Assembly (NCBI GenBank): GCA_003162415.1 | Contig: PMOL01000011.1 | Span: forward strand, 84,701 to 148,700 | Direction: 5' to 3' | DNA from: Candidatus Dormiibacterota bacterium | Lineage (GTDB): Bacteria > Chloroflexota > Dormibacteria > Aeolococcales > Aeolococcaceae | DNA: 64,000 bases | Shown here: positions 1 to 64,000 of the stretch, piece by piece | How the letters are laid out: every line of letters begins with the position of its first letter | Numbering within the stretch: position 1 is the first letter of the stretch | Notes under the pieces: generated by a model | The model's database searches: none | What the model was told of the DNA's origin: nothing | What the model saw: the letters and a program-made list of their open reading frames with translations, nothing else | Made by a program: the position numbers and the translations under genes

Positions 1-587
1 CGTTGGTCGAGCTTACTGGAGTACCGTGCCACTTTCCCAGTTGCAGCACGGTCTGGGCAGACAGACTGGAGGGTCGACGTGTACACCAACGCCCCCCGTA
101 CGCTGCCTCCGACAACCTTCCTCCTCTGGCCGAGTAATACGCGATGCCCTAAACTCAACCGGCAGCCGCAGCTGCGGCGCGAAAAGGAACCCCGCGAGTA
201 TTCATCACACCCCGTGTGACCCGTCTGTGAGCTAATGGCGTTGAGTATAAAGGTCCAGGCGAGTACGGCCGCCTCGAGCCAGACCCTCTGCACCAGGGAC
301 TACGGCCCAAAAGGGAAGTTTAGGATCGCCCTGAAAAATCAAGCGTCCAAGCGCCCCGTTACTTTGACAAGCGGCACCACGCGAGTCATGGATTGCGGAA
401 GCGTTCTCAACCGCGTGACCATCAGTAACCAAGGCCGTCGGGTCCATCTTCTAGTCTTCCTCACCAACGTTCAAAGCACGCCCAGCCGCGGCCGTCTGCG
501 CCGCAGCGATGACGTGCCGACCTACCCTACGTTGCGCCAGTGTACAAGCCCTAACATGAAAGCGACGGTTCGGAGGCCCCCAGACGG

Positions 588-1673
588 ATGAAGAACACCG
601 ATGGCGGCAGGCACGACGGGAACGCGTCTCGTTCGGGCGCGCCCGCCGCGACGATCGTCGATGTCGCGCGCAGGGCCGGGGTGTCTGTCTCCACTGTGTC
701 ACGTGTCGTGCGAGACCATGCCGATGTCCGCCATTCCACCAGACTGCACGTCTTGCGCGTGATTGATGAACTCGCCTACCGACCGTCGTCAATAGCGAGA
801 GCGCTAGTTTCGGGTCGCTCATTTGCCCTTGGACTACTGGTGAGCGACCTTGCTAATCCGTTCTATCCTCAGCTCGCGACTGCCGTCGAGCGCGAGGCCC
901 GGCGTCTTGGCTACACCGTAGCTATCTGCATCACGGAGCATGATGCGCACGAAACTGAGAGGTACCTCCACAGATTGTTGGACCAAGGGATCCAAGGTGT
1001 GATTCATGCCTCGGTCGGTGATGACGAGGCGATGTGTCTCGCGCTGATGGACGACTCGAACCGAATCCTGTTCACCAATCGACGGCCGAAGTCGCCACAC
1101 GTAAACTACGTGGTGTCAGACAATGTTGCCGGCAGTGCTGCGCTTACCCGACACCTCTTAGCCAAGGGCCACCGCCGCATCGGGTTCGTCAACGGGTCGC
1201 CGGCCGCTTCCACATCGCAAGAGAGACTCGAGGGTTTCCTAAAGCAAGTCGCTCGGGTCAGAGGTGCCCAACCCGTTTTGGCCCCTGGCGACTTCACCTC
1301 TGAGAGCGGAACTAAGGCGGTCGCGAACTGGATTCGGGAGGGTGTCCTTCCTAGCGCGATTATTGGCGTTAACGACTTGGTCGCTCTCGGGGCCATTGAA
1401 GGACTCCTCGGCGCTGGCCTCCGCGTTCCAGAGGACGCGGCGGTTGCTGGATTCGACGACGTCGCCCTCGCATCTTCCGCGTTGGCGAGCTTGACGTCTG
1501 TGGCTCAGCATATTGACCAAATGGGGACTCGCGCGGTACAGCTGCTTCTACGCGCAACTGCCAAGCGCCCACCACGGCCGCTTCACGAGGTCCTCGCGCC
1601 GGAGCTCATCGTCCGCAGGAGTACGTCGGCGCTGCCATCAGGTCATCGTCATCCGTCCCTCGCACCTCGTTAG
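588..1673 (+). CDS. LacI family transcriptional regulator
   Basis: N-terminal HTH (TIVDVARRAGVSVSTVSRVV) followed by a periplasmic-binding-protein-like sugar-binding fold. ATG start at 588. Confidence 0.85.
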   Translation: MKNTDGGRHDGNASRSGAPAATIVDVARRAGVSVSTVSRVVRDHADVRHSTRLHVLRVIDELAYRPSSIARALVSGRSFALGLLVSDLANPFYPQLATAVEREARRLGYTVAICITEHDAHETERYLHRLLDQGIQGVIHASVGDDEAMCLALMDDSNRILFTNRRPKSPHVNYVVSDNVAGSAALTRHLLAKGHRRIGFVNGSPAASTSQERLEGFLKQVARVRGAQPVLAPGDFTSESGTKAVANWIREGVLPSAIIGVNDLVALGAIEGLLGAGLRVPEDAAVAGFDDVALASSALASLTSVAQHIDQMGTRAVQLLLRATAKRPPRPLHEVLAPELIVRRSTSALPSGHRHPSLAPR

Positions 1674-1867
1674 GAGCTCCGCTACAAGAGGTCCAAGGCA
1701 TGTGCGTATGCGGCGCGGCACCACAGAGCCGTGCTGCTCCGGCACCCTAGAGTTGTCTCGCACGCCGATCGCCCGAATATCGGCCGGGGCGGCGCGGTGG
1801 CGCAGCTACGGTCCACTGGCCTCGTGGTCGCAGCAGCCTGACTTAGCCGCACACCTGTTCCTTGCGC

Positions 1868-2722
1868 TCAGGCCGTAATAATGACGATGGCGAGAATCGC
1901 CATCGTCGCGCCTACGGCCTGAACTGCATTCAAGCGTTCGCCGGTGAATATCCGAGCGCACAACACCGTGAAGGCGGGATAGAACGACACAAGCAGTGCC
2001 GTAATGGAGAGCAGTCCACCACGCGAGGCATACAGATACATCACCGCTCCACCGCCGTCAAGTACACCGCCGAAGCCGATAAGTCGCCACGCGCTGCGAT
2101 CCGGAATCGGACGCGCGCCACTCATGAGAGTCGCAACTAAGCCAACAATAATTGCAGCGACACGACCACTGACGAAGGCGGTCACCCCCGCGGAACTCGC
2201 CGCGTGGAAGAGAACGAAGAAGCCGCCAAAGGCCAAGCCAGCGCAAACTGCAAGTGTCATGCCCGCGAGAGGCCGCGGCCCAAACTCGCGACCGAAGCCG
2301 CCAATCAGTACGATGGCGACGAGGCCCATGCTCACCCCACCCAGTTGCCAGGCACTGAGTCGATCACCTCCGATCAGTCCGATGATGGTCGGCAGACCGG
2401 CGCCGACAACGCCAGTTATGGGGGCGACGACGCCGATGAGATTGACGCTCATCGCGCGATAGAAAGCAATTATTCCAATACCACCCAGCGCCCCTCCCGC
2501 GAACGCGAGCAAGGCGGCGCTGGCGTCCCAACCGATAGGTAGCAACAGCACCGCGAGCGGAAGCATGATGAAGCCAGATAGTTGTAGGCCGACCATGACT
2601 GTTGGCACCGAGATCCGCCGACCCGCAAGGCCGCCGATGAAGTCGGCGACACCCAGCGCTGCTGCTGCGGTTAAGGCCGCCATCGGCCCGAGGGAAGGGC
2701 TCATCTTCCGACTGTCTCGCAA
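1868..2722 (-). CDS. DMT/EamA family transporter (10-TM membrane protein)
   Basis: Gly/Ala/Leu-rich polytopic membrane protein with duplicated EamA-like halves. Paralogous to the ORF at 33315-34160. The true start may be the internal Met at about 2704. Confidence 0.7.
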   Translation of the reverse strand: MRDSRKMSPSLGPMAALTAAAALGVADFIGGLAGRRISVPTVMVGLQLSGFIMLPLAVLLLPIGWDASAALLAFAGGALGGIGIIAFYRAMSVNLIGVVAPITGVVGAGLPTIIGLIGGDRLSAWQLGGVSMGLVAIVLIGGFGREFGPRPLAGMTLAVCAGLAFGGFFVLFHAASSAGVTAFVSGRVAAIIVGLVATLMSGARPIPDRSAWRLIGFGGVLDGGGAVMYLYASRGGLLSITALLVSFYPAFTVLCARIFTGERLNAVQAVGATMAILAIVIITA

Positions 2723-3033
2723 TGTGTCACTTCACGCATAAGGAAACCGACGCTCCGCGCGGCCCGACGTACTATACGCATCCGCCAGACGAGCGCACTG
2801 CGCCAACCACCGCATCCCCTCGCGTCGTTGCTAGTACTTCCGACGCTACGTTCGAAAGAGCTCACGACCGCGGGTTGCGACCTCCAAGATGGTCTACCGA
2901 TACATAGGTAAGGCCCGGCTCTTGTTCGACACGGAGAATTCTGCTTCTACAATCCGTGGTGAGCGAGCCAAAGGGGCGGTCAAAGGCGACCGCTATCTGC
3001 TCACGCTGGCTCGCGCCTCAATCGGGTGGGCGA

Positions 3034-3822
3034 CTACCTCAGCCGAGTCGTGTAGGTCCTCAACCAACGAAGGCTCGTCGGAGTATCGACGAGAGGTCTG
3101 TACTCGAGGCCCACGTAGCCCTCGTACCCGGCCCGATCCAAGTCTTTCAGGAATTCGCCGATTGGTTGGGATCCCGTGCCCGGCTCGTGTCGGCCTGGTA
3201 CATCGGCGATTTGCACGTGCGCGACCAGAGGCATATGGGCGTGAAGACATGCGATCGGATCCTCGTTCGCCATCACGGCGTGGTACTGGTCAAGTTGCAG
3301 GCGAACACTTGGGTGGTGCACCGATTCGACCAGGTGCGCAGCAGTGGCAACATTGCTCGCCCAGTACCCGGGCATATCGATGTTGTTTATGGCCTCGACA
3401 AGCAGGGTTATTCCGGCCTCTTGAGCCAAGGGAGCGACTCGCAGCAGATTTGCGATTACCATCGCCTCAGCGTCTTCGTCGGTGACACCGGCAGGAGGCA
3501 CACCCACCAACGTATTGAGCTTGGTGGTCCCAATCCGTAGGGCCAACTGGATGGCATCGCGCATCGCACGAATGAACTCAACCTCTCGCCCCGGAAGCGA
3601 CAACAAACCGCGCTCTCCTCCTGCCCAGTTGCCCGCCGCAGGGTTGAACAGGACCATCGTCAATCCAAGCCGATGCAGAATGAACTCAAGGCGATCTGGG
3701 TTCAGTTCGTGCGGAAAGAGCATCTCAATGTGCGTGAACCCAGCCTCGGCTGCGGCCTCAAAACGCTGATACGGGTCCAACTCCTGCCACAACATGCTCA
3801 GGTTGGCTGCGAAGTTTGGCAT
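3034..3822 (-). CDS. hyi: hydroxypyruvate isomerase
   Basis: Matches the Hyi N-terminus closely (FAANLSMLW..., AGNWAGGERG..LPGREVEF) and has the xylose-isomerase-like TIM barrel. Confidence 0.85.
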   Translation of the reverse strand: MPNFAANLSMLWQELDPYQRFEAAAEAGFTHIEMLFPHELNPDRLEFILHRLGLTMVLFNPAAGNWAGGERGLLSLPGREVEFIRAMRDAIQLALRIGTTKLNTLVGVPPAGVTDEDAEAMVIANLLRVAPLAQEAGITLLVEAINNIDMPGYWASNVATAAHLVESVHHPSVRLQLDQYHAVMANEDPIACLHAHMPLVAHVQIADVPGRHEPGTGSQPIGEFLKDLDRAGYEGYVGLEYRPLVDTPTSLRWLRTYTTRLR

Positions 3823-4934
3823 GTGCGCTCTCCGGTGTTGTAGCGGTGAGTCCGCGGATCAACTTGCAGAGTATGGCTATTGGTGCGTGCCACGGACTGC
3901 CTTCTGCGGATGGTCGCCGCGCCCGCATTCCGTGCGATGGGCCAACCGGAGCGAGGGTGCCCGCCCGCGTACCCATTCTCGCTCCCGGTACCAGTTGCGA
4001 CTATTCAGCCAAGTTCAGGAGGGGCGTCGTCGAGGGCTGGAGCCCAAGGTGAGGATTGAACTCACGGCCCACGCCTTACCAAGGTGCACTCCCCGACGAC
4101 GCCCCGTCCTGAACTCGCTGGAGGAATCCTTGGCCCGATATGGACAATGCCTTCGGGTACAGAGACGCCGATGGAGCACCGTGGATACGTCGAGACAGCA
4201 CTGTACGAGACGCGGACACCGACGTCAACTCCGCGGGATCCCGTGTAGCCATCGCGCACACGATGGACGCGCCCGATGACTGCACGCTCTGCGGTGGTGA
4301 ACCACGCCGGGCACGCCGACTCGATGACTCCCGACGCGCGCGGGAGTGCGGCAGCGACGCACGTTCGTATGCCAGTTCCAGCCGACACGACGTTGGGCGG
4401 ATCCAGGCGCCCTGTATGCCCGGGAGCAGGTGGCGATCGCCCCGTGCTCGGAACCCAGATCTGCGCAGCCTCGAGGCCTGCACAGCGCCGCCAGAGCGAT
4501 TGATCATCGAGCTCCACCTCGCCAGCGGTTCGGCGCCAGCGATACGGCCGTGCTGACCCTCCGCTGCAAGGCTCGTCCACCCGATTGGCCGTGAGGGCAG
4601 CAGGCCCGACCCGGACTGCACCCCAGCACTGCCGTCCGGGCTACGTGGCCTTGGTCACGGCGTCGAGCCGCCTGCTGTGCCCGGCTCCTCGACGAGCGCC
4701 CGACGCGTGCGGCCCGGCAGCGGCGGAGCCCGCGCCACGAGGTCGAGCGTCTCAGTTCTCACCGACGAGATCCGGAGCAGCTAATGCGAACCTAATCGTT
4801 GGTCCCTGCGGGCGATGGCGATGGCGACGGTGACGGACCTAGTTCAGACATGCGAGCTCTTGTGGGCTGACTGCGCGCCTCCCAAAACCACGCTTGACGA
4901 CCCCCTGGGTGCTGGTATACCGTCGACCGTCTAC

Positions 4935-5744
4935 ATGCCAAGGCTAACCCGTCTGGAACCCAGTCATCTCGTCGATCGCGCCTACCATGAGGTACGTACC
5001 GCGATCCTGAATCGTGATCTCCTCCCGGGCTCGCGCCTTGTAGAGGCCCAACTCGCAGAGGAGCTCGGAGTGAGCCGGCTCCCGGTACGGGAAGCCTTAA
5101 TTCAACTCGAGTCCGAGGGTCTGGCCGTTCGCATTCCCGGACGCGGCAAGGTCGTCGCGTCGCTCAGCGCGGCTGACGTAAGCGAGGTCTACACCCTTCG
5201 AGCCGCGGTCGAGACTCTGGCTTTCCGGCTCGCGAAAGACCACGTCACGTCAACTGACCAGCACTCTCTCGAACGACTCATCGACAAGATGGAAGAGGCG
5301 GCAACCGAAGGTGACGTTCGTGAGCTCGCAGCTCTCGACGTGCGGTTCCACGAACAGATCGTGCGGCTCTCACATCACCGACGAGCACTGGCCGTCTGGA
5401 GAAGCATGACTGTGCAGATGCAGTTGCTGTCTCTCCGCGTAATCGACACCCTGTACCGAGACCTTGCCGTAGTGCCCGATCATCATCGCGCCTTGCTGGA
5501 TGCCCTTGTGCGTGGTGAAGAGCCGACCGGGCTGGACGACCACATCATGTCCGTGGCCCACCACATCCTTTCGCAGCTGTCGGCGGACCACCACACGGAC
5601 GGCACGCCAGCCAACGCGCACAAACCGGTGCACACAAACGTAGGCGCTGGTGCACTAGCCGAAAGCGATATCCCGGCCCCGATCATGTCGCTCAAGAGTA
5701 CGAGATCGCGGAAACGTTCAAGAGGTGCAGGAAATGGCGGCTAA
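4935..5744 (+). CDS. GntR family transcriptional regulator (FadR/FCD subfamily)
   Basis: Winged HTH (LAEELGVSRLPVREAL) plus a C-terminal FCD-type all-helical domain. The ORF opens at 4815 but the domain alignment suggests the start is the Met at 4935. Confidence 0.8.
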   Translation: MPRLTRLEPSHLVDRAYHEVRTAILNRDLLPGSRLVEAQLAEELGVSRLPVREALIQLESEGLAVRIPGRGKVVASLSAADVSEVYTLRAAVETLAFRLAKDHVTSTDQHSLERLIDKMEEAATEGDVRELAALDVRFHEQIVRLSHHRRALAVWRSMTVQMQLLSLRVIDTLYRDLAVVPDHHRALLDALVRGEEPTGLDDHIMSVAHHILSQLSADHHTDGTPANAHKPVHTNVGAGALAESDIPAPIMSLKSTRSRKRSRGAGNGG

Positions 5745-7299
5745 TCGATTTCAAATGGACCGTCGGAGCTTCCTCAAAGGAGCAGGCGCGGCGGGCGTGG
5801 TTATCGGTAGCGGAGGGCTCAGCGCATTCCTAGAGGCATGCGGGAGCACCAGCACCAGTCCGATTGTCGGTTCCAAGCCCGTCCGTGGTGGAACGCTGAC
5901 CCTTGCGGCAGTCGACAGTCCGATTAACCTTGATCCACAAGACACGGCGAACTACGCATCGGCACAAGTCTACAACAACATTTTCTCACGGCTGGTGGAC
6001 CTCGACGTCAACTTCAATCCGTTGCCAGCGCTTGCGCACTCCTGGACTCAAGATGATGATGTTACCTGGACATTCAATCTGGTGGATAACGCAGTCTTTC
6101 ACAACGGCCAGCCTTTCACCGCTAACGATGTTCAGTACACTTTCCAGCGAGTCACTCAGCATGCCGACGCGGTATATCTGTCGGCCTTCAAGTCGGTAGA
6201 GATACTGAGCAAATACCAAATTCGGCTGCACCTCACCGGCCCTCTCGGGCCTCTGTTTCCGACGCTGGCGTACGCGAGTGACATTGTCAACGAGAACGCG
6301 GTGACGACCATGGACCCAAAGCTTCACCCAGTTGGGACTGGTCCGTTCAAATTCGTTGAGTGGGTTCAGAACGATCATGTCACCCTTCAACGTTGGGACA
6401 AGTACTTCAAGAGCGGACTGCCATATTTGGACGAGGTCATTTTCAAGTCAATCGCCGACGACTCTGTGCGCCTCACGGCACTCCAAACTGGTGCCGTAGA
6501 TTGGATCCAGCAAGTTCCGACCCAACAGGCGGCCGCCCTTCAGAGCAGTACTCAGCTCAAGCACTCTCCGAAATACGCATTCTTGCCCGACATGATCGCG
6601 CTAAATTGCAAGATCCCGCCATTCAATGACGAGCGAGTTCGGCAGGCCGTGGCATGGGCGATTGATCGCAAGGAGATTGCCAGCCTCGTCTTCTATACAG
6701 AGGGTGTCGCTGCCACCGAGGCAGTCTCTCCACCGAACCCGTTCTACTCTGGTGCAAACCCCTACGCCGGGGCTCCCGATCCGGCGAAAGCTAAGTCTTT
6801 GCTGGCGGCTGCAGGGTACCCGAATGGACTGACGATCACGTACGACGGACAGTCAAACGTCCCGACTCAAGTCAAGATCGGAGAGATTCTTCAGTCGCAA
6901 TTGGCTAAGGCGGGCATCACGCTGCAGATCACCAACTACTCCTCGGCAGACTGGATCTCCCGTCTGCTCGGGCTTAAGTACCAAATGAACGAAACGTACT
7001 TTGCGCTCGACATCGATCCAGCGTGGATTTACTACCCGCTGTGTTTGTCAACCTCGAAGCAGAACTTTACGGGCTTCGGCTCGCCGCAGACCGATGCCCT
7101 GCTCCAACAGGTCATGTTTAACTCCAGCGAGACGGCGCGGAAGGCTGCCTACGACGAGGTCGTCAACGCAATCGCCACAGCGGCGCCCCTCATATTCATC
7201 GATACCGAGGACTTGCAATACTGGATGAACCCCAATGTTTCCGGACCCTTCCCGATCCCCACACTCGATCTGAGGTGCGAGGATGTCTGGAAGAAGTAG
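5725..7299 (+). CDS. ABC transporter substrate-binding protein, family 5 (peptide/nickel/opine type), Tat signal
   Basis: N-terminal twin-arginine motif RRSFLKGAGAAG, then an SBP_bac_5 fold. It is the first gene of a five-gene importer operon. Confidence 0.85.
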   Translation: MQEMAANRFQMDRRSFLKGAGAAGVVIGSGGLSAFLEACGSTSTSPIVGSKPVRGGTLTLAAVDSPINLDPQDTANYASAQVYNNIFSRLVDLDVNFNPLPALAHSWTQDDDVTWTFNLVDNAVFHNGQPFTANDVQYTFQRVTQHADAVYLSAFKSVEILSKYQIRLHLTGPLGPLFPTLAYASDIVNENAVTTMDPKLHPVGTGPFKFVEWVQNDHVTLQRWDKYFKSGLPYLDEVIFKSIADDSVRLTALQTGAVDWIQQVPTQQAAALQSSTQLKHSPKYAFLPDMIALNCKIPPFNDERVRQAVAWAIDRKEIASLVFYTEGVAATEAVSPPNPFYSGANPYAGAPDPAKAKSLLAAAGYPNGLTITYDGQSNVPTQVKIGEILQSQLAKAGITLQITNYSSADWISRLLGLKYQMNETYFALDIDPAWIYYPLCLSTSKQNFTGFGSPQTDALLQQVMFNSSETARKAAYDEVVNAIATAAPLIFIDTEDLQYWMNPNVSGPFPIPTLDLRCEDVWKK

Positions 7300-7385
7300 G
7301 GCCCCGATTTGACAGGGCCAAAGTAACCCTAGGATTGCCGATGGACTTGTGTGGGTCGCCTGCGTGAGTAGGTAAGTACGCTTCC

Positions 7386-8339
7386 ATGATTCGAGTGCTC
7401 CTGCATCGGGTCGTTCTGATCGTCCCCATACTGTTCGGAGCGTCGATCATCGTGTTTGCCATCATTCGGCTCGTGCCGGGCGATCCCGCCGTGATCATGC
7501 TTGGTCTGAATGCCACGCCCAAGCTAATACTGCAAATACATCAACAGTTGGGACTCGACCAGCCCGTCTACGTCCAGTACATACACTGGATAGGAGGCAT
7601 CGTCCATGGCGACTGGGGTCATGACTACCTGAGTGGACAACCGATCTCGGGGTTGCTAACGACTACTCTCCCAGTGACTGGAGAACTCGTAGTCCTGTCG
7701 CTAGCCTTGGCCATAGCTCTGGGTGTGACAGTTGGCTCAGTGGCGGCGCTGTACCGTGGGCGGCTTCCCGATTGGGTCTCGCAAATTATCAGCATGATCG
7801 GCATCTCCATACCCGACTTCTGGCTGGGGATCATGCTCACTCTTCTGTTTGCACTTGTGCTTGGAGTCTTACCCTCCTCCGGCTTCACTCCGCTCACCGT
7901 TAGTATCCCGGACAACCTGATCCACATGATTCTGCCGGTCGTGGCTTTGGCCTCAGGTCTGACGGCTGTTCTCATCCGAATCACGCGAGCGGCGATGCTG
8001 GAAGTGCTTGGTCAGGAGTACATCAGGTTCGCAAGAGCGAGCGGCGTTCCCGAGTGGCGCGTGGTTCTTCACCACGGCATTCGCAATGCGGCCGCGCCCA
8101 TCTTGACCGTTATCGGCCTACAGGCCGGCTACCTATTCGGCGCGACGATTGTGATCGAGACAGTGTTCTCGCTTCCGGGCCTCGGACAGCTGATCTTGAA
8201 TTCAACTCTCACGCACGACTACCCAGTCATTCAAGCCTCTGTACTCGTTCTCACGTTACTGTTCGTTGCAACCAACCTCCTCACTGACGCAGCGGTTCTC
8301 GCGATAGACCCGCGCCTGCGGCAGGCGCGCACAGCCTGA
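7386..8339 (+). CDS. ABC transporter permease (DppB/OppB-like)
   Basis: Six-TM BPD_transp_1 permease with an EAA-like loop. Confidence 0.85.
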   Translation: MIRVLLHRVVLIVPILFGASIIVFAIIRLVPGDPAVIMLGLNATPKLILQIHQQLGLDQPVYVQYIHWIGGIVHGDWGHDYLSGQPISGLLTTTLPVTGELVVLSLALAIALGVTVGSVAALYRGRLPDWVSQIISMIGISIPDFWLGIMLTLLFALVLGVLPSSGFTPLTVSIPDNLIHMILPVVALASGLTAVLIRITRAAMLEVLGQEYIRFARASGVPEWRVVLHHGIRNAAAPILTVIGLQAGYLFGATIVIETVFSLPGLGQLILNSTLTHDYPVIQASVLVLTLLFVATNLLTDAAVLAIDPRLRQARTA

Positions 8340-9211
8340 TGGTCACGACCCTTGTTACGCCGAGCAGAGCGCGGACAATCGTACGATTGCTTAGGGTCAC
8401 TGACAAGCGATTCCTCATCGGCAGCGCGATCGTTCTTGTCATGGCAATCGCCTCGTTTGTCATACCCGCCATCTCCCCATACGGGCCCAACGAGATAATC
8501 CCGCAAGATGCCCTGAGCGGACCGACGTTCCAACACCTGCTCGGTAGTGATGATCTAGGACGAGACGTGCTCGTGCGAGTGATGGCAGGCAGCCGCATCT
8601 CGCTCGGCGTCGCGATCGGATCCGGATTTATTGCAGTGCTCTTGGGTGTGCCGCTAGGATTGATAGCTGGATTCTCCAGTGGCGTTGTCGACAACCTAAT
8701 CATGCGTCCGCTCGATGTACTCATGGCCTTTCCTGCAATCCTCTTGGCAGTAGTGATCGTGGCGTTCGCTGGAACCGGTACGACCGTACTCATCATCGCT
8801 ATAGGAGTCGTCTACACACCGGTGATCGCTCGGGTGATGCGAGCTACCACGATGGCGTCGCGGACGCAGACGTATGTTGACGTAGCGCGAGCCCGGGGCG
8901 CATCCACCCTAAGAATCCTAGTTCGACATGTACTACCGAATAGCATCGGGCCGGTGGTTGTTCAGGCCTCCCTACTTATGGGGTTCGCGATCCTCCTCGA
9001 GGCGGCTTTTAGTTTCATTGGGTTGGGGGTGAGGCCCCCCAACCCATCTCTCGGCTCCATGCTTGCTTCTGAGCGAGACTTCCTGGCCGAAGCTCCTTGG
9101 GTCGTCATTGCCCCTGGCGTGGCTGTCATGGTCCTCGTGCTCGGCTTCAACTTTATCGGCGATGGCTTGCGAGACGCTCTGGACCCCCTCGGGCGGGCTC
9201 GAACTCGATGA
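8339..9211 (+). CDS. ABC transporter permease (DppC/OppC-like)
   Basis: BPD_transp_1 permease. The stop/start junction overlaps the previous gene. Confidence 0.85.
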   Translation: MVTTLVTPSRARTIVRLLRVTDKRFLIGSAIVLVMAIASFVIPAISPYGPNEIIPQDALSGPTFQHLLGSDDLGRDVLVRVMAGSRISLGVAIGSGFIAVLLGVPLGLIAGFSSGVVDNLIMRPLDVLMAFPAILLAVVIVAFAGTGTTVLIIAIGVVYTPVIARVMRATTMASRTQTYVDVARARGASTLRILVRHVLPNSIGPVVVQASLLMGFAILLEAAFSFIGLGVRPPNPSLGSMLASERDFLAEAPWVVIAPGVAVMVLVLGFNFIGDGLRDALDPLGRARTR

Positions 9212-10164
9212 CTCCCCTACTTGAAATTCGTTCGCTGTCTGTGGACTACGGCTACGGAGCTGTGATTCGCGACCTGTCGATCACCGTTTCGGCTGGCGAG
9301 ATTGTTGGGCTCGTCGGTGAATCGGGTTGCGGCAAGACAACCCTGGGGTGGTCCGTGCTCGGTCTACTACCTCGGAGCGCGCGAGTCGACGGGAGCATCC
9401 TTTTTGACGGGACGGAGTTGATTGGGTTGCAAGCGCGCAAACGGCGGAAGCTTCTCGGAGTACGTCTCTCCCTAATCCCCCAAGCTGCCATGGCATCGCT
9501 CGACCCGATGTTCACGGTTGGCCATCAGATACGCGAAATCATCTTGACGCATCAACGCGGCGGACGAGCCGGTGCCGACGCAAGGACGGTCGGGCGGCTA
9601 CGGGAGGTGGGGGTAGCTGCACCCGAGGCTCGACTCCGCGCCTTTCCGCATGAGCTCAGCGGCGGCACTCGCCAGCGCGTTGCCACCGCCGCGGCCATGA
9701 TCCTCAACCCCTCCATGCTCATAGCTGATGAACCGACCTCGAGCCTCGATGTAACCATTCAAGCCCAGGTGCTCGGAGTCCTTCGCTCGGTCATACTTGA
9801 GCACGGAACCGCAGTTATGTTCATCACCCATGACCTCGGCGTCGTTGCGCAGATCTCTGATCGCATCGCCGTCATGTACGCGGGCGAAATCGTCGAGGAA
9901 GCAAGCGCCCAGGAGCTGTTCGAGGATCCGAAGCATCCATACACTAAGAAACTTTTGGCGGCACACCCCGGATTCAGCAACAAAGGACAACGACTCGCTA
10001 CTATCCCGGGTTCGGTCCCAGACCCCGCTCAGCGACCCGGCGGGTGTAGTTTTGAACCGCGCTGTCCTGTGGCGATCCCCCTGTGCCAAGAGGACAGGCC
10101 TCCATGGGTGGCTGTCGAATCCGATAGGCACGTTCGCTGTGTCCACTGTGCACCGAACCACTAG
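9208..10164 (+). CDS. ABC transporter ATP-binding protein (DppD/OppD-like)
   Basis: Walker A GESGCGKTT, signature LSGGTRQR, Walker B LIADEPTS and a C-terminal oligopeptide-type extension. The likely start MTPLLEIRSL lies at 9208, inside the longer ORF. Confidence 0.85.
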   Translation: MTPLLEIRSLSVDYGYGAVIRDLSITVSAGEIVGLVGESGCGKTTLGWSVLGLLPRSARVDGSILFDGTELIGLQARKRRKLLGVRLSLIPQAAMASLDPMFTVGHQIREIILTHQRGGRAGADARTVGRLREVGVAAPEARLRAFPHELSGGTRQRVATAAAMILNPSMLIADEPTSSLDVTIQAQVLGVLRSVILEHGTAVMFITHDLGVVAQISDRIAVMYAGEIVEEASAQELFEDPKHPYTKKLLAAHPGFSNKGQRLATIPGSVPDPAQRPGGCSFEPRCPVAIPLCQEDRPPWVAVESDRHVRCVHCAPNH

Positions 10165-11224
10165 CCTCCTCCGCGTTCATGACGTCGCCAAGGATTTCCC
10201 TGTCAGACGTTCCTGGCGGTCGTGGCTGGGCCGCGAACCGACGCAGAAGCTGCGTGCTATCGACGGTGTCTCTTTGCACCTCGACGTAGGCGAGACGTTG
10301 GGACTCGTCGGTGAGTCGGGCTGCGGGAAAACGACCCTCGGCAGAGTCGTCGCAGGACTTACCCAACCAAGCTCAGGAGTCGTCGAATATGCTGGAGAAG
10401 CGACGAACTCACTCAAGGGCAACGCATACCGCACCTTCAGAAAGGAGGTGCAGATCATCTTTCAGGACCCGTTCTCGTCTCTCGACCCGCATCAAACCGT
10501 CGAGAGCGCCATACGTGAGCCTCTCGATATCCAGGGGGTTGGAACGCGCAGGCAACGACAAGCCCGGGTGCTGGAACTGATGGATCAGGTGGCGCTTCCC
10601 GCCCGCTATGCGAAGCGGCTTCCGCACGAACTGAGCGGTGGTCTTCGGCAGAGAGTCGGCATCGCGAGTGCGCTGGGTCTTGCACCCCGACTTATCGTCG
10701 CAGATGAGCCGACATCAGCACTCGATGCTTCTGTCCAGGCCGAAATTCTCAACCTTCTAGGTGACCTCCAACGCAGCCTGGGCATGTCCTACATTCTCAT
10801 ATCACACAATCTGGACGTCGTTCGTTACCTTAGCCACCGCGTTGCCGTCATGTACCTCGGGCGAGTGGTCGAGTTGGGATCGGCAGATGACGTCTTCGCC
10901 TCCCCGAAGCACCCGTATACCCGCGCGCTGATGGCGGCGGTCCCGCGACCTGACGCCAAGACACCTCTTCGTCCTTTGGCAGTTCGCGGAGAGATCCCAT
11001 CACCAACGGAGATCCCGGGGGGATGTCCATTTCACCCACGCTGCTGGATGGCGCAATCTATTTGCGAAACTGAGGCACCGCCGCTCTATGATTTCGGGGA
11101 CTCGCACTCAGCGCGGTGTCACATCACGGCGCAAGAGGCAGGCGTCGTAAGTGCGCCATCGACTGCGTCACCAGCCAGTGTAGCTCGGGCCCATTCGGCA
11201 CCGGCGCAGTCTGGGCCAAGCTGA
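10148..11224 (+). CDS. ABC transporter ATP-binding protein (DppF/OppF-like)
   Basis: Walker A GESGCGKTT, signature LSGGLRQR, Walker B. The probable GTG start at about 10148 overlaps the preceding stop. Confidence 0.85.
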   Translation: MHRTTSLLRVHDVAKDFPVRRSWRSWLGREPTQKLRAIDGVSLHLDVGETLGLVGESGCGKTTLGRVVAGLTQPSSGVVEYAGEATNSLKGNAYRTFRKEVQIIFQDPFSSLDPHQTVESAIREPLDIQGVGTRRQRQARVLELMDQVALPARYAKRLPHELSGGLRQRVGIASALGLAPRLIVADEPTSALDASVQAEILNLLGDLQRSLGMSYILISHNLDVVRYLSHRVAVMYLGRVVELGSADDVFASPKHPYTRALMAAVPRPDAKTPLRPLAVRGEIPSPTEIPGGCPFHPRCWMAQSICETEAPPLYDFGDSHSARCHITAQEAGVVSAPSTASPASVARAHSAPAQSGPS

Positions 11225-11285
11225 GATGACTGCTCATCGGCAGCGGCCGCTGACCCACTGCGACCGTCTCATTCACGCAGTGTAG

Positions 11286-11292
11286 GGAGGCT
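11286..11292 (+). promoter_or_regulatory. Shine-Dalgarno (GGGAGG) for the GTG-initiated ORF at 11297
   Basis: The motif tagggagg lies 5-8 nt upstream of the GTG. Confidence 0.5.
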
Positions 11293-11296
11293 AAGA

Positions 11297-12604
11297 GTGC
11301 GAAACGCGAAGATAGCAATCTACGGAGGCGGAGGGGCCCCTTACCACCACATCGGAGTCTTCGCACGCGCCGGTCACTCGGTTTCGATCCTCTTTCCATC
11401 AGAGGTAAGGGCAGACATATTGGCCAGCTTCGATGCATTCGTGATTCCCGGCGGCGGGTATGACGGTATGAGAGGCCAGATCGACCCGCTTGGTAAGGAT
11501 GGAGTAGAGGCAATCGCGCAATTCGTCGAAGCGGGTGGAATGTATCTTGGATCGTGCGCTGGTGCTTATGATGCTGCCACACCCGCCGAGGCCTTCCGCC
11601 TCGCGTGCCCCTTGCAGCGGGCCATGACGCTCTCAAACGCAACGGTATGGAATGAGGTCGCGGATCCTTGGTCGGACCTCCAGTCGCCGGGGGTCGGGCG
11701 TCTTCAAGTATTGAACCGGTCCCCCGAGCACCTCATCATGCGTGGAATCCCGTCAGAGTTCGAAATTGTTCATTACAACGGGCCTCTCTTCGAAGGCGCT
11801 GAGTCCTTGTTCTCAATCGGCCACCAAACGGAGGCGTTCACGCCAAGTGAAGGATTCTTTTCGAGCGACTCCGCGATACCGCGCATGATCGACCGAGCTC
11901 GCGAAGGTCGTGTGAGCGGCGGGGTTGTCGAGCGGTTTGGGCGTGGCCGTGCCGTCTTGTTCGGGTCACACCCGGAGTTTGGATTCTCTTTGACCATGGA
12001 TGATGAACAGCTGCCACAGACGATGCTTCTGAATGCCATCGACTGGCAGCTCTTGATTGGACCAGAACCAGTTCCACGATCCGCCACGCTGTGCAGCGAA
12101 ACCGGGTTGGCGCCCACGGATCACGGGGCGATGTTGGAGGCTGCTCTCACAAGTATCCGAGGGCATGTCTCATCACTTCAGCTCAAACCCCTAGATGAGC
12201 AGTGGATTGATGGTCGGTACGCAATGTCAGTGTTTGGCCAGCAACCAAAGGTCATTTGGAGGCAGTCTCTGATGCGAATTACTGAGTTAGCTGAGGAGAT
12301 CGAGCGGCTCGGCCCAGGAGTAAGGTCGAGTACGTTGTCATTCCGGCAACCCGGCGATGGCGTTCTTGACTATGGCTTTCACGGTGTCCTAGCCCTCCTA
12401 CAACAGGTCGACGAGCTGCTTTCGACTGCTGAGGCAACCTGGCATGTGCCGCTAGGCGATTTGTCCGCTGACCCTTACAAATACATCCGGTCGAGTCCTT
12501 ACCATCTCGTGGCTGGTTCATATCTAGCTGCGATAGGTCGCGCCACCGCCGCTGCGATACTCTGCCGCTACGACGCCTGCGACGTCAACCGACCGCTCAC
12601 ATAG
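11297..12604 (+). CDS. BPL-N / class-I glutamine-amidotransferase-like domain protein, function unknown
   Basis: The N-terminus (KIAIYGGGGAPY...FDAFVIPGGGYDGMRG) resembles the biotin-protein-ligase N-terminal, GATase-like fold. It is the last gene of the importer operon. Confidence 0.4.
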   Translation: MRNAKIAIYGGGGAPYHHIGVFARAGHSVSILFPSEVRADILASFDAFVIPGGGYDGMRGQIDPLGKDGVEAIAQFVEAGGMYLGSCAGAYDAATPAEAFRLACPLQRAMTLSNATVWNEVADPWSDLQSPGVGRLQVLNRSPEHLIMRGIPSEFEIVHYNGPLFEGAESLFSIGHQTEAFTPSEGFFSSDSAIPRMIDRAREGRVSGGVVERFGRGRAVLFGSHPEFGFSLTMDDEQLPQTMLLNAIDWQLLIGPEPVPRSATLCSETGLAPTDHGAMLEAALTSIRGHVSSLQLKPLDEQWIDGRYAMSVFGQQPKVIWRQSLMRITELAEEIERLGPGVRSSTLSFRQPGDGVLDYGFHGVLALLQQVDELLSTAEATWHVPLGDLSADPYKYIRSSPYHLVAGSYLAAIGRATAAAILCRYDACDVNRPLT

Positions 12605-12726
12605 CGACGCCAGATTCCTTCACTCGTGGTCGAGAGGCTGTTCGACCGATTCCGAGCCGCCCGGATCGGTTCCGACGTCACGTCCCGCGGGGAGAGCACG
12701 GATCATCCCCGCTATGGAGAGTCAGT

Positions 12727-14097
12727 CTATGGTCTCGGGAAGGGCAGTAGGGAGACAAGGCGCCGAACGTCCGCTGACTCGTCGAGGCTAAGAACCTCTT
12801 CCGCGATGGCCTCATGACGTTGCTCGGGAACTCTCAGTGCCGCGAGGGCATGGTACTTTTCGACAATCTCCGACGGCGCGAGCGGAAGTGCGGGTGTGCC
12901 CCGTGCATCTCTCCGAGATTCCGACCAGCTTGCGCCCCGTCGGGTAATCACCGTTACCTCGCTCGCATAGTGCTGCGGGAATGTGGTGTCGAGTCGGGCA
13001 TCGTGCACCACATTCGTCCGTCGAGCGAGGCGTTCGACTTCCGGCACCTCGCCTTTGTCGAAGATCACGTCGTCGAAGTCAACGGCACCCATGACCGTGG
13101 CTAGCGGAAGAATGTATTGAGCCCGGTGCGATCGGAGAATGTTTCCATCGATCACTGGCGCTCCTGTCGCTGGGAAGCGCAGCTCGATGGCGTGGACGTC
13201 CGCCGAGGTCAAGCCGTGATCGGACATGATAGTCAGCAAGGCGTCAATGCCAGGATGGAGAAATGCGCAGCACGCGTAGCGCTTGATCGTCAACTCCTCG
13301 ATGCTGCGACAGCCGAGAATGTCGCCTTCGAGCAGTTCGAGGTTTCCCCTCCCATTCAGCGACCATGCGGTGAAAGCGTTGTACCGGCTGTCCACGTCGA
13401 ACGTGTCGACTGAAGCGCCAAGGCCATTGGCCGCTAGTAGTCCGGCAGTAATGCCGTTGCGGGCCGCGAGCCCCGCCGTAAAAGGGCGCGACTGTTCCGA
13501 TGGTTCTTGAGTCCATGTCAGCAAGCCCGCGGCCTGGGTTGCAGCTAGTCCGAGTGTCCTGGTGGTCGCCTCAGCATCAAGATGCAGAAGCCGGGCCACC
13601 GCCACCGCCGCTCCGAAACACCCTCCAATCGCAGTCGGGTGGAAGCCCCTGGCGTAAAGGTCATTGGGCCCTATGGCGAGGCTAGTGCGGCAGGCCATCT
13701 CGACGCCCAGAGCTACGGCGTCGATCATCTCAGCGCCAGTTGTCGAGGTCATTGGCGAAATAGCGATTACCGCCGGGACGACCGCAGCCGCAGCGTGCAC
13801 GACAGACGGACCGTGATGGCTCTCGATATCCATCGCGTAAGCGAGGTAACCGTTGACCAAGGCTGCCGTTACGCCATCCGTCCACTCCTCATAGCCAACC
13901 ACGGGCGACGGTCCAGCCCCCCCTTGAGCCTCGATGAATCGCTTCAGGACCTGCGAGCCTGGGAGAGCCGGCCGACTGGCAGCGAGCATCGCGCCCAGGG
14001 TATCGAGAAGTATGAGTTTGGTCTGTTGTTGACCGGACGCCGTCAGGTGGGGATCACCCCCGGACAGGAGCGCTCCAAGGTCGCTGGTGAGGCCCAT
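12727..14097 (-). CDS. MmgE/PrpD family protein (2-methylcitrate dehydratase-like)
   Basis: MmgE/PrpD-like all-helical fold (HHGPSVVHAAAAVVPAVIAIS...). The ORF extends to 14427, but its N-terminal 110 aa is Arg-rich and overlaps the upstream gene. The start is taken as MGLTSDL at 14097. Confidence 0.7.
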   Translation of the reverse strand: MGLTSDLGALLSGGDPHLTASGQQQTKLILLDTLGAMLAASRPALPGSQVLKRFIEAQGGAGPSPVVGYEEWTDGVTAALVNGYLAYAMDIESHHGPSVVHAAAAVVPAVIAISPMTSTTGAEMIDAVALGVEMACRTSLAIGPNDLYARGFHPTAIGGCFGAAVAVARLLHLDAEATTRTLGLAATQAAGLLTWTQEPSEQSRPFTAGLAARNGITAGLLAANGLGASVDTFDVDSRYNAFTAWSLNGRGNLELLEGDILGCRSIEELTIKRYACCAFLHPGIDALLTIMSDHGLTSADVHAIELRFPATGAPVIDGNILRSHRAQYILPLATVMGAVDFDDVIFDKGEVPEVERLARRTNVVHDARLDTTFPQHYASEVTVITRRGASWSESRRDARGTPALPLAPSEIVEKYHALAALRVPEQRHEAIAEEVLSLDESADVRRLVSLLPFPRP

Positions 14098-14102
14098 CTT
14101 CT

Positions 14103-15230
14103 TCAGAACACCGTGGTCTCCGTTCCGACCGATCCATGGGCGGAAGAGAACCGATCGAGCCGCAGGCCGGAGACGTCGAAATCCACGGTAGCACTGCCTG
14201 TGATCAATCCAGCGACAACCTCGCCGGCTGCTGGCGCGTGCATGAAACCGTGCCCGGAGAAGCCTGCGGCGCACCAGACGCCATCCACGCTTGGCACCGG
14301 ACCGAGAAGCGGCATGTCGTCTGGCGTCATCTCTCTGAGCCCGCACCACGCGTTTACCGCGCGAGCCTGTTTCAGAGCTGGAATGCGATGCGTCATCGCT
14401 TCGGCAATGGTCGCCAGGCGATCCCACTCGACGACGGCGTCGTAGCTCGCACCACGATCTCGGTCGCCGCCGCCCAGAAGGACATCATTCGCTTCGGCAT
14501 GGACATAGGTACCTGATCGGACGTCCACGAGAAACGGGAGGTCCCTAGTACCGTCAACCGGTGTGAGCACGAAGACCTGACGAGGATGTGGCTCAATCGG
14601 GAATTCCCAAGCCAACGCTTGATTGAAGCGTGAGGTCCACGCCCCGGTCGCAACGACGAGCTGGTTGCAGTCGATGCGTCCCATGGGCGTGCTCACCCCA
14701 GATATCCGTGAGTTTTCAACGTGCACGTCGGTTACGGCGCAACCCTCTCGAATGTCGACCCCGAGCCGACGGGCGGCGTTCGCGAAGGCCATGGCAGCAT
14801 CCACCGGCGAACCCACGCCATCCAGCGGGCAATATGTTGCTGCAACGAGCCCTTCAACATTGATCGTCGGGTATCGACTATGCAAGTGGGTTGGCGTGAC
14901 AAGCTCAGTCGGAACGCCGAGCGAGTTCTGCATAGCGACACTCTGTTGGAGCGACTCCATTACGGCTTCATCGTCGACGAGAAAGACATACCCGACGCGG
15001 TTGAACGGCACAGGGTAGCCGAGCCGATCCTCGATCGTCGAGTAGAAATCTATCGAACGCTTCGACAGTTGGACGTGGATCCTCTGTGAAAACTGATGCC
15101 GCAGGCCACCGGTGGCCTTTGCGGTAGTCCCGGACGCGATGGACTCTCGCTCGAGTACGACGATGCGTCCGGTTCCGAGACTCGCGAGGTGATATGCGAT
15201 GCTCAGTCCGATGATGCCTGCGCCGATCAC
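14103..15230 (-). CDS. FAD-dependent oxidoreductase (DAO family; sarcosine/opine/D-amino-acid oxidase-like)
   Basis: N-terminal dinucleotide fold (V)IGAGIIGLSIAYHLA and a DAO-type architecture. A GTG start about 9 nt upstream is possible, giving ...DVVVIGAG. Confidence 0.8.
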   Translation of the reverse strand: MIGAGIIGLSIAYHLASLGTGRIVVLERESIASGTTAKATGGLRHQFSQRIHVQLSKRSIDFYSTIEDRLGYPVPFNRVGYVFLVDDEAVMESLQQSVAMQNSLGVPTELVTPTHLHSRYPTINVEGLVAATYCPLDGVGSPVDAAMAFANAARRLGVDIREGCAVTDVHVENSRISGVSTPMGRIDCNQLVVATGAWTSRFNQALAWEFPIEPHPRQVFVLTPVDGTRDLPFLVDVRSGTYVHAEANDVLLGGGDRDRGASYDAVVEWDRLATIAEAMTHRIPALKQARAVNAWCGLREMTPDDMPLLGPVPSVDGVWCAAGFSGHGFMHAPAAGEVVAGLITGSATVDFDVSGLRLDRFSSAHGSVGTETTVF

Positions 15231-15578
15231 GACGACGTCCGCGCCTTCGTGGTGATTAGTCAGGTATGCGCCCTCCGATACCCACGCCGATCACCTTAGC
15301 CCCGATCGTGTCGACTTGAAACGGGGCTGCTGCGCTGACGCGGGATCTGCGCTTGTCATGCAGCGGGACCCCTGGCATAGAGAGCGCGAGATCGCATCAT
15401 CCACAGGCACTAGCGCCGATGTGGCAACTCGCACTACTAGCCCGGCCGGCTCAGCAGGGTCGGATCCGACGCTCCGTTGTGTCTGGGCATCGGTTAGCCC
15501 ACACTCCGATCGGCCATTCAGCTTAGTATACTGTCGTCTGTAGACTGCGGCTAGGGTCCTTGATGATGAAACAAATGT

Positions 15579-16742
15579 TTGCTAACGTCGAACACCGTGC
15601 CGAGGGTGACTTGGGAGCGCGCGTTTTGGTTTCAAGTGTGTTGGTTCAGCCCGACGGGCGAGGGCCCCATAGCCCGCCAGGGAATCGGACCAACGCCAGC
15701 AGAAGATTTGGAGTGCGCGCTCGCCAGCGCGGGAAGAGAACGACGAGTGACCTCGATTGATGACCTTGTAACGTCGGTGAAGCCTGGGACGTCAGATTGG
15801 AGTCTATGGAGGCCGCTCGAGGAGAATGCCGATTCCGAGGTGCCGATCGCTGTTTTGGTCGGAGAGAATCCGGGCCCTACGCTGTGGCTCCAGGGCGCTC
15901 TTCATGGCAACGAGTTCGATGCCGCCGTTGCCACGCAAGCTGCTCTCAGAGAGATTCGATTGGGAGATCTTCGCGGCACGGTGATCGGTTTACCAGTCGT
16001 CAATGGGATCAGCCACCGCGCAGGAACAAGGGTTCTTCCCGGCGATGGCAAGGATCCGAATCGCCAGTTTCCCGGCGACCCCCATGGGACCGACAGTGAG
16101 CGGCTTGCATTCGCACTCAGTTCCGGGCTAGCCAACCACGCAACGTATTTCGTAGACGTTCACTCGTCGACGGAGACATTCCTTGGTATCGACCACACAA
16201 TCTACTTGGTGGCGGACGATCCGACTGCGACACTCTCCAGGCAAATGGCGCAGGCGTCAGGCACCGCGGTGATGTGGGAAAGTACAGGTGGCTGGCTTCA
16301 AGGCTCCTCATATATTTGGGCGGCCAACCGCGGTATCCCCAGCATCCTGCTGGATGTAGGTGAAATCGGAGAGTCCAGTCAGGTGGCGCATGCAGCGTCC
16401 GGTTTGCTTGGAGTTCTGAGAGCGCTCGAGATGCTGCCACGTGATTCCGTGGCTAGTCAGCGCGAGTTCCTCACCGTCCGCGATCCTGAGTGGATACGGG
16501 CTCAAGCACCAGGTCTCCTGACACACTCGGTGGGTATCGGGGCCGAGGTGCACGAGGGCACCACACTCTTCCGGGTACTGGATCTCGACGGCCAAGAGCT
16601 TCAAACGGCGTCCTGTCCGTTCAACGACGGCGTTGTCGTCACCATTCGGCGCCCGCATCAGGCTCACGTAGATGAGGACGTTGTGTCGATTGGGCGACGC
16701 GTGAGATCGTCGACATCGGACTTTCCTGCCATCAGCCGCTAG
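15579..16742 (+). CDS. succinylglutamate desuccinylase/aspartoacylase (AstE/AspA, M14-like) family deacylase; DoeB-like
   Basis: Contains motifs of this zinc deacylase family (LWLQGALHGNEFDA, NRQFPG). The real start is probably downstream of 15579. Confidence 0.7.
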   Translation: MLTSNTVPRVTWERAFWFQVCWFSPTGEGPIARQGIGPTPAEDLECALASAGRERRVTSIDDLVTSVKPGTSDWSLWRPLEENADSEVPIAVLVGENPGPTLWLQGALHGNEFDAAVATQAALREIRLGDLRGTVIGLPVVNGISHRAGTRVLPGDGKDPNRQFPGDPHGTDSERLAFALSSGLANHATYFVDVHSSTETFLGIDHTIYLVADDPTATLSRQMAQASGTAVMWESTGGWLQGSSYIWAANRGIPSILLDVGEIGESSQVAHAASGLLGVLRALEMLPRDSVASQREFLTVRDPEWIRAQAPGLLTHSVGIGAEVHEGTTLFRVLDLDGQELQTASCPFNDGVVVTIRRPHQAHVDEDVVSIGRRVRSSTSDFPAISR

Positions 16743-16759
16743 ATGTTCGATAGCCCCCC

Positions 16760-17941
16760 TTGAATGCCGACCTCACTGCCCGACTGAGCTCGATAGCCGA
16801 GACCATGCAACGGCTCGGGTGGGCGGCACTAGTCGTCACTTCCCCCGAGGCCGTGCAGTACTTCAGCGGTGCTTTGATCCACACGCAAGCACTCATTCGC
16901 CGTCGCCAGGCAGCGGTCGTGATTACTCAGGACTCCAAGGCCGTGCTAATAGTGGCGGCTATTGAGCGGGCACTGGCAGCACGCATGAGTTTGCTTGAGT
17001 CGCTCGAGACGTATGACGAGTTCGAGTCCTCGGTGTGCGCGGCGGCCGGGGCCATATTGCGGTTGCGGATGGATGCTCACGCCACCGTTGCCGTCGAAAA
17101 GACGCACCTACCAGCACTCGACTTCGAATGTCTCGCTTCACTCCTCCCGCTCGCAACTTTCGTGGCCGGCGACAACATCCTCGCCGAGATGCGCATCGCA
17201 AAAACGGCGGATGAGCTCGATGCCGTTGCCTTTGTTGCCTCCGTGATGGATGCTGCAATCGGCGCTGCCGTCGGTCGGGCTAGAGCAGGGTCGACGGAGA
17301 TCGCCCTGGCCAACGACATCACCTGTACTGCCCTGCAACTCGGGGGCGGCCGGATACGCGGTGCCACCGGGCTGGTGGCTGCCGGACCTAACCTGCGAGT
17401 CTCACATCATGTCGCTGGATCTTCGCCGATCAATCCGGGTGACGTACTTCGTGTGGGCTGTCGCGCCACGTGCGATGGTTATCATGGGCTGGTTGCGCGC
17501 ACTGCGGCAGTTGGGGAGCCGTCCCCTCCCGTCGCACGACGGTATGCCGCACTAGTCGAGGCGCATCGAGACCTTCGCGCCTCGCTCGATGTCGGGGTTA
17601 GTGCAGGTGACGTCTACACTCGAGCATCGCACAGACGACGTTCACTCGGCCTAACGCTCGAGACATCTCATGTAGGTCACGGAATCGGATTGGAGTTTCA
17701 GGAACCACCCAGGCTACGAAAGGGCTCGACAGACACTCTGATGCAGGATTCAACCTTGATGGCGGTGAGTGTTCTGAACGATCCTGATGTTGGCCATCTC
17801 TATATCGAGGACATGGTGGCCATTCGTCCGGGCGGCAGCGTTCTCCTGACCAGTGCGACCCCAACCGACTCCATCCTGAATGTGTTAATGGCCACTCACC
17901 CCACTCCAGCCGCTGGTGCGACCGGGTCTTCGGCGCGTTAG
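16760..17941 (+). CDS. M24 family metallohydrolase (creatinase/prolidase fold; ectoine-hydrolase DoeA-like)
   Basis: Creatinase_N-like N-terminus plus a pita-bread M24 domain (HHVAGSS...D...HGIGLEFQE...IEDMVAI). It lies 18 nt downstream of the deacylase. Confidence 0.75.
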   Translation: MNADLTARLSSIAETMQRLGWAALVVTSPEAVQYFSGALIHTQALIRRRQAAVVITQDSKAVLIVAAIERALAARMSLLESLETYDEFESSVCAAAGAILRLRMDAHATVAVEKTHLPALDFECLASLLPLATFVAGDNILAEMRIAKTADELDAVAFVASVMDAAIGAAVGRARAGSTEIALANDITCTALQLGGGRIRGATGLVAAGPNLRVSHHVAGSSPINPGDVLRVGCRATCDGYHGLVARTAAVGEPSPPVARRYAALVEAHRDLRASLDVGVSAGDVYTRASHRRRSLGLTLETSHVGHGIGLEFQEPPRLRKGSTDTLMQDSTLMAVSVLNDPDVGHLYIEDMVAIRPGGSVLLTSATPTDSILNVLMATHPTPAAGATGSSAR

Positions 17942-17973
17942 ATCGAAGCTCCAGCGACGCTATCCACCACCAT

Positions 17974-17983
17974 AAGGGAGGAA
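17974..17983 (+). promoter_or_regulatory. Shine-Dalgarno (AAGGGAGGAA) for the TTG-initiated ORF at 17991
   Basis: Strong purine-rich SD 8-10 nt upstream of the TTG. Confidence 0.5.
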
Positions 17984-17990
17984 CGAGGAA

Positions 17991-19595
17991 TTGTCGAATC
18001 CTACGGTTTCCGAGGCGCTTGGACAGGAACTACAGTCCGTAGGCGTCGATCGTGTCTTCGGCCTTCCGGGTGGCGAGGTTTTGGACCTTATTGATGCCCT
18101 GCGCCGATGCGACATCGAGTTCGCACTCTGTCGCCACGAGGCGAATGCAGGAATCATCGCCGCTGTCTATGGAAAACTCAAGAGAACGGTAGGAGTCGTG
18201 CTGACCACACTAGGGCCCGGCGCCTCGAACTTGATGCTTCCGATAGCAAGCAGTCTGCTGGATCGCGAACCGCTGCTCGCTATTGCTGCGCAGGTTCCTA
18301 CGAGCTGGCCCGCTGAGCGCACACATCAGCGACTGCCGCTTGTTGAGTCCTTCCGTCCTTTGACAAAACTTTCAGGGTCACTCCACGCGCTCAACTGTCG
18401 GAGCCTCCTCCGCACCGCCGTCGCCGCGGCAACATCGGAACCACAAGGCCCGGCGTTCCTGACGTTATCTTCGGACGACGCCCGTTCGGTGGCTCAGGAA
18501 GCTGATCCCGGAGTTCGGCCCGCTCTCCTCAATCCCGTTACCCTGCGGCCAGCCGGCGAAGTGGCCGACGAGTTGACCCGCATCATTGGGGAGGCGCAGC
18601 ACCCGCTCATCATCGTTGGCCTCGGGACACGGGCCGAGGTAAGCGAGCCACTACGCCGATGGATTGATGAGTGGCGACTACCGGTTGTTGTCACCCCAAA
18701 GGTTAAGGGCATCATCGATGAACGCTCGCCGCACTTCATCGGCGTTGTGAGCGGGATGGCGATCGATGCGCTGATGGTTGAGGCAATCAGGGAAAGCGAC
18801 TGCGTGGTTGGCTTTGGCCTGGACCCCGTGGAGATTGATGGCTCGTGGCACATGGAGGTTCCGATGACCTGGGTTCTCGAGTCTCCTTGGGCCACTGGCT
18901 TGGCACCGAGGACCGGGCTTTTAGCGGTTGATCATGATCAGCTGCTGGCAGCTATGGCGAAGACACCTCCGAGACATTGGGACTCGGTGTTCGAACACGC
19001 ACGTGCGCGCCGGCAGATCTTTCTCGAGGACACGCCAACGCTCGATCCACATCCAACGCCGACCTCTCTTGTGAGGACTCTGATGAGTGCCGTTCCAGCC
19101 GAGACGATCGTGGTCACTGATGTCGGGTCCCACAAATGCCTCTTCGGTCAATTCTGGGAGAGTCGCTTTCCGGAGACGTTCTTCATGTCCAACGGTCTCT
19201 CCGGAATGGGCTATGGACTCTCGGCGGCCATCGGCGCCAGTCTTGCTCGTCCCGAGGCTCCCGTCCTCACCATCCTCGGTGACGGTGGCTTTTCGATGAA
19301 CAGCCAAGAGCTCGAGACTGCCAAACGCCTTGGTGCACACTTCGTCACCGTTGTTGTCGCTGACCAGTCGTATTCCTTGATTCGTCATTCTCAACGGTCC
19401 AGAGGTCTAGACCGGTATGGCGTCGACTTCGCTCCGATCGACAGCGTCGCAACCGCTGCGGCCTGTGGAATTCGCGCGATTCGCGTCGAAGGGCTCGATA
19501 TGCTCGCAAGGCCAGTCGGCGAGGCTATTCGCGGCGGCGAGTCGCTGCTCGTTGAGGTGCCACTCGACCCAGACAGCTACCGCGGAATACTGTAG
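17991..19595 (+). CDS. thiamine-pyrophosphate-dependent enzyme (acetolactate synthase large-subunit-like)
   Basis: TPP_enzyme N, M and C domains with the GDGGF TPP-binding motif. Confidence 0.8.
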   Translation: MSNPTVSEALGQELQSVGVDRVFGLPGGEVLDLIDALRRCDIEFALCRHEANAGIIAAVYGKLKRTVGVVLTTLGPGASNLMLPIASSLLDREPLLAIAAQVPTSWPAERTHQRLPLVESFRPLTKLSGSLHALNCRSLLRTAVAAATSEPQGPAFLTLSSDDARSVAQEADPGVRPALLNPVTLRPAGEVADELTRIIGEAQHPLIIVGLGTRAEVSEPLRRWIDEWRLPVVVTPKVKGIIDERSPHFIGVVSGMAIDALMVEAIRESDCVVGFGLDPVEIDGSWHMEVPMTWVLESPWATGLAPRTGLLAVDHDQLLAAMAKTPPRHWDSVFEHARARRQIFLEDTPTLDPHPTPTSLVRTLMSAVPAETIVVTDVGSHKCLFGQFWESRFPETFFMSNGLSGMGYGLSAAIGASLARPEAPVLTILGDGGFSMNSQELETAKRLGAHFVTVVVADQSYSLIRHSQRSRGLDRYGVDFAPIDSVATAAACGIRAIRVEGLDMLARPVGEAIRGGESLLVEVPLDPDSYRGIL

Positions 19596-19622
19596 TTCGA
19601 CTATAGGAGGTAATGCGCAACC

Positions 19623-20156
19623 ATGAGCGTGATTGACAAGAAGGTGGCGATCCTCGTGGAGGATCTGTATGAAGACTTAGAGCTGTGGTATCCGTACTAC
19701 CGATTGCGGGAGGAGGGTGCCGAGGTCCATCTGGTCGGGAGCGGCAGACTCCCGACCCACACCAGCAGGTACGGGTATCCTGCGACGCCAGATCTCGTCA
19801 TCGACGACGTCCGAGCGGCTGATTTCGCTGCCGTCGTCATCCCCGGTGGTTACTCTCCCGATCTCATGCGTCGCAAGCCACCGATGGTGGACTTCGTTCG
19901 AGAGATGGATCGCGCCGGTAAGCCCGTGGCCGCGATTTGTCATGCAGGTTGGATGCTGGTTTCGGCTGATATCGTGCGTGGTCGTCGCGCCACCTGTTTT
20001 TTCTCAATCAAGGACGATCTGGTTGCGGCGGGCGCTGAGTATGTCGACGAGCCTGCGGTAGTCGATGGCAATCTCGTGACGTCCCGGTTTCCGGCCGATT
20101 TGCCGGACTTCTGCAAGGCGCTTGTTAGGCTCTTGGCCGCCCCTGTTCAGGTGTAA
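19623..20156 (+). CDS. DJ-1/PfpI family protein
   Basis: Class-I GATase-like fold with the nucleophile elbow AICHAGWML. Confidence 0.8.
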   Translation: MSVIDKKVAILVEDLYEDLELWYPYYRLREEGAEVHLVGSGRLPTHTSRYGYPATPDLVIDDVRAADFAAVVIPGGYSPDLMRRKPPMVDFVREMDRAGKPVAAICHAGWMLVSADIVRGRRATCFFSIKDDLVAAGAEYVDEPAVVDGNLVTSRFPADLPDFCKALVRLLAAPVQV

Positions 20157-20222
20157 ATGTGGCAGGAAGCAGCAACATCTCGGGAGGCCGGCAGCGAGCC
20201 AGCGTTTCGTAGGAGGAGTAAC

Positions 20223-21011
20223 GTGCCCGACACCCGTACTATCGATCTCAACGCAGATCTCGGTGAGAGCTTTGGCGCATATACACTAGGGTCCGATCCT
20301 CTAGTCATCAAGCTCATCAGCTCGGCTAACGTTGCCTGCGCGGCGCACGCTGGTGATCCGCGCACCATGGACGACACAGTGCAGATGAGTCGGGAGTGTG
20401 GGGTCGCGGTCGGTGCGCATCCGGGCTTTCCAGATTTGGTTGGGTTCGGCCGACGCGCCCTCGACGTCACGCCACGCGAAGTTGAGACTGACGTCGTATT
20501 TCAAATCGGTGCCTTAGATGGCTTCTGCCGGCGACACGGCGTTACGCTGCAGCACGTCAAGGCGCACGGGGCTCTATATAACGTCTCTCTCGTGGATCCA
20601 GCTACAGCCCACGCGATAGCGTCGGCGGTAGCCAGCTACAACAAGACACTGATCTTCGTGGCTCCATTCGGTTCGTGCCTGGCTCAGGCCGGTACTGACG
20701 CAGGGCTCGAGGTGGCATTTGAAGGATTCGCTGACAGGGCATATGCGGCCAATGGCACCCTGGCGTCACGGCGCCTCCCCGGGGCGGTTATTCACGATCC
20801 CGCACTCGCAGCGGCACGCGCGCTCCAAATGATACGGGAGCACACCGTTGAGACGATTGAGGGCGAGACGATGCCCATCAAGGTGCACACGGTCTGTGTA
20901 CACGGCGACAACCCCCGAGCAGTGGACATCCTGACGGAGCTCCGATCTACATTGAGTAGGAACAACATTCAGGTCGCTCCAATGCGCGCGGTGCTCACCG
21001 CAGATCAGTGA
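20223..21011 (+). CDS. pxpA: 5-oxoprolinase subunit A (LamB/YcsF family)
   Basis: DLNADLGESFG N-terminal motif of LamB/YcsF. GTG start at 20223. Confidence 0.85.
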   Translation: MPDTRTIDLNADLGESFGAYTLGSDPLVIKLISSANVACAAHAGDPRTMDDTVQMSRECGVAVGAHPGFPDLVGFGRRALDVTPREVETDVVFQIGALDGFCRRHGVTLQHVKAHGALYNVSLVDPATAHAIASAVASYNKTLIFVAPFGSCLAQAGTDAGLEVAFEGFADRAYAANGTLASRRLPGAVIHDPALAAARALQMIREHTVETIEGETMPIKVHTVCVHGDNPRAVDILTELRSTLSRNNIQVAPMRAVLTADQ

Positions 21012-21727
21012 TACGCGAGATCGTCGCGGCGGGCGAATGCGGTGCATACATACGATTTGGCACCGTGATCGATCCCGACACGAGCGCACTGGTCCAGGCC
21101 TTCGCCGCCCTGCTGCGCGACCTTCGTCGCGCCGAGATCACTGATGTAGTTCCAGGGTATGTCTCGCTCTACGTTGAGTTCGATGTCCAACGAATGACTA
21201 TTGCCGACCTCCAGCGGATCGTAGAAGAGATCACACCGCCGAAAGTAGAGAGCGCCTACTCCGGAGATCTAATCGACATCCCTGTGTGTTACGGCGACTC
21301 CTGCGGTCCCGACCTCACGCAGGTAGCCGCAGAGTGTGCCATGTCTGAAGCCGATGTCATTGACATTCACTCCTCTCGCGAGTACCTAGTGTTCTTCTTG
21401 GGCTTCACACCCGGGTTCCCTTTCATGGGGACAGTCGACGAGCGAATCGCCGTTCCGCGACTGACGGCGCCGAGGACAAAGGTGCCAGCAGGATCAGTCG
21501 GCATTGCTGGTTATCAGACGGGCGTGTATCCAGTTGATAGCCCCGGTGGATGGCGACTCATCGGAAGAACTACGGAGCCCTTGGTGGATCTGTCCGGATC
21601 CGAGCCTCGGTTCCTCCTGAGCCCGCGGTGCCGAGTTCGCTTTCTTCCTACGAACCCGGGGCACTTGCAGCACGCCACGTCCAACATCTCTCGTGGGCTC
21701 GGTAGTCGTGCACACCGCACTCGGTGA
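21008..21727 (+). CDS. pxpB: 5-oxoprolinase subunit B (KipI/allophanate hydrolase subunit 1-like)
   Basis: CT_C_D-type carboxyltransferase fold. GTG start overlapping the pxpA stop. Confidence 0.8.
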   Translation: MIREIVAAGECGAYIRFGTVIDPDTSALVQAFAALLRDLRRAEITDVVPGYVSLYVEFDVQRMTIADLQRIVEEITPPKVESAYSGDLIDIPVCYGDSCGPDLTQVAAECAMSEADVIDIHSSREYLVFFLGFTPGFPFMGTVDERIAVPRLTAPRTKVPAGSVGIAGYQTGVYPVDSPGGWRLIGRTTEPLVDLSGSEPRFLLSPRCRVRFLPTNPGHLQHATSNISRGLGSRAHRTR

Positions 21728-22667
21728 TGGCATTAGGGTCCTTCGGTCTGGCCCACGAACGACGGTTCAGGATTCTGGTCGGCACGGATACCAGCATCTG
21801 GGGTTCGGTGTATCGGGATCGATCGATGAGCGCTGTGCGATGCTCGCGAATCATCTGGTAGGGAATGACACGCGATCGGCAGTGTTGGAGGCAACACTGC
21901 AGGGTCCACGCCTCCAGTTCACAGCACCGGCACAGGTAAGCGTCGTGGGGTGTGGCCCTGAAGTCAGGTTGAATGGTGTCCAGGAGCGTCCGAACGAAAC
22001 CTTCAGTGTCAAGGCAGGAGACGTCGTCGACATAGGCCGGACCGGAGGTGCCCGTGCCTATATGGCGATAAGCGGCGGGATCAAGACTGCGCCGGTTCTG
22101 AATTCTCGGTCTACGGATCTTGTCGGCGGAGTCGGCGGTTACGCTGGACGATCCTTGAAGAAGGGCGATGAACTACGCGTCACCGTTCGCGACTCAGTGG
22201 CTCCACGTGGCATCCGCCCAGCATGGATGCCTGAGAGGTCCTCATCCGTCGAAGCGCGCTGCGTTCTTGGCCCAGAGGCCGGCATGTTTCCCGATTCCGC
22301 GATGCGCCTACTACTCAGCGCTTCTTTCGTCGTCAATCAAGCGTCAGACGGCATGGGCTTGCGACTTGATGGACCTTTGATTGCTTTTTCTCAGCAGATT
22401 CTTTCGGAGGGCCAGGCAGCTGGGTCAATTCAGGTTCCACCAGGTGGTCAACCCATCGTCTTGCTGGCTGGACGCCAAACAATGGGCGGGTACGCCAAGA
22501 TCGCTGTCGTCGGGCGCCCTGACCTCTCGAAGCTTGCTCAAGCCCTTCCTGGGGATGCGATCACATTCGGTCTCCTTTCGCTACAGGACTCGATACGCCT
22601 GACGCGGCAGTGGCTGGATGACCTAGCTGATCCAGCTTCTTCGACCATCGTCCTTGACCGTCGGTAA
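21693..22667 (+). CDS. pxpC: 5-oxoprolinase subunit C (KipA/allophanate hydrolase subunit 2-like)
   Basis: N-terminal ...VLRSGPRTTVQDSGRHGYQHLGFGVSG typical of PxpC. The operon order is A-B-C. Confidence 0.8.
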   Translation: MGSVVVHTALGDGIRVLRSGPRTTVQDSGRHGYQHLGFGVSGSIDERCAMLANHLVGNDTRSAVLEATLQGPRLQFTAPAQVSVVGCGPEVRLNGVQERPNETFSVKAGDVVDIGRTGGARAYMAISGGIKTAPVLNSRSTDLVGGVGGYAGRSLKKGDELRVTVRDSVAPRGIRPAWMPERSSSVEARCVLGPEAGMFPDSAMRLLLSASFVVNQASDGMGLRLDGPLIAFSQQILSEGQAAGSIQVPPGGQPIVLLAGRQTMGGYAKIAVVGRPDLSKLAQALPGDAITFGLLSLQDSIRLTRQWLDDLADPASSTIVLDRR

Positions 22668-22857
22668 ACTTCTCACGTCGTCGGTTACACGGCTCTGACA
22701 TCCTGACCAATCACGTCAGCGTTCGGCGGTTCGAATCAACGAGTGTCTCGGCCAGCCCTGTTGGCCGTTGGCATCGGATGATGCCAAATTAGGCGACCTT
22801 GCGCCCTTAGGCCTCGATCTGGACGCATTGGCCGAATGCATCGGTCGGCCCCGACGC

Positions 22858-23610
22858 TCAGCGCCGGAAGATGCGCTGCAGCACGACGATCGACACTTCG
22901 TAGAGCAGCAGCAGCGGGATTGCGAGCAGCGTCGGTGTGAACGGATCAGCACCGGGCGTGATCACCAGGGACACGATGATGATCCCGACGTATGCGACCT
23001 TCCGCCAGCCCTTGAGCTTTTTCGAGGAGACAAACCCGAGCAGCCCGAGCAGCACGATCACGACGGGCATCTCGAACGTGGCTCCGAAGATGAACACGAT
23101 GATCAGGAAGAACCCGATATACGAGTTGATGTCGGGGAAATAGACGGCGTGCCCGTTGAGGAAGTTGGTCAGGAAGCTGAGCCCGATCGGCATCACGAAG
23201 TAGGCAAACGCGGCTCCAGCGGCGAAGAGCAGGAGTGCGCTGGCGATGAACGGCCCGACGAACTTCCGCTCTTTCGGACGCAATCCCGGCGACACGAAGT
23301 TCCAGACCTGCCAGAGCACCACGGGCAGGGCGATGATCAGCCCGACGACGGCCGCGACCTTCAAGGGGACCGTGAGGCCCTCGGTGGGGCTGGTATAGAT
23401 CGCCTCGTTGTTGGGAATGATGCTGTGCGAGTTCTTCAGGACGGTCGACAACGGGTGCAGAAGCACACCGATGAAGAACCCGTTGAAGACGAACGCGACG
23501 ACCGTTCCGACGATCCAGGCCCCCATCACCCAGATGAGGACGCGTCGCAATTCCTCCAGGTGCTGGACGATCGTCATCCGCCGTTCGTCGTCGCCAGGCA
23601 CTCCCTGCAC
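22858..23610 (-). CDS. tatC: twin-arginine translocase subunit TatC
   Basis: Six-TM TatC with a conserved N-terminus (VQHLEELRRVLIW). The start may be the internal Met at 23577. Confidence 0.9.
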   Translation of the reverse strand: MQGVPGDDERRMTIVQHLEELRRVLIWVMGAWIVGTVVAFVFNGFFIGVLLHPLSTVLKNSHSIIPNNEAIYTSPTEGLTVPLKVAAVVGLIIALPVVLWQVWNFVSPGLRPKERKFVGPFIASALLLFAAGAAFAYFVMPIGLSFLTNFLNGHAVYFPDINSYIGFFLIIVFIFGATFEMPVVIVLLGLLGFVSSKKLKGWRKVAYVGIIIVSLVITPGADPFTPTLLAIPLLLLYEVSIVVLQRIFRR

Positions 23611-23648
23611 CTTACGTGCCCCCGGTCAGCGCGCGCCTGAGCGGCGCG

Positions 23649-23945
23649 TCAGCCAGAAACTGGGGGCTGGTGGGTCGTCGCGTCGCCCGGGACGGTCACG
23701 GGCTCGGCGGGTTGTGCCAGCGCCGGTGCCGGAGCAGCGACGACCTGAACGACAGGAGCCGGCTGCGCCGGGGTCGTGGTGGTACCCATCACGGCGTCAT
23801 GAGTCTCGGACGAAGCCTTCCGAAACTCGCGAATTCCCTTGCCCATGGCCGCGCCTATGTCGGGCAGCTTTCCCGGCCCCCAAATGATCAGGATCACCAC
23901 CAGCACGATGATGAGTTCCGGCAAATGTCCGCCTATGAATCCCAT
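23649..23945 (-). CDS. tatA: twin-arginine translocase subunit TatA/E
   Basis: N-terminal TM helix plus an amphipathic helix (IIWGPGKLPDIGAAMGKGIREFRKA) and an Ala/Pro-rich tail. Confidence 0.85.
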   Translation of the reverse strand: MGFIGGHLPELIIVLVVILIIWGPGKLPDIGAAMGKGIREFRKASSETHDAVMGTTTTPAQPAPVVQVVAAPAPALAQPAEPVTVPGDATTHQPPVSG

Positions 23946-24484
23946 GTCAGCCTCCAGTCTAGCATCGTTTCGAACGATCCCCAGGCCAGAGTCGATGGGT
24001 AAAGAGCTGGTGCCGTCGCCGGAATAATGCCAGCAAGATTGCGCGCTCGAAGTGCGATTCGGCGTTTCGTGGGCGGTGTGACTTCGATATTGCGATCGCT
24101 CGGAGGGAAGGGGTCACCAGCGCCGCCTTGAACGTAATCCTCGCCCGGGGTCGTGGACTCCGCTTCCGGCGTCAAGGCCGCATGCGCCGAGCTGGCGGCC
24201 GCCAAAGCGGCGTCAGTCAACAAGCTCGGCTTGACCCCTGCCGCGTCCGAGGTGCGGTCAGCCGATCGAGTTCTAGGTGGGCCATCAGCGGGCCTTATAC
24301 ACCCTCCTCGACACGGTCAGGCCGCACGAGATGCACATTCCGCGTGCCTCGAGCCTGCCTGACGACCCCGATCGCGCCCGCCGCATGATGTCCGATAACG
24401 GGAGGGTATCGGACGTCAGCAGCCTGGTTCGCTTTCTCCGGCCGTCCTAACGGCAACGCCGACTATGCTTCGCACGCCCGCTCT

Positions 24485-25444
24485 ATGCTCACCTATCTAT
24501 CAGCCGCTGCCGTCCGAGATTGTCTACCCAGTGTCAGTACTCAGGTCGAGCTCGCGCAGACGGCACTTCGGGCTCTTGCGACGAACCAGGCGGAGATGCC
24601 ACCCAAGGTAGCTGTCCATCCCCGCGACAGCGCACTACTGGAGGCCATGCCGGCCTGGTGGCGCAACGGCGATGTCGCGGGGTTGAAGTGGATTTCAGCC
24701 TTCCCGAGTAATCGCATCCATCAGCAACCCCAGGTGATGGGGCTCATCGTCCTCAATGACGCGACCACCGGAGCGCCGGTCTGCATCCTCGATGCGGTGG
24801 AAATCACCCTCGCTCGTACCGCGGCCATCAGCGCGCTAGCCCTCCGCCTCTACCGAGACTCTCCCCACGCCGTGGCCATCCTCGGCGCCGGAGCCCAAGC
24901 TCGCGCGCACATTTCGATCGCCGTAGCACTTGGATTTGTGCACGACCTGCGCGTCTTCGACCGCCACAAGGAACGGGCGGACGAGCTCGTGAGTTGGTCG
25001 CAATCCCTCGCCCCATCCACGCTACCCGGCCGCGCGTGCGCCTCCGCTCAGGACGCGGTCGAGGGAGCGTCGGTCATCATCTCGTGCGCCTCACTCGGCA
25101 CCAAGCGACATCTCCTGCAATCAGAATGGGTCGACGCCGCTCGCCTCGTCCTCGCGATCGATGAGGATGTCTATGTCTCCGGCGATATCGTGCGTGCCAG
25201 CGACGCCTTCATCGTCGACGACATCAACCAGTTCCGCTCCGCACGCGACCAAGGCGATTTCGCTGGCTTCCCCGATCCAGATGGAATACTCGGCGGATAT
25301 CTGTCACCAGAGGTGTCGACAGTGGCTCCCGCCGGTCGCCTCGTCGTCATCACCCTTGGCGTCGGGATTGCGGACATCATCTTCGCCGCGGCCGTCTACC
25401 AAAGCGCGCGCGACGCCGGCATTGGCCTCCTCCTAGAACCCTGA
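24485..25444 (+). CDS. ornithine cyclodeaminase / mu-crystallin family protein
   Basis: OCD_Mu_crystall fold with a Rossmann-type AILGAGAQA motif. Confidence 0.8.
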   Translation: MLTYLSAAAVRDCLPSVSTQVELAQTALRALATNQAEMPPKVAVHPRDSALLEAMPAWWRNGDVAGLKWISAFPSNRIHQQPQVMGLIVLNDATTGAPVCILDAVEITLARTAAISALALRLYRDSPHAVAILGAGAQARAHISIAVALGFVHDLRVFDRHKERADELVSWSQSLAPSTLPGRACASAQDAVEGASVIISCASLGTKRHLLQSEWVDAARLVLAIDEDVYVSGDIVRASDAFIVDDINQFRSARDQGDFAGFPDPDGILGGYLSPEVSTVAPAGRLVVITLGVGIADIIFAAAVYQSARDAGIGLLLEP

Positions 25445-25448
25445 GCGG

Positions 25449-26432
25449 CTAACGCACCGTCCACGCGAAATGACATGCGGCCGCATGGCCGTCGACGACT
25501 TCAAGTGCCGGGTCCTCTTCCATACACAACGGCTGTGCAATCGGACAACGGGATCGAAACCGGCACCCTGACGGAATCGCGAACGGACTGGGCGGATCCC
25601 CCGCCACGCCCACCTCAGACGATTGCTCGCCGTGCACCAGACTCGGAATGGAACGCAGCAGCCCTTGCGTATAGGGATGCCGCGGGTCGTCAAAGAGTGC
25701 TCCAACCTCGGCCACCTCCACCACCCGACCGAGATACATGACCGCGACCCTGCCACACAGGTGGTGCACCACCGACAGGTCATGAGCGATGAACACCAGC
25801 GTGAGTCCGAGTTGCTGGCGCAGATCCGCAAGCAGATTGAGGATCGACGCCTGGACCGAGACGTCGAGCGCCGACACCGGCTCATCGGCAATCAGCAGTT
25901 CCGGCTCCAACGCCAGTGCGCGCGCGATGCTAACCCGTTGACGCTGACCTCCGGACAGCTGCCGTGGGTATGCGGATGCGAGTTCGGGCCCCAGACGAAC
26001 CAGATCCATCAGTTCGCGAAAGCGTGCCTCCCGACGCTGACGGGGCACGACGTTGTGCACGCCGAGGATCTCCTTGACCGTCTGCTCGACCGTCATGCGC
26101 GGGTTGAGCGACGCATAGGGATCCTGGAACACGATTTGGATGCGCCGGCGCAAGCTCGCGGGACGCCTCCGCGGCAGTACCTTTCCTGCGTACACAAGCG
26201 TCCCAGCCGTCGGTTCGTAGAGCCCTGCTATGCAACGTGCCAGCGTCGACTTGCCCGACCCCGACTCCCCCACGATGCCGAGAGCCTCGCCGGCGAACAC
26301 ATCCAGGTCGACGCCGTCGATCGCAACCAACGTCTCGTTGCGCCGCCGCACCAGGCGAGACAGCAAGGAAGTTGACGAAACGAACTCCATCTGCAGCCCA
26401 CTGATCCGCAGAAGCGGAACGGCCTGGTTCAT
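25449..26432 (-). CDS. ABC transporter ATP-binding protein (OppF-like)
   Basis: Walker [10 protein letters not shown], signature LSGGQRQR, Walker B LIADEPVS. The likely start at 26432 overlaps the upstream stop. Confidence 0.85.
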   Translation of the reverse strand: MNQAVPLLRISGLQMEFVSSTSLLSRLVRRRNETLVAIDGVDLDVFAGEALGIVGESGSGKSTLARCIAGLYEPTAGTLVYAGKVLPRRRPASLRRRIQIVFQDPYASLNPRMTVEQTVKEILGVHNVVPRQRREARFRELMDLVRLGPELASAYPRQLSGGQRQRVSIARALALEPELLIADEPVSALDVSVQASILNLLADLRQQLGLTLVFIAHDLSVVHHLCGRVAVMYLGRVVEVAEVGALFDDPRHPYTQGLLRSIPSLVHGEQSSEVGVAGDPPSPFAIPSGCRFRSRCPIAQPLCMEEDPALEVVDGHAAACHFAWTVR

Positions 26433-27430
26433 AACCCCGTCGACAGAAGCGGTGTTGTAGCCATCCGCTCCGAGTGAATGCACGCGGTCGCTCGATCGTC
26501 CGCGGTCGAAAGCAGAGGGAAATCCCCGTCAAGACAGTCCACTTGTGCGAGTGGACAGCGAGGATGGAAGCGACAACCCGACGGTGGGGAGTGCAGGTCA
26601 GGGGGCGTGCCCTGGATGGGTTCGAGTGCGCTGCCGATCCGGTGTACATCCGGCACCGACGCCAGCAGGCCACGGGTATAGGGGTGGCGTGGGCGGCTGA
26701 AGACCTCCGCCACCGGACCACGTTCGACCACCTGCCCTGCATACATGACTGCGACCGTAGGGCACGTCTGGGCGATCACCGCAAGGTCGTGCGTCACATA
26801 CAGCATCCCCAGCCCACTCTCGGCAGAAAGCCGCTTCAACAAGCGGAGGATTTGATCCTGGATGGTCACGTCGAGCGCAGTGGTCGGCTCGTCGCACAAC
26901 AAGAGATGCGGCCTGCACGAAAGGGCGATCGCGATGTCGATGCGTTGGCGCATGCCTCCGGAGAGTTGATGTGCATACGCGCGATACCGCCGCGCCGGGT
27001 CAGGGATGCCGATCTCCGTCAATAGTTTCATCGCTGTCCTGCGGCTCTCATCGGCGCTCTGGCCGAGGCGGTACCGCGGTCCCTCACTCACCTGGTCACC
27101 AACCGGCATGACGGGATTCAAAGCGGTCATCGGATCCTGAAAGACCATGCCGATGCGCTTTCCTCGAACCTCTCGCGCCTGCTTGGCAGAAACCGCCAGG
27201 AGATCGACCCCCTCAAAGATAATCTCGCCGTGCACCACGTGAGCACTCCGCGGCAGCAAGCCGAGCACGGCCCGCAACAACGTGGTCTTGCCTGACCCGG
27301 ATTCGCCCGCGATCCCCAGCGCCTCCCCCTCCAAGAGCGTGAGGCTCACATCGTCCACGGCGTGGACGACGCCACGCCGCGATCGAATGTGCACGGAGAG
27401 ACTCCGAATCTCGAGCATCGGTGCGCTCAT
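26429..27430 (-). CDS. ABC transporter ATP-binding protein (OppD-like)
   Basis: Walker [10 protein letters not shown], signature LSGGMRQR, Walker B. Confidence 0.85.
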
Positions 27431-28284
27431 TCGGGTCTCGCTGCGTCGGCTAGTCCATCACCAACCAGCGATAGACCCAAGCCCGTGATCACGACCGCAA
27501 TCCCCGGGATCGTGGGAAGCAGCCAGTTGGTTGTGATGAAAGTCTGTCCGTCGAAGATCATCGATCCCCAATCCGGAGTCGGCGGTGGAACCCCGAGCCC
27601 AAGGTATCCCAAGGTGACTACCCCGACGATGACCACGACGATATCCGACATCGCAAAGATGATCGCCTGTGTGATGACGTTCGGTAGGAGGTGGCGGAAC
27701 ATGATTCGCGCACTCGAGAACCCGGCGGCTCGAGCCGCCAGGATGTACTCCTCCCGCTTGGCGACGAGTACCCCGCCGCGAATAATGCGTGCATACGACA
27801 CCCATCCGACCGCGGCCACGGCCAGGAACACCCCCTGGATACCCGCACCGAGCACGAACACGAGCGCGATCACCAGGACGTAAAACGGGAACGCCTGGAC
27901 GATGTCGATGATGCCGTTAACAATCACATCGAGCGCTTTCCCGTAGTAACCCGCGACCAGCCCCACGGCGGTGCCAAAGATAAACGGTGTCACCACCGCG
28001 AGCACGCCGACAGCCAAATCAACCCGGCCGGCATAGAGCAGCCGGGTCCAGACGTCGCGGCCGTACTCGTCGGTACCGAGAAGATGCGCGGTCGATGGCC
28101 CCTGCAGGACCGCTGTGAGTTGCTGAGCGGTAGGATCATACGGGCTGATCAGCGGTGCCGCGATCGCCAGGAAGGCGATCACGAACAGGATCGAGCATCC
28201 AATCGTCAACGTGGGGCGCCGGTACCACGGACGCGAACGCCCGCGGCTCACTTCGCGCTCGACCGGAACGATTGCGACCGCCAT
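27427..28284 (-). CDS. ABC transporter permease (OppC-like)
   Basis: BPD_transp_1 permease. Confidence 0.85.
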   Translation of the reverse strand: MAVAIVPVEREVSRGRSRPWYRRPTLTIGCSILFVIAFLAIAAPLISPYDPTAQQLTAVLQGPSTAHLLGTDEYGRDVWTRLLYAGRVDLAVGVLAVVTPFIFGTAVGLVAGYYGKALDVIVNGIIDIVQAFPFYVLVIALVFVLGAGIQGVFLAVAAVGWVSYARIIRGGVLVAKREEYILAARAAGFSSARIMFRHLLPNVITQAIIFAMSDIVVVIVGVVTLGYLGLGVPPPTPDWGSMIFDGQTFITTNWLLPTIPGIAVVITGLGLSLVGDGLADAARPE

Positions 28285-29225
28285 CAGCCGAGCTTGACTC
28301 GCGGGTCGACCAGCGACCGCAAGATGTCAGTGGATGTGCTCACCACCACGACCAGGACTGCGAACACCAGTGCGATCGCCTGCACAACGGGAAAGTCACT
28401 GCTCAGGATTGAGTCGAGCATCAGTGCACCGATGCCGGGCAGTGCGAAGACCTTCTCGACCACCAGCGTGTTGCCGACCAGCCAGCCGATGTTCAGACCG
28501 AACACGGTGATCGCCGGAATGATCGCGTTCCGCAAGACGTGAGCCAGGATCACGCGCCGCTCCGCCAGACCCTTGGCCCGGGCGGTGGTGACGAAGTCAG
28601 CCTGGAGCACCTCCAGCATCGCCGCGCGAAGGCTGCGGACCGTGATCGGCGCGATCCCCAAAGCCACCGTCAGCGCCGGCAACACGATGGCGTGCAAGTG
28701 ACTCAAGAAGTCGGTCCCAAACCCTCCGACCGGGAACCATCCAGTGGACTCGGCGAGCACCAGCAGCAGGATGATTCCCACCCAGAACGCGGGCATCCCA
28801 AGCCCAACTAAGGGGATCAGACGGATCGCATGATCGATCCACGAGTTGGGCCGCATCGCGGCGGCCACCGCCAGCGGGAGGGTAATGACCACGGTAAGGA
28901 TCGAGGCACTGATCAGCAGCCAGAGTGTCGCGGCCAAGCGTGATGCCATCAGCGTGACGGCTGGTTCCTGATAGGTGAGCGAAGTCCCCAGATTACCGTG
29001 CAGCAGCCCGCCGAGAAAATTCACGAACTGCACCGGCAGCGGTAGATCCAGACCCCACGCCTTGTCCTGCGCGGCGACCACCTTCGCAGGTGCATGTGGA
29101 CCCAACAGCACGCGCGCCGGGTCACCCGGTATCAGGTGAATGAGCAGGAAGACAAGGATTGAGATCCCGAGCAAAATCGGAATCAGATGGAGCAGCCGCT
29201 TGCCAACGTACGAAAGGCGGTCCAT
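28284..29225 (-). CDS. ABC transporter permease (OppB-like)
   Basis: BPD_transp_1 permease. Confidence 0.85.
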   Translation of the reverse strand: MDRLSYVGKRLLHLIPILLGISILVFLLIHLIPGDPARVLLGPHAPAKVVAAQDKAWGLDLPLPVQFVNFLGGLLHGNLGTSLTYQEPAVTLMASRLAATLWLLISASILTVVITLPLAVAAAMRPNSWIDHAIRLIPLVGLGMPAFWVGIILLLVLAESTGWFPVGGFGTDFLSHLHAIVLPALTVALGIAPITVRSLRAAMLEVLQADFVTTARAKGLAERRVILAHVLRNAIIPAITVFGLNIGWLVGNTLVVEKVFALPGIGALMLDSILSSDFPVVQAIALVFAVLVVVVSTSTDILRSLVDPRVKLG

Positions 29226-29243
29226 CGCCGCGGGCAGTATGCG

Positions 29244-30833
29244 CTACTGGCTCAGCCAGACGTCTTGCAAGTGGTAGTTCCCCGTTGGATAGGCGAAGAA
29301 CCCATGGACGTTGTTCGAAAACGCGTACTGGTATGGCACGAACTGCAGCACCGCCCAGGGTGCGTCTTGAGCAACCTGGACCTGAATCTGTGTGTAGAGT
29401 GACGCCCGCTGCGACTCGACGAAAGCCTTCTCAGTTTGATGAACCCACTGCACCACCTGCGAGTCGTTGAACCCGGTGCTGTACGAATCAGCGCCGCCGC
29501 CCACCGGATCCAGCATGAACGAAGCCTGTTCGTCGGGGTCGGGGATGTCAGAAGCCCAGGCCTCGTACGCGAGTCCGTACTTCTCCTCCGCGAGTGTCGA
29601 GTAGAGCTGACCGGGATCAACTTTGTCCAGCGTCACATTGATGTTGATCGCCTTCAGTTCCTGCTGCACGATCGTGCCGACCGCCTCCTGATAGACATCA
29701 GTGCTCCCAATCAGCATGCTCGTGCTGAATCCGTTCGGGTACGCAGACATGGCGAGCTCCTGCTTCGCCATGCTCAGGTTGTATGTGAGACATGGGGTCT
29801 GCGGGTCGTAGTAGGAGAGCGTCGGTGCCATGTACGAGCAATTGGTCTTTCCATACCCGTACAACGCGGCCTTATTCATCGCCGCGTCATCGATCGCGTA
29901 CGCAATTGCGCGGCGCACGTGCACGTCCTTAAACTGCGCCATGTGCTCGTTCATGAGTACGTAGGACACCAGGTTGGACGGGAAGGTCTGCACCGTTATG
30001 CCGGAGCTTGCCTTTAGAGAATTCAACGTTGCGAACGGTGGGAACGAGTCGAGTTGGATCTGTCCGCCCTTCAACTGCAGAATCCGGGTGTTGTCGTCAG
30101 GAACGAACGTCCACGTCACGCTATTCAGGTACGGCTTGCCCGGTTGCCAGTAGTGCGGATTCCTGGTCATCTTTGTCGACACGCCCTTGTTCCAGAAGTC
30201 CAGAACGAAGGGTCCAGTGCCAACGGGGTCGTTGAAGAATGCTGCCGCAGTTTTCCCCTCAAAGTTGTTCGGGTAGATGCCGTTAGCCCACAACGCCAGG
30301 TCAGCAAGGAGCGGTTTCCACGGATACTTCGTCGTGATCACGACTGTCTCCGGATCCGGCGTGGTGATGTCTTTGATCGCCGAATCCAGGAAGCTGAAGC
30401 CGCCATTGAAGTTGCGGTTGCGATCGATCGAGAACTTGACGTCCGCAGAGGTCAAGGGCGTGCCGTCGGAGAACTGCACCCCGGCACGCAGGTGGAAGGT
30501 CCATGTCAACTGATCTGTCGACAGATCCCAGCTCGACGCGAGCCACGGTACCACCGACTGTCCGTTGGTCGACGTCTCCGTCAGCGTCTCAAAGATCATG
30601 TCGAGTGGATAGATCGTTTCGGTCTCCACCGCTTGCACTGGATCGAGGGTTTTGATGTCGATGGCGTGGGCGAAGACCAGATCGCCACCTCGCTGCGGCT
30701 TCGATGGCGTGGCTGTCGGGCTGGACGCCCCACTCCCGCAGGCCGCCAACACCACCATGAAGGCAAACGCGATCGCCGTCAGGGACCTGAATGGCAGGGC
30801 CCGGCCCCTCGTGCCACGGTTGAGCTGAGTCAT
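29244..30833 (-). CDS. ABC transporter substrate-binding protein, family 5, lipoprotein
   Basis: Signal peptide with the lipobox LAACGSG, then an SBP_bac_5 fold. It is the first gene of the minus-strand importer operon. Confidence 0.85.
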   Translation of the reverse strand: MTQLNRGTRGRALPFRSLTAIAFAFMVVLAACGSGASSPTATPSKPQRGGDLVFAHAIDIKTLDPVQAVETETIYPLDMIFETLTETSTNGQSVVPWLASSWDLSTDQLTWTFHLRAGVQFSDGTPLTSADVKFSIDRNRNFNGGFSFLDSAIKDITTPDPETVVITTKYPWKPLLADLALWANGIYPNNFEGKTAAAFFNDPVGTGPFVLDFWNKGVSTKMTRNPHYWQPGKPYLNSVTWTFVPDDNTRILQLKGGQIQLDSFPPFATLNSLKASSGITVQTFPSNLVSYVLMNEHMAQFKDVHVRRAIAYAIDDAAMNKAALYGYGKTNCSYMAPTLSYYDPQTPCLTYNLSMAKQELAMSAYPNGFSTSMLIGSTDVYQEAVGTIVQQELKAININVTLDKVDPGQLYSTLAEEKYGLAYEAWASDIPDPDEQASFMLDPVGGGADSYSTGFNDSQVVQWVHQTEKAFVESQRASLYTQIQVQVAQDAPWAVLQFVPYQYAFSNNVHGFFAYPTGNYHLQDVWLSQ

Positions 30834-31582
30834 AGATCGCTGCCCTCTTTCATCGCCGTCATAACGTCATTGGCGCCCTTGACGGCTCGGCCAAAATTCG
30901 CGTGGAAGGTACGAAGCGTCCCGGCATGTGCCTGTGCGTCGTACTCGGCCGTGCCGTCGTCGACGAGCACACATCCGTAGCCGCGATCCACCGCTTCCCG
31001 TGCGGTGCTCTCGACACAGCAACTCGTCGTGACGCCGACGACGACCAGCGTTTCGATGCCTAGCTCCTTGAGAACTGAGTCGATCTCGCTGCTGCTGAAG
31101 GCACCCGCGGAGCGCTTGACCACCACCGGCTCGTGCGCGCGAGGCGCCAGCTCGTGTCGAATCTGGAACCCTGGACTCCCGGACCACATGATCCCCTCCA
31201 CCCCAGACTCTCGCTCGAGATCCAAGATCATCGATCGCGAGCGCGTTGGGAAGTCCCGATAGTCGAGGTGATCCGAACCCAGTGTCAGGAAGACAACCGG
31301 GAGCTCACGACGGCGAAAGAAGTCAAGCAAGCGGACGATCGTGGGTACGACGGTCGTCTCGACTCGCTCGTTGTAGTAGTTGAGCGAGCCCGGTCGAGCG
31401 CGCTCAATCGCGACATTGAAGCCACCCGACGCTGATGCATCGTGGTATTGCATGTCGACGATCAGCAGCGCCGTTCGCCCGTCGCAACGCAACCGGATAT
31501 CCGACGCCAGCGTATACGTGTAGTCGTAGAAGGCGTTGCTGGGCTCTGCGGTGCTCACGGGTTCGCTTGCCGCGGCGTTCAT
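30830..31582 (-). CDS. isochorismatase-family cysteine hydrolase (maleamate amidohydrolase NicF-like)
   Basis: Isochorismatase fold (ALLIVDMQ..., catalytic-Cys region VGVTTSCCVESTAREA). It sits directly downstream of a NicX-like gene. Confidence 0.7.
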   Translation of the reverse strand: MNAAASEPVSTAEPSNAFYDYTYTLASDIRLRCDGRTALLIVDMQYHDASASGGFNVAIERARPGSLNYYNERVETTVVPTIVRLLDFFRRRELPVVFLTLGSDHLDYRDFPTRSRSMILDLERESGVEGIMWSGSPGFQIRHELAPRAHEPVVVKRSAGAFSSSEIDSVLKELGIETLVVVGVTTSCCVESTAREAVDRGYGCVLVDDGTAEYDAQAHAGTLRTFHANFGRAVKGANDVMTAMKEGSDL

Positions 31583-31593
31583 GATCCGACTGC

Positions 31594-32622
31594 CTACGCC
31601 GGCACCGCGGGTCGGTCGCTCTGTCGAAGCCCCGATTCAGAGGTGAATTCTCCGTTGTCGAGGATCCGGACACCATCGATTTCGAGTGTCGAACCGAAGA
31701 TGATGCCATCCATGTGGCCCTTGGAGGCATGGCTTCCCTTGAGTGTCGGCGTGTTGTTCGCTCCAAAGGCGACCAGAACGCCTCCCTCGACGCTCTCCCA
31801 GGCTGCCAGGTCGTAGTGGTTCGGATCGAACCGCGGATCGAAGCCAAAGCCGATGTGGGAGATGATGTAGGCGTTAGGATCGTCGAACTGCTTGATCCAG
31901 CGATCGAACTTGCGACCGTCCTCGGATGAGGTGTCGATACTGGTGATCGCACCCTTCTCGATGACCGTCTTCACTGGGTGCTGAATCACATAAAGATACT
32001 CGGGATCTCCGTAGAGGATCATCGGGCCGTTGTAATAGACGACGCCCTCGACGGTCTCCTCCATCGGCGCGCAATTGATCATGCACGTGCCGTAGAGATC
32101 GAAGTGTCCCGGCCTGGCCGCGTATCCCGACTGACCGTGCCACGGTCGGCTCTGCCGGTCCGCATACAACTCGGTCCCCAGCGAACTCGTGATCTTGATC
32201 TTGCCCTTGTCGGCAATCAGCTTCTCGGCGGCTCCAACCCGCCAGGTATAGCGGTCATCCGGAGGACGATCGATGATCGACCGTTCGGGAAGGAGCGCCA
32301 TGAGCACCCGAGTGCCGCTTCCAAGAACATCGAGCATCGCGGGGCTGTAGAGCCAGTCGTTCGACGAGAGTTCGAAAAGGATGTCGGCCTCCACGCACGC
32401 CTTGACGGCAGCTGGCGGCGGGCTCGTTTCCGGGAAGCGCGACATGCCCCGAACGACGATGACATCAGCGCCAGTTGTGACGACCGCGGCGTAGAAGGCC
32501 TCGACGATCGCGGGGTTCCGTTCCGAGTCGGTGTAGATGACGACCTTCTCGTCTGCCTTAACCTGGGAACCCTGCACTGCGTTCAGCGCTGCCCGGAAGA
32601 GTTCCGGAAATGCCACATCCAT
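31594..32622 (-). CDS. NicX-like (2,5-dihydroxypyridine 5,6-dioxygenase / M29-aminopeptidase-like) family protein
   Basis: Recalled NicX metal-ligand regions are conserved (ISHIGFGFDP; KGHMDGII). It is paralogous, at about 55-60% identity, to the ORF at 35578-36573. The start is taken at MDVAFPELF by alignment with that paralog. Confidence 0.6.
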   Translation of the reverse strand: MDVAFPELFRAALNAVQGSQVKADEKVVIYTDSERNPAIVEAFYAAVVTTGADVIVVRGMSRFPETSPPPAAVKACVEADILFELSSNDWLYSPAMLDVLGSGTRVLMALLPERSIIDRPPDDRYTWRVGAAEKLIADKGKIKITSSLGTELYADRQSRPWHGQSGYAARPGHFDLYGTCMINCAPMEETVEGVVYYNGPMILYGDPEYLYVIQHPVKTVIEKGAITSIDTSSEDGRKFDRWIKQFDDPNAYIISHIGFGFDPRFDPNHYDLAAWESVEGGVLVAFGANNTPTLKGSHASKGHMDGIIFGSTLEIDGVRILDNGEFTSESGLRQSDRPAVPA

Positions 32623-32801
32623 GGACCACCTCAAGGTGCCGCAGAACAACGCCGAAGGTCGGCGCTCCAACCTGGGCACCTTAGACCAATGTGGCATGAT
32701 TAGTCAACTTGTAGTGTAATGCGCCGGATTTCGGTTGAAAAGAAGGACTTGATGCCGAATTTCGCCAGTATTCGGAGCTCTCACCTTGAGGTGGACAGAC
32801 T

Positions 32802-33290
32802 GTGAAGGACCGGATAGACGACATCGATCGCGCGATCATCGGCTCACTCCAAGTCTCTGCACGGCGGAGCAACGTCGAAATCGCTGCGGATCTCGGTCTA
32901 AGCGAAAGCACCGTGCGACGCCGGGTGGAGAAGCTGATCGACGGCGACTATGTACGCATCGTCGCCGTCGCGGATCCATTAAAGATCGGCTATCCGGTCG
33001 TCGCTATCATCGGGCTCGAGTGCCCTCCCGCGGCGCTCGCTGACGTGGAGGCGGCACTCCTCCAGCTCGATGAGTTCCGCTTCATCGGGATGACCAGCGG
33101 TCCATACGATTTCGTCGCCGAGGCCTGGTTCAGTTCCCTGAGCGATCTCCAAAGCTTTATCACCCAGCGCCTTTCGGCAGTGGCCGGCATATCGCGAATC
33201 GAGACCACCCATGTCCTCAAGATGGTCCGCTACATGTACGACTGGGGACGGGTCAACGCGCCCTCTCTCGGCGGTCCCTCGGCAGCCTAG
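32802..33290 (+). CDS. Lrp/AsnC family transcriptional regulator
   Basis: HTH_AsnC N-terminus (IDRAIIGSLQVSARRSNVEIAADLGLSESTVRRRVEKL) plus a RAM domain. Confidence 0.85.
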   Translation: MKDRIDDIDRAIIGSLQVSARRSNVEIAADLGLSESTVRRRVEKLIDGDYVRIVAVADPLKIGYPVVAIIGLECPPAALADVEAALLQLDEFRFIGMTSGPYDFVAEAWFSSLSDLQSFITQRLSAVAGISRIETTHVLKMVRYMYDWGRVNAPSLGGPSAA

Positions 33291-33314
33291 CGCGGTGCTG
33301 ATTGTGGTCTCGCG

Positions 33315-34160
33315 GTGAGCAGTACGGGAATCGCCGCTGGCGTTGCGCTCAGTGTTCTCTCCGCGGCGTCGCTTGGAAGTGCCGACTTCGCCGGTGGACT
33401 GGCAGCCCGCACTCGAAGTGCCCTCGCCGTCGTCGCTGTCATGCAGGCGATCGAATTCGTTGGAGTCTTGGTGCTCATTCTCATAATCGCGCCCCCTCAT
33501 CCGTCGACGACCACGGTTGTGTGCGGTCTCTTCGCAGGTGCCGCCGTCGCCCTCGGGCTCACCGCCCTCTATCGCGGGCTGGCGATGGGCTCTATGGCGG
33601 TCGTTGCCGCGCTCAGCACGGTCGGATCGGTCGCCATCCCGTTTGCGTTTTCAGCGGTTGTTCTCGGCACCTTCCCGCACACCGTGCAACTGATTGGTGT
33701 GGTCATCGCTCTCGCGGCCTCGGTGATGATGGCTGGACTGTCCGGGCGTGTCGTATCACGCACCGCCTTGCTCTACGGTCTGATCGCTGCGGTCAGCTTT
33801 GGCACCTATTTCATCCTGCTCAGCCGCGGAGCCTCCAGCGGTCTCTGGGTGCTTTTGACCAGCCGCGGCGCCGCCGTGGTTTTGCTCGTCGCCGTCGGCG
33901 GCGCGACCCGGCTCATACGCGTCGATCGCGGGCTCCTGCCTCTTGCGGTGACGGCCGGCCTTCTTGAACTGCTAGGGAGTGGCCTGGTGATCGCCGCCCT
34001 CCGTTACCTACCCCTTGGGCTCATCGTCCCCATAACAGGCACATACCCGGTGGCCACAGCACTCCTGGCGTGGGCCTTCTTAGGCGAGCGGCTCCGCCTC
34101 TTCGCCTATTTAAGCGTTGCGCTGGCTTTGGTTGGAATCGTATTGATCGGACAGGGTTGA
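33315..34160 (+). CDS. DMT/EamA family transporter
   Basis: Polytopic EamA-like membrane protein. Paralog of the ORF at 1868-2722. Confidence 0.7.
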   Translation: MSSTGIAAGVALSVLSAASLGSADFAGGLAARTRSALAVVAVMQAIEFVGVLVLILIIAPPHPSTTTVVCGLFAGAAVALGLTALYRGLAMGSMAVVAALSTVGSVAIPFAFSAVVLGTFPHTVQLIGVVIALAASVMMAGLSGRVVSRTALLYGLIAAVSFGTYFILLSRGASSGLWVLLTSRGAAVVLLVAVGGATRLIRVDRGLLPLAVTAGLLELLGSGLVIAALRYLPLGLIVPITGTYPVATALLAWAFLGERLRLFAYLSVALALVGIVLIGQG

Positions 34161-34174
34161 ACGGAGGCTTGCGA

Positions 34175-35581
34175 ATGACCAACGAGCTCGCCAAGCTGGA
34201 GCGCCGCGCCATGAACTATCTAGACGAACATCGTGCAGAGCTCATGTCTGAGTATTTCGACCTCGTGAGGATCCCTTCGGTCAGCGCCGATCCAGAGCAC
34301 GCCGCTGACGTAGCGCGTTGTGCCGAGCTGATCGCTGCTCGCTTGCAACGTATAGGTCTGGACGACGTTCGTGTTGATCCAACTGAGGGCCACCCCGTGG
34401 TGTCGGCCCGCACCCCACTGATTTCTGGTGCGCCGACCTATCTCGTATATGCCCACTACGACGTCCAGCCTGCGGATCCCCTCGAGGAGTGGAACACGCC
34501 ACCGTTCACCCCGACCCAAGTCGGCGACGAACTTCGTGGCCGCGGCATCTCTGACGACAAGGCGCATGTGCACCTGCACCTAGCGGCTATCGAAGCACTC
34601 CTTGTCGCCTCCAGACTGGGGGTCAACATCCGCGTCATTTTCGAAGGCGAGGAGGAGATCTCCAGCCGCCACCTGGAGACCTGGCTTCGAACCCAATCCG
34701 ACCTCGGGTCGCTGGCTGGCTGCATCGTCTCCGACACGACCTTCCTCACCTCGGACGTGCCATCGCTCGGTACCGGGGTCCGCGGCCTGCTCTACACCCA
34801 GATCGATGTGGAGACCGCGGCGCATGACCTCCATTCCGGAGGCTATGGCGGCGCGGTACCCAATGCTGCCGAAGCGTTGGCGACCATTCTCGCGCAGCTC
34901 AAGCGTGCCGACGGTCAGGTCGCCATCCCCGATTTCTATGCGGACGTGATCGATGATCGAGCCTTTCGTGACCTCATCCCAACCCTCCCCTTTGATGAAG
35001 CTGAGTGGCTGCGCGGCGCAGCGCCGAGCCAGGGGCAAGCCACTGGCGAGACCAACTTCTCGCTGCTCGAGCGGCTCTGGTTGCGCCCGACATTGGACAT
35101 CAATGGGATGTGGTCCGGTCATACCGGAGAGGGCCCGAAGACCGTCATCCCCGCTCGGGCACATGCGCGCGTCTCCTGTCGGTTGGTCGCGGACCAACAC
35201 CCCGAGCGTGTCTTCGCTGGACTCTCGCGCCTGGTCGCCGAATGCGCACCTCCATGGGCGAAGGTCACGGTGACCCTGGTGAGCGCGTCGCTCCCGGCAC
35301 GGGCGGATACCACAGGGCCGCTTGCCGAGGCCGCGTTGGCGGCGTTGGCGCACGGCTTTGGCCGCGAGCCGATCCTCCAACGTGAAGGCGGGTCGATTCC
35401 GGTGGTCGGAATCCTGACCTCATATCTTCCGGGTACGCCGCTGATTCTGCTTGGCTTCAGTCCTCCCGACGACGCAGCGCATGCGCCTAACGAGTGCATG
35501 CGCATGTGGAATCTCGACGGCGGCCTACGCACTCTCGTTCGAATGTGGCTCGTGCTCAGTCTCGAGGAGAAGAACCGATGA
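34175..35581 (+). CDS. M20 family metallopeptidase (dipeptidase / acyl-amino-acid deacylase-like)
   Basis: M20 catalytic and dimerisation domains (YAHYDVQP, GRGISDDKAH). The start is MTNELAKL at 34175. Confidence 0.8.
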   Translation: MTNELAKLERRAMNYLDEHRAELMSEYFDLVRIPSVSADPEHAADVARCAELIAARLQRIGLDDVRVDPTEGHPVVSARTPLISGAPTYLVYAHYDVQPADPLEEWNTPPFTPTQVGDELRGRGISDDKAHVHLHLAAIEALLVASRLGVNIRVIFEGEEEISSRHLETWLRTQSDLGSLAGCIVSDTTFLTSDVPSLGTGVRGLLYTQIDVETAAHDLHSGGYGGAVPNAAEALATILAQLKRADGQVAIPDFYADVIDDRAFRDLIPTLPFDEAEWLRGAAPSQGQATGETNFSLLERLWLRPTLDINGMWSGHTGEGPKTVIPARAHARVSCRLVADQHPERVFAGLSRLVAECAPPWAKVTVTLVSASLPARADTTGPLAEAALAALAHGFGREPILQREGGSIPVVGILTSYLPGTPLILLGFSPPDDAAHAPNECMRMWNLDGGLRTLVRMWLVLSLEEKNR

Positions 35582-36573
35582 CGCACTTCCCTGAATTGCT
35601 TCGCGCTGCAAACCTGACGCTCGACCAGTGCAATGTGCAACCGCACGAACAGCTTGTGATCTATACCGACTCGGAGCGCGAAGTGGCCGTCGTGGAAGCC
35701 TTCTATGCGGCCGCTGTCGCCCACGGCACTGATCCAGTGATCGTTCGAGCGCTCTCTCGGCCCGCGGAGGGAGGTCCACCCGCCGCTGCCGTCGCCGCCT
35801 GCAAGCAGGCTGATCTCCTTCTCGATCTGGCTTCCAATACCTGGTCATACAACCCCGCCATGCGCGAGATCCTCGAAGGCGGCACCCGCATCCTGCAGTG
35901 CCTACTCCCCACCCAGTCGCTCATCACCCGGCTGCCAGACGCTCGACGCAGTGCTCGCCTCGATCGCGCAATGGACCTGATTCGAGGCGGCGGCAGTATT
36001 CACATCACCGACGCCCTCGGCACAGATCTGCATGGGGAGCGTGGCAATCGGCGATGGCACCCGCAGGCGGGTGTGGTTACACAGAGCGGACAGTACGACC
36101 TCTACGGAACCTGCATGGTCAACTGTGCGCCGATCGAAGAGAGTGTCAACGGGGTCGTCTATCTCGATGGTCCGATGATCATGTACGGCAATCCCGAATA
36201 CCTCTTCGTGCTCTCACAGCCGGTCAAGATCGTCGTCAAAGAGGGCCGGTTGACCGACATCGACACCCGGCCAGAGGATGGCCGGAAAATCAAGCGGTGG
36301 GCGGAACAGTTCGACGATCCCAACGTGTATCTCATCTCCCACTTGGGCTTCGGCTTGCACCCCCAATACGACCTCAACAACTTTGATCTCGCCGCCTGGG
36401 AGAGCATAGAGGGCGGGGTCCTTGTCGCCTTCGGCGCCAACGATTCGACGGCGCTAGGCGGAAGCCACTCTGCCAAAGGTCACGTCGACGCCATCCTGTT
36501 GCACGCAACCTTCGAAGTCGACAGGATCCCCCTTATCGTGGAGGGTCGGCCGGCTCCGAGTCTCGGCTCCTGA
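35578..36573 (+). CDS. NicX-like (2,5-dihydroxypyridine dioxygenase / M29-like) family protein, second paralog
   Basis: Motifs ISHLGFGLHP and KGHVDAILL. It overlaps the M20 stop (ATGA), which suggests translational coupling. Confidence 0.6.
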   Translation: MTHFPELLRAANLTLDQCNVQPHEQLVIYTDSEREVAVVEAFYAAAVAHGTDPVIVRALSRPAEGGPPAAAVAACKQADLLLDLASNTWSYNPAMREILEGGTRILQCLLPTQSLITRLPDARRSARLDRAMDLIRGGGSIHITDALGTDLHGERGNRRWHPQAGVVTQSGQYDLYGTCMVNCAPIEESVNGVVYLDGPMIMYGNPEYLFVLSQPVKIVVKEGRLTDIDTRPEDGRKIKRWAEQFDDPNVYLISHLGFGLHPQYDLNNFDLAAWESIEGGVLVAFGANDSTALGGSHSAKGHVDAILLHATFEVDRIPLIVEGRPAPSLGS

Positions 36574-37753
36574 CGATCTTGCCCTCGAGCATGACCAGCC
36601 GCACATCTCGGAGCGAATCGAGGCCATCGAGTGGATCGCCGCCGACCGCGATGAGGTCCGCGGACTTGCCCGATTCGAGTGTGCCGTAGCTGTCGGCGAG
36701 CGGACCGATGACGCGTGCCGCGTCACGCGTCGCTGCTTGGATAGCTCGATAGCGTGGCATCCCAAACGACACGAACTGCTCGATCTCGGCCACTACCTCT
36801 CCGAAGCCATCGGTTCCAGTGCCAAAGTTGACTCCAGCGTCGAGCGCGTGCTGGAATGAAGCTCGATGAGGTCCGAGGATCCCCTCGGCGATCGGGATCC
36901 ATGAGCTGGGCATCCCCCACTCAATGCCCCGCTCGAAGATGCCAACCATGGTCGAGAGTGTCGGTACGAGGTCGACGTTGTGTTCCGCCATCCAGACCGC
37001 CTGCGCGTGTGTGAGGAAGATTCCGTGCTCGATGCAGTCGACACCGGCCTCGAGCGCATTGCCGATGCCACGTTCACCATCTGCATGGGCGGTCACCCGT
37101 TTCCCCGCCGCATGCGCCACGGCGACGACCGCGCTCATCTCCTCGACAGTGAGTTGCGGCTGCGATGGTTCCTCACCTTCGCGTGTGATCCCCACACCGC
37201 CACTGGCCATAACCTTGAATAGATCGACGCCTGCTTTGAGTTGTCGCCGCGCGGCCTTGGTCGCCTCCGCGGCCCCATCGACCTCGTAGCCGTGTATGTG
37301 GCCATGGCCGCCAGTCATCACTATCGGTTGCCCCGCACAGACCAGACGGGGGCCTTCGACATAGCCTTCGGCGATTGCTCGCCGGAGTTGGAGATCGACG
37401 TGCGACGGTCCGCACCCGACGATCCGCGCCGTCGTGATTCCCTCATCGAGCAGGCGGCGACCGTGAAACGTCGCCACGAACGCGAACATCACGTCGGGCT
37501 CGCTGACCGAGGCGTCGCCGATCGCAAACCTATCGTGGCCATTGAGGTGTTCGTGGCAGTCGATGAACCCTGGGAGAATCGTGGCGGTCCCAAGGTCCAG
37601 CCGCGTCTCATCGTCTGAGCGCTCAAGCTCCGCAGCAGTACCCACGGCAGCGATGCGACCATCGACGACGCGCACCGCCCCGCCATGAATCGGGGAGGCG
37701 TCATTGCCGATCAAGACCTGTTGCGCGGTTATCAGGAATCGTCCCACGAGCAA
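36533..37753 (-). CDS. amidohydrolase family metal-dependent hydrolase
   Basis: Amidohydro_1 fold with the HxH motif (FIDCHEHL) and downstream His and Asp ligands. Its 3' end overlaps the convergent gene by 41 nt. Confidence 0.8.
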   Translation of the reverse strand: MLVGRFLITAQQVLIGNDASPIHGGAVRVVDGRIAAVGTAAELERSDDETRLDLGTATILPGFIDCHEHLNGHDRFAIGDASVSEPDVMFAFVATFHGRRLLDEGITTARIVGCGPSHVDLQLRRAIAEGYVEGPRLVCAGQPIVMTGGHGHIHGYEVDGAAEATKAARRQLKAGVDLFKVMASGGVGITREGEEPSQPQLTVEEMSAVVAVAHAAGKRVTAHADGERGIGNALEAGVDCIEHGIFLTHAQAVWMAEHNVDLVPTLSTMVGIFERGIEWGMPSSWIPIAEGILGPHRASFQHALDAGVNFGTGTDGFGEVVAEIEQFVSFGMPRYRAIQAATRDAARVIGPLADSYGTLESGKSADLIAVGGDPLDGLDSLRDVRLVMLEGKIVRSRDSEPADPPR

Positions 37754-38005
37754 TCCTCCAGATGTACAGGGGGATCGTATCGCTGGCGACGCGATGCCCG
37801 TTCGACACGCTGGAAGGCCAATCTAGTCCGCGTCACGAGTGTCCAGGCCTCCAGAGCTATCCCCGGACATCGAAGAGCAGTCGCTCGTATCTACGCATCG
37901 GATCGCTGACGAAATCCCGCAAATACGCGCGCGCAAATGCCGAATTTCGCCACGATTGCGCGATGGAGCGCCGCTGTCCAGAACAGTGGCTGCACGTGAT
38001 TTACT

Positions 38006-38341
38006 TCAGCGCCGACGACTTCGCTCTGCACACTTGGCCCAAGCGGCTCCTTTGCCCGCTAGGGGAATATCGCGTCTCATATGCTTCAGCGCAGCTTCGT
38101 CCCGACTCGGGCGCAATCCCTTGCGGTAGTAGCAATCAGCCAGCGGCGGCGAAGTATCGACACTCAGCTTGCCGTCTGGGTGGTACTCAAGATGCCGGTT
38201 GATGGGCCGGATGCCCGTGATGGCGGCAATCAGTTCCATGACTCCCGCCGATGCCATGACCCCGTTCAGCGCCACGACCGAAGGGCTTGGTCCCAACTGT
38301 GATTGCCCGTAGATACGCTCCTCCTCAGCGAGACTCACCAC
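38006..38341 (-). pseudogene. C-terminal fragment of a ThiF/MoeB (E1-like) adenylyltransferase
   Basis: LGPSPSVVALNGVMASAGVMELIAAITG resembles the MoeB/ThiF C-terminal helix region. The Rossmann N-terminal domain is absent upstream. Confidence 0.4.
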
Positions 38342-39035
38342 AAGTACTGCAGACGGAGATCAACCTCAACAACGCCGAATCCTGGGCTGAGGCTATGAAA
38401 GCGACGGGCGACTTCGAGAGTGCTGAACAAGCAGAGTACGAACGGCTGGAGACGCTGCGCGCCTTCCATGAGGGTCGCCTGTCTATCGAGACCACACCCG
38501 ATCGTGAAGTCGCGGGAATTTTCCTCGCTTCAACAACGTCGCCGAGACGATCACACGCGGCGGATTCTCCTGGTACGTCCTGCGACCGAGCGGCGCACGG
38601 CGATTCGTACTTGGCGACGATCCAGTCGCCTTCTTTGACTCTTCTCAGCCGGAGAAGCCTGGCGGCCTCGGTTTTGCGATACCCACAGGAGAGACCACCC
38701 TGCCGATCTCACCGGCGACGTGTCTCCTCCTCAAGAACGACGGACTGGGACGCGTTGACGGTGTTCCCGCCGACGATGACCTGGTCCGGCACGTCAACCT
38801 TCGGTCGTATGCCCACGCCGACGAATGCATCTGGGGAAGCGATCTCGACACCCTCACCGGCGTGCGCAGAGACGCCAAAGCCAGTCCTGATGTGCTCCAT
38901 GCGATGAGACGACGAGATGGTGGAGCCTGGATCAGCGAGCAGGTACCCGGTGAGCCTGGGCCTATGAGTTCGAAGGCCATTTTCAAGACGGCCGGCGTCA
39001 TAGGCGTCGCGGATTCGTCGATCCGAGCCCATTAG
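38340..39035 (+). pseudogene. frameshifted ORF of unknown function (possible DUF4238-like)
   Basis: The protein-like reading frame switches at about 38520 from frame 1 (TEINLNNAESWAEAMKATGDFESAEQAEYERLETLRAFHEG...) to frame 0 (NVAETITRGGFSWYVLRPSGARRFVLGDDPVAFFD...AH*). The second part has no start codon. Confidence 0.3.
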
Positions 39036-39238
39036 GCACCGAATCGCCGCCCCTCGCCCAACCCCAGTCAGACCGGGTGCATGAGCGGCTGGCATATTCC
39101 CTCGAAGACGGTCAGCCTTTAGGGTGGTGAGATGGCCCTTGTGACCTCCCCCACCGGTAGGGCAGCCCCATGAGTTGCGTTCCCTCCGCGACCGCTTCTA
39201 CGCTCCCTCTCCACAGGAATCGGGGAAGCTAGTCACTC

Positions 39239-41659
39239 ATGGCCAAGCGAGATCTCAGCGAATCAGACATCTGCGCCAAGTTCATCACCCCCGCCCTGAT
39301 CGGCGCCGGCTGGGATGAACTCACACAGCTACGGAGGGAGATCTCCTTTACCAAGGGCCAGATCAAAGTGCGCGGCAAAATGGTGACCCGCGGAGAAGGG
39401 AAGCGCGCGGACTACATCCTCTACTTCAAACCCAACATGCCACTCGCGGTCATCGAGGCCAAGGACAACAAGCACTCCGTCGGGGACGGCATGCAACAGG
39501 CACTCGATTACGCCGAGTTCCTGCAGGTTCCCTTCGTCTTCTCATCCAACGGCGACGGCTTCGTCTTCCACGACTCGACCGGGCTCGGCGATGAGCTAGA
39601 GGCAACCTTGCCGATCGACAAGTTCCCATCCCCCCAGATGCTGTGGGCCCGCTACTGCCAGTGGAAGGGAATCACCCCCGAGGCGGAGCCGCTCGTCCTT
39701 CAGGACTACTTCGACGACGCGAGCGGTCGCTACCCGCACTACTACCAGATGAATGCGGTCAACGCCGCTGTCGAGGCGGTCGCAAAGGGTCGGGACCGCC
39801 TCCTCCTGGTCATGGCCACCGGAACCGGCAAGACGTACACCGCATTCCAGATTATCTGGCGGCTCTGGAAGGCCGGCCACAAGAAGCGGATTCTCTACCT
39901 CGCCGACCGCAATTTGCTCATCGACCAGACCATGGTCAACGACTTCCGCCCCTTCGGCGGGGTGATGGCCAAGCTGAGCACCCGGAACAAAACGATCGGC
40001 CCCGATGAGGGCCCCGAATTGAACATCAACCTTGCGATCGACAAGCACCGCCGCATAGACACTGCCTTCGAGGTTTACATGAGCCTCTACCAGGCGATCA
40101 CCGGGCCCGAGGAACGGCAGAAGCTCTTCAAAGAGTTCTCGCCAGTCTTTTTCGATCTGATCGTGATCGATGAGTGTCATCGCGGTAGTGCCGACGAGGA
40201 ATCTGCGTGGCGGGAAATCCTCGACTACTTCTCCAGCGCCACACAGATCGGCATGACCGCGACCCCCAAGGAGACCGAGTTCGTCTCCAACATCCACTAC
40301 TTCGGCGATCCCATCTACACATACTCACTGAAGCAAGGCATCCTCGACGGCTTTCTCGCGCCGTTCAAGGTCATCCGGTCTCACATCGATCTGGATGTCG
40401 GAGGCTATCGGCCGGAGCCGGGGAAGCGGGACATCGAGGGACAAGAGATCGAAGATCGCGTCTACAACCCGCGCGACTTCGAGCGGACTCTGGTAATCGA
40501 CGATCGCACCAAGTTGGTGGCTGAGCGAATCAGCGAGTTCTTACGGGAGAGCGGCGACCGCTTCCAGAAAAGCATCATCTTCTGCGTCGATCAGGAGCAC
40601 GCCGCGCGCATGCGGCAGGCGCTGATCAATGCCAACAAAGACCTGGCGACCAACCCCCGCTACGTGATGCGTATCACGGGTGGTGCCCCGGAGGGTCAGG
40701 CTCAACTTGGCAACTTCACGGATCCGGAGAGCATTTACCCGGTACTCGTGACGACGTCTCGGCTCCTGTCCACCGGTATCGATGTGCAGACCTGCAAGTT
40801 GATCGTCATCGACAAGCAGATCGAATCCATGGGCGAGTTCAAGCAGATCATCGGCCGAGGCACACGGGTTCGTGAGGATGCCCACAAGTTCTACTTCACC
40901 ATCCTGGATTTCCGCGGCGCCTCGAATCACTTCGCCGACCCGGACTTCGACGGACCCCCAATCGAGATCTACGTACCTCCGAGCGGTGGACCGATGGTTC
41001 CACCCGACGACACCGAACCACCCGAGCCCGAGCCGGGCGAGATCATCGTGTCTGAACCCCCGCCGTATTACTCAGCGGAGAAGGGCGTGGGCGGACGACC
41101 GAAGATCTACATCAACGGCGTTCCTGCACAGATCATTCACGAGACCATTCAGTACGTCGACCACGACGGCAAGCTGATCACCGAAACACTCCGCGACTAC
41201 TCGAAGCGAACCATAACGGAGCACTTCGTGAGCCTTAGTTCTTTCCTCCAGCGTTGGAGCTCGTCAGAGCGTAAACAGGCGATCGTCGAAGAGCTGTCTG
41301 CTGAATGCATCCCGCTCGAGATCCTCGCAGATGAGGTTGGCAAGGACCTCGATCCCTTCGACTTGGTCTGCTACGTGGCCTTCGGTCAACCCCCGTTGAC
41401 CCGCAAGGAGCGTGCAGACAATGTACGTAAGCGGGATGTCTTCGCCAAGTACGGGTCACAGGCGAGAGCCGTTCTTGAGGCGCTCTTGCGTAAGTACCAA
41501 GATGACGGCATTGTGGATCTCAGTGATGTACGCATTCTGCAGATCCCCCCGCTGGATCAGATGGGCACGCTTGTGCAGTTGATCAAGGGCTTCGGCTCTC
41601 GCGATCAGTTCGAGCATGCCGTCCACGAGATGCAGGCTGCGCTCTATGAGGCCGCCTGA
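39239..41659 (+). CDS. hsdR: Type I restriction enzyme R subunit (endonuclease/helicase)
   Basis: N-terminal PD-(D/E)xK nuclease (ADYILYF...VIEAKD). SF2 helicase motifs I (MATGTGKTYTA) and II (DECHRG). Confidence 0.9.
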   Translation: MAKRDLSESDICAKFITPALIGAGWDELTQLRREISFTKGQIKVRGKMVTRGEGKRADYILYFKPNMPLAVIEAKDNKHSVGDGMQQALDYAEFLQVPFVFSSNGDGFVFHDSTGLGDELEATLPIDKFPSPQMLWARYCQWKGITPEAEPLVLQDYFDDASGRYPHYYQMNAVNAAVEAVAKGRDRLLLVMATGTGKTYTAFQIIWRLWKAGHKKRILYLADRNLLIDQTMVNDFRPFGGVMAKLSTRNKTIGPDEGPELNINLAIDKHRRIDTAFEVYMSLYQAITGPEERQKLFKEFSPVFFDLIVIDECHRGSADEESAWREILDYFSSATQIGMTATPKETEFVSNIHYFGDPIYTYSLKQGILDGFLAPFKVIRSHIDLDVGGYRPEPGKRDIEGQEIEDRVYNPRDFERTLVIDDRTKLVAERISEFLRESGDRFQKSIIFCVDQEHAARMRQALINANKDLATNPRYVMRITGGAPEGQAQLGNFTDPESIYPVLVTTSRLLSTGIDVQTCKLIVIDKQIESMGEFKQIIGRGTRVREDAHKFYFTILDFRGASNHFADPDFDGPPIEIYVPPSGGPMVPPDDTEPPEPEPGEIIVSEPPPYYSAEKGVGGRPKIYINGVPAQIIHETIQYVDHDGKLITETLRDYSKRTITEHFVSLSSFLQRWSSSERKQAIVEELSAECIPLEILADEVGKDLDPFDLVCYVAFGQPPLTRKERADNVRKRDVFAKYGSQARAVLEALLRKYQDDGIVDLSDVRILQIPPLDQMGTLVQLIKGFGSRDQFEHAVHEMQAALYEAA

Positions 41660-41661
41660 TC

Positions 41662-43116
41662 GTGGCTGTTCGCAACACCGTCAAGTCGATCCAGGACATC
41701 ATGCGTCAGGATGCCGGCGTCGACGGCGATGCCCAGCGCATCTCCCAGCTCTGCTGGATGTTTTTTCTGAAGATCCTCGACGACCAGGATCAGCAGCTCG
41801 AGATCCTCGATCCTGCCTACACGTCACCGGTCCCGCCGGAACTTCGCTGGGGCGCATGGGCTGCCAACGCTGAAGGGCTCACCGGCGAGGGGCTTCTCAA
41901 GTTCATCAACGAGGATCTCTTCCCCGGCCTCAAGGGGCTTGAACTGGCTGGAGCCCAAGCCCACCGCAAGCGCGTCGTCCAAGCCGTCTTCGAGGACGCG
42001 TACAACTACATGAAGTCCGGTCAGCTGGTTCGCCAGGTGATCAACAAGATCAACGAGGTCGACTTCAACGACCTCGCAGAACGCCAGCACTTCGGCGACG
42101 TCTACGAGCAGATCCTCAACGATCTCCAGAGCGCCGGCAACGCCGGCGAGTACTACACGCCACGAGCTGTGACGGCTTTCATGGCCGAAAGGGTCGACCC
42201 CAAGCCGGGCGAGATTCTGCTCGACCCGGCGTGTGGCACCGGCGGCTTCCTCACCTGTGCGATCCGCCACATGCGTGAGAACTACGTCAAGCGCCCCGAG
42301 GACGAGGCGCTTATCCAGGGTTCACTGCGGGCCGTCGAGAAGAAGCCCCTTCCCCACATGCTCTGCACAACGAACATGCTGCTCCATGGCATAGAGGATC
42401 CAAGTTTCGTCCGCCACGACAACACCCTAGCTCGCCCCTACGTCAGCTACGGCGCTGATGACCGCGTCGACATCGTGCTCACCAACCCACCCTTCGGTGG
42501 CAAGGAAGAGCCTGGCATCGAATCCAACTTCCCCGCCCATCTTCAGACCCGTGAGACAGCAGACCTGTTCCTCGCACTCATCATGCGTCTCCTCAAGAAA
42601 GACGGACGCGCTGCGGTTGTTTTGCCTGATGGCTCCCTCTTCGGGGAGGGGGTCAAAACGCGTCTAAAGGAAGCACTACTGACTGAGTGCAACCTGCATA
42701 CCATCGTTCGCCTTCCCAACAGTGTTTTCCGTCCCTACGCGAGCATCGGCACCAACCTGCTCTTCTTCGAGAAGGGCGAGCCGACGACTGACATCTGGTT
42801 CTACGAGCATCGTGTGACCGACGGGCAGAAAGCGTACTCGATGACTAGGCCGATCCGGCTCGACCATCTTCAGCCTTGTGTGGACTGGTGGGGCGGAGCA
42901 AGCCGCGAGGGCAGAATCGAGACCGAAGTCACTTGGAAGGTCACGGCTGAAGCGATCAAGGACCGTGGATACAACCTCGATATTAAGAATCCGCATGTGC
43001 TGGCTCGCAGCCACGGCAATCCCGAAGAGTTACTGTCCCAGCTCAATGCGGCAGAAGCCACCGTAGCACTGATTCGCACCAAGCTCAAAGAACAGTTGGA
43101 AGAGGCGTTGCGTTAG
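41662..43116 (+). CDS. hsdM: Type I restriction-modification system M subunit (N6-adenine DNA methyltransferase)
   Basis: HsdM_N region, AdoMet motif I (DPACGTGGFL) and catalytic NPPFGG. Confidence 0.9.
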   Translation: MAVRNTVKSIQDIMRQDAGVDGDAQRISQLCWMFFLKILDDQDQQLEILDPAYTSPVPPELRWGAWAANAEGLTGEGLLKFINEDLFPGLKGLELAGAQAHRKRVVQAVFEDAYNYMKSGQLVRQVINKINEVDFNDLAERQHFGDVYEQILNDLQSAGNAGEYYTPRAVTAFMAERVDPKPGEILLDPACGTGGFLTCAIRHMRENYVKRPEDEALIQGSLRAVEKKPLPHMLCTTNMLLHGIEDPSFVRHDNTLARPYVSYGADDRVDIVLTNPPFGGKEEPGIESNFPAHLQTRETADLFLALIMRLLKKDGRAAVVLPDGSLFGEGVKTRLKEALLTECNLHTIVRLPNSVFRPYASIGTNLLFFEKGEPTTDIWFYEHRVTDGQKAYSMTRPIRLDHLQPCVDWWGGASREGRIETEVTWKVTAEAIKDRGYNLDIKNPHVLARSHGNPEELLSQLNAAEATVALIRTKLKEQLEEALR

Positions 43117-44678
43117 TGCCAGCCAACATCTTGCTTCGGGAGATGCAGCGTGTGAGCGAGGCTCCGGGCTCCATCTCGGCCTTTCGCCGTCTCGCTCTGG
43201 AGCTCGGGCTCTCAGGCCAGCTTACGCGACACACGGCGTCGGAACCATCTGAATACAGGTCTCTCGGGCAAGTTGCGGAACTCATCATGGGACAAGCGCC
43301 GCCCGGTTCTGATTGCAATCTCCGTGGTGAGGGTGTGGTCTTTGTCAAGGTGGGGGAGTTTGGACCGCTTTATCCCCAAGAGGTGGTATGGACGACGCGA
43401 CCACGGAGGATGGCACGCAAAGGCGACGTTCTGATTTGTGTGGTCGGCGCGACTGTTGGGAAGCTAAACCTCGGGATCGATTGCGCAATCGGGCGCAGTG
43501 TCGCGGCGCTGCGTCCAAGCCCTTCCATTGATACCAAGTTCCTCTACATGTCCCTCATGCCGTATACGCTTGGGCTTCGGACGGGCGCTCGCGGCTCGGC
43601 GCAAGGCGTCATTGGTCGTTCCGATCTCTCTTCGATTTCTATTTGGTGCCCCTCGCTTGCAGAGCAAGGTGACATAGTCGTCCAGATCGAAGGTCTATGG
43701 TCTCTATGCGACGAGTTAGGAGCAGCGCAACACGTTCGCGACAACATGCGCGATGCAGCCGCAGCCGCAGCCCTGGGCAGCCTGACCTCGACCTCTAATG
43801 CGGCGCCGTTCGACTCCAACGCATTTACGACCCGCGCCCACTTCTACATCAACAACACACCCAAATTCATCACTCGCCCCGAGCATGTCGCTGAGATCCG
43901 CAAGACCGTACTCAATCTCGCTGTCCGTGGCCGGCTGGTGCCCCAGGATCCACTCGATGAGCCTTCAGCGCATCTGCTGTTACGTTTGCGTGATCAACAA
44001 CGGCGGCCCACGTCGACCAACGGCTCAGAAACGCCTCGCCCATTCACGATCCCGGGCTCATGGGCGTGGTGCCGCTTTCCGGAAGTTGGTACCTTCGGCA
44101 GGGGCACCTCCAAGCATCGCCCAAGAAATGACTCCTCGCTTTTCCGCGACGGGAGCTATCCCTTCATCCAGACTGGAGACGTGGCTAGGTCGGGCGGCAC
44201 GATTCGGACGTTCACAAGCCTGTACAACGAGGCGGGTCTGGCACAGAGCGCAGAGTGGCCAATCGGTACCCTCTGCATAACCATCGCCGCAAATATTGCC
44301 TGTAGTGGAATCCTATCTTTCAAAGCTTGCTTTCCGGACAGTGTTGTTGGGCTAGTGGTTGCAGAAGAGCTTGGCGACGCACGATATTTCGAGTACTTCG
44401 TTCGCACAGCCCGAGACGACCTTTCCCAGTACGCGCCATCGACCGCACAAAAGAATATCAACCTGGCAATCCTGAACGAGGTCGCCATACCTCTACCCCC
44501 ACTAGCGGAGATGCGGCGCATCGTTTCCAAGGTCGATGCGTTAATGACTGTTTGTGACGAACTCGAGGACAGCCTCTTGACCGCGCAATCCGAGGGAAGC
44601 CGCTTCCTCCAGGCAACGCTATTCGAGTGCCTCGCGAACTTCGGCTTTGGCAACGCTCCCCCCGCGTTGTCGGCCTGA
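43116..44678 (+). CDS. hsdS: Type I restriction-modification system S (specificity) subunit
   Basis: Two target-recognition domains separated by conserved coiled-coil spacers. It is coupled to the hsdM stop. Confidence 0.8.
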   Translation: MPANILLREMQRVSEAPGSISAFRRLALELGLSGQLTRHTASEPSEYRSLGQVAELIMGQAPPGSDCNLRGEGVVFVKVGEFGPLYPQEVVWTTRPRRMARKGDVLICVVGATVGKLNLGIDCAIGRSVAALRPSPSIDTKFLYMSLMPYTLGLRTGARGSAQGVIGRSDLSSISIWCPSLAEQGDIVVQIEGLWSLCDELGAAQHVRDNMRDAAAAAALGSLTSTSNAAPFDSNAFTTRAHFYINNTPKFITRPEHVAEIRKTVLNLAVRGRLVPQDPLDEPSAHLLLRLRDQQRRPTSTNGSETPRPFTIPGSWAWCRFPEVGTFGRGTSKHRPRNDSSLFRDGSYPFIQTGDVARSGGTIRTFTSLYNEAGLAQSAEWPIGTLCITIAANIACSGILSFKACFPDSVVGLVVAEELGDARYFEYFVRTARDDLSQYAPSTAQKNINLAILNEVAIPLPPLAEMRRIVSKVDALMTVCDELEDSLLTAQSEGSRFLQATLFECLANFGFGNAPPALSA

Positions 44679-45104
44679 TTCACGTCTCGCACACCATGCG
44701 AATGACCAGTTGAACGCCCAGCGACTTTGATCTATCCCGCCACGACCTGCACGGCTAACCTAACGAGGTGAAGGTTTCATGGAACTCCGGGTGGTATTCC
44801 TGACGCGTCGTGAAAGGTGGATCCGTCTCAGCCCGGATGGGAGCCGAGGCGATGTCGTGCTTTGAGCACGATGGCCTGCTCCGTCGCCCAGATGCACTTC
44901 ATCCACGCACTCGTGAACAAGGGATTGTCGATCACGGGGCCCGGACCGGTCCGTTTCGGCGACGGGTTCCCCCCCATCCACGTCCAATACACTCGACGAC
45001 ATCCCGGTTAGGCAGGTCACCACACTCCCCTACCGACAATCATTCCGGCAGCCCGACATATCACCTAGGGCTGTATGATCGTGCTCGCGGTAGCGGGTCG
45101 GTGC

Positions 45105-45965
45105 TCAGTGACCGAACAAGCGTCGGTGGTAGGCAAGGAACTCCGGGTCAATACGGTGGCGCGGATGTCTACGTAGTAGCCCCAGGTCTGCACCCGTTTC
45201 CGCCGCCAACACCCGGTGTTCGGCGGTTATAAAGATGGCGCCTTTATCCAGTCGGACGTGGTCGTTTGGGCAAAGGCACAGCACGTTCTCCGCCACGTCT
45301 GGGCCGTTGTGCGGCATCCCCAGCGGCTTTATGTGCGCTCCCTCGGCGTAGGCAACCCCCGCCGGCAGCGCCACCTTCGTACCGCACACCTGACACGTGT
45401 AGTCGTTCAGCTGCTTCACTCCGACCGCGACCACCGTGTCTCGGACAATTCGCATCACGGTGGATGCCACGCGCTCGGGGGGCCCCGTCGGAACTGTTCC
45501 TGCCCTGTGCGGGACTGTTGCATGGTCCGTCTTGACCAAGTCAAAACGACAAATCTTCGGTCCGTCCTGGCTATCGTCCTCCCAACTCCGCACTACCGCG
45601 TACAGCCCGTCATACCGAAAGCCTTGGGTTGGCGAAAATGCCGGGTCACCCTTCGACCCGGGTATCACCCGGACAGGAAGGCCCTCCGCCTCGTTGACGC
45701 GCACGCCTTGATTGGCTTGCTCCCACACCTGGTCCTTGACCTGCCGCCCAGCGGCGTCCTGACCGCCGTAGCCGGTGTAGATGATTTCGTCGCCGTAGTC
45801 GTGGTCATCCTGGTAGCCGCCGTTAAGGACGATCGACTCGGTGCCGCGTTGCGCGCCTCCGACCATCCCGGCTTGCCGGTTGCGATGGACACCGGCAGCG
45901 ACCAGCGCCGCCCTGTCACGGTAGGCGGTGCCTGGGGGATTGCCATCGATGGCGCCGAAGGGCAT
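45105..45965 (-). CDS. SRA(YDG)-HNH modification-dependent restriction endonuclease (Type IV, ScoMcrA/TagI-like)
   Basis: N-terminal SAD/SRA domain with the YDG motif (GFRYDGLY). C-terminal HNH (CQVCG...HIKP...NVLCLCPNDH). Confidence 0.75.
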   Translation of the reverse strand: MPFGAIDGNPPGTAYRDRAALVAAGVHRNRQAGMVGGAQRGTESIVLNGGYQDDHDYGDEIIYTGYGGQDAAGRQVKDQVWEQANQGVRVNEAEGLPVRVIPGSKGDPAFSPTQGFRYDGLYAVVRSWEDDSQDGPKICRFDLVKTDHATVPHRAGTVPTGPPERVASTVMRIVRDTVVAVGVKQLNDYTCQVCGTKVALPAGVAYAEGAHIKPLGMPHNGPDVAENVLCLCPNDHVRLDKGAIFITAEHRVLAAETGADLGLLRRHPRHRIDPEFLAYHRRLFGH

Positions 45966-46050
45966 CGGCTCATACGGTAATTCCGGGCAGCCCCGCCCGG
46001 CAACAGCGAACGCCGATTCGCGGGACCGACCCCGTTCCTCGGGCCGCCAG

Positions 46051-46917
46051 TTACTTCTGAACGACGGTCCCGGATTGCGGCGCCGGCGGCGCCACCACCG
46101 TATATATAGGGGCCAACTCTGACTCGGCGACCGCGAAGATTTTCACGCCGGTGCCGGCCTCGTCGAACTTGACGACCACCTCTTCGCCCGCACGGGTCAT
46201 GGTGCTCTTCAGGATGGTCCCGTCACCGTACCTGGGGTGGCGGGCGCGCGTGCCTTCGCTGAACCGCGCCGACGCCAATTGCGCTTTCGTGGGTTTCCAG
46301 ACCACGATTGGCTCGGCGTCGCGTTCCTCGTCCTCGATCTGCACAAGGTTGCTGACGTCACGTTGCACGCTGCGCATGATCCCCAGCATCTCCTCGACCA
46401 TTTCGCCGGTATCCCGTTTCGCTGGTGGACCGTCCGGCGCGACCTTTCTGACGCCATCCAGCTGCTGTTGCAGCACGGGCCACCATTGCTCGAACGCAGC
46501 GGATACGCGCGGCTCGTCCAGGGGTTCGCTGCATGCGCCATTGATCGAACGCACCAGTCCGTGGATATCCTGCTTCGTCAGGGTGGCCATCTGGAATGTG
46601 GCAAGTGGTCCAGTTACATCGGTGGGTTTCAGGTCCACCAGCACCGGTGCAGCCCTCCCGATCGCGAAGGCCTTTGACAGGGCACCTGCCTCGAAATTCA
46701 GCCACTCAGACGACACGTTCTCCCTGGTGACGCACAGCACGCCAAAGCCGCTGTCGTCCAACTCCTTCGCGATTTCGCTCACCCACCGCGCCCCCTTGTC
46801 GATGTCTTCCGCGGAAAGGAGCGTCTGCACCGACTGCAGGACAGACGGCAGCCACGCGTGGAACGCGTCGGCCAACGCTCGGCCACCTCTACCAGACCAG
46901 GCCAGAAACACCTTCAC
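46051..46917 (-). CDS. TIR-domain protein with C-terminal UvrD-C/Tudor-like (DUF3553-like) domain
   Basis: N-terminal bacterial TIR/DUF1863 pattern (KVFLAWSG...DIDKGARW...VLCVTRENVSSEWLNFEAG). The C-terminus (RARHPRYGDGTILKS...VVVKFDEAGTGVKIFAVAESELAPI) matches the UvrD/PcrA C-terminal Tudor-like motif. Confidence 0.65.
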   Translation of the reverse strand: MKVFLAWSGRGGRALADAFHAWLPSVLQSVQTLLSAEDIDKGARWVSEIAKELDDSGFGVLCVTRENVSSEWLNFEAGALSKAFAIGRAAPVLVDLKPTDVTGPLATFQMATLTKQDIHGLVRSINGACSEPLDEPRVSAAFEQWWPVLQQQLDGVRKVAPDGPPAKRDTGEMVEEMLGIMRSVQRDVSNLVQIEDEERDAEPIVVWKPTKAQLASARFSEGTRARHPRYGDGTILKSTMTRAGEEVVVKFDEAGTGVKIFAVAESELAPIYTVVAPPAPQSGTVVQK

Positions 46918-47195
46918 AGGCTGATTCTAGCTTCGGCCGGTCGGCGCCCCAAGTGGCCGACCGCTGCGGGCGCGGCCCGAACGGGGATTCACCGCGTACA
47001 GGGCGTTCTTCGCCGCTCAACCCGGTTTCTTCGTCAAGCACCCGGTCCTGGACGGTGCCGCGCGACCCGAAACCGTCGGAATGTGCCCCGCTATACCCGC
47101 CATCGGTCCACCGGTCCCCAACGATCGCCCCTCGGCGGTGGTACGGGGTCGTCAGCGCCCCACGATGATTCAGCGGCGCCGCGCCGGTTAGGCTG

Positions 47196-47918
47196 GTGAC
47201 CCCGATGATCTTTGAACGCCACGGCCAGTTACCCGCTTGCCGCTTGACCCAACAGGACCTCAGCAACCTTGGGGACATTTTTCAGGCGGTCCAGAAAGCG
47301 ACGAACGCCACGGGCGTCTACAAGATCGAAACCCCGTGGGGCACCTATTCCGCGGACAAGCTGAGTCTTCAGAGTCCCTCGTATGCGCCCCGTGACGTCG
47401 TCCGCCTCGAAATGACGCTTCAGTGGGCGGACGGGAACGCACGTCTGACGCTCGACCTTGACGTGCGCCCGTTCCGTGATGCACCTGGTGCTCCTGTCGA
47501 CCGCAGTTGGCTGGCGGTCGAAGGGCAGGAAGAAGTCGTAAGGCCCCTGTGGCGCGATGTCATGGACGTCATTGATCGTCGTCGGTCCGTCATGGGCGCC
47601 ATCCTCAGTTCGCCGAATGTGCAGATACTCGGTCTAATCGTCGCGATCGTCGCCGGGATACTCCTCCCGTACTACACGCTGAAGAAAGCGCGGGTCAACG
47701 ACTCGGCGATTCTGCCAGTGATCGTTGCAACCGCACTCGTCGCTGGGCTGATCTACCTTGCAGTCCTCGTCCCCGCCGGCGCCGCCCGCGTGCAGGTGGC
47801 CGGATGGGGAAGGCTGTCAAGCACACGCGGACGGGTCGCCTTTTGGGCGGTGACCGTTTTCGCGGGAGTCGTCGTGTGGGCGGTTACCCTTCTCCTCACC
47901 TTCTGGCTGTCGAAGTAG
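47196..47918 (+). CDS. hypothetical membrane protein (about 150-aa soluble N-domain plus three C-terminal TM helices)
   Basis: Hydrophobic segments (ILGLIVAIVAGILL, ILPVIVATALVAGLIYLAVLV, VAFWAVTVFAGVVVWAVTLLLTFWL). No recognisable domain. It is transcribed divergently from the TIR gene. Confidence 0.5.
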   Translation: MTPMIFERHGQLPACRLTQQDLSNLGDIFQAVQKATNATGVYKIETPWGTYSADKLSLQSPSYAPRDVVRLEMTLQWADGNARLTLDLDVRPFRDAPGAPVDRSWLAVEGQEEVVRPLWRDVMDVIDRRRSVMGAILSSPNVQILGLIVAIVAGILLPYYTLKKARVNDSAILPVIVATALVAGLIYLAVLVPAGAARVQVAGWGRLSSTRGRVAFWAVTVFAGVVVWAVTLLLTFWLSK

Positions 47919-47936
47919 CCGGCTGTCGCCGAAGCG

Positions 47937-49040
47937 CTAGTTGGGTCCCAGACCGCTGACCACGACCAGGCCTGCAGGGATCGACACGCCGCAGTCGAAC
48001 CTCGACACGACCAGGAGTCCGGTCTGGTCATTCGCCGCATATGTCTCCAGCAGGATCCGCATGTAACCGACCAGGTCGATTGCCACGAAGACCGTTCGCG
48101 GATCGACCAGCAGCGCAGTCGCGTTCGGCAGCGTTCCAGCTGGTGCTGGGACGACCGTGCGACCCAGGATCTGCTCAGCGCCCTGCACGGTCAGGTCAGG
48201 CGACAGCAGCGACCTTCCCAGTGTGTCGGTCAATTTGCGCAGCGTTCCGATGGTCTGCGCGTTGACGACCCAGAACTTCGGGTCGGCGTAGGCGTCCTGT
48301 GCCGCTGTCAGCGCGTCGGTCATCTGCGCCAGGATCGACTCGCCGACTGTGATCGTCAGCGTGACGCCACCGCCAGTTGCGGTCGCCGCGGCGCTGATGA
48401 CGGCGGTCGTGGCATTGGTGACGCTGGCCATGGTCGCGCCGGCGGGAATGCCCGCGCCGCTGATACTGCTGCCGACGTCGGCACTGGTGAACGCTGCGGT
48501 CGCGGACGTGATCGTCGTGGTGCTGTTCAGTACGCCGTCAGCAACGAAGCGCGAATGCTTGATCACCGTGGCGGCCTTCGGGATCAGACCGGTGATGCCA
48601 GCGGTTGCGTCGCCGTTGAACAGCGCCTTGTCGACCTGCTTGCGCAGCAGGTTCGTGATCGCGAACTGCGACGCTGTCAGCGCCGCGCTCGACCGCATCG
48701 ACTCGTTCGAAATCCGAACCATGACCTTCAGCGCGCGCAGGTCGCGGCCCATCGGTACCAGCTCGGACGTCGCGCCCTCGAATTCCGGCACGTCGCCGTT
48801 CGGCTCCACCCACACGCTCTCGTCGACGACCTGCTCGGCCATGCGCGGGATGTGTAGCGGGTGGTTGGTCTGCACTGCCTGCACACCGGGCATTGACATG
48901 ATCACCCTGTCCGCCATAAGCGGCGTGACGACGATCCCCAACCACTCCTCGGGCGTCAGTTCGGACCCGGCGCCAAGTACTGCTGGGGATAGGGCTGGCG
49001 TGACGGTCACCTCGTGATGTGTCACCCGATGTGGGCACAC
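47937..49040 (-). CDS. phage major capsid protein, HK97 fold
   Basis: Length and motifs are typical of HK97-family capsid proteins (...PEEW..., C-terminal LLVDPRTVFVAIDLVGYMRILLETYAANDQTGLLVVSRFDCGV). No other structural genes are adjacent. Confidence 0.7.
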   Translation of the reverse strand: MCPHRVTHHEVTVTPALSPAVLGAGSELTPEEWLGIVVTPLMADRVIMSMPGVQAVQTNHPLHIPRMAEQVVDESVWVEPNGDVPEFEGATSELVPMGRDLRALKVMVRISNESMRSSAALTASQFAITNLLRKQVDKALFNGDATAGITGLIPKAATVIKHSRFVADGVLNSTTTITSATAAFTSADVGSSISGAGIPAGATMASVTNATTAVISAAATATGGGVTLTITVGESILAQMTDALTAAQDAYADPKFWVVNAQTIGTLRKLTDTLGRSLLSPDLTVQGAEQILGRTVVPAPAGTLPNATALLVDPRTVFVAIDLVGYMRILLETYAANDQTGLLVVSRFDCGVSIPAGLVVVSGLGPN

Positions 49041-49167
49041 GCGCTGATCACGGGCTCTGTCCCAGCGCCCTTAGACGGCCATCCCGGCTCCGTCAGCTTG
49101 CGCCGAACTGCTGCACCCCGGATCGTCCGAACGGTTAGCCATTGTCGAGCAGCACCGTCCGGTCGTC

Positions 49168-50322
49168 CTACGCCTCGCCGATGCCCGCTTCTGCAGCGGC
49201 CTTTAGCCAACGACGGGCCTGGCCCAGCTCCGCCGGGTCGAGCAAGGTGGCGAGCGGCTGCCCGAGGTTGTACTGGGCGAAGGGGTCACCGCCCTCGGCA
49301 GCCGCTGTCAACCAGCGTCGAGCCTCGTCCAGGTCGGGCCGGTCGAGTTCGGTGGCCCACATCCCGAGGCAGTACTGGGCGTGGGCGTTGCCGGCTTCGG
49401 CGGCGGACGTGAACCAGCGGCGGGCCTCGTCACGATCGGGCCGGGTCGCGCCAAAGTGCGAGCACCCCGAGGGTAGTCCTTGGCGTCGGTGTGACCGGCC
49501 GCGGCGGCAGCGGTGAACCAGCGGCGGGCCTCGTCGACCTCGGGCGGGTAGAACCGGAAGGCGAGCAGCCGCCCGAAGCGGTATTGAGCGTCAGTGTCAC
49601 CGGCTTCGGCGGCCGACGTGAACCAACGGCGGGCCTCGTCGCGCTCGGGCCTGTCGGGCCGAAGGAGCAGCCACCCGAGGTAGGTCTGGGCGGCGACGTA
49701 GCCGGCTTCGGCGGCGGCCGTGAACCAGCGGCGCGCCTCCTCCAGATAAGGCGGGTCGAGTTGGGTGACGAGCAGCTGCCCGAGCCTGTACGGGGCATCG
49801 ACGACACCGGCTTCGGCGGCGGCCGTGAACCAGCGGCGAGCCTCGTCGACCTCGGGCGGGCTGAGCAACGTGGCTAGCAGCCACCCGAGGTGGGTCTGGG
49901 CGGCGACGTCACCGGCTTCGGCGGCGACCGTGAACCAAACGGCGAGCCTCCCCGAGCTCGGGTGGGTCGAGTTGGGTGGCGAGCAGCACCCCGAGGTGGA
50001 TCTGGGCGGAGACCCGGCCGGCTTCGGCGGCGGCGGTGAACCAACGGCGAGCCTCCTCGAGCTCGGCAGGGTCGAGTTGCGTGGGTTCGCTCACCGGAGC
50101 ATCATGTGCGCTCACTGCGACAGGTGGGTGTCGCCGTGCTCTGGTGGCTCGGCGCCGAGTCAAGGTGGTCGGTCGGAGCGAGATGATCACGTCGCACGTG
50201 GTTCGCGTCATCTGGATCGCCAGCAGACTTACGGCGTCACAGCCTCCCTGGCAGTCCCGAACGGGTTGCTCCTTTCGGGCTTGCACGGCCCTCCGAAACG
50301 CCCGAAGGTCCTTCCAAATCAC
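49168..50322 (-). pseudogene. Sel1-like repeat (SLR/TPR-like) protein gene, disrupted by at least two frameshifts
   Basis: Three consecutive minus-strand ORF pieces in different frames (49909-50322, 49308-49868, 49168-49362). Each encodes repeats of about 35 aa of the form EARRWFTAAAEAG..AQY.LG.LL. Confidence 0.5.
49200..50100. repeat. imperfect tandem repeat, period 105 bp, about 8 copies (encodes the Sel1-like repeats)
   Basis: The motif gtgaaccagcggcg(g/a)gcctcgtc recurs at about 49305, 49410, 49515, 49620, 49725, 49830, 49935 and 50040. Confidence 0.6.
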
Positions 50323-50377
50323 GCTGACATCCGATATCCGATAGTTATTGGAAGCCAGCTGATCTAGACTCCGACTC

Positions 50378-51457
50378 GTGCGGGATTACGCCCTCCTGCT
50401 CGTCGACGGGCATCTGCGCCCGCCACCCCCCGATCCAACGATCTGGGTCAGTTCCGCGCATGGCATTGAGCAGGTCGTCAAGGTTCATCTGACGCAGGCT
50501 GCCGACGTCCCGGCCGAGCCTGCGGACGTCGCGGCCGAGATGCGGAAGTTGCAGCTGCAGATCTTGATGACGAAGGCGTCGAGCACACTGCGGGCCTACC
50601 TCACCGATCTCCGAGACTTCAACGCGTACTGTCAAGCGCAGGGGTCGACGGCGCTGCCTGCGGCGCCAGAGACGATCGCCCGTTACCTCGCTACTCTCGT
50701 CGAACGCGGCTACAAGCCGTCAACGATCTTGCGCCGGCGAGCATCTATCGCGAGGGCGCACCGGCTCGCCGGCCACCGCTTCTCCGAGATAGCCGATACG
50801 TTGGTTCGGCCGCTCCTCGGCACTCTCCGACGACAGATGCAATTTTCCGCGAAAAAGCCGGCGCTGGACGTCACCACCCTGCGGCGGATGCTGCGAGCCA
50901 CCCCGCAGCGGACTGCGGCTGGCGCCCGAGACCGGCTCATGCTCTTGCTTGGTTTCGCCGGCGGACTCAGGGCGAGTGAGTTGATCGCCCTTGACGTCAG
51001 AGACATCCACGTGACCGACCAGCATCTACGGCTTCTGCTCCCGGACGCACGCACCGGCTCGTGGTACGTCGCGCGCGAGGTCGCTATTCCCCGCGGCGAA
51101 CATCCGGAAACCTGCTCCGTGCGCGCAATTCGGGCCTGGTACGCGATCAGTGATATCCATAGCGGGGCCCTCTTCCGGCCCATCGACCGCCATGGTCGGG
51201 TGGGAGCAACACGGCTCAGCGCCCGCGCGGTGGCGCTCGTGATCAAGCGAGCAGCCCAAGGCGCCGGCATCGATCCGACGCTCTACGCCGGCCACTCGTT
51301 GCGCGCCGGCTTCGTGACTGCGGCGCTGGCGGGTGGCGCCCCGGAGCGCGTCATCGTTGTGCAGACAGGGCTTCACTCGCTGTCGGGTGTGCCCCGCTAC
51401 CTTCGTCGCAGACGGAGTCGGCTCGACAGGGACGCCGCAGCCTATTTGGGGCTGTGA
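50378..51457 (+). CDS. tyrosine-type site-specific recombinase (XerC/D-like phage integrase family)
   Basis: N-terminal SAM-like core-binding domain, then a catalytic domain with R...HSLR...Y (AGHSLRAGFVTAA...VPRYLR). The real start may be downstream, at the Met at about 50540-50567. Confidence 0.75.
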   Translation: MRDYALLLVDGHLRPPPPDPTIWVSSAHGIEQVVKVHLTQAADVPAEPADVAAEMRKLQLQILMTKASSTLRAYLTDLRDFNAYCQAQGSTALPAAPETIARYLATLVERGYKPSTILRRRASIARAHRLAGHRFSEIADTLVRPLLGTLRRQMQFSAKKPALDVTTLRRMLRATPQRTAAGARDRLMLLLGFAGGLRASELIALDVRDIHVTDQHLRLLLPDARTGSWYVAREVAIPRGEHPETCSVRAIRAWYAISDIHSGALFRPIDRHGRVGATRLSARAVALVIKRAAQGAGIDPTLYAGHSLRAGFVTAALAGGAPERVIVVQTGLHSLSGVPRYLRRRRSRLDRDAAAYLGL

Positions 51458-51736
51458 GGGCCCCCTGACTAGCCTCAAACGTAACCGCGCTTCAAGAGCG
51501 TCCGACCCAGCGCCACGAGTCTCAACACCCTCGTCACTCGCTGGTGCATCCCGTCGCCTCCCCGAGGAAGGACGAAGGCGGATCTCAATCTCGGCGTGAA
51601 TCTGGCGAACGGTACCTCGCGTTGCCGTAGGTACATAGATGAGTGACTGGTAGCTCGCGCAACGCGATGGGGGGATTCCTCCGCCTCGCTGATTGGCTCC
51701 GCCACCCGGCCACGATCGCTGTGCTGGGGCGCGTCC

Positions 51737-51940
51737 TCATCGGCCTTCCGATCGAAGTGCCTCGATGTATTGATCGAGGTCGCTCACGGCAACGCGGACG
51801 GCTCGCCCAAGCTTCACCCGCGGGAGTTCGCCTCGGGCCAGGAGCCGTTCGACGTGGCGCCGACTACAGCTCAAATAGATCGCCGCGTCGCTCAGGGTCA
51901 CCAACCGACGGCACGTCGGTACGTCGAGTCCATTCGCCAC
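51737..51940 (-). CDS. excisionase/MerR-like HTH DNA-binding protein
   Basis: A 67-aa helix_turn_helix_17-type protein (LSDAAIYLSCSRRHVERLLARGELP). It lies immediately upstream of the integrase in the same orientation. Confidence 0.7.
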   Translation of the reverse strand: MANGLDVPTCRRLVTLSDAAIYLSCSRRHVERLLARGELPRVKLGRAVRVAVSDLDQYIEALRSEGR

Positions 51941-52089
51941 CGACTTTCTCCACGACCTGTCTTCAAACAGTCGCTGCAGCGAGTGGAGAGGCGGTGCGTC
52001 ATCGGGGCGGTCATTCCCCGATGGAGCTCAGTTGGCGACAGCTAGAAAATACACCCCGTTGTGGTGCCGTGTCAAAGGAGCCAAACGAC

Positions 52090-53259
52090 TCAAGCGAAGA
52101 CCCCGTTCAACGCCTCCGCGGCGCTGCGTTGCATGGTCTCGGTCACGTGCGAATAGAGGTCCAGGGTGACCGCAACGGTTGCGTGCCCAAGCATCTCGCT
52201 GGCCACCTTCGGGTGCACGCCGCGGCTCAACATGAGGGTCGCCGCGGTGTGGCGCAGATCATGGAAGCGGATGGGAGGGAGCGCTGAGCGACGCAGCAGA
52301 GCCTTGAACTGTTCGGTCAGACGCGACGCGTGCAGGTAACCACCCGTCGCGCTGCAGAACACGAGATCGCGGTCCTGCCAGACATTGGCGGCGGCAACCC
52401 GTTCAGCGACCCACGCGCTGCGCCGCTGGCGCAAAGCATCGAGCGCGACCGCGGTGAGTTCGACGCGGCGACGCGATCGTCGCGTCTTCGGCTCGGTCGA
52501 CTCCAAGTGCGAGCGTGGAACCCCCGGATCTCTGGCGAGCCGCCGCGGCGTGTAGACGCGGACCAGGCTCCCCGTCACCGCCAAAGAGCCACCGTCCAGG
52601 TCGACGTCGGACCAGCGCAGCGCGAGCAGCTCGCCCTGGCGGAGACCTGCGGTCACGGCCAGCACGTAGAGCGCCTCCAGACGGTCGCCCACGACGGCGT
52701 CAACCAGTCGCCGGGCCTGCTCGGGCGAGAGGACGGACATGTCGCGGTGGGTCACCCGCGGGGGGTCGACGAGCCCAGCAATGTTGGTGGGAAGCACGCG
52801 CCAGCGGACGGCCTGTTGGAGCGCTCGATGGAGGGTCGCATGGCTCCGCTTGACCGTCGCTGGACTCAGGCCCCGATCCAGGAGCGCAGCGTACGCACGT
52901 TGGACATCTCCGGGGCCCAGCCGCTCCAACCAGAGCCGACCGAGATGCGGAATCAGGTGCAGCCTGACCTGTTCCTCGTAGCGGTCCCACGTGCGCGGTT
53001 TTAAGGACGGCCGGACACCGTCGAGCCAGTCCATGAGGTATGACGCGACGGTCTGTCGCCTCGGCAGCGGCGTGAGTCCACTGTCGCGATTGCGGGTTGC
53101 GTCGCGGAGCTTCTGGGCGGCCTCGTGGCGGGTCTTGCCGTACACCGCTTTCCGGCTCACACGGCCCGTGGCATCGGTCGTCACGTAGCGAGCCTGCCAG
53201 CGCCCATCCGGCAGCGGCCGCGACCCGACCGTCCCCTCGCCGGCGGTACGTTTCCTCAT
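52090..53259 (-). CDS. tyrosine-type integrase (phage integrase family)
   Basis: N-terminal arm/SAM-like domains (GRWQARYVTTDATGR...). The catalytic domain carries the R, HxxR and Y residues (RHTAATLM...LGHATVAVTLDLYSHV). The start is MRKRTAGEG at 53259, adjacent to the tRNA 3' end. Confidence 0.85.
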   Translation of the reverse strand: MRKRTAGEGTVGSRPLPDGRWQARYVTTDATGRVSRKAVYGKTRHEAAQKLRDATRNRDSGLTPLPRRQTVASYLMDWLDGVRPSLKPRTWDRYEEQVRLHLIPHLGRLWLERLGPGDVQRAYAALLDRGLSPATVKRSHATLHRALQQAVRWRVLPTNIAGLVDPPRVTHRDMSVLSPEQARRLVDAVVGDRLEALYVLAVTAGLRQGELLALRWSDVDLDGGSLAVTGSLVRVYTPRRLARDPGVPRSHLESTEPKTRRSRRRVELTAVALDALRQRRSAWVAERVAAANVWQDRDLVFCSATGGYLHASRLTEQFKALLRRSALPPIRFHDLRHTAATLMLSRGVHPKVASEMLGHATVAVTLDLYSHVTETMQRSAAEALNGVFA

Positions 53260-53388
53260 GCCCTCGACGATACGCCGATTGGCATCGATTGGCATCACCA
53301 TTGGCATCAGTTGCCCAAAATGGCCCGGCAAGGCCGCCGTGTTGCGGTCGCAGCCGGACGCGAAATCCCTTATGCTGTATGAGAAATC

Positions 53389-53479
53389 CGGAGCGAGAGG
53401 GATTCGAACCCTCGATACCGCTTGACGCGGTATACCGCATTTCCAGTGCGGCGCCCTCGGCCAACTAGGCGATCGCTCC
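53389..53479 (-). tRNA. tRNA-Ser (anticodon GGA)
   Basis: Cloverleaf with a 7-bp acceptor stem (GGAGCGA/TCGCTCC), a 3-bp D stem, the anticodon loop CUGGAAA, a long variable arm and the T arm GGTTCGAATCC. CCA is not encoded. Confidence 0.8.
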
Positions 53480-53824
53480 TCCGCGATTGTATCCGCCACC
53501 TGCCCACAGCCCCCTCGCGCCACCAGCCGCCGGTTTCGCCCCCACCGCCTACAGGGTATCTACCATCTGAGCTTCATTTCGCCTCAGGGAGAAACTCGTC
53601 ATGTGTGTCCTGTTCGCCTTCCTCCTCTTTACAGCCCTGCTCTTCGGTTTGGGATTCGCGCTCCACGTCCTCTGGTGGATCGCCTTCATCTTCCTGATCT
53701 TCTGGCTAATCGGGCTCGCGTTTCGCCCGCGGGGCGGACGCTGGTACTACTGGTAACGCGGCGGCCGCAGATCGCGCGATCGCACGGGTCCAGGTCGGGG
53801 CTCGCCCGTATACTCGACGCTCCC

Positions 53825-53913
<89 letters not shown>

Positions 53914-53935
53914 ACGGACGAAGTCGCGCGCGGCG

Positions 53936-54526
53936 CTACACCGACCCGGCCACCGTCTGCGCGGCGGCCCCGACCTGCGAGTCCATGTCGGCGCCGCTCT
54001 TCGTTCCCGACGAGACGTTGAGCACCACAAGGTAGTTGTCCTTGACGAATGCGTAGGTGACCGAATTCGCCTCGATCTCCTTGATCGCGCCGGTTCCCAG
54101 CCCCGACACCGCAACCGCGCTGCCCCCATTGGAGTTCGCCTGGCCGCTGAGCGCCGTCGCGATCGCCGCCTGAAGCGCGGCCTGGCCGATGGCTCCCGGG
54201 AACGGCTCCACGAAGATCACGCCGCCACCACCGCCGCTGCCGGTCGTGTCCGAATAGATGCAGGTGGTCGTCGAGCATGCCCCCATGAGAGCCGTGACGC
54301 CGGAGTCGCCGCTGATGGTCTGAACGTCCGCGGCGGTGAGCAGCGTGGTCGCGGCTGGAGCCGACCCGGTCGACCCGCCACCGAGGCCGGGAATGGTCGG
54401 CAAGGTCAGGCCGCCGCTCGACGCCGTCGGCGTCGGGGTTGACGCATTGCTGGCTCCGCCGCAGCCGGCGATCCCGATGATCGTGCCAATGGAGAGAGCT
54501 CCCACAAGGAGAGGCTTGCTGGTCAT
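53936..54526 (-). CDS. lipoprotein, Gly/Ser/Thr-rich, function unknown
   Basis: Signal peptide with the lipobox IAGCGG. The start is MTSKPLLVGAL at 54526. The upstream part of the longer ORF is Arg-rich and unlikely to be coding. Confidence 0.6.
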   Translation of the reverse strand: MTSKPLLVGALSIGTIIGIAGCGGASNASTPTPTASSGGLTLPTIPGLGGGSTGSAPAATTLLTAADVQTISGDSGVTALMGACSTTTCIYSDTTGSGGGGGVIFVEPFPGAIGQAALQAAIATALSGQANSNGGSAVAVSGLGTGAIKEIEANSVTYAFVKDNYLVVLNVSSGTKSGADMDSQVGAAAQTVAGSV

Positions 54527-54696
54527 CGAATTCCTCTTGGTCGTCTGCCAGCGCTCCCTCCGCGCTGAATCGCCGCAGATGATAGCGGTCGCAAGACCCA
54601 ATCCACCCCCGTTACCGAATCGGGAGAACGACTTCACCTTGGTACAGTCGAAGCAATGCCGCCCGTGACCCGCGCGACCCCCGGAGCACCGCTGCC

Positions 54697-56736
54697 GTGA
54701 TCCACGGAGGCGCATTCATGGGCGGCAAACGAGACAAGCCGTCCGGCCGGGTTTCCAACCGCCGGCTCCTTCGCCAGACCGCGGGTCTGTTCAAGGCCCA
54801 CCGGCTCGGGGTGGCGGCGATCGCCTTCCTGGTGGTCATCACCGCCGGAGCCGGCGTGGTGAATCCGATCCTCATCAAGGTCGTTTTCGATACCGCGCTG
54901 TTCCCGACAACCACGGTCCACGGCAAGCTCGTCGCCCTCCCGGTGGTGCTGCCACGCCTCGAGGTGCTGGTCGGGATCATGATCGGCATCACGATCGTCA
55001 CCGGGGCGATCGGCGTACTCCAGACGTACGTCACCAACCGCGTCGGTCAGCGCGTCATGGAGGAGTTGCGCAACCGCCTCTACGAGCACCTCCAGGGCAT
55101 GTCACTCCGCTTCTTCACCGGCACGCGCACCGGCGAGATCCAGTCGCGCCTGACCAACGACGTCGGCGGCATCCAGTCGGTCGTCACCGACACCGCCACC
55201 TCTCTCCTCTCCAACGTCGTGACGCTGCTGAGCACGCTCATCGCGATGCTGGTGCTCTCCTGGCAGCTGACCGTGCTCTCGCTGGCGATCACCCCGCTCT
55301 TCGTCTTCTACACGTACCGCGCGGGCAGGGTGCGCCGGCAGATCACCATGCAGGCGCAGGAATCGAAGGCCGAGATCAGCGCGATCACCGAGGAGACGCT
55401 CTCCGTCTCCGGGATGCTCCTCGCCAAGGTCTTCGGCCGCGGATCCGAGGAGGTCACGCGCTTCCGAAAGGAGAATCACCGGCTTGCCAATCTGGCCATC
55501 CGCCAGGAGATGATCGGTCGAGCGCTCTTCGCGGTCATCGGTGCGTTCTTCAGCAGTGCCCCGGCGCTGGTCTACCTCATCGCCGGTTTCGTGCTTTCCG
55601 GCAATCACGGCCCCAGTGCTCCGATTACCGCGGGCACGATCGTCGCCTTCACCACGCTGCAGAGCCGGCTCTTCTTCCCCATCGGCAGCATGCTCTCGGT
55701 GTCGATCGAGATCCAGGCGAGCCTCGCGCTGTTCGAGCGCATCTTTGACTACCTCAAGATGCCGCACGACATCGTCGACCGGCCGGACGCACGCGTGGTT
55801 GCGGCGGAAGACGTCAAGGGCGACGTCCGCCTCGACCACGTCTACTTCCGCTATGACCGTGGCACCTTCGGCCCGATGACCGAGCCGATCCACCGACCAG
55901 CGGCGCCGACGCCGATACCGAACGGACACGCACCCGACGAGAACGACCCGGTCCCCAACGAGATCCGCCGCGATTGGGCGATCGAGGACGTGAGCTTCGA
56001 GGTCAAACCCGGCCAGCTTGCGGCGATCGTCGGGCCGAGCGGCGCCGGCAAGACGACCATCTCCTACCTGATCCCACGGCTGTACGACGTCTCCAAGGGA
56101 GCCCTCCTCCTCGATGGCATGGACGTCCGCGACTACACGATCGCATCGCTGGCCGATGCGATCAGCATGGTCACGCAGGAGACGTACCTCTTCCACGCAT
56201 CGGTGCGGCGCAATCTCACCTACGCCAAGCCGGACGCGACCCAGGAAGAGCTCGAGGCCGCAGCGCGTGCGGCATTCATCCACGACCGCATCGTCGCGCT
56301 CGACGAGGGCTACGACACGCTGGTCGGGGAGCGCGGTTACCGGATGTCCGGTGGCGAGAAGCAGCGTCTCGCGATCGCGCGGGTCGTCCTCAAGTCACCG
56401 CGCGTGCTGATCCTCGACGAGGCGACCTCGGCACTCGACACCACGAGCGAGCGCCTCGTCCAGGCGGCTCTCGAGCCGCTGCTCACCGGTCGCACCACCA
56501 TCGCGATCGCGCACCGGCTCTCCACCATCCTGGCCGCCGACGTCATCTTCGTCATCGACCGGGGCCGCCTCCTCGAGCAGGGCACCCACGCCGAGCTCCT
56601 GCGCCGCGGCGGCGCGTACGCGAAAGTCTACGAGCAGCAATTCCAGGGCGGGCGCGTCGAGGCCGTCTGCGAGGATGGCATGGTGCTGGCGAGCGGTGAA
56701 GTCGTCGCTGCCGCACCAACAGCTCCGGCAGCGTAG
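54697..56736 (+). CDS. ABC transporter permease/ATP-binding fusion protein (type I exporter, MsbA-like)
   Basis: Six-TM ABC_membrane domain plus an NBD (Walker A GPSGAGKTT, signature MSGGEKQR, Walker B LILDEATS). There is an insertion of about 45 aa, Pro-rich, ahead of the NBD core. Confidence 0.85.
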   Translation: MIHGGAFMGGKRDKPSGRVSNRRLLRQTAGLFKAHRLGVAAIAFLVVITAGAGVVNPILIKVVFDTALFPTTTVHGKLVALPVVLPRLEVLVGIMIGITIVTGAIGVLQTYVTNRVGQRVMEELRNRLYEHLQGMSLRFFTGTRTGEIQSRLTNDVGGIQSVVTDTATSLLSNVVTLLSTLIAMLVLSWQLTVLSLAITPLFVFYTYRAGRVRRQITMQAQESKAEISAITEETLSVSGMLLAKVFGRGSEEVTRFRKENHRLANLAIRQEMIGRALFAVIGAFFSSAPALVYLIAGFVLSGNHGPSAPITAGTIVAFTTLQSRLFFPIGSMLSVSIEIQASLALFERIFDYLKMPHDIVDRPDARVVAAEDVKGDVRLDHVYFRYDRGTFGPMTEPIHRPAAPTPIPNGHAPDENDPVPNEIRRDWAIEDVSFEVKPGQLAAIVGPSGAGKTTISYLIPRLYDVSKGALLLDGMDVRDYTIASLADAISMVTQETYLFHASVRRNLTYAKPDATQEELEAAARAAFIHDRIVALDEGYDTLVGERGYRMSGGEKQRLAIARVVLKSPRVLILDEATSALDTTSERLVQAALEPLLTGRTTIAIAHRLSTILAADVIFVIDRGRLLEQGTHAELLRRGGAYAKVYEQQFQGGRVEAVCEDGMVLASGEVVAAAPTAPAA

Positions 56737-56745
56737 AGGGCGCGC

Positions 56746-58179
56746 GTGCCGTCGCGCCTCGACGCCGTGGTCATCGGCAGCGGCCCCAACGGTTTGGCCG
56801 CGGCCGTAGAGCTGGCTCGTGGCGGGGCTGAGGTGCTGGTGCTGGAATCCGCGCCAACCATCGGCGGCGGAACCCGAACCGCGGAGCTGACCCTTCCCGG
56901 CTTTCTCCACGACGTGTGCTCCGCCGCGCACCCGCTCGGCATCCTCTCGCCATACCTCCGCACCCTCCCACTCGCCGACCACGGCCTCACCTGGATTCAG
57001 CCGCCGGCCTCGGTCGCCCACCCGCTGGACGGCGAGCCGGCGGTCATCCTACGCAAGTCGCTCGACGCCACTGCTGATGCCCTGCGACCGGATGCCGCCG
57101 CGTACCGGCGGCTGATGCGTCCGCTGCTTCGCCACCCGCACGAGCTCCTCGCCGAGATCCTCGGTCCCGCACACCTCCCCCGCCACCCGCTCGTGCTCGC
57201 GGGCTTCGGCGTGCCGGCGCTGCTCCCGGCCACGGTCCTGGGGCGGACCTGGTTCCGCGGCGAACGCGCCCGGGCCCTGTTCGCCGGCTGCGCGGCCCAC
57301 TCGATCCTGCCACTGACGCGGCCGGTCAGCGCGGCCATCGGCCTCCTGTTCCTGCTCGCAGCGCACGTCGAGACCTGGCCGATCGCGCAGGGCGGGTCGG
57401 CCGCGATCACCACCGCACTCGCCAGATACCTCGTCTCCTTGGGCGGGCGTATCGAGACGGGGACGCAGGTTGGTGCGCTCGCCGACCTCCCTCCGTCGCG
57501 GGTGGTGCTCTTCGACACGAGCCCCGACCAGGTCGCAACCATCGGGTCACCGGTGCTGTCCCGCGGCTACGTGGACCGGCTCCGTCGATTCCGCTACGGG
57601 CCGGGCATCTTCAAGGTCGACTGGGCTCTCGATGGCCCGATCCCTTGGGCCGATCCGGCATGCCTCGAATCGGCGACCGTGCACGTCGGTGGAACGCTCG
57701 ACGAGATCGCGGCCTCGGAGGCAGCCGTCTGGCACGGTCGGGTCTCGGACCGGCCGTACATGATCGTGGTGCAGCCGAGCCTCTTCGACAGCTCGCGGGC
57801 ACCCGCCGGCAAGCACACCGGCTGGGCGTACTGCCATGTCCCCGCTGGATCCACGCTCGACCTCACCGACGTCCTCGAGCGCCAGGTCGAGCGGTTCGCG
57901 CCCGGGTTCCGCGACCGCATCCTGGCGCGCCACGTGATGAACACCGCGGCGCTGGAGCAGTACAACGCGAACTACGTCGGCGGCGCGATCACCGGCGGCG
58001 TCACCGACCTCGGCCAGCTCTTCACCCGGCCGGCGGTGCGCGCCAATCCGTATTCCACACCCAATCCCGACGTGTTCATCTGCTCCGCCTCGACACCTCC
58101 CGGCGGTGGCGTGCACGGTATGTGTGGCTACCACGCGGCGCGCGCAGCGCTGCGACGCCTGTCCTCCGCCGCTGTGTGA
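56746..58179 (+). CDS. FAD/NAD(P)-binding oxidoreductase (phytoene-desaturase/amine-oxidase-like)
   Basis: N-terminal VVIGSGPNGLAAAVELARGGAEVLVLE dinucleotide-binding motif and a GG-type amine oxidase fold. Confidence 0.75.
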   Translation: MPSRLDAVVIGSGPNGLAAAVELARGGAEVLVLESAPTIGGGTRTAELTLPGFLHDVCSAAHPLGILSPYLRTLPLADHGLTWIQPPASVAHPLDGEPAVILRKSLDATADALRPDAAAYRRLMRPLLRHPHELLAEILGPAHLPRHPLVLAGFGVPALLPATVLGRTWFRGERARALFAGCAAHSILPLTRPVSAAIGLLFLLAAHVETWPIAQGGSAAITTALARYLVSLGGRIETGTQVGALADLPPSRVVLFDTSPDQVATIGSPVLSRGYVDRLRRFRYGPGIFKVDWALDGPIPWADPACLESATVHVGGTLDEIAASEAAVWHGRVSDRPYMIVVQPSLFDSSRAPAGKHTGWAYCHVPAGSTLDLTDVLERQVERFAPGFRDRILARHVMNTAALEQYNANYVGGAITGGVTDLGQLFTRPAVRANPYSTPNPDVFICSASTPPGGGVHGMCGYHAARAALRRLSSAAV

Positions 58180-58189
58180 AGATGTGGCC

Positions 58190-58522
58190 ATGATCCTGGT
58201 GGTGTTTCGATCGCGCAACCGGCCGGATGGCGACCTCGAGGAATATTCGCGGCGCAGCAAACGCCTCCACGAGCTGGTGCAGGACCACCCCGGGTTCATC
58301 TCGATCGAGAGCTTCGAGACACCCGACGGTGAGGAGGTGTCGCTCGAGCTGTTCGAGAACGAAGAGTCCGTGAAGGCGTGGCGTGACAACGCCGAGCACC
58401 GCGATACGCAACGATGGGCGCGCGACCACTTCTACTCCTGGTACTCGGTACAGGTGAGTGAGGTTATTCGCGCGTACGACGTCGACCTCATGGCACCCAG
58501 CGAGGCGGCAGCCGCCTCGTAG
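58190..58522 (+). CDS. antibiotic-biosynthesis-monooxygenase (ABM) domain protein
   Basis: About 110 aa with a ferredoxin-like ABM pattern (MILVVFRS...ISIESFE...WRD..AH). The start is an internal Met of the longer ORF. Confidence 0.6.
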   Translation: MILVVFRSRNRPDGDLEEYSRRSKRLHELVQDHPGFISIESFETPDGEEVSLELFENEESVKAWRDNAEHRDTQRWARDHFYSWYSVQVSEVIRAYDVDLMAPSEAAAAS

Positions 58523-58524
58523 CG

Positions 58525-58953
58525 TCAGCGACGCGCGCGGAAGAAGTCCTGCAGCAACGTGCCGCCTTCGCCGTCAGCGATTCCACTGGTCACGTCGATC
58601 CGGTGGTTGTTGCGCGGGTTGCGGAGCACGTCGTACACGCTGCCGTCGGCACCCTTCTTTGGATCGCGAGCGCCATAGACGCACGCGGCGATGCGCGCCT
58701 GCACCATCGCGCCGGCGCACATCGGACACGGCTCCAACGTCGCATAGACGGTGACGCCATCGAGACGCCAGCCACCGATGATGCCGGCAACACGCCTCAG
58801 CACCAGCATCTCGGCGTGGGCAGTCGCGTCACCCCTCCGCTCAATCGCGTTGCCGGCGGTCGCGAGGATGGCGCCGTCGCGGACCGCCACCGCGCCGATC
58901 GGCACCTCACCGCGCGCACCTGCGGCACGCGCCGCCTGTAGCGCGCGACGCAT
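58525..58953 (-). CDS. tadA: tRNA-specific adenosine deaminase
   Basis: CMP/dCMP-type zinc-deaminase motifs HAEMLVL and PCPMCAGA. Confidence 0.85.
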   Translation of the reverse strand: MRRALQAARAAGARGEVPIGAVAVRDGAILATAGNAIERRGDATAHAEMLVLRRVAGIIGGWRLDGVTVYATLEPCPMCAGAMVQARIAACVYGARDPKKGADGSVYDVLRNPRNNHRIDVTSGIADGEGGTLLQDFFRARR

Positions 58954-58976
58954 GAAGCGCTCGTGAAGCTCGATCG

Positions 58977-61199
58977 CTACCCCACCGCGACGAGCGGCAG
59001 GTCGATCCTCAGGTCCGGACGCTCGACGACGCGCATCGTGTCATCGACAAAACGCACACGCTCGAACGTGATGCAGTTCACCGGACAGTGGTCTTCGCAA
59101 ATCCTGCAGTTGGTGCAGCGGTCGTAGTTGATGTAGATCTCGCCCTCGTAGCCGCCCGCACCGGGCCGGCCACCCGAGGTCGCGCACACGAGCGTCTCCC
59201 CGCCCGAGGAGCGCTCGCGATCCTCGCCGAAGACCACCACGTCGATGGCCTTCTCAGGGCACACGTCGTCGCACGCGCCACAGAGGACGCAGACGTTCTG
59301 GTCGTAGTGGTGCACGGAGTCGCACTGGAAGCAGCGAATCGCCTGGACGATCGCCGTCTGGTCGCTCCACGACTGCTCGACCTCGGTCATGTCGTAGCGC
59401 TTCCCGGCCTCGAGGATGCCCGGCTCGACACGCGCGAACAGCTCGGACTGACGATGGTCGTCGGTGCGCTCCACGACCGTCTGATAGATACGATCGCCGG
59501 CCGCCTCCATGTCCTCGCCGAGGAACTCGCGAATCGAGCGAGCAACGCGGTGTCCCCAGCCGGCGGCGTCGACGATAAACGACGGTCCCTGGACGCAGTC
59601 ACCACCTGAGAAGAGCTTGTCGACTCCGGTGTGACCACCGCGATCCGCTGCAAGCAAGCCACGCTGCGTCACCGGGACGAGCTCGTCGGGACGCTCCATG
59701 ATCTGACCGGACGCGAAGATCACGTAGTCCGCGGACACCGTCCAGCGTTCCGCGTTCGCCTGCTCCTTCACGGAGGAGAAGATGAGCTTGCCGCTGAGCG
59801 GATCGAACTCGAGGTCCTGCAGCGGAGCGAAGGCGACTGCCTTCACGCTGCCCTTCTCGTCCCCGAGGATCTCTTTGACGATCACGCCGCACTGGATATG
59901 CAGTCCGATCTCCTTTGCCTCATGGAGCTCGTTGCCGAACGCGGGAAGCCGATCCTCCGGCTCGATGGCAACCATCCACACGTCCTTGGCGCCGAGCTTG
60001 ATCGACGACTGGCACGCGTCGGTCGCGACTGCACCACCACCGACCACCACCACACTGCCACCCACGGGAAAGTGATCGGGGACCTTGTCGTATGACACGG
60101 TGCGCAGGAAGCTCATCGCATCGATGACCTCGGGAAGGTCGCTCCCCGGGATCGGCAGGATGCGGCCCTTCATCATCCCGATCGAGAAGAAGACGGCGTC
60201 GTATTCGTCGAGCAAATCCTTGGTCTTGATGTCGCCGGCACCGCCGCCAATGTTGCTGTTGAGGCGGACGTCGATCCCCGTCGTCATGATCATGTCGAGC
60301 TCCCACTGGAGCTGGCGATGATCGAACCGGAACGGCGGAATCGACGTGCTCAGCAGGCCGCCCACCTTCGCCTCGCGCTCGAAGAGCACGACGTCATATC
60401 CCTGGACGCGCAGGTCGAGTGCACAGGTGAGGCCGGCAGGTCCCGCACCCACGACGGCGACGCGTTTGCCCTTGGCAGGCGCGATCTTGTAATTGATCCA
60501 CAGTCCCTGCTGGAAGGCGAAGTCGGTCGAGAATCGCTTGATCGATTTGATCGTCACCGGCTCCTCGCCGGGGTCCCATCCGCGCTTGCAGTCGGTCTCG
60601 CAGGGGTGGTTGCAGAGCCGCCCGAGCATGCTTGGGAATGGGTTGGTCTCGTGGATGACCGCCCACGAGTCGACGTAGCGACCCTGGCTCACATAGTCGA
60701 TGTAGGTCGCGATGTCCTGGCGGATCGGGCAGTTGCGCTGGCAGGGAGTGATCGGGACGTTGAAGCCCAGGTCGAGATGCCCGCTCATGATCTTCATGGG
60801 CGCCTTGTCGATCACGTTCTTCGCGATGGCACCGAGAACGTGTGCCGCACTCACCATGCCGACCGGCTCGCTGTTGCGCGAGAAGAACCCGCCTTCGGAT
60901 GCGGTGACGATGGCAGCCTCGGCGGAGGCCTTGCGCATCACCTCGGCACCGCGCTCGATGCGCTCGCCGAGGTCGATCTCCGGGGCGGGGCGCATGACAT
61001 CGCGAACGCTGGTCTGGTCGAGCGCATCGAACGATGACACGACCACCTCGAGACCGATGGTGCCGAGCACGTCGTCACCCCGGACGACGATGAGCGGGAC
61101 CGGATCCTGGAGGCGCAATACCTCGAGGACGTCGGACAGCCGGTCCTCGGGATCGCATTCCGCGCCGAGTGGGGAGGCGATGCTCTCCAGCTCAGGCAT
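58977..61199 (-). CDS. CBS-pair / GltD-like FAD-NAD(P)H oxidoreductase / 2x[4Fe-4S] ferredoxin fusion protein
   Basis: N-terminal CBS pair. Fer4_20-like Cys cluster (CQRNCP...GRLCNHPCETDCKRG). Two Rossmann motifs (VAVVGAGPAGL and VVVVGGGAVATD). C-terminal CxxCxxCxxxCP twice. Confidence 0.75.
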   Translation of the reverse strand: MPELESIASPLGAECDPEDRLSDVLEVLRLQDPVPLIVVRGDDVLGTIGLEVVVSSFDALDQTSVRDVMRPAPEIDLGERIERGAEVMRKASAEAAIVTASEGGFFSRNSEPVGMVSAAHVLGAIAKNVIDKAPMKIMSGHLDLGFNVPITPCQRNCPIRQDIATYIDYVSQGRYVDSWAVIHETNPFPSMLGRLCNHPCETDCKRGWDPGEEPVTIKSIKRFSTDFAFQQGLWINYKIAPAKGKRVAVVGAGPAGLTCALDLRVQGYDVVLFEREAKVGGLLSTSIPPFRFDHRQLQWELDMIMTTGIDVRLNSNIGGGAGDIKTKDLLDEYDAVFFSIGMMKGRILPIPGSDLPEVIDAMSFLRTVSYDKVPDHFPVGGSVVVVGGGAVATDACQSSIKLGAKDVWMVAIEPEDRLPAFGNELHEAKEIGLHIQCGVIVKEILGDEKGSVKAVAFAPLQDLEFDPLSGKLIFSSVKEQANAERWTVSADYVIFASGQIMERPDELVPVTQRGLLAADRGGHTGVDKLFSGGDCVQGPSFIVDAAGWGHRVARSIREFLGEDMEAAGDRIYQTVVERTDDHRQSELFARVEPGILEAGKRYDMTEVEQSWSDQTAIVQAIRCFQCDSVHHYDQNVCVLCGACDDVCPEKAIDVVVFGEDRERSSGGETLVCATSGGRPGAGGYEGEIYINYDRCTNCRICEDHCPVNCITFERVRFVDDTMRVVERPDLRIDLPLVAVG

Positions 61200-61683
61200 T
61201 GGGGGTTTTGCGCCTCACCAGTGCGAAGTCGGCAAGCTCTCGCGGCGTCACCATTCCGACCACGGTTTCGTCCTCATGGGTGACTATCGCCAAGCGGCGC
61301 TCGTGATTCGCCATCAGGGAAACGACCTCGCTCAGACGCTGGTGCTCGTCGACGAGCAGCGGTGACTGGCGCAGCATGTTGCGTGCCTGCACGTTCGTCG
61401 ACGGCGGGCGCACCGCGAAATCGCTTCCGGACACAACGATGTCGCCGGCGATCAGATGGTCGATGACATCCTCTTTGGCGACGAAGCCGACCGGCCGCCG
61501 GTCGACGAGCACGACGATCTCACTCAGGATGTTGTCCGCAAGCAACTTCGCGATGGCGTCGGCGGGCGTGCTCGGGAGGCAGAACACCACCTCGTTGCGC
61601 ATCACCGTTCTCACCTCGGGATCGCTCGCTTCGAGTGCGAGGCTGTCGGGATCGACCGAGGCTGCCAGAGGGACCGAGGTCAC
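61192..61683 (-). CDS. CBS domain pair protein
   Basis: Two CBS motifs in 163 aa. Its stop overlaps the start of the downstream fusion oxidoreductase. Confidence 0.7.
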   Translation of the reverse strand: MTSVPLAASVDPDSLALEASDPEVRTVMRNEVVFCLPSTPADAIAKLLADNILSEIVVLVDRRPVGFVAKEDVIDHLIAGDIVVSGSDFAVRPPSTNVQARNMLRQSPLLVDEHQRLSEVVSLMANHERRLAIVTHEDETVVGMVTPRELADFALVRRKTPNA

Positions 61684-62450
61684 GCTCCCGCCTCTTGCGC
61701 CATCTGCTCCTGCAGCCGGCGCAGGACGTCCTGCCAGGTTTCGGTGGTCTCAACGGGCCGGGCCTGCGCACGTGGCGCGGCGCGCTGGATCTTGGTGCGT
61801 GTCTTGGTGATCTCGCGCTCGCGCTTGCGATCCTGGACGGATCGGGCCGACTCGACAGCCTGACGGACCTCGGTCTCCACCTCGGAGATCTCCTCGGCGG
61901 AGGTGGCCCCGCGCAGCGATCTCCCCAGACGCGAAGTCACATCGGGCGGCAGTTGCGGGCCTGCGTCGCGAAGCATGTCGCTGCCCCGGCGCCGCAGCAG
62001 ATCGAGCGCATGTGCGGCCCGAGCGCGTTCCGCATTCGCCGAGCGCTGCTGCTGATACAGCTCCATCCCGCTCGCGATCAACTGCGGGTACTGGAACGCC
62101 TGACTGAACTTGCCGGTGTTGATGCGCGCGGTGATGTCGTCGACCGACCGCTGCAACTCCTCGCGCTGCTCGCCCTCGAGGCTGCCGAGCAAATCGGCGA
62201 GGATCGGGCGTGCCTGTGCATAGGCTCTCTTCACCCACGCGGGAAGATGATGGTGCGAGGGCTCCGGCACCGGCGCCGGCGTCGTCGCTCGAGGAGCTCC
62301 GACGGGACGGACGATGGCCGGGAATGCGGTCGTGAGGGGCGCCTGATGCTGGCTACGGGCCCTCGTCTGGATCACTGCGATGCCACCATCGTACCCATAC
62401 CGGGGGGTGTCGCGACTCCCCCGTGTATCGATTGACTCACAATCCTGCCC
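61680..62450 (-). CDS. hypothetical protein (predicted coiled-coil/helical)
   Basis: ORF with protein-like composition in its C-terminal two-thirds. The N-terminal part of the long ORF overlaps nth, so the start is uncertain. Confidence 0.4.
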   Translation of the reverse strand, partial: GQDCESIDTRGSRDTPRYGYDGGIAVIQTRARSQHQAPLTTAFPAIVRPVGAPRATTPAPVPEPSHHHLPAWVKRAYAQARPILADLLGSLEGEQREELQRSVDDITARINTGKFSQAFQYPQLIASGMELYQQQRSANAERARAAHALDLLRRRGSDMLRDAGPQLPPDVTSRLGRSLRGATSAEEISEVETEVRQAVESARSVQDRKREREITKTRTKIQRAAPRAQARPVETTETWQDVLRRLQEQMAQEAGA

Positions 62451-62469
62451 CTGAGCATCCCAACAGAGT

Positions 62470-63267
62470 CTAGCGAGCCTTCGCCACTCGATGTCGCGGG
62501 CCGGTGCGGGGCTTGGCAAGGCCGAGGTCCGCCGACGGGCAGATGTCGGCGAGAACACACTCTGGGCAGCGTGGCCGGTTGGCGACGCAGATCCGCCGAC
62601 CGTGCAGGATGAGTCTCAGGCTCAGGCCCGTCCACTCGCTCGGCGGGACGATGCTGCACACGTCCTCCTCGATCTTCACGGGGTCGGTCGCGTAAGTCAG
62701 GCGGAGCAGCCCGGTGAGCCGTGTCACGTGCGTATCCACCGCAAAGCCCGGCTCCCCGAACGCCACACCGAGCACCACGTTGGCGGTCTTCCGTCCAACG
62801 CCTCGGAGCTTCACCAGATCCTCCATTCGCGACGGCACCTCACCGCCATGGAGGAGCACGAGGTCCTGGCTCATCTCGCGAATCGCCCGCGCCTTGGAGC
62901 GAAAGAACCCCGTCTTGTGGATGATCGCCTCGACATCCGCCTCCTCCGCCGCCGCGAGATCCGCAACCGTCGGATAGCGCGCAAACAAGATCGGCGTGAC
63001 CGAATTGACATTGACGTCGGTCGTCTGGGCACTGAGGATCACCGAAACCAACAGCTGCCACGGACTCCCATAGTCCAGCTCGGTGCGCGCCTCGCCGTAC
63101 TCGAGCTTCAGACGCTCCACGACAATCGGCGCCCGCTCCCGAGCCCCCACCGGCAACCGCCGCTTCCGAACCTTAGCCTTGCCCTTCGCCTTCGGATTCG
63201 GCTTCGCCGCAGCCGTTGCCTTGCCAACCGACCTCGGCTCCCGCGTCGCATTACTCAAGTCACTCAT
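62470..63267 (-). CDS. nth: endonuclease III (DNA glycosylase/AP lyase) with Lys/Ala-rich N-terminal tail
   Basis: HhH-GPD motif (LVKLRGVGRKTANVVL) and a C-terminal 4Fe-4S cluster loop (CVANRPRCPECVLADIC). N-terminal basic tail KATAAAKPNPKAKGKAKVRKRR. Confidence 0.9.
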   Translation of the reverse strand: MSDLSNATREPRSVGKATAAAKPNPKAKGKAKVRKRRLPVGARERAPIVVERLKLEYGEARTELDYGSPWQLLVSVILSAQTTDVNVNSVTPILFARYPTVADLAAAEEADVEAIIHKTGFFRSKARAIREMSQDLVLLHGGEVPSRMEDLVKLRGVGRKTANVVLGVAFGEPGFAVDTHVTRLTGLLRLTYATDPVKIEEDVCSIVPPSEWTGLSLRLILHGRRICVANRPRCPECVLADICPSADLGLAKPRTGPRHRVAKAR

Positions 63268-63634
63268 CTCAAATCACTCATAGGCTTGAGCACCCGTTCA
63301 AGAACCCTCGCAACCGCCCGAAGCCCAATCCAACCGGAGCGCGATATCGCGAGCACCCGTTACCCGACCCCAGTCGCAACCTCGTCCATGCCCTGGGCAA
63401 GCCCAGCTCCCCACGTTCAGCAGGGCCTGACGTCGAAACAACACAGCACGCCGAATGCTACGCAGCCCGCCGCCCGGAGGAGCCCACTACCCGAGGCGGG
63501 TGGCATCGCGGGGGGCAGCGCCGATCGGAGGGTCGGCGCCGAGATGCCCGTTCCCAGAACGCACGACGCCCCAGCGGTCAGACCGAACCGCAGAGCGGCG
63601 AGGGGTCCCCGCGATGCCAGGACCCGCCCTTTGA

Positions 63635-64000
<366 letters not shown>

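Follow-up and report, generated by a model that had tools for sequence, protein, structure and literature searches.

Two adjacent genes in the window (the whole 64-kb stretch of DNA analyzed here, from a Dormibacterota-like genome) encode a deacylase of the AstE/AspA superfamily and a protein of the M24 fold, and the favored reading, given a probability of about 0.5, is that they form a co-transcribed and co-inherited hydrolase-deacylase module in an inducible catabolic island of ~18 kb. EutD/DoeA is the ectoine hydrolase (EC 3.5.4.44) and EutE/DoeB is the N-acetyl-L-2,4-diaminobutyrate deacetylase (EC 3.5.1.125); the module probably works in a manner similar to these enzymes, although in each of the two families it stems from another branch, and its substrate is probably not ectoine. 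By analogy, the pair probably performs two successive C–N hydrolysis steps on an imported nitrogen compound. The analysis itself shows how the genes are arranged, to which families and subgroups their products belong, that metal ligands have been lost, that both genes are under purifying selection, and that their linkage is conserved.

Structure, linkage, and distribution of the gene pair

The pair consists of the following genes.

15747 to 16742, + strand: AstE/AspA-superfamily deacylase gene, 331 aa, GTG start
16760 to 17941, + strand: gene for a protein with Creatinase_N and M24 domains, from Pfam matches

Both open reading frames of the sequence-only reading are borne out on the + strand, with matches of ORF 15579–16742 to PF24827 (AstE_AspA_cat, 67.9 bits against a cut-off of 25) and of ORF 16760–17941 to PF01321 (Creatinase_N, 51.7 bits) and PF00557 (Peptidase_M24, 104 bits). 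Its order of deacylase then M24 (B-then-A) and its tight linkage also hold, the M24 gene lying downstream across a spacer that was counted as 17 nt (16743–16759). The deacylase gene is real, but the start at 15579 is ~168 nt too far upstream. From sequence comparison, the start is most likely the GTG at 15747 and not the TTG at 15579, because the closest deacylase relatives are 331–337 aa long and because the gene called in an 87%-identical locus (L001) begins at the homologous position; positions 15579–15746 are not conserved as coding sequence, since the alignment of the window with L001 contains 1-nt indels there. In comparison with L001, dN/dS is 0.13 in the deacylase gene and 0.20 in the M24 gene, which indicates purifying selection on both and argues against pseudogene status of the pair.

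The adjacency of the two genes is not a matter of chance, because their orthologues are linked in 7 of 7 testable independent loci with three operon layouts, where the count is of independent loci whose contigs extend far enough for linkage to be tested (n = 7). Linked orthologues have 44–53% identity in M24 and 37–49% in the deacylase, and the pair co-occurs in several unrelated soil genomes. Architecture A is found in the window, L001, L002, and L007, architecture B in L003, L004, L008, and L015 (and, at its deacylase end, in L014), and architecture C in L005. Importers that accompany the pair belong either to the peptide type or to the Fbp/Pot type, and architecture B includes a family-8 binding protein. 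The clade that contains the window M24 protein is very rare, with about 6–10 representatives among 1.84 billion. It should be noted that one branch of this clade (L006 and a plasmid of Sphingopyxis macrogoltabida 203N) has no deacylase and has PrpD and NTF2 partners instead, an observation that counts against the module reading. No pertinent description of a cluster of creatinase-like, AstE-like, and PrpD genes emerged from a literature search.

The deacylase and the M24 protein

The deacylase retains the predicted zinc ligands (H53/E56/H139) and the Asn-Arg motif for the substrate carboxylate (N105/R106), but the position of the general-base Glu, after the strand T-T-E-L-G, is occupied by Asp203 in 8 of 8 M24-linked deacylases, whereas Glu is present in DoeB, E. 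coli AstE, and 9 of 10 other aligned relatives. This replacement could alter or weaken deacylase catalysis. In Foldseek searches with an AF2 model (pLDDT 90), the best matches were EutE (6twm; TM 0.79, 25% identity, rmsd 2.2 Å), the only characterized enzyme among them, and 3cdx (TM about 0.79–0.80), which is also the best match by sequence (E 1e-24); TM values were lower for CphZ (0.71–0.75), AstE (0.55–0.62), ASPA (0.53–0.55), and MpaA (0.46). By its modeled structure, the deacylase falls in the EutE/3cdx subgroup and outside both AstE proper and ASPA; its clade has a bootstrap of 100% and its own Glu-to-Asp signature, and the branching order of DoeB inside the subgroup has 2% support in the tree. 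The sequence-only reading had required separation from AstE sensu stricto, and this stands: the structural matches favor EutE, there is no AstE match in NCBIfam at E ≤ 0.01, and identity is 18% with E. coli AstE as compared with 25% with Leisingera DoeB. The candidate identity of AstE sensu stricto was rejected on these grounds and on the lack of ast-operon context, no astABCD genes being found in the 64-kb window. The 3cdx protein, an R. sphaeroides structural-genomics target, is similar in genomic setting as well: its cluster includes genes for a GntR regulator, for a family-5 ABC system, and for another hydrolase. This hydrolase, however, belongs to M81 and not to M24 and is accompanied by MR/MLE enzymes, and the 3cdx protein keeps the general-base Glu.

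In the M24 protein, the five metal-ligand columns of the alignment contain G233, L244, H307, V338, and E350 (G-L-H-V-E), as compared with the canonical D-D-H-E-E. Three of the five ligands, both aspartates and one glutamate, are thus lost throughout the clade and replaced by Gly, Leu, and Val, a change that is conserved in the window protein, P0002, P0003, and P0005–P0014; in contrast, D-D-H-E-E is retained in 122 of 147 close relatives with the same insertion in the N-domain. Because of the loss, the protein cannot be a dinuclear peptidase, but the retention of H307 and E350 means that a mononuclear metal site may be present at these residues.

An AF2 model of the M24 protein (pLDDT 93.3) confirms the fold: prolidases, creatinase, and DoeA all match at TM ∼0.8 in Foldseek, with values of 0.80–0.82 for the DoeA structures 6twj, 6twk, and 6yo9, and Spt16 is also matched. 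By sequence, the nearest structures are Xaa-Pro dipeptidases, since in phmmer searches of the PDB prolidases reach 1e-22 with 27–28% identity (D. radiodurans 5cdl and PepE 4ege, E 3e-22), whereas creatinase (1chm) scores E 8.5e-4 and 21.8 bits and no DoeA appears at E ≤ 1e-3. That M24 is nearer by sequence to Xaa-Pro dipeptidases than to creatinase or DoeA counts against the module reading. In a neighbor-joining tree that included one DoeA sequence (from L011) and no creatinase, the window clade (bootstrap 99%) lies amid prolidase-like M24B proteins, most of which have the metal site, and it appears to have arisen from this wider, mostly D-D-H-E-E family. It differs from the prolidases in the Gly, Leu, and Val at ligand positions and in having its own set of invariant Arg and His residues together with an RRR loop. 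Membership of the Xaa-Pro dipeptidases or aminopeptidase P was rejected, the D-D-H-E-E set being absent across the clade, and the score with the PepQ_Arch model is 67 bits against a cut-off of 630. The sister of the window clade is another non-canonical clade (E-G-H-E-K, 79% support); in an Aminobacter plasmid, its gene lies between enolase-like and amidohydrolase genes, which gives no functional lead.

The clade-invariant residues of M24 are concentrated in two places, near the former metal site and in a loop of the N-domain. Those that are polar or charged and strongly invariant are H216, H217, R231, R235, H304, H307, E312, E315, and E350, and the loop, HTQxLxRRRQ, is likewise invariant; the orientation of residues around the old site was deduced from strand periodicity. 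This conservation argues against M24 being a catalytically dead pseudo-enzyme that acts as a binding, scaffolding, or regulatory partner and leaves the deacylase as the sole hydrolase. Such a role is suggested by the loss of three catalytic ligands and by the match with Spt16, which, like Ebp1, is a non-enzymatic M24 protein, but creatinase and DoeA provide precedent for metal-free catalysis in this fold, and translational coupling of the M24 gene in architecture B is with a transporter gene and not with the deacylase gene. A pseudo-enzyme is a very unlikely explanation.

Relationship to ectoine catabolism

The sequence-only reading had interpreted the genes as a DoeA/DoeB-like pair. With regard to families, linkage, order, and loss of the metal site this is upheld, but it fails with regard to orthology, tree, and ectoine context. 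The M24 protein scores 20.3 bits against a cut-off of 613 with the DoeA model (TIGR02993) and 53.9 against 575 with DoeA_2 (NF038259), and the deacylase 73.2 against 402.7 with DoeB (TIGR02994); these scores are 5- to 30-fold under the curated NCBIfam cut-offs and do not sustain an identity with either DoeA/EutD or DoeB/EutE. The expected phylogenetic placement of M24 with DoeA was not obtained either, as DoeA forms a separate long branch in the tree. Furthermore, the ligand columns of DoeA contain E-P-Y-M-T as opposed to G-L-H-V-E, and because the replacement patterns differ, the losses of metal ligands in the two proteins were probably independent events, as judged from the alignment.

In comparison with the Leisingera DoeA/DoeB locus (L011), used as the reference ectoine pair, the same two folds are encoded by juxtaposed genes, the M24 partner in both cases lacks a dinuclear metal site, and the deacylases share a structural subgroup and an identical set of zinc ligands. 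The proteins are, however, non-orthologous (17–18% identity for M24 and 25% for the deacylases), the gene order is reversed from the canonical doeA before doeB, Asp replaces the general-base Glu of EutE, and the ectoine pair belongs to Proteobacteria instead of Dormibacterota. As the sequence-only reading had noted, doeC and doeD are missing; neither these nor genes for an EnuR/MocR regulator, a TRAP, Ehu, Ueh, Tea, or BCCT transporter, DABA aminotransferase, or aspartate-semialdehyde dehydrogenase were found in the 64-kb window, where the transporter is of another type. L011, in contrast, displays the canonical ectoine context. That reading had also pointed to a EutC-like gene nearby.

24485 to 25444: ornithine-cyclodeaminase (OCD)-family gene (PF02423, 138.9 bits)

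The OCD-family gene is real, but its resemblance to EutC does not hold, the score being 62 bits against 472. It is not part of the conserved cluster: the synteny with L001 and L007 ends before this gene is reached, and tatC, on the opposite strand, stands between it and the cluster. It was rejected as a EutC analogue; its best match is an SbnB-family model, also at a score below the cut-off.

It is conceivable, but very unlikely, that the pair is a genuine, highly divergent ectoine or hydroxyectoine pair of a Gram-positive-like lineage, in which the flavin amine oxidase and thiamine-diphosphate enzyme of the island (see below) replace the downstream steps. The DoeB model is the sole NCBIfam match of the deacylase, EutE is its closest characterized structure, and the M24 protein resembles DoeA in having no dinuclear site. 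EutD and EutE reportedly work as a bimodule, and juxtaposition of their genes is a recognized hallmark of the ectoine pair (PMC8739950); non-canonical putative clusters have been proposed beyond Proteobacteria (PMC13188858). These points are opposed by the model scores, by the separate branch and different ligand replacements of DoeA, by the phmmer results with the PDB, by the missing regulator, aminotransferase, dehydrogenase, and transporter genes, and by the types of importer that are linked to the pair. A literature search on Dormibacterota and ectoine found nothing useful. The evidence is in keeping with the additional suggestion of the sequence-only reading, namely that the substrate may be some other cyclic amidine or an N-acyl amino acid.

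The catabolic island and a possible pathway

The pair is located in a catabolic island of ~18 kb that extends from a GntR gene to PxpABC and contains, in addition to the pair, the following features.

4815 to 5744, + strand: GntR/FCD-family regulator, probable island regulator (PF00392 and PF07729)
5725 to 11224, + strand: Dpp/Opp-type ABC importer with two permeases, two ATPases, and a family-5 binding protein that has a Tat signal (5725 to 7299) (Pfam)
11297 to 12604, + strand: protein of 435 aa, N-terminal domain resembling class-I glutamine amidotransferases (PF09825 BPL_N, residues 47–95 only)
12727 to 14094 (mechanical ORF to 14427), − strand: MmgE/PrpD-family protein, ~455 aa (PF03972 and PF19305)
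14103 to 15230, − strand: FAD-dependent amine oxidase/dehydrogenase of the DAO family (PF01266, 244 bits), divergent from the pair
15522 to 15548, unstranded: conserved 27-nt block with two palindromes, candidate operator, identical to L001
17991 to 19595, + strand: thiamine-diphosphate (ThDP) enzyme, acetolactate-synthase-like (PF02776/PF00205/PF02775)
19623 to 20156, + strand: DJ-1/PfpI-family protein (PF01965, 176.7 bits; TIGR01382, 172.7 against a cut-off of 139)
20157 to 22667, + strand: PxpA, PxpB, and PxpC, ATP-dependent 5-oxoprolinase-type lactamase (NCBIfam models)

In L014, the gene immediately preceding that of the deacylase orthologue encodes an orthologue of the GntR regulator (66% identity). 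The importer genes are syntenic in L001 and L002 (84–94% identity), as is the gene for the 435-aa protein in L001 (84%); this protein has weak PdxT-type matches in the PDB and no NCBIfam family. The 27-nt block contains AGTATACT and GTCT..AGAC and lies in a divergent-promoter intergenic region with an overall identity of 86% to L001; from its sequence, it is a candidate operator. No riboswitch was found in the 516-nt leader, Rfam matches over the whole window being two tRNAs only, and scans for promoters and terminators gave no more matches than expected by chance. After PxpABC (22667), the synteny with L001 and L007 stops.

Among the enzymes, the DAO protein is related in the PDB first to the L-proline dehydrogenase of P. 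horikoshii (β subunit, 1y56_B, 3.6e-63) and next to dimethylglycine dehydrogenase and the sarcosine oxidase β subunit, so that its nearest solved relatives are oxidizers of secondary amines. The relatives of the ThDP enzyme are acetolactate synthases and carboxyethylarginine synthase, and those of the PrpD-like protein, a family that recurs beside this M24 clade in L003, L006, and L010, are IRG1/cis-aconitate decarboxylase and iminodisuccinate epimerase. PxpA (NF003814, 345.9 bits against 226) and PxpB (TIGR00370, 184.9 against 145.6) exceed their cut-offs, whereas PxpC passes with the domain model TIGR00724 (268 against 230) and falls short with the equivalog (197 against 500), so the lactam substrate of PxpABC could differ from 5-oxoproline. 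In L005, homologues of the ThDP enzyme (35% identity) and the DAO enzyme (37%) recur with the pair, adjoining the AstE gene and the AstE-TPP genes, respectively, and HyuA/HyuB and a D-Glu cyclase are present in place of PxpABC, which indicates a lactam step. The ThDP enzyme, PrpD, the amidotransferase-like protein, the binding protein, and the regulator have no NCBIfam match over cut-off, and PDB searches with them did not name a substrate.

The binding protein is most closely related in the PDB to 5u4o, to GsiB/YliB (glutathione), and to AgaA (agropinic acid). The peptide-type importer and the presence of related deacylases in peptide-like clusters (M81, MR/MLE) count against the module reading and make peptide chemistry a serious alternative, albeit an unlikely one. 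The island would then import an unusual small peptide (a γ-glutamyl, isoaspartyl, pyroglutamyl, D-amino-acid, or N-acyl dipeptide), the deacylase would be a carboxypeptidase or amidase like MpaA or CphZ, both among its structural matches, and M24 would cleave or bind an Xaa-Pro-like dipeptide; the proline or D-amino acid set free would be oxidized by the DAO enzyme, and 5-oxoproline would be cleared by PxpABC. The prolidases as the closest solved relatives of M24, in a wider family that mostly has the metal site, and the proline dehydrogenase relationship of the DAO enzyme are consistent with this, as are the Dpp ABC system in the cluster of the 3cdx-type homologue and the M19, M20, and MR/MLE genes near architecture-B loci. 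Nevertheless, the metal ligands are replaced clade-wide, the deacylase is structurally closer to the deacetylase EutE than to CphZ or MpaA, and it is not apparent what the ThDP enzyme and PrpD protein would do in the degradation of a peptide. We know of no M24 peptidase that works without a dinuclear center.

For the favored hydrolase-deacylase module, we infer the order of steps, the chemistry, and the class of substrate as follows. The Dpp-type ABC system would import an anionic, nitrogen-rich small molecule, and M24, working without metal in the manner of creatinase and ectoine hydrolase, would hydrolyze a non-peptide C–N bond (in an amidine, guanidine, or cyclic amide). Its site would be formed by R231 and R235, which flank G233, with H216/H217, H242, and H304/H307 around the old metal site, and would receive the HTQxLxRRRQ loop from the N-domain. 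The product would be an N-acylated amino acid from which the EutE-subgroup zinc deacylase removes the acyl group. The divergently encoded flavoenzyme, resembling proline dehydrogenase and sarcosine oxidase, would oxidize the freed amino or imino acid, the ThDP enzyme would handle the resulting 2-oxo acid, and PxpABC would open a pyroglutamate-type lactam intermediate.

The system of creatinase and sarcosine oxidase is similar in the two-domain structure of Creatinase_N and pita-bread fold (TM 0.83), in the metal-independent chemistry that is plausible for M24, and in the SoxB-related secondary-amine flavin oxidase encoded beside the pair. However, creatinase has only 19–20% identity to M24 in the Foldseek alignment and has no deacylase partner, and the window cluster has no gene for handling urea. 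Creatine/sarcosine, opine-lactam (agropinic-acid-like), NAGGN, glutathione-like, and murein-peptide substrates were each considered; each fits some of the genes and none fits all, so none is put forward.

Few M24 enzymes are metal-free, and each of these defines a distinct nitrogen metabolism, creatinase that of creatine and DoeA that of ectoine. It is tentatively proposed, at somewhat less than even odds, that the present proteins represent a third, independently evolved metal-free M24 lineage with an obligate Asp-variant EutE-like deacylase, which opens a new soil catabolic route for N-heterocycles, amidines, or N-acyl compounds in Dormibacterota and other uncultured soil bacteria. To our knowledge, almost no physiology of the Dormibacterota has an experimental grounding. 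With respect to annotation, membership of the two families is insufficient by itself for assigning pairs of M24 and AstE-family genes to ectoine catabolism. If the proposal is correct, a further metal-free M24 lineage with a dedicated deacylase would constitute a new enzyme activity, and the island would be a new catabolic pathway of Dormibacterota for a metabolite of soil or peat.

The gene pair and its genomic island

The sequence-only reading had reported two adjacent genes of the AstE/AspA and M24 families, and ORFs and Pfam matches confirm both; the adjacency holds, but the first gene almost certainly starts at 15747, not 15579, and the spacer is 17 nt, not 18.

Features of the island (window coordinates)
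4815-5744, + strand: GntR/FCD regulator; island member by synteny
5725-11224, + strand: Dpp/Opp-type ABC importer, five genes; island member by synteny
11297-12604, + strand: GATase1-like protein, 435 aa; island member by synteny
12727-15230, - strand (opposite to the pair): MmgE/PrpD protein and DAO-family flavoenzyme; island members by synteny
15579-16742, + strand: mechanical ORF of the deacylase; PF24827 AstE/AspA catalytic domain, 67.9 bits
16760-17941, + strand: M24 ORF; PF01321 Creatinase_N, 51.7 bits; PF00557 Peptidase_M24, 104 bits
15747-22667, + strand: deacylase, M24, ThDP enzyme, DJ-1/PfpI, PxpA, PxpB, PxpC; island members by synteny

The island limits were set by synteny with three comparison loci (L001, L002, and L007), which stops after pxpC; among named relatives of the locus the nearest is L007, a palsa-soil MAG of Candidatus Dormiibacterota, with 77-96% protein identity in shared genes. 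The 435-aa protein has only a short N-terminal GATase1/BPL_N-like match and matched no NCBIfam family. In the divergent intergenic region between the DAO and deacylase genes, a 27-nt block (15522-15548, CTTAGTATACTGTCGTCTGTAGACTGC) is identical in L001, the region being otherwise 86% identical; within it lie two palindromes, AGTATACT and GTCT..AGAC, and the GntR/FCD regulator may use it as an operator. Beyond pxpC, tatC (22858-23610, minus strand) is almost fully overlapped by a plus-strand ORF (22768-23640) encoding 290 low-complexity residues rich in Asp, Glu, His, and Arg, which is most likely spurious.

The start codon of the deacylase gene is almost certainly GTG 15747, for a product of 331 aa, because relatives at 95% and 88% identity have 331 and 337 aa, the L001 gene call begins at the homologous codon, and the alignment of the window with L001 upstream of this codon (15579-15746) shows frame-breaking 1-nt indels. 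The mechanical ORF is probably over-extended 5', with 15579-15746 a non-coding 5' leader. For the M24 gene, the long TTG start is favored by a relative of 395 aa (P0002) and by Pfam, whose N-domain match extends from residue 8. One public gene call (P0001, 332 aa) for the identical protein begins 61 codons too far downstream and so omits 61 residues at the start of the Creatinase_N domain; a second call (P0133) has 378 aa. The Pfam domain and the homologues agree with the form of 393 aa. The dN/dS values relative to L001 are 0.13 (deacylase) and 0.20 (M24), which places both genes under purifying selection.

Active sites and ancestry

The only NCBIfam match of the deacylase is DoeB (TIGR02994; 73 bits, cut-off 403), and identity to bona fide DoeB is 25%. 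Sequence and structure searches agree on its relatives, with 3cdx and EutE (6twm) at the top (TM 0.79-0.80) and CphZ at 0.71-0.75; AstE proper (0.55-0.62, 18% identity to the Escherichia coli enzyme) is a weaker match, and aspartoacylase gives 0.53-0.55. The zinc ligands His53, Glu56, and His139 and the Asn105-Arg106 motif are kept, but Asp203 replaces the general-base Glu in all eight M24-linked deacylases, a Glu that is retained in DoeB, E. coli AstE, and 9 of 10 other aligned relatives. The eight form one clade (100% bootstrap), whereas the branching of DoeB in the subgroup has 2% support. The closest solved homologue type, 3cdx, is encoded on Cereibacter sphaeroides pRSPH01 (L017, 6917-10648) in the order GntR, family-5 ABC, MR/MLE, deacylase, M81, MR/MLE; given the M81 neighbor, partnering with a second hydrolase seems common in this subgroup.

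The M24 protein reached the cut-off of no curated NCBIfam family, scoring 67 bits with PepQ_Arch (cut-off 630), 54 with DoeA_2 (NF038259, 575), and 20 with DoeA (TIGR02993, 613). A phmmer search of the PDB gave prolidases first (5cdl, 3e-22) and creatinase marginally (8.5e-4), with DoeA not found at 1e-3. With a confident AF2 model (pLDDT 93.3) as query, Foldseek returned all two-domain M24B structures at TM ~0.8; by sequence the protein is nearer to prolidases (27-28% identity) than to creatinase (19-20%) or DoeA (17-18%). Beside this prolidase kinship stands the main rival reading, that a modified small peptide is catabolized, which is possible but rather unlikely. Judged from the alignment, the decisive feature of the protein is its metal-ligand columns.

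Residues at the five metal-ligand columns
Canonical M24 relatives: D-D-H-E-E
Window M24 and 11 clade members: G-L-H-V-E
P0013 (M24 relative, same clade): G-I-H-A-E
DoeA: E-P-Y-M-T
Sister clade: E-G-H-E-K

M24 peptidases depend on a dinuclear metal centre, which the window protein is therefore unable to build. That it is a pseudo-enzyme, a reading for which this loss speaks, is very improbable, more so than peptide catabolism; His216, His217, Arg231, Gly233, Cys234, Arg235, His304, His307, Glu312, Glu315, and Glu350 are invariant in the clade, as is the N-domain loop H41-T-Q-x-L-x-R-R-R49. Arg231 and Arg235 flank the former first Asp, two residues to each side on a β-strand, and from this strand position their side chains would be expected to project into the former metal site. 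Creatinase uses an Arg from the N-domain of the partner subunit to bind the carboxylate of its substrate.

The window M24 clade has 99% bootstrap in an NJ tree, with the E-G-H-E-K clade as sister (79%) and DoeA on a separate long branch. Among 1.84 billion representatives, a profile search found only six at ≥369 bits, after which scores fall to 273 bits; from there down comes a larger family, which has the N-domain insertion in common with the clade but mostly keeps D-D-H-E-E (122 of 147). The clade is thus a rare, metal-site-less offshoot of metal-bearing prolidase-like proteins, and it probably lost the site independently of creatinase and DoeA.

Linkage in other genomes

The contexts of the M24 clade members were sorted into four layouts.

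Layouts around M24 clade members
A (window, L001, L002, L007): deacylase - M24 - ThDP enzyme - PfpI - PxpABC
B (L003, L004, L008, L015, deacylase end of L014, truncated contigs L019-L021): [GntR] - family-5 ABC - amidohydrolase - deacylase - family-8 binding protein / ATPase / fused permease - M24
C (L005): deacylase - ThDP enzyme - DAO ... D-Glu cyclase - HyuB - HyuA ... M24
D (L006, Sphingopyxis macrogoltabida plasmid): NTF2 - M24 - PrpD; no deacylase, other ligand residues

The deacylases of layouts A, B, and C are orthologous (37-49% identity to that of the window), and the occurrence of the same two lineages together in three arrangements makes a strong case, from gene context, for their functional coupling. 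Layout C also has the ThDP and DAO enzymes, and in L005 (3607-8542) D-glutamate cyclase and hydantoinase/oxoprolinase-type HyuA/HyuB occupy the place of PxpABC, which looks like a non-orthologous replacement and suggests that a lactam-opening step, with a lactam intermediate, belongs to the route. The layout D branch (L010, 13543-16560, and L006, 1-2967; M24 identity 42-47%) has A-Q-H-T-V or G-I-Y-E-V as ligand residues and NTF2-like and MmgE/PrpD genes as flanks. The L010 host, S. macrogoltabida 203N, is the sole cultured carrier of the M24 clade found.

Proposed route and relation to ectoine degradation

We give a probability of about 0.5 to a sequential hydrolase-deacylase model, in which the M24 protein would hydrolyze a non-peptide C-N bond without metal to yield an N-acyl amino acid, the zinc deacylase would strip the acyl group, the DAO enzyme would oxidize the deacylated product, and the ThDP enzyme and PxpABC would handle the resulting products. 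The best DAO relatives, L-proline dehydrogenase β, dimethylglycine dehydrogenase, and sarcosine oxidase β, act on secondary or tertiary amines. The Arg-rich M24 pocket, the relatives of the PrpD-family protein (cis-aconitate decarboxylase and iminodisuccinate epimerase), and those of the importer binding protein (GsiB and AgaA) hint, speculatively, at a polycarboxylate or glutamate-derived substrate.

The functionally closest system is EutD/EutE, reported as a bimodule recognized by gene juxtaposition and, in a 2020 dataset, confined to Proteobacteria (PMC8739950). A canonical ectoine locus used for comparison (Leisingera, L011) reads MocR - doeA - doeB - aminotransferase. The pair had been described as DoeA/DoeB-like in B-then-A order; the likeness stands for the logic but not for the ancestry, since membership failed for both families by bit score, and also by the separate DoeA branch and the low identity to DoeB. 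The remark that doeC and doeD are missing was correct, as no aminotransferase or aldehyde dehydrogenase occurs in the 64 kb; nor does the 64-kb window hold a MocR/EnuR regulator or a TRAP, Ehu, or BCCT transporter. The pair departs from EutD/EutE in its active-site residues, gene context, transporter type, and phylum and, with the failed tests, is therefore a variant rather than a member. It resembles DoeA/DoeB in logic and is probably not specific for ectoine; genuine ectoine degradation is very improbable, and less likely than catabolism of a peptide.

The supposed EutC-like gene, of the OCD family (24485-25444), reaches 62 bits with the EutC model, whose cut-off is 472; it lies past the end of synteny, beyond the opposite-strand tatC, and belongs to a second ABC/amino-acid island. 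This nitrogen-compound island (24485-37753) comprises the OCD/SbnB-like gene, a Dpp-type ABC system (minus strand), an isochorismatase-family hydrolase, a 367-aa protein without family, an AsnC regulator, an EamA exporter, an M20 peptidase, and an amidohydrolase. A defense/mobile stretch follows (39239-53910), with type I restriction-modification hsdR/M/S, an SRA-HNH nuclease, a TIR-domain protein, a phage capsid gene, two integrases, and tRNAs at 53389-53479 (minus) and 53825-53910 (plus). The GC content of the window rises from ~0.60 to 0.65-0.71 beyond ~48 kb.

The searchable literature yielded no account of such a cluster, but its incomplete coverage makes this weak evidence. The pair does not touch a long-standing question; it is rare and conserved, one among many orphan catabolic clusters.

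Follow-up and report, generated by a model that had tools for sequence, protein, structure and literature searches.

A 64,000-nucleotide stretch of DNA from a Candidatus Dormiibacterota bacterium (hereafter the window) carries two genes resembling nicX, one of them paired with an isochorismatase-family gene, and this raises the question of what kind of compound the locus breaks down. An earlier note on this DNA had proposed a variant pathway for an N-heterocycle, perhaps a pyridine derivative, with an M29-like peptidase role as a fallback. We examined homology, residue substitutions, operon structure and conserved gene neighborhoods, and found this interpretation partly supported. We slightly favor a different reading, namely that the genes at 25449-37753 together import and break down a small compound of peptide-like or amide nature, that the pathway is not of the nicotinate type, and that the substrate of the NicX-family members is not 2,5-dihydroxypyridine (DHP).

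An ORF and domain scan recovered all seven genes that the earlier note had placed at 30830-37753, and showed that the unit continues leftward. On the minus strand, NicX-family paralog A (31594..32622; PF26233; active-site pattern H256/E276/A285/H303/D305) is followed 11 nt after its stop by the start of a gene for an isochorismatase-family cysteine hydrolase of the amide/ureido hydrolase type (30830..31582; Pfam Isochorismatase, E 3e-34). The stop of that gene overlaps, as ATGA, the start of a gene for a family-5 solute-binding protein (SBP) of the peptide/opine/nickel type (29244..30833; Pfam SBP_bac_5, E 9e-91). This SBP belongs to a five-gene Dpp/Opp-type ABC importer (25449-30833) that had been missed earlier and is co-operonic with the isochorismatase gene and paralog A; because of the stop-start overlap, the unit reaches ~5.4 kb past the previous left border. 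The importer set is complete, its genes overlapping or abutting: a DppB/OppB-like permease (28284..29225; BPD_transp_1 + BPD_transp_1_N), a DppC/OppC-like permease (27427..28284; BPD_transp_1 + OppC_N), a DppD/OppD-like ATPase (26429..27418; ABC_tran + oligo_HPY; gene call from the identical contig L002) and, as the final gene of this minus-strand operon, a DppF/OppF-like ATPase (25449..26483; ABC_tran + oligo_HPY).

The plus-strand operon encodes an Lrp/AsnC-family transcription regulator (32802..33290; HTH_AsnC-type + AsnC_trans_reg), an EamA/DMT-family membrane transporter (33315..34160; Pfam EamA), a CNDP2/DUG1-like M20A dipeptidase (34175..35581; Peptidase_M20 + M20_dimer; GGAGG 7 nt 5' of the ATG at 34175) and NicX-family paralog B (35578..36573). 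The M20 stop and paralog B start overlap in the ATGA at 35578-35581, in agreement with the translational coupling described before, and the Lrp, DMT and amidohydrolase assignments were likewise borne out by Pfam domains. Paralog B overlaps by 41 nt, at the 3' ends, the minus-strand gene for an Amidohydro_1 enzyme of the Xaa-Pro dipeptidase / Arg-carboxypeptidase / ochratoxinase clade (36533..37753; Pfam Amidohydro_1, E 4e-45). A type I RM / TIR / integrase region borders the locus, and a second Dpp-type cluster lies elsewhere in the window, as do various genes of amino-acid catabolism.

Both paralogs are true relatives of NicX, and the proposal that they share its fold held. They are 55% identical to each other (E 3e-134) and their precomputed Pfam family is PF26233 'NicX', which also contains NicX/Hpo, the 2,5-dihydroxypyridine 5,6-dioxygenase of P. 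putida KT2440 (PDB 7cn3/7cnt/7cup). As single sequences searched against the PDB, A and B each matched only NicX 7cn3 (E ~1e-17); profile comparison gave E 2e-54 against NicX and E 1e-4 against the M29 aminopeptidase PepS. The AF2 model (pLDDT 94) matched 7cn3 in Foldseek with a TM of 0.85 at 24% identity. Sizes are similar (~340 aa), though NicX has a ~10-residue insertion preceding R293 that the paralogs lack.

The active site is where the paralogs and NicX part. In the alignments, NicX H265 falls in the paralog motif ISH[IL]GFG and H318/D320 in KGH[MV]D, so that the previous claim of conserved Fe(II) ligands stands for His265, His318 and Asp320 (H256/H303/D305 in A, with equivalents in B), which are invariant among 22 subfamily sequences; D188 and E201 are also kept. 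The fourth ligand, S302, on which the earlier note was silent, is Ala in both A and B, on a strand aligned gap-free between conserved Gly residues. In two independent alignments and a profile alignment, NicX S302, R293, H105, E177 and H189 are replaced in both paralogs by A, E, Y, Q and L, the R293 position being an invariant Glu in the subfamily (E276 in A). In NicX, R293 forms a salt bridge with the metal ligand D320, mutants S302A and R293A contain no iron and have no activity, and H105/E177/H189 set DHP specificity (PMC7910607). The H105F and H105M mutants are still active (PMC7910607), so position 105 is not decisive by itself. The simplest explanation for a Glu276 carboxylate beside Asp305 would be an extra metal ligand, like His348 in the M29 site by our mapping, a position at which the paralogs, unlike NicX, have a metal-capable Glu; Glu276 could instead replace Ser302 as fourth Fe(II) ligand.

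These substitutions are common in the family. A representative search (E <= 0.001) yielded 960 clusters at 50% identity. In a sample of 151 sequences, 107 have E at NicX position 293, 133 have A or G at position 302 and 102 have both, such that the H-E-[A/G]-H-D pattern dominates. In a neighbor-joining (NJ) tree of this sample, built without support values, the sequences with R293, S302 and H189 form a small separate clade (among them PDB NicX, P0020 and NicX proteins from canonical nic clusters), and the window paralogs sit in a distant clade; the family phylogeny suggested in the earlier note thus places them outside the characterized NicX clade. Gene context differs as well: S302/H189-type members adjoin hydroxylases, deformylase, maleate isomerase or Rieske oxygenase genes, and distant E293-type members adjoin Dpp ABC genes, four M19 dipeptidases, M24, M20, an OPT oligopeptide transporter or AsnC regulators.

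We then compared the window with canonical nic/pic/ndp clusters (NicAB, NicC, NicX, NicD, NicF, NicE), in which a NicX-family gene likewise adjoins an isochorismatase-family hydrolase gene. The canonical clusters L004, L037 and plasmid H40 (ndpE/ndpF) hold an FAD monooxygenase, an alpha/beta-hydrolase deformylase and an Asp/Glu-racemase-type maleate isomerase, L037 also having a molybdenum hydroxylase. The ORFs scanned across the 64 kb window yielded none of these (FAD_binding_3-type or molybdenum hydroxylase, deformylase, maleate isomerase), as the earlier note had reported for the hydroxylase and the deformylase. In their place are the Dpp ABC importer, M20, Amidohydro_1, Lrp and EamA genes. 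Given the replaced S302, R293 and H105/E177/H189, the position outside the NicX clade and the missing nic partners among the scanned ORFs, A and B are probably not NicX-type DHP dioxygenases.

The isochorismatase-family protein had been read as NicF-like. Its adjacency to paralog A is real, but its reading as a NicF-like partner was not supported: the 'cysteine hydrolase' entries 6xix/6xj4 and the biuret hydrolases 6xjm/6azo score 63-79 bits, against 35 bits for 3ot4/3uao, which we take to be Bordetella NicF. The best NCBIfam match is BiuH, at 95 bits versus a cutoff of 370. Its Asp, Lys and Cys triad positions align with those of 6xix and of the NicF in nic cluster L004 (28% identity to the latter); the fold and these positions are common to biuret/triuret hydrolase-type enzymes, NicF and the window protein. 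The NicF assignment is not supported, as the protein lies closer to biuret/triuret hydrolase-type structures, its partner is not NicX-type and the scanned ORFs include no NicD.

The partner enzymes all resemble peptide or amide hydrolases. The M20 protein scores 434 bits against NCBIfam PRK08201 'dipeptidase' (cutoff 441), and its best PDB matches are CNDP2 2zof, Sso-CP2, carnosinase and DUG1. The amidohydrolase matches full-length, with E values of 1e-40 to 1e-48, amidohydrolase-superfamily carboxypeptidases/prolidases (best PDB matches 2qs8, 3mtw (Cc2672), 8ihq and 3be7; ochratoxin amidohydrolases among them), a clade whose members cut the C-terminal amino acid off dipeptides or N-acyl amino acids. 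It falls below the NCBIfam equivalog cutoff (Caulobacter Xaa-Pro dipeptidase, 265 bits versus 500). The SBP is similarly placed, with GsiB and NikA as best NCBIfam matches, both below cutoff, and AapF 7kz8 as best PDB match (223 bits), followed by YliB/GsiB, AgaA, DppA and NikA; the known cargo of this importer family also includes opines, nickel complexes and other small molecules.

Part of this arrangement is widely conserved. About 20 MAG loci, mostly Acidimicrobiia with one Miltoncostaeaceae and several unclassified, share a core of ABC importer, carboxypeptidase-type amidohydrolase and NicX-like gene in the order SBP5-permease-permease-ATPase-ATPase-Amidohydro_1-NicX-like, each protein being 48-66% identical to its window counterpart. 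The Amidohydro_1 ortholog (59-66% identity) lies directly upstream of the NicX-like gene in these loci, and DppF/OppF-like ATPase orthologs (56-66% identity) occupy the same place in the operon in L001 and L006-L024. The isochorismatase gene is absent from the ~20 loci; like the genes for M20, Lrp, EamA and paralog B, it was added to the core in particular lineages. The whole architecture of the locus is kept in other lineages (L005, L006, L030 and L036) at 48-87% protein identity, and the adjacency of a NicX-like and an isochorismatase gene, a likeness to the nic clusters seen in one sub-lineage, recurs in L002 (the window's own genome), L005, L006 and L030. We found no description of the tight coupling of this amidohydrolase to a NicX-family gene in the literature searched.

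The divergent intergenic region between paralog A and the Lrp gene (32623..32801) is a putative promoter/operator. An identical 13-nt CACCTTGAGGTGG lies ahead of both start codons, and CGCCGAAnnTCGGCG-like palindromes are common to this region and its equivalents in L005, L006 and L036, where the Lrp gene position is also kept.

Paralogs without the substrate and iron-site residues of NicX, within a conserved operon of peptide-type importer and hydrolases, thus point to a locus for the breakdown of a peptide-like compound. The Dpp/Opp-type importer would take up a small peptide-like or amide compound, whose amide or ureido bonds could be cleaved by the carboxypeptidase-type amidohydrolase, the M20A dipeptidase and the biuret/triuret-hydrolase-type cysteine amidase. 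A and B would be metalloenzymes of an uncharacterized sub-type, with a His-Glu-His-Asp metal site where NicX has His-Ser-His-Asp plus Arg. Their chemistry is probably not directed at DHP and possibly hydrolytic; they may catalyze a metal-dependent reaction that involves no oxidation, for example the hydrolytic cleavage of an unusual amide. The Lrp/AsnC regulator may control both divergent operons, probably in response to an amino-acid-like effector.

Several observations count against this explanation. The only characterized relatives within reach are dioxygenases, the 2-His-1-Asp Fe(II)-binding triad is intact, and Glu276 could stand in for Ser302. The paralogs have no counterpart of M29 Glu253 or Tyr355, and Hpo and NicX displayed no aminopeptidase activity with Leu-pNA (PMC3831237). 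The recurring isochorismatase pairing also formally parallels NicX-NicF, and a gene neighborhood is no proof of chemistry.

We also weighed the alternative of a variant pathway that cleaves an N-heterocycle or other ring. Here A and B would be ring-cleaving dioxygenases that use Fe(II) and O2 to open a hydroxylated heterocycle different from DHP. Import could deliver this compound already hydroxylated, or the amidohydrolase or the M20 enzyme could free it from a conjugate after uptake, and the isochorismatase-family protein would then act like NicF on the amide product. Several facts agree with this alternative: NicX is both the nearest protein of solved structure and the sole characterized relative, H265, H318 and D320 are invariant, the isochorismatase adjacency recurs in four loci as in true nic clusters, and Glu276 could be the fourth iron ligand. 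We nonetheless consider it unlikely: the paralogs lack both S302 and R293, neither of which NicX can do without for iron binding, as well as the DHP-binding residues, both paralogs lie outside the NicX clade, and the scanned ORFs of the 64 kb include no hydroxylase, deformylase or maleate isomerase. Among the partners, the importer of peptide type and the carboxypeptidase-type amidohydrolase are the most widely kept, in ~20 loci devoid of the isochorismatase gene, which in the window encodes a protein nearer to biuret/triuret hydrolases. On the same grounds, the N-heterocycle or pyridine pathway proposed at first is not supported.

A second alternative would make A and B ordinary co-catalytic aminopeptidases of the M29 type (AmpS/AmpT/PepS-like) that trim N-terminal residues of imported oligopeptides. 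The peptide uptake and peptidase gene context fits, a likeness to M29 enzymes in itself, and 'leucyl aminopeptidase (aminopeptidase T)' appears among the source annotations. The folds are distantly homologous, with Foldseek matches to PepS (4icq), AmpS (1zjc) and AmpT (2ayi) at E ~1e-14 besides the PepS profile match, but TM values of 0.55-0.64 compare poorly with that to NicX, and the paralogs are ~70 residues shorter. The M29 catalytic/metal set is EEHYHD (PMC7023490). Only two of its six residues, the final His and Asp (H381/D383 pair), are identical in the paralogs, with PepS Glu253, the proposed catalytic residue, aligned to Met181 and no counterpart of it or Tyr355 found; the other equivalences (H256, E276, A285) derive from spacing and family alignments. 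Pfam M29 (PF02073) matches were weak: 11.7 and 18.3 bits, where the cutoff is 27. On these residues and scores we rejected formal M29 membership, and this alternative is very improbable; the earlier fallback pointed in a better direction with respect to peptide context, and its metal-ligand comparison leaves the 2-His-1-Asp of NicX kept, S302 replaced and two of six M29 residues matched. Least probable is that the seven genes are mere neighbors, unrelated catabolic genes gathered beside a mobile/defense island and sharing no pathway, a reading suggested by the RM/TIR/integrase border and by the other Dpp-type cluster and amino-acid catabolic genes, as the ATGA overlaps (isochorismatase/SBP and M20/paralog B), the four lineages keeping the architecture and the core in ~20 MAGs speak against it.

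Returning to the peptide-like compound reading, we tentatively suggest, at somewhat less than even confidence, that the His-Glu-[Ala/Gly]-His-Asp form represents a functionally new enzyme class, a (di)metal amidase/peptidase or other metal-dependent enzyme, that works in tandem with the carboxypeptidase-type amidohydrolase on a peptide-like metabolite supplied by a dedicated Dpp-type importer. If so, NicX-type ring cleavage would be a late specialization within the PF26233 family. The amidohydrolase/NicX-like/importer module is kept in Acidimicrobiia MAGs and soil actinobacterial lineages.

All of the genes described in the earlier note were recovered by ORF mapping and domain scans. On the minus strand, an isochorismatase-family gene (30830-31582) starts 11 nt past the stop of NicX-like gene A (31594-32622). 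Divergent from A on the plus strand are genes for an Lrp/AsnC regulator (32802-33290), an EamA/DMT transporter (33315-34160), an M20 peptidase (34175-35581) and NicX-like B (35578-36573), and a convergent Amidohydro_1 gene follows on the minus strand (36533-37753). The M20 TGA overlaps the B ATG as ATGA, which bears out the translational coupling claimed for this pair. The domain scan also identified genes absent from the earlier note, encoding a family-5 substrate-binding protein (SBP), two permeases and two oligo_HPY ATPases (25449-30833, minus strand), and the isochorismatase stop overlaps the SBP start, again as ATGA. Together, these five genes encode a full Dpp/Opp-type ABC importer that shares its minus-strand operon with A, and we therefore consider 25449-37753 to be the functional unit.

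A and B share 55% identity (E 3e-134), and each matched a single PDB family, NicX (2,5-dihydroxypyridine (DHP) 5,6-dioxygenase, 7cn3), at E about 1e-17. A 22-sequence profile hit NicX at 2e-54, and the precomputed Pfam family of both proteins is PF26233 'NicX'. When modelled with AlphaFold2 (pLDDT 94), A gave a TM of 0.85 on NicX and 0.55-0.64 on M29 aminopeptidases. The NicX-like fold proposed for the paralogs thus stands, as the PDB, profile, Pfam and model matches agree far beyond chance; in an NCBIfam scan, no model matched A or B.

NicX coordinates Fe(II) through H265, S302, H318 and D320, its R293, 4.3 A away from the substrate ring, forms a salt bridge to D320, and H105, E177 and H189 form the DHP-binding network (PMC7910607). 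Both iron and activity are lost in the H265A, S302A, H318A, D320A and R293A mutants (PMC7910607). Our residue assignments were concordant across MAFFT auto, L-INS-i and HMMER profile alignments, and both the position-302 strand and the WES-x-x-G segment containing position 293 lie between conserved glycines and align gap-free. The His and Asp ligands named in the earlier note (H265, H318 and D320) are indeed retained in A and B. Unlike NicX, however, the window proteins lack S302, R293, H105, E177 and H189, and have instead Ala at S302, Glu at R293 and Tyr, Gln and Leu at the three DHP-binding positions. Throughout the window's subfamily, H256, E276, H303 and D305 (A numbering, for NicX positions 265, 293, 318 and 320) are invariant. 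The simplest reading of a Glu where NicX places the guanidinium paired to D320 is that it adds a ligand to the metal site, whose geometry is here inferred solely from the alignments and the NicX paper. A pseudo-enzyme reading was rejected given the invariance of the H/E/H/D set and several Gly/Pro positions.

To place A and B within their family, we performed an exhaustive HMMER search across 1.84 billion representatives, in which 960 clusters passed a threshold of E <= 0.001 and 34 a threshold of E <= 1e-30. When 151 full-length members were aligned with NicX, position 293 was Glu in 107 sequences, Arg in 24 and His in 12, and position 302 was Ala/Gly in 133 and Ser in 14. In a neighbor-joining (NJ) tree, the only tree built and one without support values, sequences with R293 and S302, mostly with H189 too, form one small clade that includes the PDB NicX and P0020, which matches 7cn3 at E 4e-95. 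The P0020 locus, L004, is a textbook nic cluster with NicF, NicD, NicC and maleate isomerase. Membership of the window proteins in the NicX clade was not borne out, as they fall in a distant NJ clade with the pattern Y-Q-D-[L/S]-P-H-E-A-H-D. A-type and Acidimicrobiia-type sequences group together to the exclusion of B, so A and B are old paralogs.

The best PDB matches of the amidohydrolase were 2qs8 (Xaa-Pro dipeptidase), 3mtw (Cc2672 arginine carboxypeptidase), 3be7 and ochratoxin-degrading amidohydrolases; enzymes of this clade free the C-terminal amino acid from dipeptides or N-acyl amino acids. The M20 protein resembles CNDP2, carnosinase and the Cys-Gly dipeptidase DUG1 in the PDB and scored 434 bits on the NCBIfam 'dipeptidase' model, just under the cutoff of 441. 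For the SBP, the best match was AapF (7kz8), followed by GsiB/YliB, AgaA, DppA and NikA. The isochorismatase conserves the Asp, Lys and Cys triad positions in alignment and shares 28% identity with the L004 NicF. Its proposed role as a NicF-like partner holds in that it adjoins A, but biuret/triuret hydrolase-type cysteine hydrolases (63-79 bits) outscored 3ot4/3uao (35 bits), which we take to be Bordetella NicF. The reported lack of a hydroxylase and a deformylase was confirmed: among the ORFs scanned across the window, none encoded an FAD_binding_3-type or molybdenum hydroxylase, a deformylase or a maleate isomerase.

We scanned one genome per GTDB species for related loci, yielding 19 close loci and one distant archaeal locus. 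Homology mapping of all window proteins onto the loci showed that 18 MAGs share an invariant operon; most are Acidimicrobiia, with one Miltoncostaeaceae and several unclassified bacteria among the rest. Two metagenome loci, L001 and L032, carry this operon as well. Its order is SBP5-permease-permease-ATPase-ATPase-Amidohydro_1-NicX-like, and each product shares 48-66% identity with the corresponding window protein. A second architecture resembles the window, with NicX-like A, isochorismatase and ABC importer on one side and Lrp-EamA-M20(-NicX-like B) divergent from them. It is present in L005, whose contig stops just past B, and in part in L030, L035 and L036; L006, a Propionibacteriales MAG, has an 87% identical A and window-like genes including the amidohydrolase, without B. 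Comparing both architectures, the conserved core consists of the importer, the amidohydrolase and a NicX-family protein, to which particular lineages have added the isochorismatase, M20, Lrp, EamA and B. In L006, the closest genome relative, the M20 and amidohydrolase genes abut with nothing between them (1192-6509), suggesting that B is dispensable or was lost in this lineage. A recent tandem duplication was rejected on the NJ position of B and its absence from L006.

Distant E293-type members were found alongside Dpp-type ABC genes, GntR and M20 (L003); an M24 peptidase, a PLP enzyme and an aminotransferase (L026); Dpp ABC genes, four M19 dipeptidases and AsnC (L027); Dpp ABC genes and MmgE/PrpD (L025, from the archaeon Halobellus); and an OPT oligopeptide transporter (L038, a Streptomyces plasmid). 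The S302/H189-type members (L004, L028, L037 and L039) adjoin oxygenases and the remaining nic pathway genes. A tblastn search against plasmids, which serves as contrast only, gave matches all below 30% identity, mostly to true nic clusters. MmgE/PrpD directly adjoins the NicX-family gene in the metagenome contig L027 (6565-8954, immediately upstream on the same strand) and in L025 (8414-10924, in divergent orientation).

A and B are very probably not isofunctional with NicX, nor is the locus a nicotinate-type pathway. With S302, R293 and the DHP residues replaced, and with a peptide context, the variant NicX/NicF-type heterocycle pathway suggested in the earlier note was not upheld. On balance, we lean towards uptake and hydrolysis of a small peptide-like or amide compound: the importer would bring this compound in, the hydrolases would then break it, and the NicX-family proteins would perform a metal-dependent, probably non-oxidative step. 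The chief alternative, conceivable though rather unlikely, is that the 2-His-1-Asp site, which is intact, activates O2 on some other ring substrate, with Glu276 in place of Ser302 and the isochorismatase acting on the amide product; the genomic context speaks against this.

That A and B are classical M29 aminopeptidases, the alternative raised earlier, is unlikely. The residue set common to M29 enzymes is E-E-H-Y-H-D (PMC7023490). In a profile alignment, PepS H381/D383 fall on H303/D305 and PepS E253 on Met181; by spacing, H256, E276 and, roughly, A285 (NicX position 302) occupy the places of M29 E319, H348 and Y355. Only 2/6 of these residues are identical in A and B, and the Pfam PF02073 scores (11.7 and 18.3 bits) are below the cutoff of 27. 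Hpo and NicX themselves do not act as aminopeptidases on Leu-pNA (PMC3831237). By the defining residues of both groups, A and B are therefore neither NicX-type nor M29-type. Chance juxtaposition of these genes, whose core recurs in both architectures, is unlikely too.

A literature search (NicX homologs, COG2309, dihydroxypyridine with Acidimicrobiia) returned no characterised E293-type or non-DHP NicX-family member. Such proteins are annotated in their sources as 'hypothetical protein', 'leucyl aminopeptidase (aminopeptidase T)' or '2,5-dihydroxypyridine 5,6-dioxygenase', the last of which would wrongly predict pyridine/nicotinate degradation in MAG-based metabolic reconstructions. The fold and family are already known; what differs is the active-site pattern, together with a distinct conserved genomic module. 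This corrects a likely annotation error and does not overturn current understanding. As most sampled members differ in active-site pattern and have a peptide context, they offer a tractable, uncharacterised subfamily with a three-part module. Knowing the module's substrate would reveal a further way in which uncultured Acidimicrobiia acquire nutrients, and show how a ring-cleaving dioxygenase arose from a metallohydrolase scaffold or alongside one.

Between the divergent A and Lrp genes (32623-32801), an identical 13-nt CACCTTGAGGTGG with an SD-like GAGGTGG lies upstream of both starts: copy 1 (32626-32638, minus strand) is 4 nt before the A ATG and copy 2 (32782-32794) is 8 nt before the Lrp GTG. 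These are its only two matches in 64 kb, a number reached in 0/100 shuffles, and it was not found in the orthologous regions of L005, L006 and L036. In four lineages, the regions between the divergent NicX-like and Lrp genes (window 32640-32770; L005 5097-5246; L006 5367-5468; L036 2077-2110) share CGCCGAAnnTCGGCG-like palindromes and a ATGCCGAAnnnCGTTGAC box, which were picked out by eye only and are candidate Lrp operator/promoter elements. Sigma-70 promoter and terminator scans did not exceed shuffled expectation.

A second catabolic block occupies 4815-25444 of the window. It contains a GntR regulator with another Dpp-type ABC importer (5725-11224), MmgE/PrpD (12727-14427; 17 kb from the NicX-family genes), a DAO-type flavoenzyme (14103-15230), an AstE/AspA-like deacylase (15579-16742) adjoining an M24 creatinase/prolidase-like enzyme (16760-17941), a TPP enzyme, PxpABC 5-oxoprolinase (20157-22667) and an ornithine cyclodeaminase-like gene (24485-25444). 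The deacylase and M24 pair is reminiscent of ectoine DoeB/DoeA. Directly downstream of the locus is a defence/mobile island (39239-53523) with hsdR/hsdM/hsdS type I RM, SRA-HNH and TIR-domain genes, a phage capsid-family fragment and two tyrosine integrases. GC content climbs from ~0.60 to ~0.66 past 48 kb.

What the first reader, a model, noticed from the sequence alone, without database searches (positions are those of the whole stretch)
37754..53479. A 15.7-kb integrase-bounded island at tRNA-Ser(GGA) carrying stacked defence systems
The tyrosine integrase gene (52090-53259) begins 130 bp from the 3' end of a minus-strand tRNA-Ser, which is the classic tRNA-targeted integration geometry. 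An excisionase lies beside it. Leftwards the island carries a second recombinase, a lone capsid gene, the TIR module, the SRA-HNH gene and hsdRMS, and it ends in decayed genes before the catabolic core resumes at about 37.75 kb. I could not find the distal att direct repeat by eye.
Basis: partly seen in the sequence, partly recalled or inferred. Interest (0 to 1): 0.6.

Follow-up and report, generated by a model that had tools for sequence, protein, structure and literature searches.

The report
Decayed satellite relic plus defence genes
Next to a serine tRNA gene in an uncultured soil bacterium (Dormibacterota) lies foreign DNA made of the worn-down remains of a small capsid-carrying mobile element plus three anti-phage defence systems; it is an ordinary kind of defence island, but its left edge and its ability to move are not established.

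Summary
The listed genes are all present: tRNA-Ser(GGA), a catalytically complete tyrosine integrase 129 nt from the tRNA 3' end, an HTH_17 excisionase, a second recombinase, an HK97 capsid gene, a TIR protein, a TagI-like SRA-HNH enzyme, a complete type I R-M operon and pseudogene debris.

About 20 related Dormibacterota genomes lose synteny with the window at the tRNA 3' end, so the right junction is real and the site is a hypervariable integration hotspot.

The 15.7-kb single-island reading is not established:
- No copy of the tRNA end exists within 62.8 kb to the left, whereas relatives carry 27- to >=45-nt copies.
- The supposed "catabolic core" is not conserved either. Its amidohydrolase has no full-length homologue above 68% identity.
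- Composition shows no step at 37.75 kb.

The "lone capsid" has an explanation. Integrase, excisionase and capsid are the only survivors of a 7-8.5 kb element family (recombinase, xis, AAA_25 replication protein, scaffold, capsid, small terminase). Intact members sit between att repeats at other tRNAs or inside comM. These look like minimal phage satellites.

The defence genes lie where that element's distal end should be. The locus is best read as a decayed satellite relic plus accreted defence genes, probably immobile.

The parts
53389..53479 (-). tRNA-Ser(GGA). Its 3' end is the integration target and the right junction of the variable region.
   Evidence: ARAGORN and Rfam. Synteny with about 20 relatives ends at 53358-53390. 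Relatives carry copies of this 3' end flanking inserted DNA, from 12-13 nt up to at least 45 nt.
53277..53388 (.). att-proximal arm. It holds three tandem GATTGGCATC repeats (53277-53308) between the integrase start and the tRNA. An imperfect hairpin (about 53362-53388) abuts the tRNA end.
   Evidence: Read directly from the sequence. The segment is nearly identical in L007. Related (A/G)TTGG(G/C) tandem repeats occur at the same distance from the tRNA in 14 of 22 relatives. Two or more copies occur in 11 of 22, against 0.8% of background segments. Reading them as integrase arm sites is inference.
52090..53259 (-). Tyrosine integrase, 389 aa, intact.
   Evidence: Pfam and PHROG integrase at 4e-73. 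Catalytic residues R207, K258, H333, R336, H359 and Y369 are present. It is 96% identical to the integrase at the same tRNA in L007 and 46-54% identical to those of L105, L022 and L008. Against L007, omega is 0.07 and dS is 0.30, while core genes give dS 0.61-0.96.
51737..51940 (-). Excisionase / HTH_17 regulator, 67 aa.
   Evidence: Precomputed Pfam HTH_17 and PHROG excisionase families. It is 50-60% identical to the xis-like genes of capsid-element family members L106 and L108.
50378..51457 (+). Second, XerC/D-like tyrosine recombinase on the opposite strand. It is not part of the capsid-element family.
   Evidence: Pfam Phage_integrase plus SAM_1. The catalytic Lys column holds Glu. It has no homologue in any fetched locus.
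49168..50322 (-). Sel1-repeat gene of about nine 35-aa repeats, broken by two frameshifts. It is a pseudogene, or the repeats were mis-assembled.
   Evidence: Pfam Sel1. The DNA shows a 105-nt periodicity. Three-frame translation shows the repeats continuing across frames. A short-read contig ends inside it at 49731.
47937..49040 (-). HK97-type major capsid gene, full length. It is a relic of a 7-8.5 kb capsid-encoding integrative element.
   Evidence: Pfam and PHROG major head protein. About 24 near-full-length homologues at 45-79% identity. Similarity to the family is confined to about 47930-49090.
47205..47918 (+). 237-aa protein of unknown function, divergent from the TIR gene. By eye its C-terminal third has three hydrophobic, transmembrane-like segments.
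   Evidence: It was called as a gene in independent assemblies. It has no Pfam, PADLOC or PHROG match. The hydrophobic segments were read by eye from the translation; no transmembrane predictor was run.
46051..46917 (-). TIR-domain protein, 288 aa, with a Tudor-like C-terminal domain.
   Evidence: Pfam TIR_2. The PADLOC 'TIR-TM' model matches at 1e-66 over the TIR part only. phrog_13899 matches at 2e-62. The C-terminus matches the PcrA/UvrD Tudor domain weakly. No partner gene of a known TIR system is nearby.
45105..45965 (-). SRA-HNH modification-dependent (type IV) restriction endonuclease, TagI-like.
   Evidence: Pfam SAD_SRA 9e-37 plus HNH. It matches TagI (PDB 6GHS) over its full length, E = 1e-76. 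TagI biochemistry is described in PMC6212794.
39239..44678 (+). Complete type I restriction-modification operon, hsdR-hsdM-hsdS, with abutting or overlapping reading frames.
   Evidence: Pfam. PADLOC REase_I scores 1073 bits, MTase_I 3e-210 and Specificity_I 3e-63, with two target-recognition domains in HsdS. This is the lowest-GC and least core-like part of the region.
37754..39238 (.). Non-coding or pseudogene debris. It includes a 5'-truncated DUF4238 gene at 38538-39032(+) and a short ORF at 38006-38341(-).
   Evidence: The Pfam DUF4238 match covers only profile positions 183-278 of 281. The other ORFs have no family match.
53825..53913 (+). tRNA-Ser(CGA), divergent from tRNA-Ser(GGA). This is context and not part of the island.
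   Evidence: ARAGORN. The two tRNA 3' ends form a 26-nt, 85% complementary inverted repeat.

Best explanation
The 3' end of tRNA-Ser(GGA) is an attachment site used repeatedly by one family of tyrosine integrases in Dormibacterota.

In this genome a small capsid-encoding, satellite-like integrative element inserted there. Its normal gene set is recombinase, excisionase, AAA_25 replication protein, scaffold, HK97 capsid and small terminase, in 7-8.5 kb. Its integrase lies next to the tRNA.

The element then decayed. The replication, scaffold and terminase genes and the distal att site are gone. A second recombinase and a now-frameshifted Sel1 gene sit between excisionase and capsid.

Three defence modules lie where the element's distal end should be:
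- a TIR protein, presumably an NAD-consuming abortive-infection effector;
- a TagI-like enzyme that cuts 5mC/5hmC-modified DNA;
- a type I R-M system that cuts unmodified DNA.

Gene debris follows these. Together the modules form a layered barrier against both modified and unmodified phage DNA. As a unit the region has no partner att site, so it is probably fixed in place, even though integrase and excisionase remain intact.

Shown: gene identities, the right junction, hotspot behaviour, absence of attL, family membership of integrase, excisionase and capsid, and a transfer of the integrase module more recent than the host split.

Inferred: the order of events, that the family are phage satellites, that the defence genes arrived separately, and all biochemical activities.
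For: - Right junction and hotspot: about 20 relatives align with the window only from 53358-53390 rightwards. Their left flanks differ from the window and from each other.
- Genuine att scars at this tRNA in relatives: copies of the tRNA end of 27 to at least 45 nt in L012, L047 and L040. L015 and L025 have 12-13-nt copies with matching flanking sequence. These copies carry the downstream hairpin or a different tRNA allele.
- Conserved tandem repeats beside the tRNA, even in loci that have lost the integrase.
- Integrase: the catalytic hexad is intact. Against L007, omega is 0.07 and dS is 0.30, while seven flanking core genes give dS 0.61-0.96. The closer relatives L004 and L042 lack the gene. 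Similarity to L007 stops exactly at the integrase stop codon.
- Capsid family, L105: an 8.46-kb element between perfect 27-nt repeats of the tRNA-Leu end. It encodes integrase, xis, AAA_25, scaffold, capsid and Terminase_4.
- Capsid family, L106: a 7.16-kb element between 58-nt repeats of tRNA-Arg.
- Capsid family, L108/L109: about 7.7 kb splitting comM, with a serine recombinase.
- Capsid family, L102: a serine-recombinase version.
- The window shares only integrase (46%), excisionase (50-60%) and capsid (57-79%) with the family. Nothing else matches.
- Defence genes are intact.
- Tetranucleotide correlation with core DNA is 0.94-0.95 for 48-54 kb but 0.83-0.89 for 38-48 kb.
Against: - No boundary separates the relic from the defence genes. 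No att scar, repeat or transposase lies between them. Separate acquisition therefore rests on composition and on the small size of intact family members.
- The capsid gene is full length in an otherwise gutted element, which simple decay does not predict.
- No helper phage, virion or packaged DNA is known for the family. A capsid-profile scan of IMG/VR found no full-length relative. 'Satellite' is therefore an inference from gene content.
- In L105 the integrase points towards the tRNA, whereas here it points away from it.
- Only five neighbourhoods of capsid homologues were examined.
Confidence: 0.6

Rival explanations
1. One intact 15.7-kb integrative island (37754-53388) can still be excised by its integrase and excisionase. 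Its attL is too short or too diverged to recognise.
For: - Integrase and excisionase are intact and selected.
- All mobility and defence genes lie within these limits.
- Pseudogene debris lies at the proposed left end.
- To the left, only metabolic genes are annotated.
Against: - No match to the tRNA end appears at 37.7-39.3 kb or anywhere else. The best 26-mer has 9 mismatches. The two anchored 10-mers lack flank similarity and are consistent with chance, P = 0.16.
- Relatives at this same site, and intact relatives of the element, use repeats of 27-58 nt.
- Composition differs within the segment and does not change at 37.75 kb.
- Integrase, excisionase and capsid derive from an element family of only 7-8.5 kb.
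Confidence: 0.1
2. The variable region is much larger, at least 53-63 kb. The low-GC metabolic blocks to the left belong to the same accreted or transferred region anchored at the tRNA, and the true distal end lies beyond the window.
For: - None of the window's genes left of the tRNA is found within 8 kb of the tRNA in any relative.
- The flank of the closest relative, L004, is absent from the 62.8 kb examined.
- Gene GC3 is 0.59-0.80 across 1-45 kb, against 0.82-0.89 for the right flank.
- Low GC continues at least 9.4 kb beyond the window start.
- The amidohydrolase has no full-length homologue above 68% identity.
- tatAC is an isolated 1.15-kb core-like patch out of its usual context.
Against: - No integrase, transposase, relaxase, secretion or phage gene is annotated between -9.4 and 37.7 kb.
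- No att copy exists there.
- Lack of synteny could equally reflect rearrangement or independent gene gain unrelated to the integrase.
Confidence: 0.2
3. The junctions are assembly or binning artefacts of a metagenome-assembled genome. The segments are not truly contiguous.
For: - The source is a MAG.
- Short-read contigs from one run break at about 4.05 kb, 22.9-24.4 kb and 49.7 kb.
- The Sel1 array is repetitive.
Against: - The same order is found in a 156.7-kb ENA contig and a 25-kb Logan contig covering 24.4-49.7 kb. The proteins also sit on a 1.01-Mb NCBI contig.
- The integrase-tRNA junction is reproduced in another species, L007.
Confidence: 0.05

Closest known systems
tRNA-associated genomic / defence islands with a P4-type tyrosine integrase
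   Same: The integrase sits beside the 3' end of a tRNA with an excisionase next to it. The content is strain-specific and absent from relatives, and several defence systems cluster together.
   Different: There is no flanking direct repeat and no defined distal end. The locus is a mosaic of a decayed element plus other genes, so mobility as a unit is not supported.
Phage satellites: PICI and capsid-forming PICI (SatelliteFinder definitions, PMC10085698)
   Same: Intact relatives of the window's integrase, excisionase and capsid are small integrative elements. They are 7.2-8.5 kb, lie between att repeats or split comM, and carry a recombinase, regulator/xis, replication protein, scaffold, capsid and small terminase. 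They have no tail or lysis genes. Satellites are known carriers of defence genes (PMC9122126).
   Different: cfPICI also require portal, head-tail adaptor and connector, large terminase, protease and HNH. None of these was seen in the family. PICI normally lack a major capsid gene. The window copy also lacks the replication gene and terS. No helper phage or packaging is known.
TagI and the SRA-HNH modification-dependent restriction enzymes (PMC6212794)
   Same: The match to TagI (PDB 6GHS) is full length, E = 1e-76. The SRA and HNH domains are in the same order and the protein is a similar length.
   Different: Activity and modification preference are untested. This is a Dormibacterota homologue.
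Type I restriction-modification systems (EcoEI/EcoR124-like hsdRMS operons)
   Same: All three subunits are present with the expected domains and two target-recognition domains in HsdS. The reading frames abut or overlap.
   Different: Nothing unusual was seen. Specificity is unknown.
Bacterial TIR defence effectors (Thoeris ThsB; the proteins behind PADLOC's 'TIR-TM' model)
   Same: The N-terminal 190 residues match the PADLOC TIR-TM model at 1e-66. The usual Glu-containing motif (WLNFEAG) is visible by eye.
   Different: There is no ThsA, reverse transcriptase or msr/msd RNA, cyclase or fused membrane segment. The C-terminus is instead a weak Tudor-like domain. A separate protein with hydrophobic C-terminal segments is encoded divergently.

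Membership tests
Integrase-mediated tRNA genomic island | Insertion at the 3' end of a tRNA gene, with the tRNA left intact | tested here: met
   tRNA-Ser(GGA) is intact. Synteny with relatives ends at 53358-53390.
Integrase-mediated tRNA genomic island | Tyrosine integrase with catalytic residues R-K-H-R-H-Y next to the junction | tested here: met
   R207, K258, H333, R336, H359 and Y369 are present. Pfam and PHROG both match.
Integrase-mediated tRNA genomic island | Direct repeat of the tRNA 3' end (attL/attR) bounding the element | tested here: not met
   There is none within 62.8 kb. Positive controls in relatives were detected by the same approach.
Integrase-mediated tRNA genomic island | Content absent from the same site in related genomes | tested here: met
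   No island gene except integrase homologues occurs in the 45 related loci.
Integrase-mediated tRNA genomic island | Composition distinct from both flanks | tested here: inconclusive
   The region is distinct from the right flank only. The integrase-proximal 48-54 kb is nearly core-like, and the left flank is as atypical as the island.
Defence island | Several independent defence systems clustered together | tested here: met
   A complete type I R-M system, a TagI-like type IV enzyme and a TIR protein lie within 7.7 kb.
Type I restriction-modification | HsdR, HsdM and HsdS are all present and full length | tested here: met
   Pfam and PADLOC matches cover the full profiles.
SRA-HNH modification-dependent endonuclease (TagI family) | N-terminal SRA domain fused to a C-terminal HNH nuclease, homologous to TagI | tested here: met
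   Residues 3-282 align to TagI 7-300, E = 1e-76.
SRA-HNH modification-dependent endonuclease (TagI family) | Cleavage that depends on 5mC/5hmC | not testable with these tools
   This needs enzyme assays.
Capsid-forming PICI | Integrase plus regulator (AlpA/xis-like) | tested here: met
Capsid-forming PICI | Primase-replicase | tested here: not met
   There is no AAA_25 or primase homologue in 37-53.6 kb. It is present in intact family members.
Capsid-forming PICI | Portal, head-tail adaptor and connector, large terminase, protease and HNH | tested here: not met
   None is present in the window. No gene in the L105, L106 or L108 elements carries a Pfam hit for these functions. The only ORFs above 310 aa there are recombinase, AAA_25 and capsid.
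Capsid-forming PICI | Small terminase | tested here: not met
   It is absent from the window. It is present in L105 and L107.
Prophage | Tail, lysis, portal and large terminase genes | tested here: not met
   There are no such Pfam or PHROG hits in 37-53.6 kb.
Integrative conjugative element | Relaxase, coupling protein and type IV secretion genes | tested here: not met
   None appears among the precomputed Pfam annotations from -9.4 to 61 kb.
Thoeris / retron TIR systems | Partner gene: ThsA, or a reverse transcriptase with msr/msd RNA | tested here: not met
   There are no such PADLOC or Pfam hits in neighbouring genes. Rfam finds only the two tRNAs.

The most novel reading that the evidence does not exclude
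The integrase-excisionase-capsid relic points to an undescribed family of minimal, capsid-encoding phage satellites in the uncultured phylum Dormibacterota. Members are 7-8.5 kb and carry a tyrosine or serine recombinase, xis, an AAA_25 replication protein, scaffold, HK97 capsid and small terminase, but no portal or large terminase. They integrate at tRNAs or in comM.

In this genome one copy has been immobilised, yet it keeps an intact capsid gene and a selected integrase beside a defence cluster. The retained capsid or integrase might therefore be domesticated. For example, the capsid could interfere with helper-phage assembly, or the integrase could capture incoming DNA at the tRNA hotspot.
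Probability: 0.3. Interest if true: 0.6.

Novelty: new member of a known kind. Interest (0 to 1): 0.35.

Why it matters
As a defence island at a tRNA hotspot, this is an expected feature of bacterial genomes and adds little beyond an example from a poorly studied phylum.

Two things give it some value.
- It shows how an integrase next to a tRNA can mislead. Here the integrase marks a real integration site but not a bounded, mobile island.
- Chasing the odd "lone capsid" exposed a set of small, att-bounded, capsid-plus-terminase elements in Dormibacterota. These look like phage satellites. No phage or satellite has been isolated for this phylum, and the paper search returned none.

If confirmed, those elements would give a handle on phage-host-satellite biology in an abundant, uncultured soil lineage.

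Tried and rejected
- att search. I ran exact k-mers, BLAST-short, mismatch-tolerant scans of 26-45-mers and a hairpin-plus-tRNA-end motif, over the window plus 9.4 kb further left. Nothing was found. Two 10-nt matches at 50174 and 3946 were rejected: they have no flank similarity and P = 0.16.
- Generic repeat search of 36-54 kb. It found only the Sel1 periodicity and the tRNA-tRNA inverted repeat.
- Exact-protein look-ups of the ABC transporter and integrase failed because the start codons were called differently.
- A metagenome scan with the amidohydrolase, meant to find an 'empty site', gave only one short close relative, which was uninformative about the right side.
- IMG/VR scans with capsid, integrase and a capsid profile found no close relatives. 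Only the capsid's insertion domain (residues about 150-250) matched.
- Using tatC as a left-hand core anchor failed. In a close relative it sits in a different neighbourhood.
- The idea of a second mobile-element hotspot after tRNA-Ser(CGA) was dropped. The variable segments there are shared by sub-lineages at core-like identity and have no repeats.
- Retron, Thoeris, ICE, prophage and phase-variable hsdS readings were considered and rejected because the partner genes are missing.
- A paper search for PADLOC's 'TIR-TM' label found nothing.


Full report
**Source and approach.** The window comes from a metagenome-assembled Candidatus Dormibacterota genome. It corresponds to ENA contig k141_112646, positions 92157-156156, and its proteins also sit on a 1.01-Mb NCBI contig. 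I checked each listed feature. I then used 45 related Dormibacterota loci, fetched through the ABC-transporter gene just right of the tRNAs, to test the island's limits.

**Observation check.**
- ARAGORN and Rfam confirm tRNA-Ser(GGA) at 53389-53479(-) and tRNA-Ser(CGA) at 53825-53913(+).
  - HsdR, HsdM and HsdS at 39239-44678, complete;
  - the SRA-HNH protein at 45105-45965, a full-length homologue of the characterised enzyme TagI (PDB 6GHS, E = 1e-76; PMC6212794);
  - a TIR protein at 46051-46917 (PADLOC 'TIR-TM' 1e-66 over the TIR part);
  - an HK97-type capsid gene at 47937-49040;
  - a second tyrosine recombinase at 50378-51457;
  - an HTH_17 excisionase at 51737-51940;
  - the integrase at 52090-53259, starting 129 nt from the tRNA 3' end.
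- The integrase carries R207, K258, H333, R336, H359 and Y369.
- The stretch 37754-39238 is indeed debris. It contains a DUF4238 gene that lacks its first ~180 profile positions.
- The Sel1 ORFs at 49168-50322 are one gene of about nine repeats, broken by two frameshifts.

**Right junction and hotspot.**
- In every related locus that reaches the tRNA (about 20), nucleotide similarity to the window runs from the right end of the window down to 53358-53390 and then stops.
- The left flanks of these relatives match neither the window nor, with minor exceptions, each other.
- Those flanks hold unrelated genes. Examples are GGDEF/EAL signalling proteins, transporters, a histidine kinase, a CLC channel and, in L007, other mobile-element genes.
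- Several relatives keep true integration scars. L012, L047 and L040 have copies of the tRNA 3' end of 27 to at least 45 nt, lying 3.7-6.1 kb away.
- L015 and L025 have 12-13-nt copies with matching flanks. The distal copies carry the hairpin that follows the tRNA, or a different tRNA allele.
- Tandem (A/G)TTGG(G/C) repeats lie 70-95 nt from the tRNA end in 14 of 22 relatives. Two or more copies occur in 11 of 22, against 0.8% of background segments. This includes loci with no integrase.
- In the window and L007 the repeats appear as three GATTGGCATC units between the integrase start and the tRNA. I read these as integrase arm sites and as scars of repeated integration; that reading is inference.

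**The integrase is mobile and selected.**
- L007 carries a 96%-identical integrase at the same tRNA. Similarity ends exactly at the integrase stop codon, and the cargo beyond it is different.
- Between the window and L007, the integrase has dS = 0.30 and omega = 0.07. Seven flanking core genes have dS of 0.61-0.96.
- The closer relatives L004 and L042 (core dS 0.28-0.50) have no integrase there.
- The integrase module therefore entered the two lineages after they split, and it has stayed under purifying selection.

**No distal att and no defined left end.**
- No copy of the tRNA end exists in the window or in 9.4 kb beyond its left edge. No exact match reaches 14 nt, and the best 26-mer has 9 mismatches. 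Two anchored 10-mers have no flank similarity and are consistent with chance, P = 0.16.
- The DNA left of 37.75 kb is not conserved core. The amidohydrolase at 36533-37753 has no full-length homologue above 68% identity among 5.8 billion proteins, apart from its own sequence; one 143-residue metagenome fragment reaches 87%. The right-flank ABC transporter, in contrast, has dozens of relatives at 84-97%.
- None of the left-hand genes lies near this tRNA in any relative.
- The one core-like gene pair, tatAC, has many orthologues at 80-97% identity. Here it is an isolated 1.15-kb patch (22816-23970, 92% nucleotide identity). In a close relative it sits between the heme-biosynthesis genes and RNase PH.
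- Gene GC3 is 0.82-0.89 to the right of the tRNAs and 0.59-0.83 everywhere to the left.
- Tetranucleotide correlation with core DNA is 0.97-0.98 on the right. It is 0.94-0.95 at 48-54 kb, 0.83-0.89 at 38-48 kb and 0.80-0.95 further left. There is no step at 37.75 kb.
- No mobility gene is annotated between -9.4 and 37.7 kb.
- The 15.7-kb figure is therefore the span of recognisable mobile and defence genes, not a demonstrated element.

**What the 'lone capsid' is.** The capsid has about 24 near-full-length homologues at 45-79% identity, one of them annotated as coming from Dormibacteria. Five neighbourhoods were examined.
- L105: a tRNA-Leu(GAG) and a perfect 27-nt repeat of its end bound an 8.46-kb element. 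It encodes a tyrosine integrase, a 190-aa protein, HTH_17, AAA_25, four small genes, capsid, Terminase_4 and further small genes.
- L106: a tRNA-Arg(ACG) with a 58-nt repeat bounds 7.16 kb. It holds integrase fragments, a xis-like gene and the capsid.
- L108/L109: about 7.7 kb splits the comM/ChlI gene and carries a serine recombinase.
- L102: another serine-recombinase version.
- L107: a relic with scaffold, capsid and terS between two tRNAs, with a type I hsdR nearby.

PHROGs assigns the gene upstream of the capsid to head scaffolding. It assigns AAA_25 to primase/helicase-like replication proteins and Terminase_4 to small terminases. These are small, bounded, mobile units. They carry a capsid, scaffold and small terminase but no portal, large terminase, tail or lysis genes. 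That gene set is satellite-like. It does not meet the cfPICI definition in PMC10085698.

The window shares exactly three genes with the family, in a compatible order and spacing:
- integrase, 46% identical to that of L105;
- excisionase, 50-60% identical to those of L106 and L108;
- capsid.

The scaffold, the conserved ~75-aa gene, AAA_25 and terS are all absent from 37-53.6 kb. In intact members the distal att lies 1.7-2.4 kb beyond the capsid. Here that would be about 45.5-46.2 kb, inside the TIR/SRA-HNH genes.

**Best explanation.** A capsid-encoding, satellite-like element integrated at tRNA-Ser(GGA) and decayed. A second recombinase and a Sel1 gene now occupy its middle. Three defence modules and gene debris occupy and extend beyond its distal end.

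Functionally, the region is a layered defence cluster:
- type I R-M acts against unmodified DNA;
- the TagI-like enzyme acts against cytosine-modified DNA;
- the TIR protein probably acts as an abortive-infection effector.

These activities are inferred from homology alone. Without a partner att site the region is probably fixed in place. I put this explanation at about 0.6.

**Novelty and score.** A tRNA-linked defence island is a known kind of feature, and this is a new, partly decayed member of it. The more interesting by-product is the capsid-bearing element family in an uncultured phylum. The paper search returned no description of it, and IMG/VR holds no full-length relative by pattern scan. 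Interest overall is 0.35.

Noticed in passing
window 22816-23970: tatA-tatC is a 1.15-kb core-like patch (GC3 0.88, 92% nucleotide identity to relative L110) lying between unrelated low-GC3 metabolic blocks. In the relative, tatAC lies between heme-biosynthesis genes and RNase PH. Short-read contigs break on both sides of it (22912 and 24390). It may be a second copy, a rearrangement or an assembly join.
   Followed up: partly
window 1-22800 and at least 9.4 kb further left (L079 1-9413): This is a block of at least 32 kb of metabolic and transport genes with GC 0.57-0.61 and GC3 0.59-0.70. The conserved right flank has GC3 0.82-0.89. The block may be a large horizontally acquired metabolic region, with no mobility genes annotated.
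   Followed up: partly
L105 5012-13475; L106 5844-13001; L108 about 8568-16297; L102 about 5100-12700: This is a family of 7-8.5 kb integrative elements in Dormibacterota-type contigs. They encode a recombinase (tyrosine or serine), xis/HTH, AAA_25, a scaffold-like protein, an HK97 capsid and, in some members, a small terminase. L105 and L106 lie between 27- and 58-nt tRNA-end repeats; L108 splits comM. They are candidate minimal phage satellites.
   Followed up: partly
L108 8546-9271: One family member carries a Hypoth_Ymh protein at its end. The protein weakly matches a PADLOC HEPN model ('Aga_HEPN', 3e-9). This suggests these small elements can carry a defence-type gene.
   Followed up: no
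window 47937-49040, capsid residues about 150-250: The capsid contains a Thr/Ser/Ala-rich insertion domain. This domain alone matches many unrelated-length proteins and IMG/VR contigs. It is probably a surface or decoration domain shared among phage structural proteins.
   Followed up: no
window 46051-46917 and 47205-47918: The TIR protein ends in a weak PcrA/UvrD-type Tudor-like domain, not the membrane segment of the PADLOC 'TIR-TM' model. A family-less 237-aa protein with three hydrophobic C-terminal segments (read by eye) is encoded divergently 288 bp away. The two may form a two-gene module.
   Followed up: no
window 53913-53935 versus relatives (for example L016 1550-9204, L038 5348-9224): The interval after tRNA-Ser(CGA) is 22 bp in the window but 1-8.8 kb in relatives. 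The extra segments are shared within sub-lineages at 80-92% identity and have no tRNA-end repeats. They look like lineage-specific gene blocks, not mobile elements.
   Followed up: partly
L007 1-7365: The relative with the 96%-identical integrase carries different cargo: a second integrase with HTH_17, a YaaC-like protein, a DNA methylase fragment, a NikA-like protein and a Mutator-family transposase. The integrase module is therefore shared while the cargo is swapped.
   Followed up: partly
protein P0145: One capsid homologue is annotated with Phage_capsid plus two HNH domains in a single 356-aa protein. This is an unusual fusion, or a gene-calling artefact.
   Followed up: no
L105 5047-5074 and 13343-13370: A 28-nt sequence (TTTGACCCCTTAAGTGACCCCTTAAGGG) is repeated just inside both ends of the 8.46-kb element. 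These are likely integrase arm-type sites.
   Followed up: no
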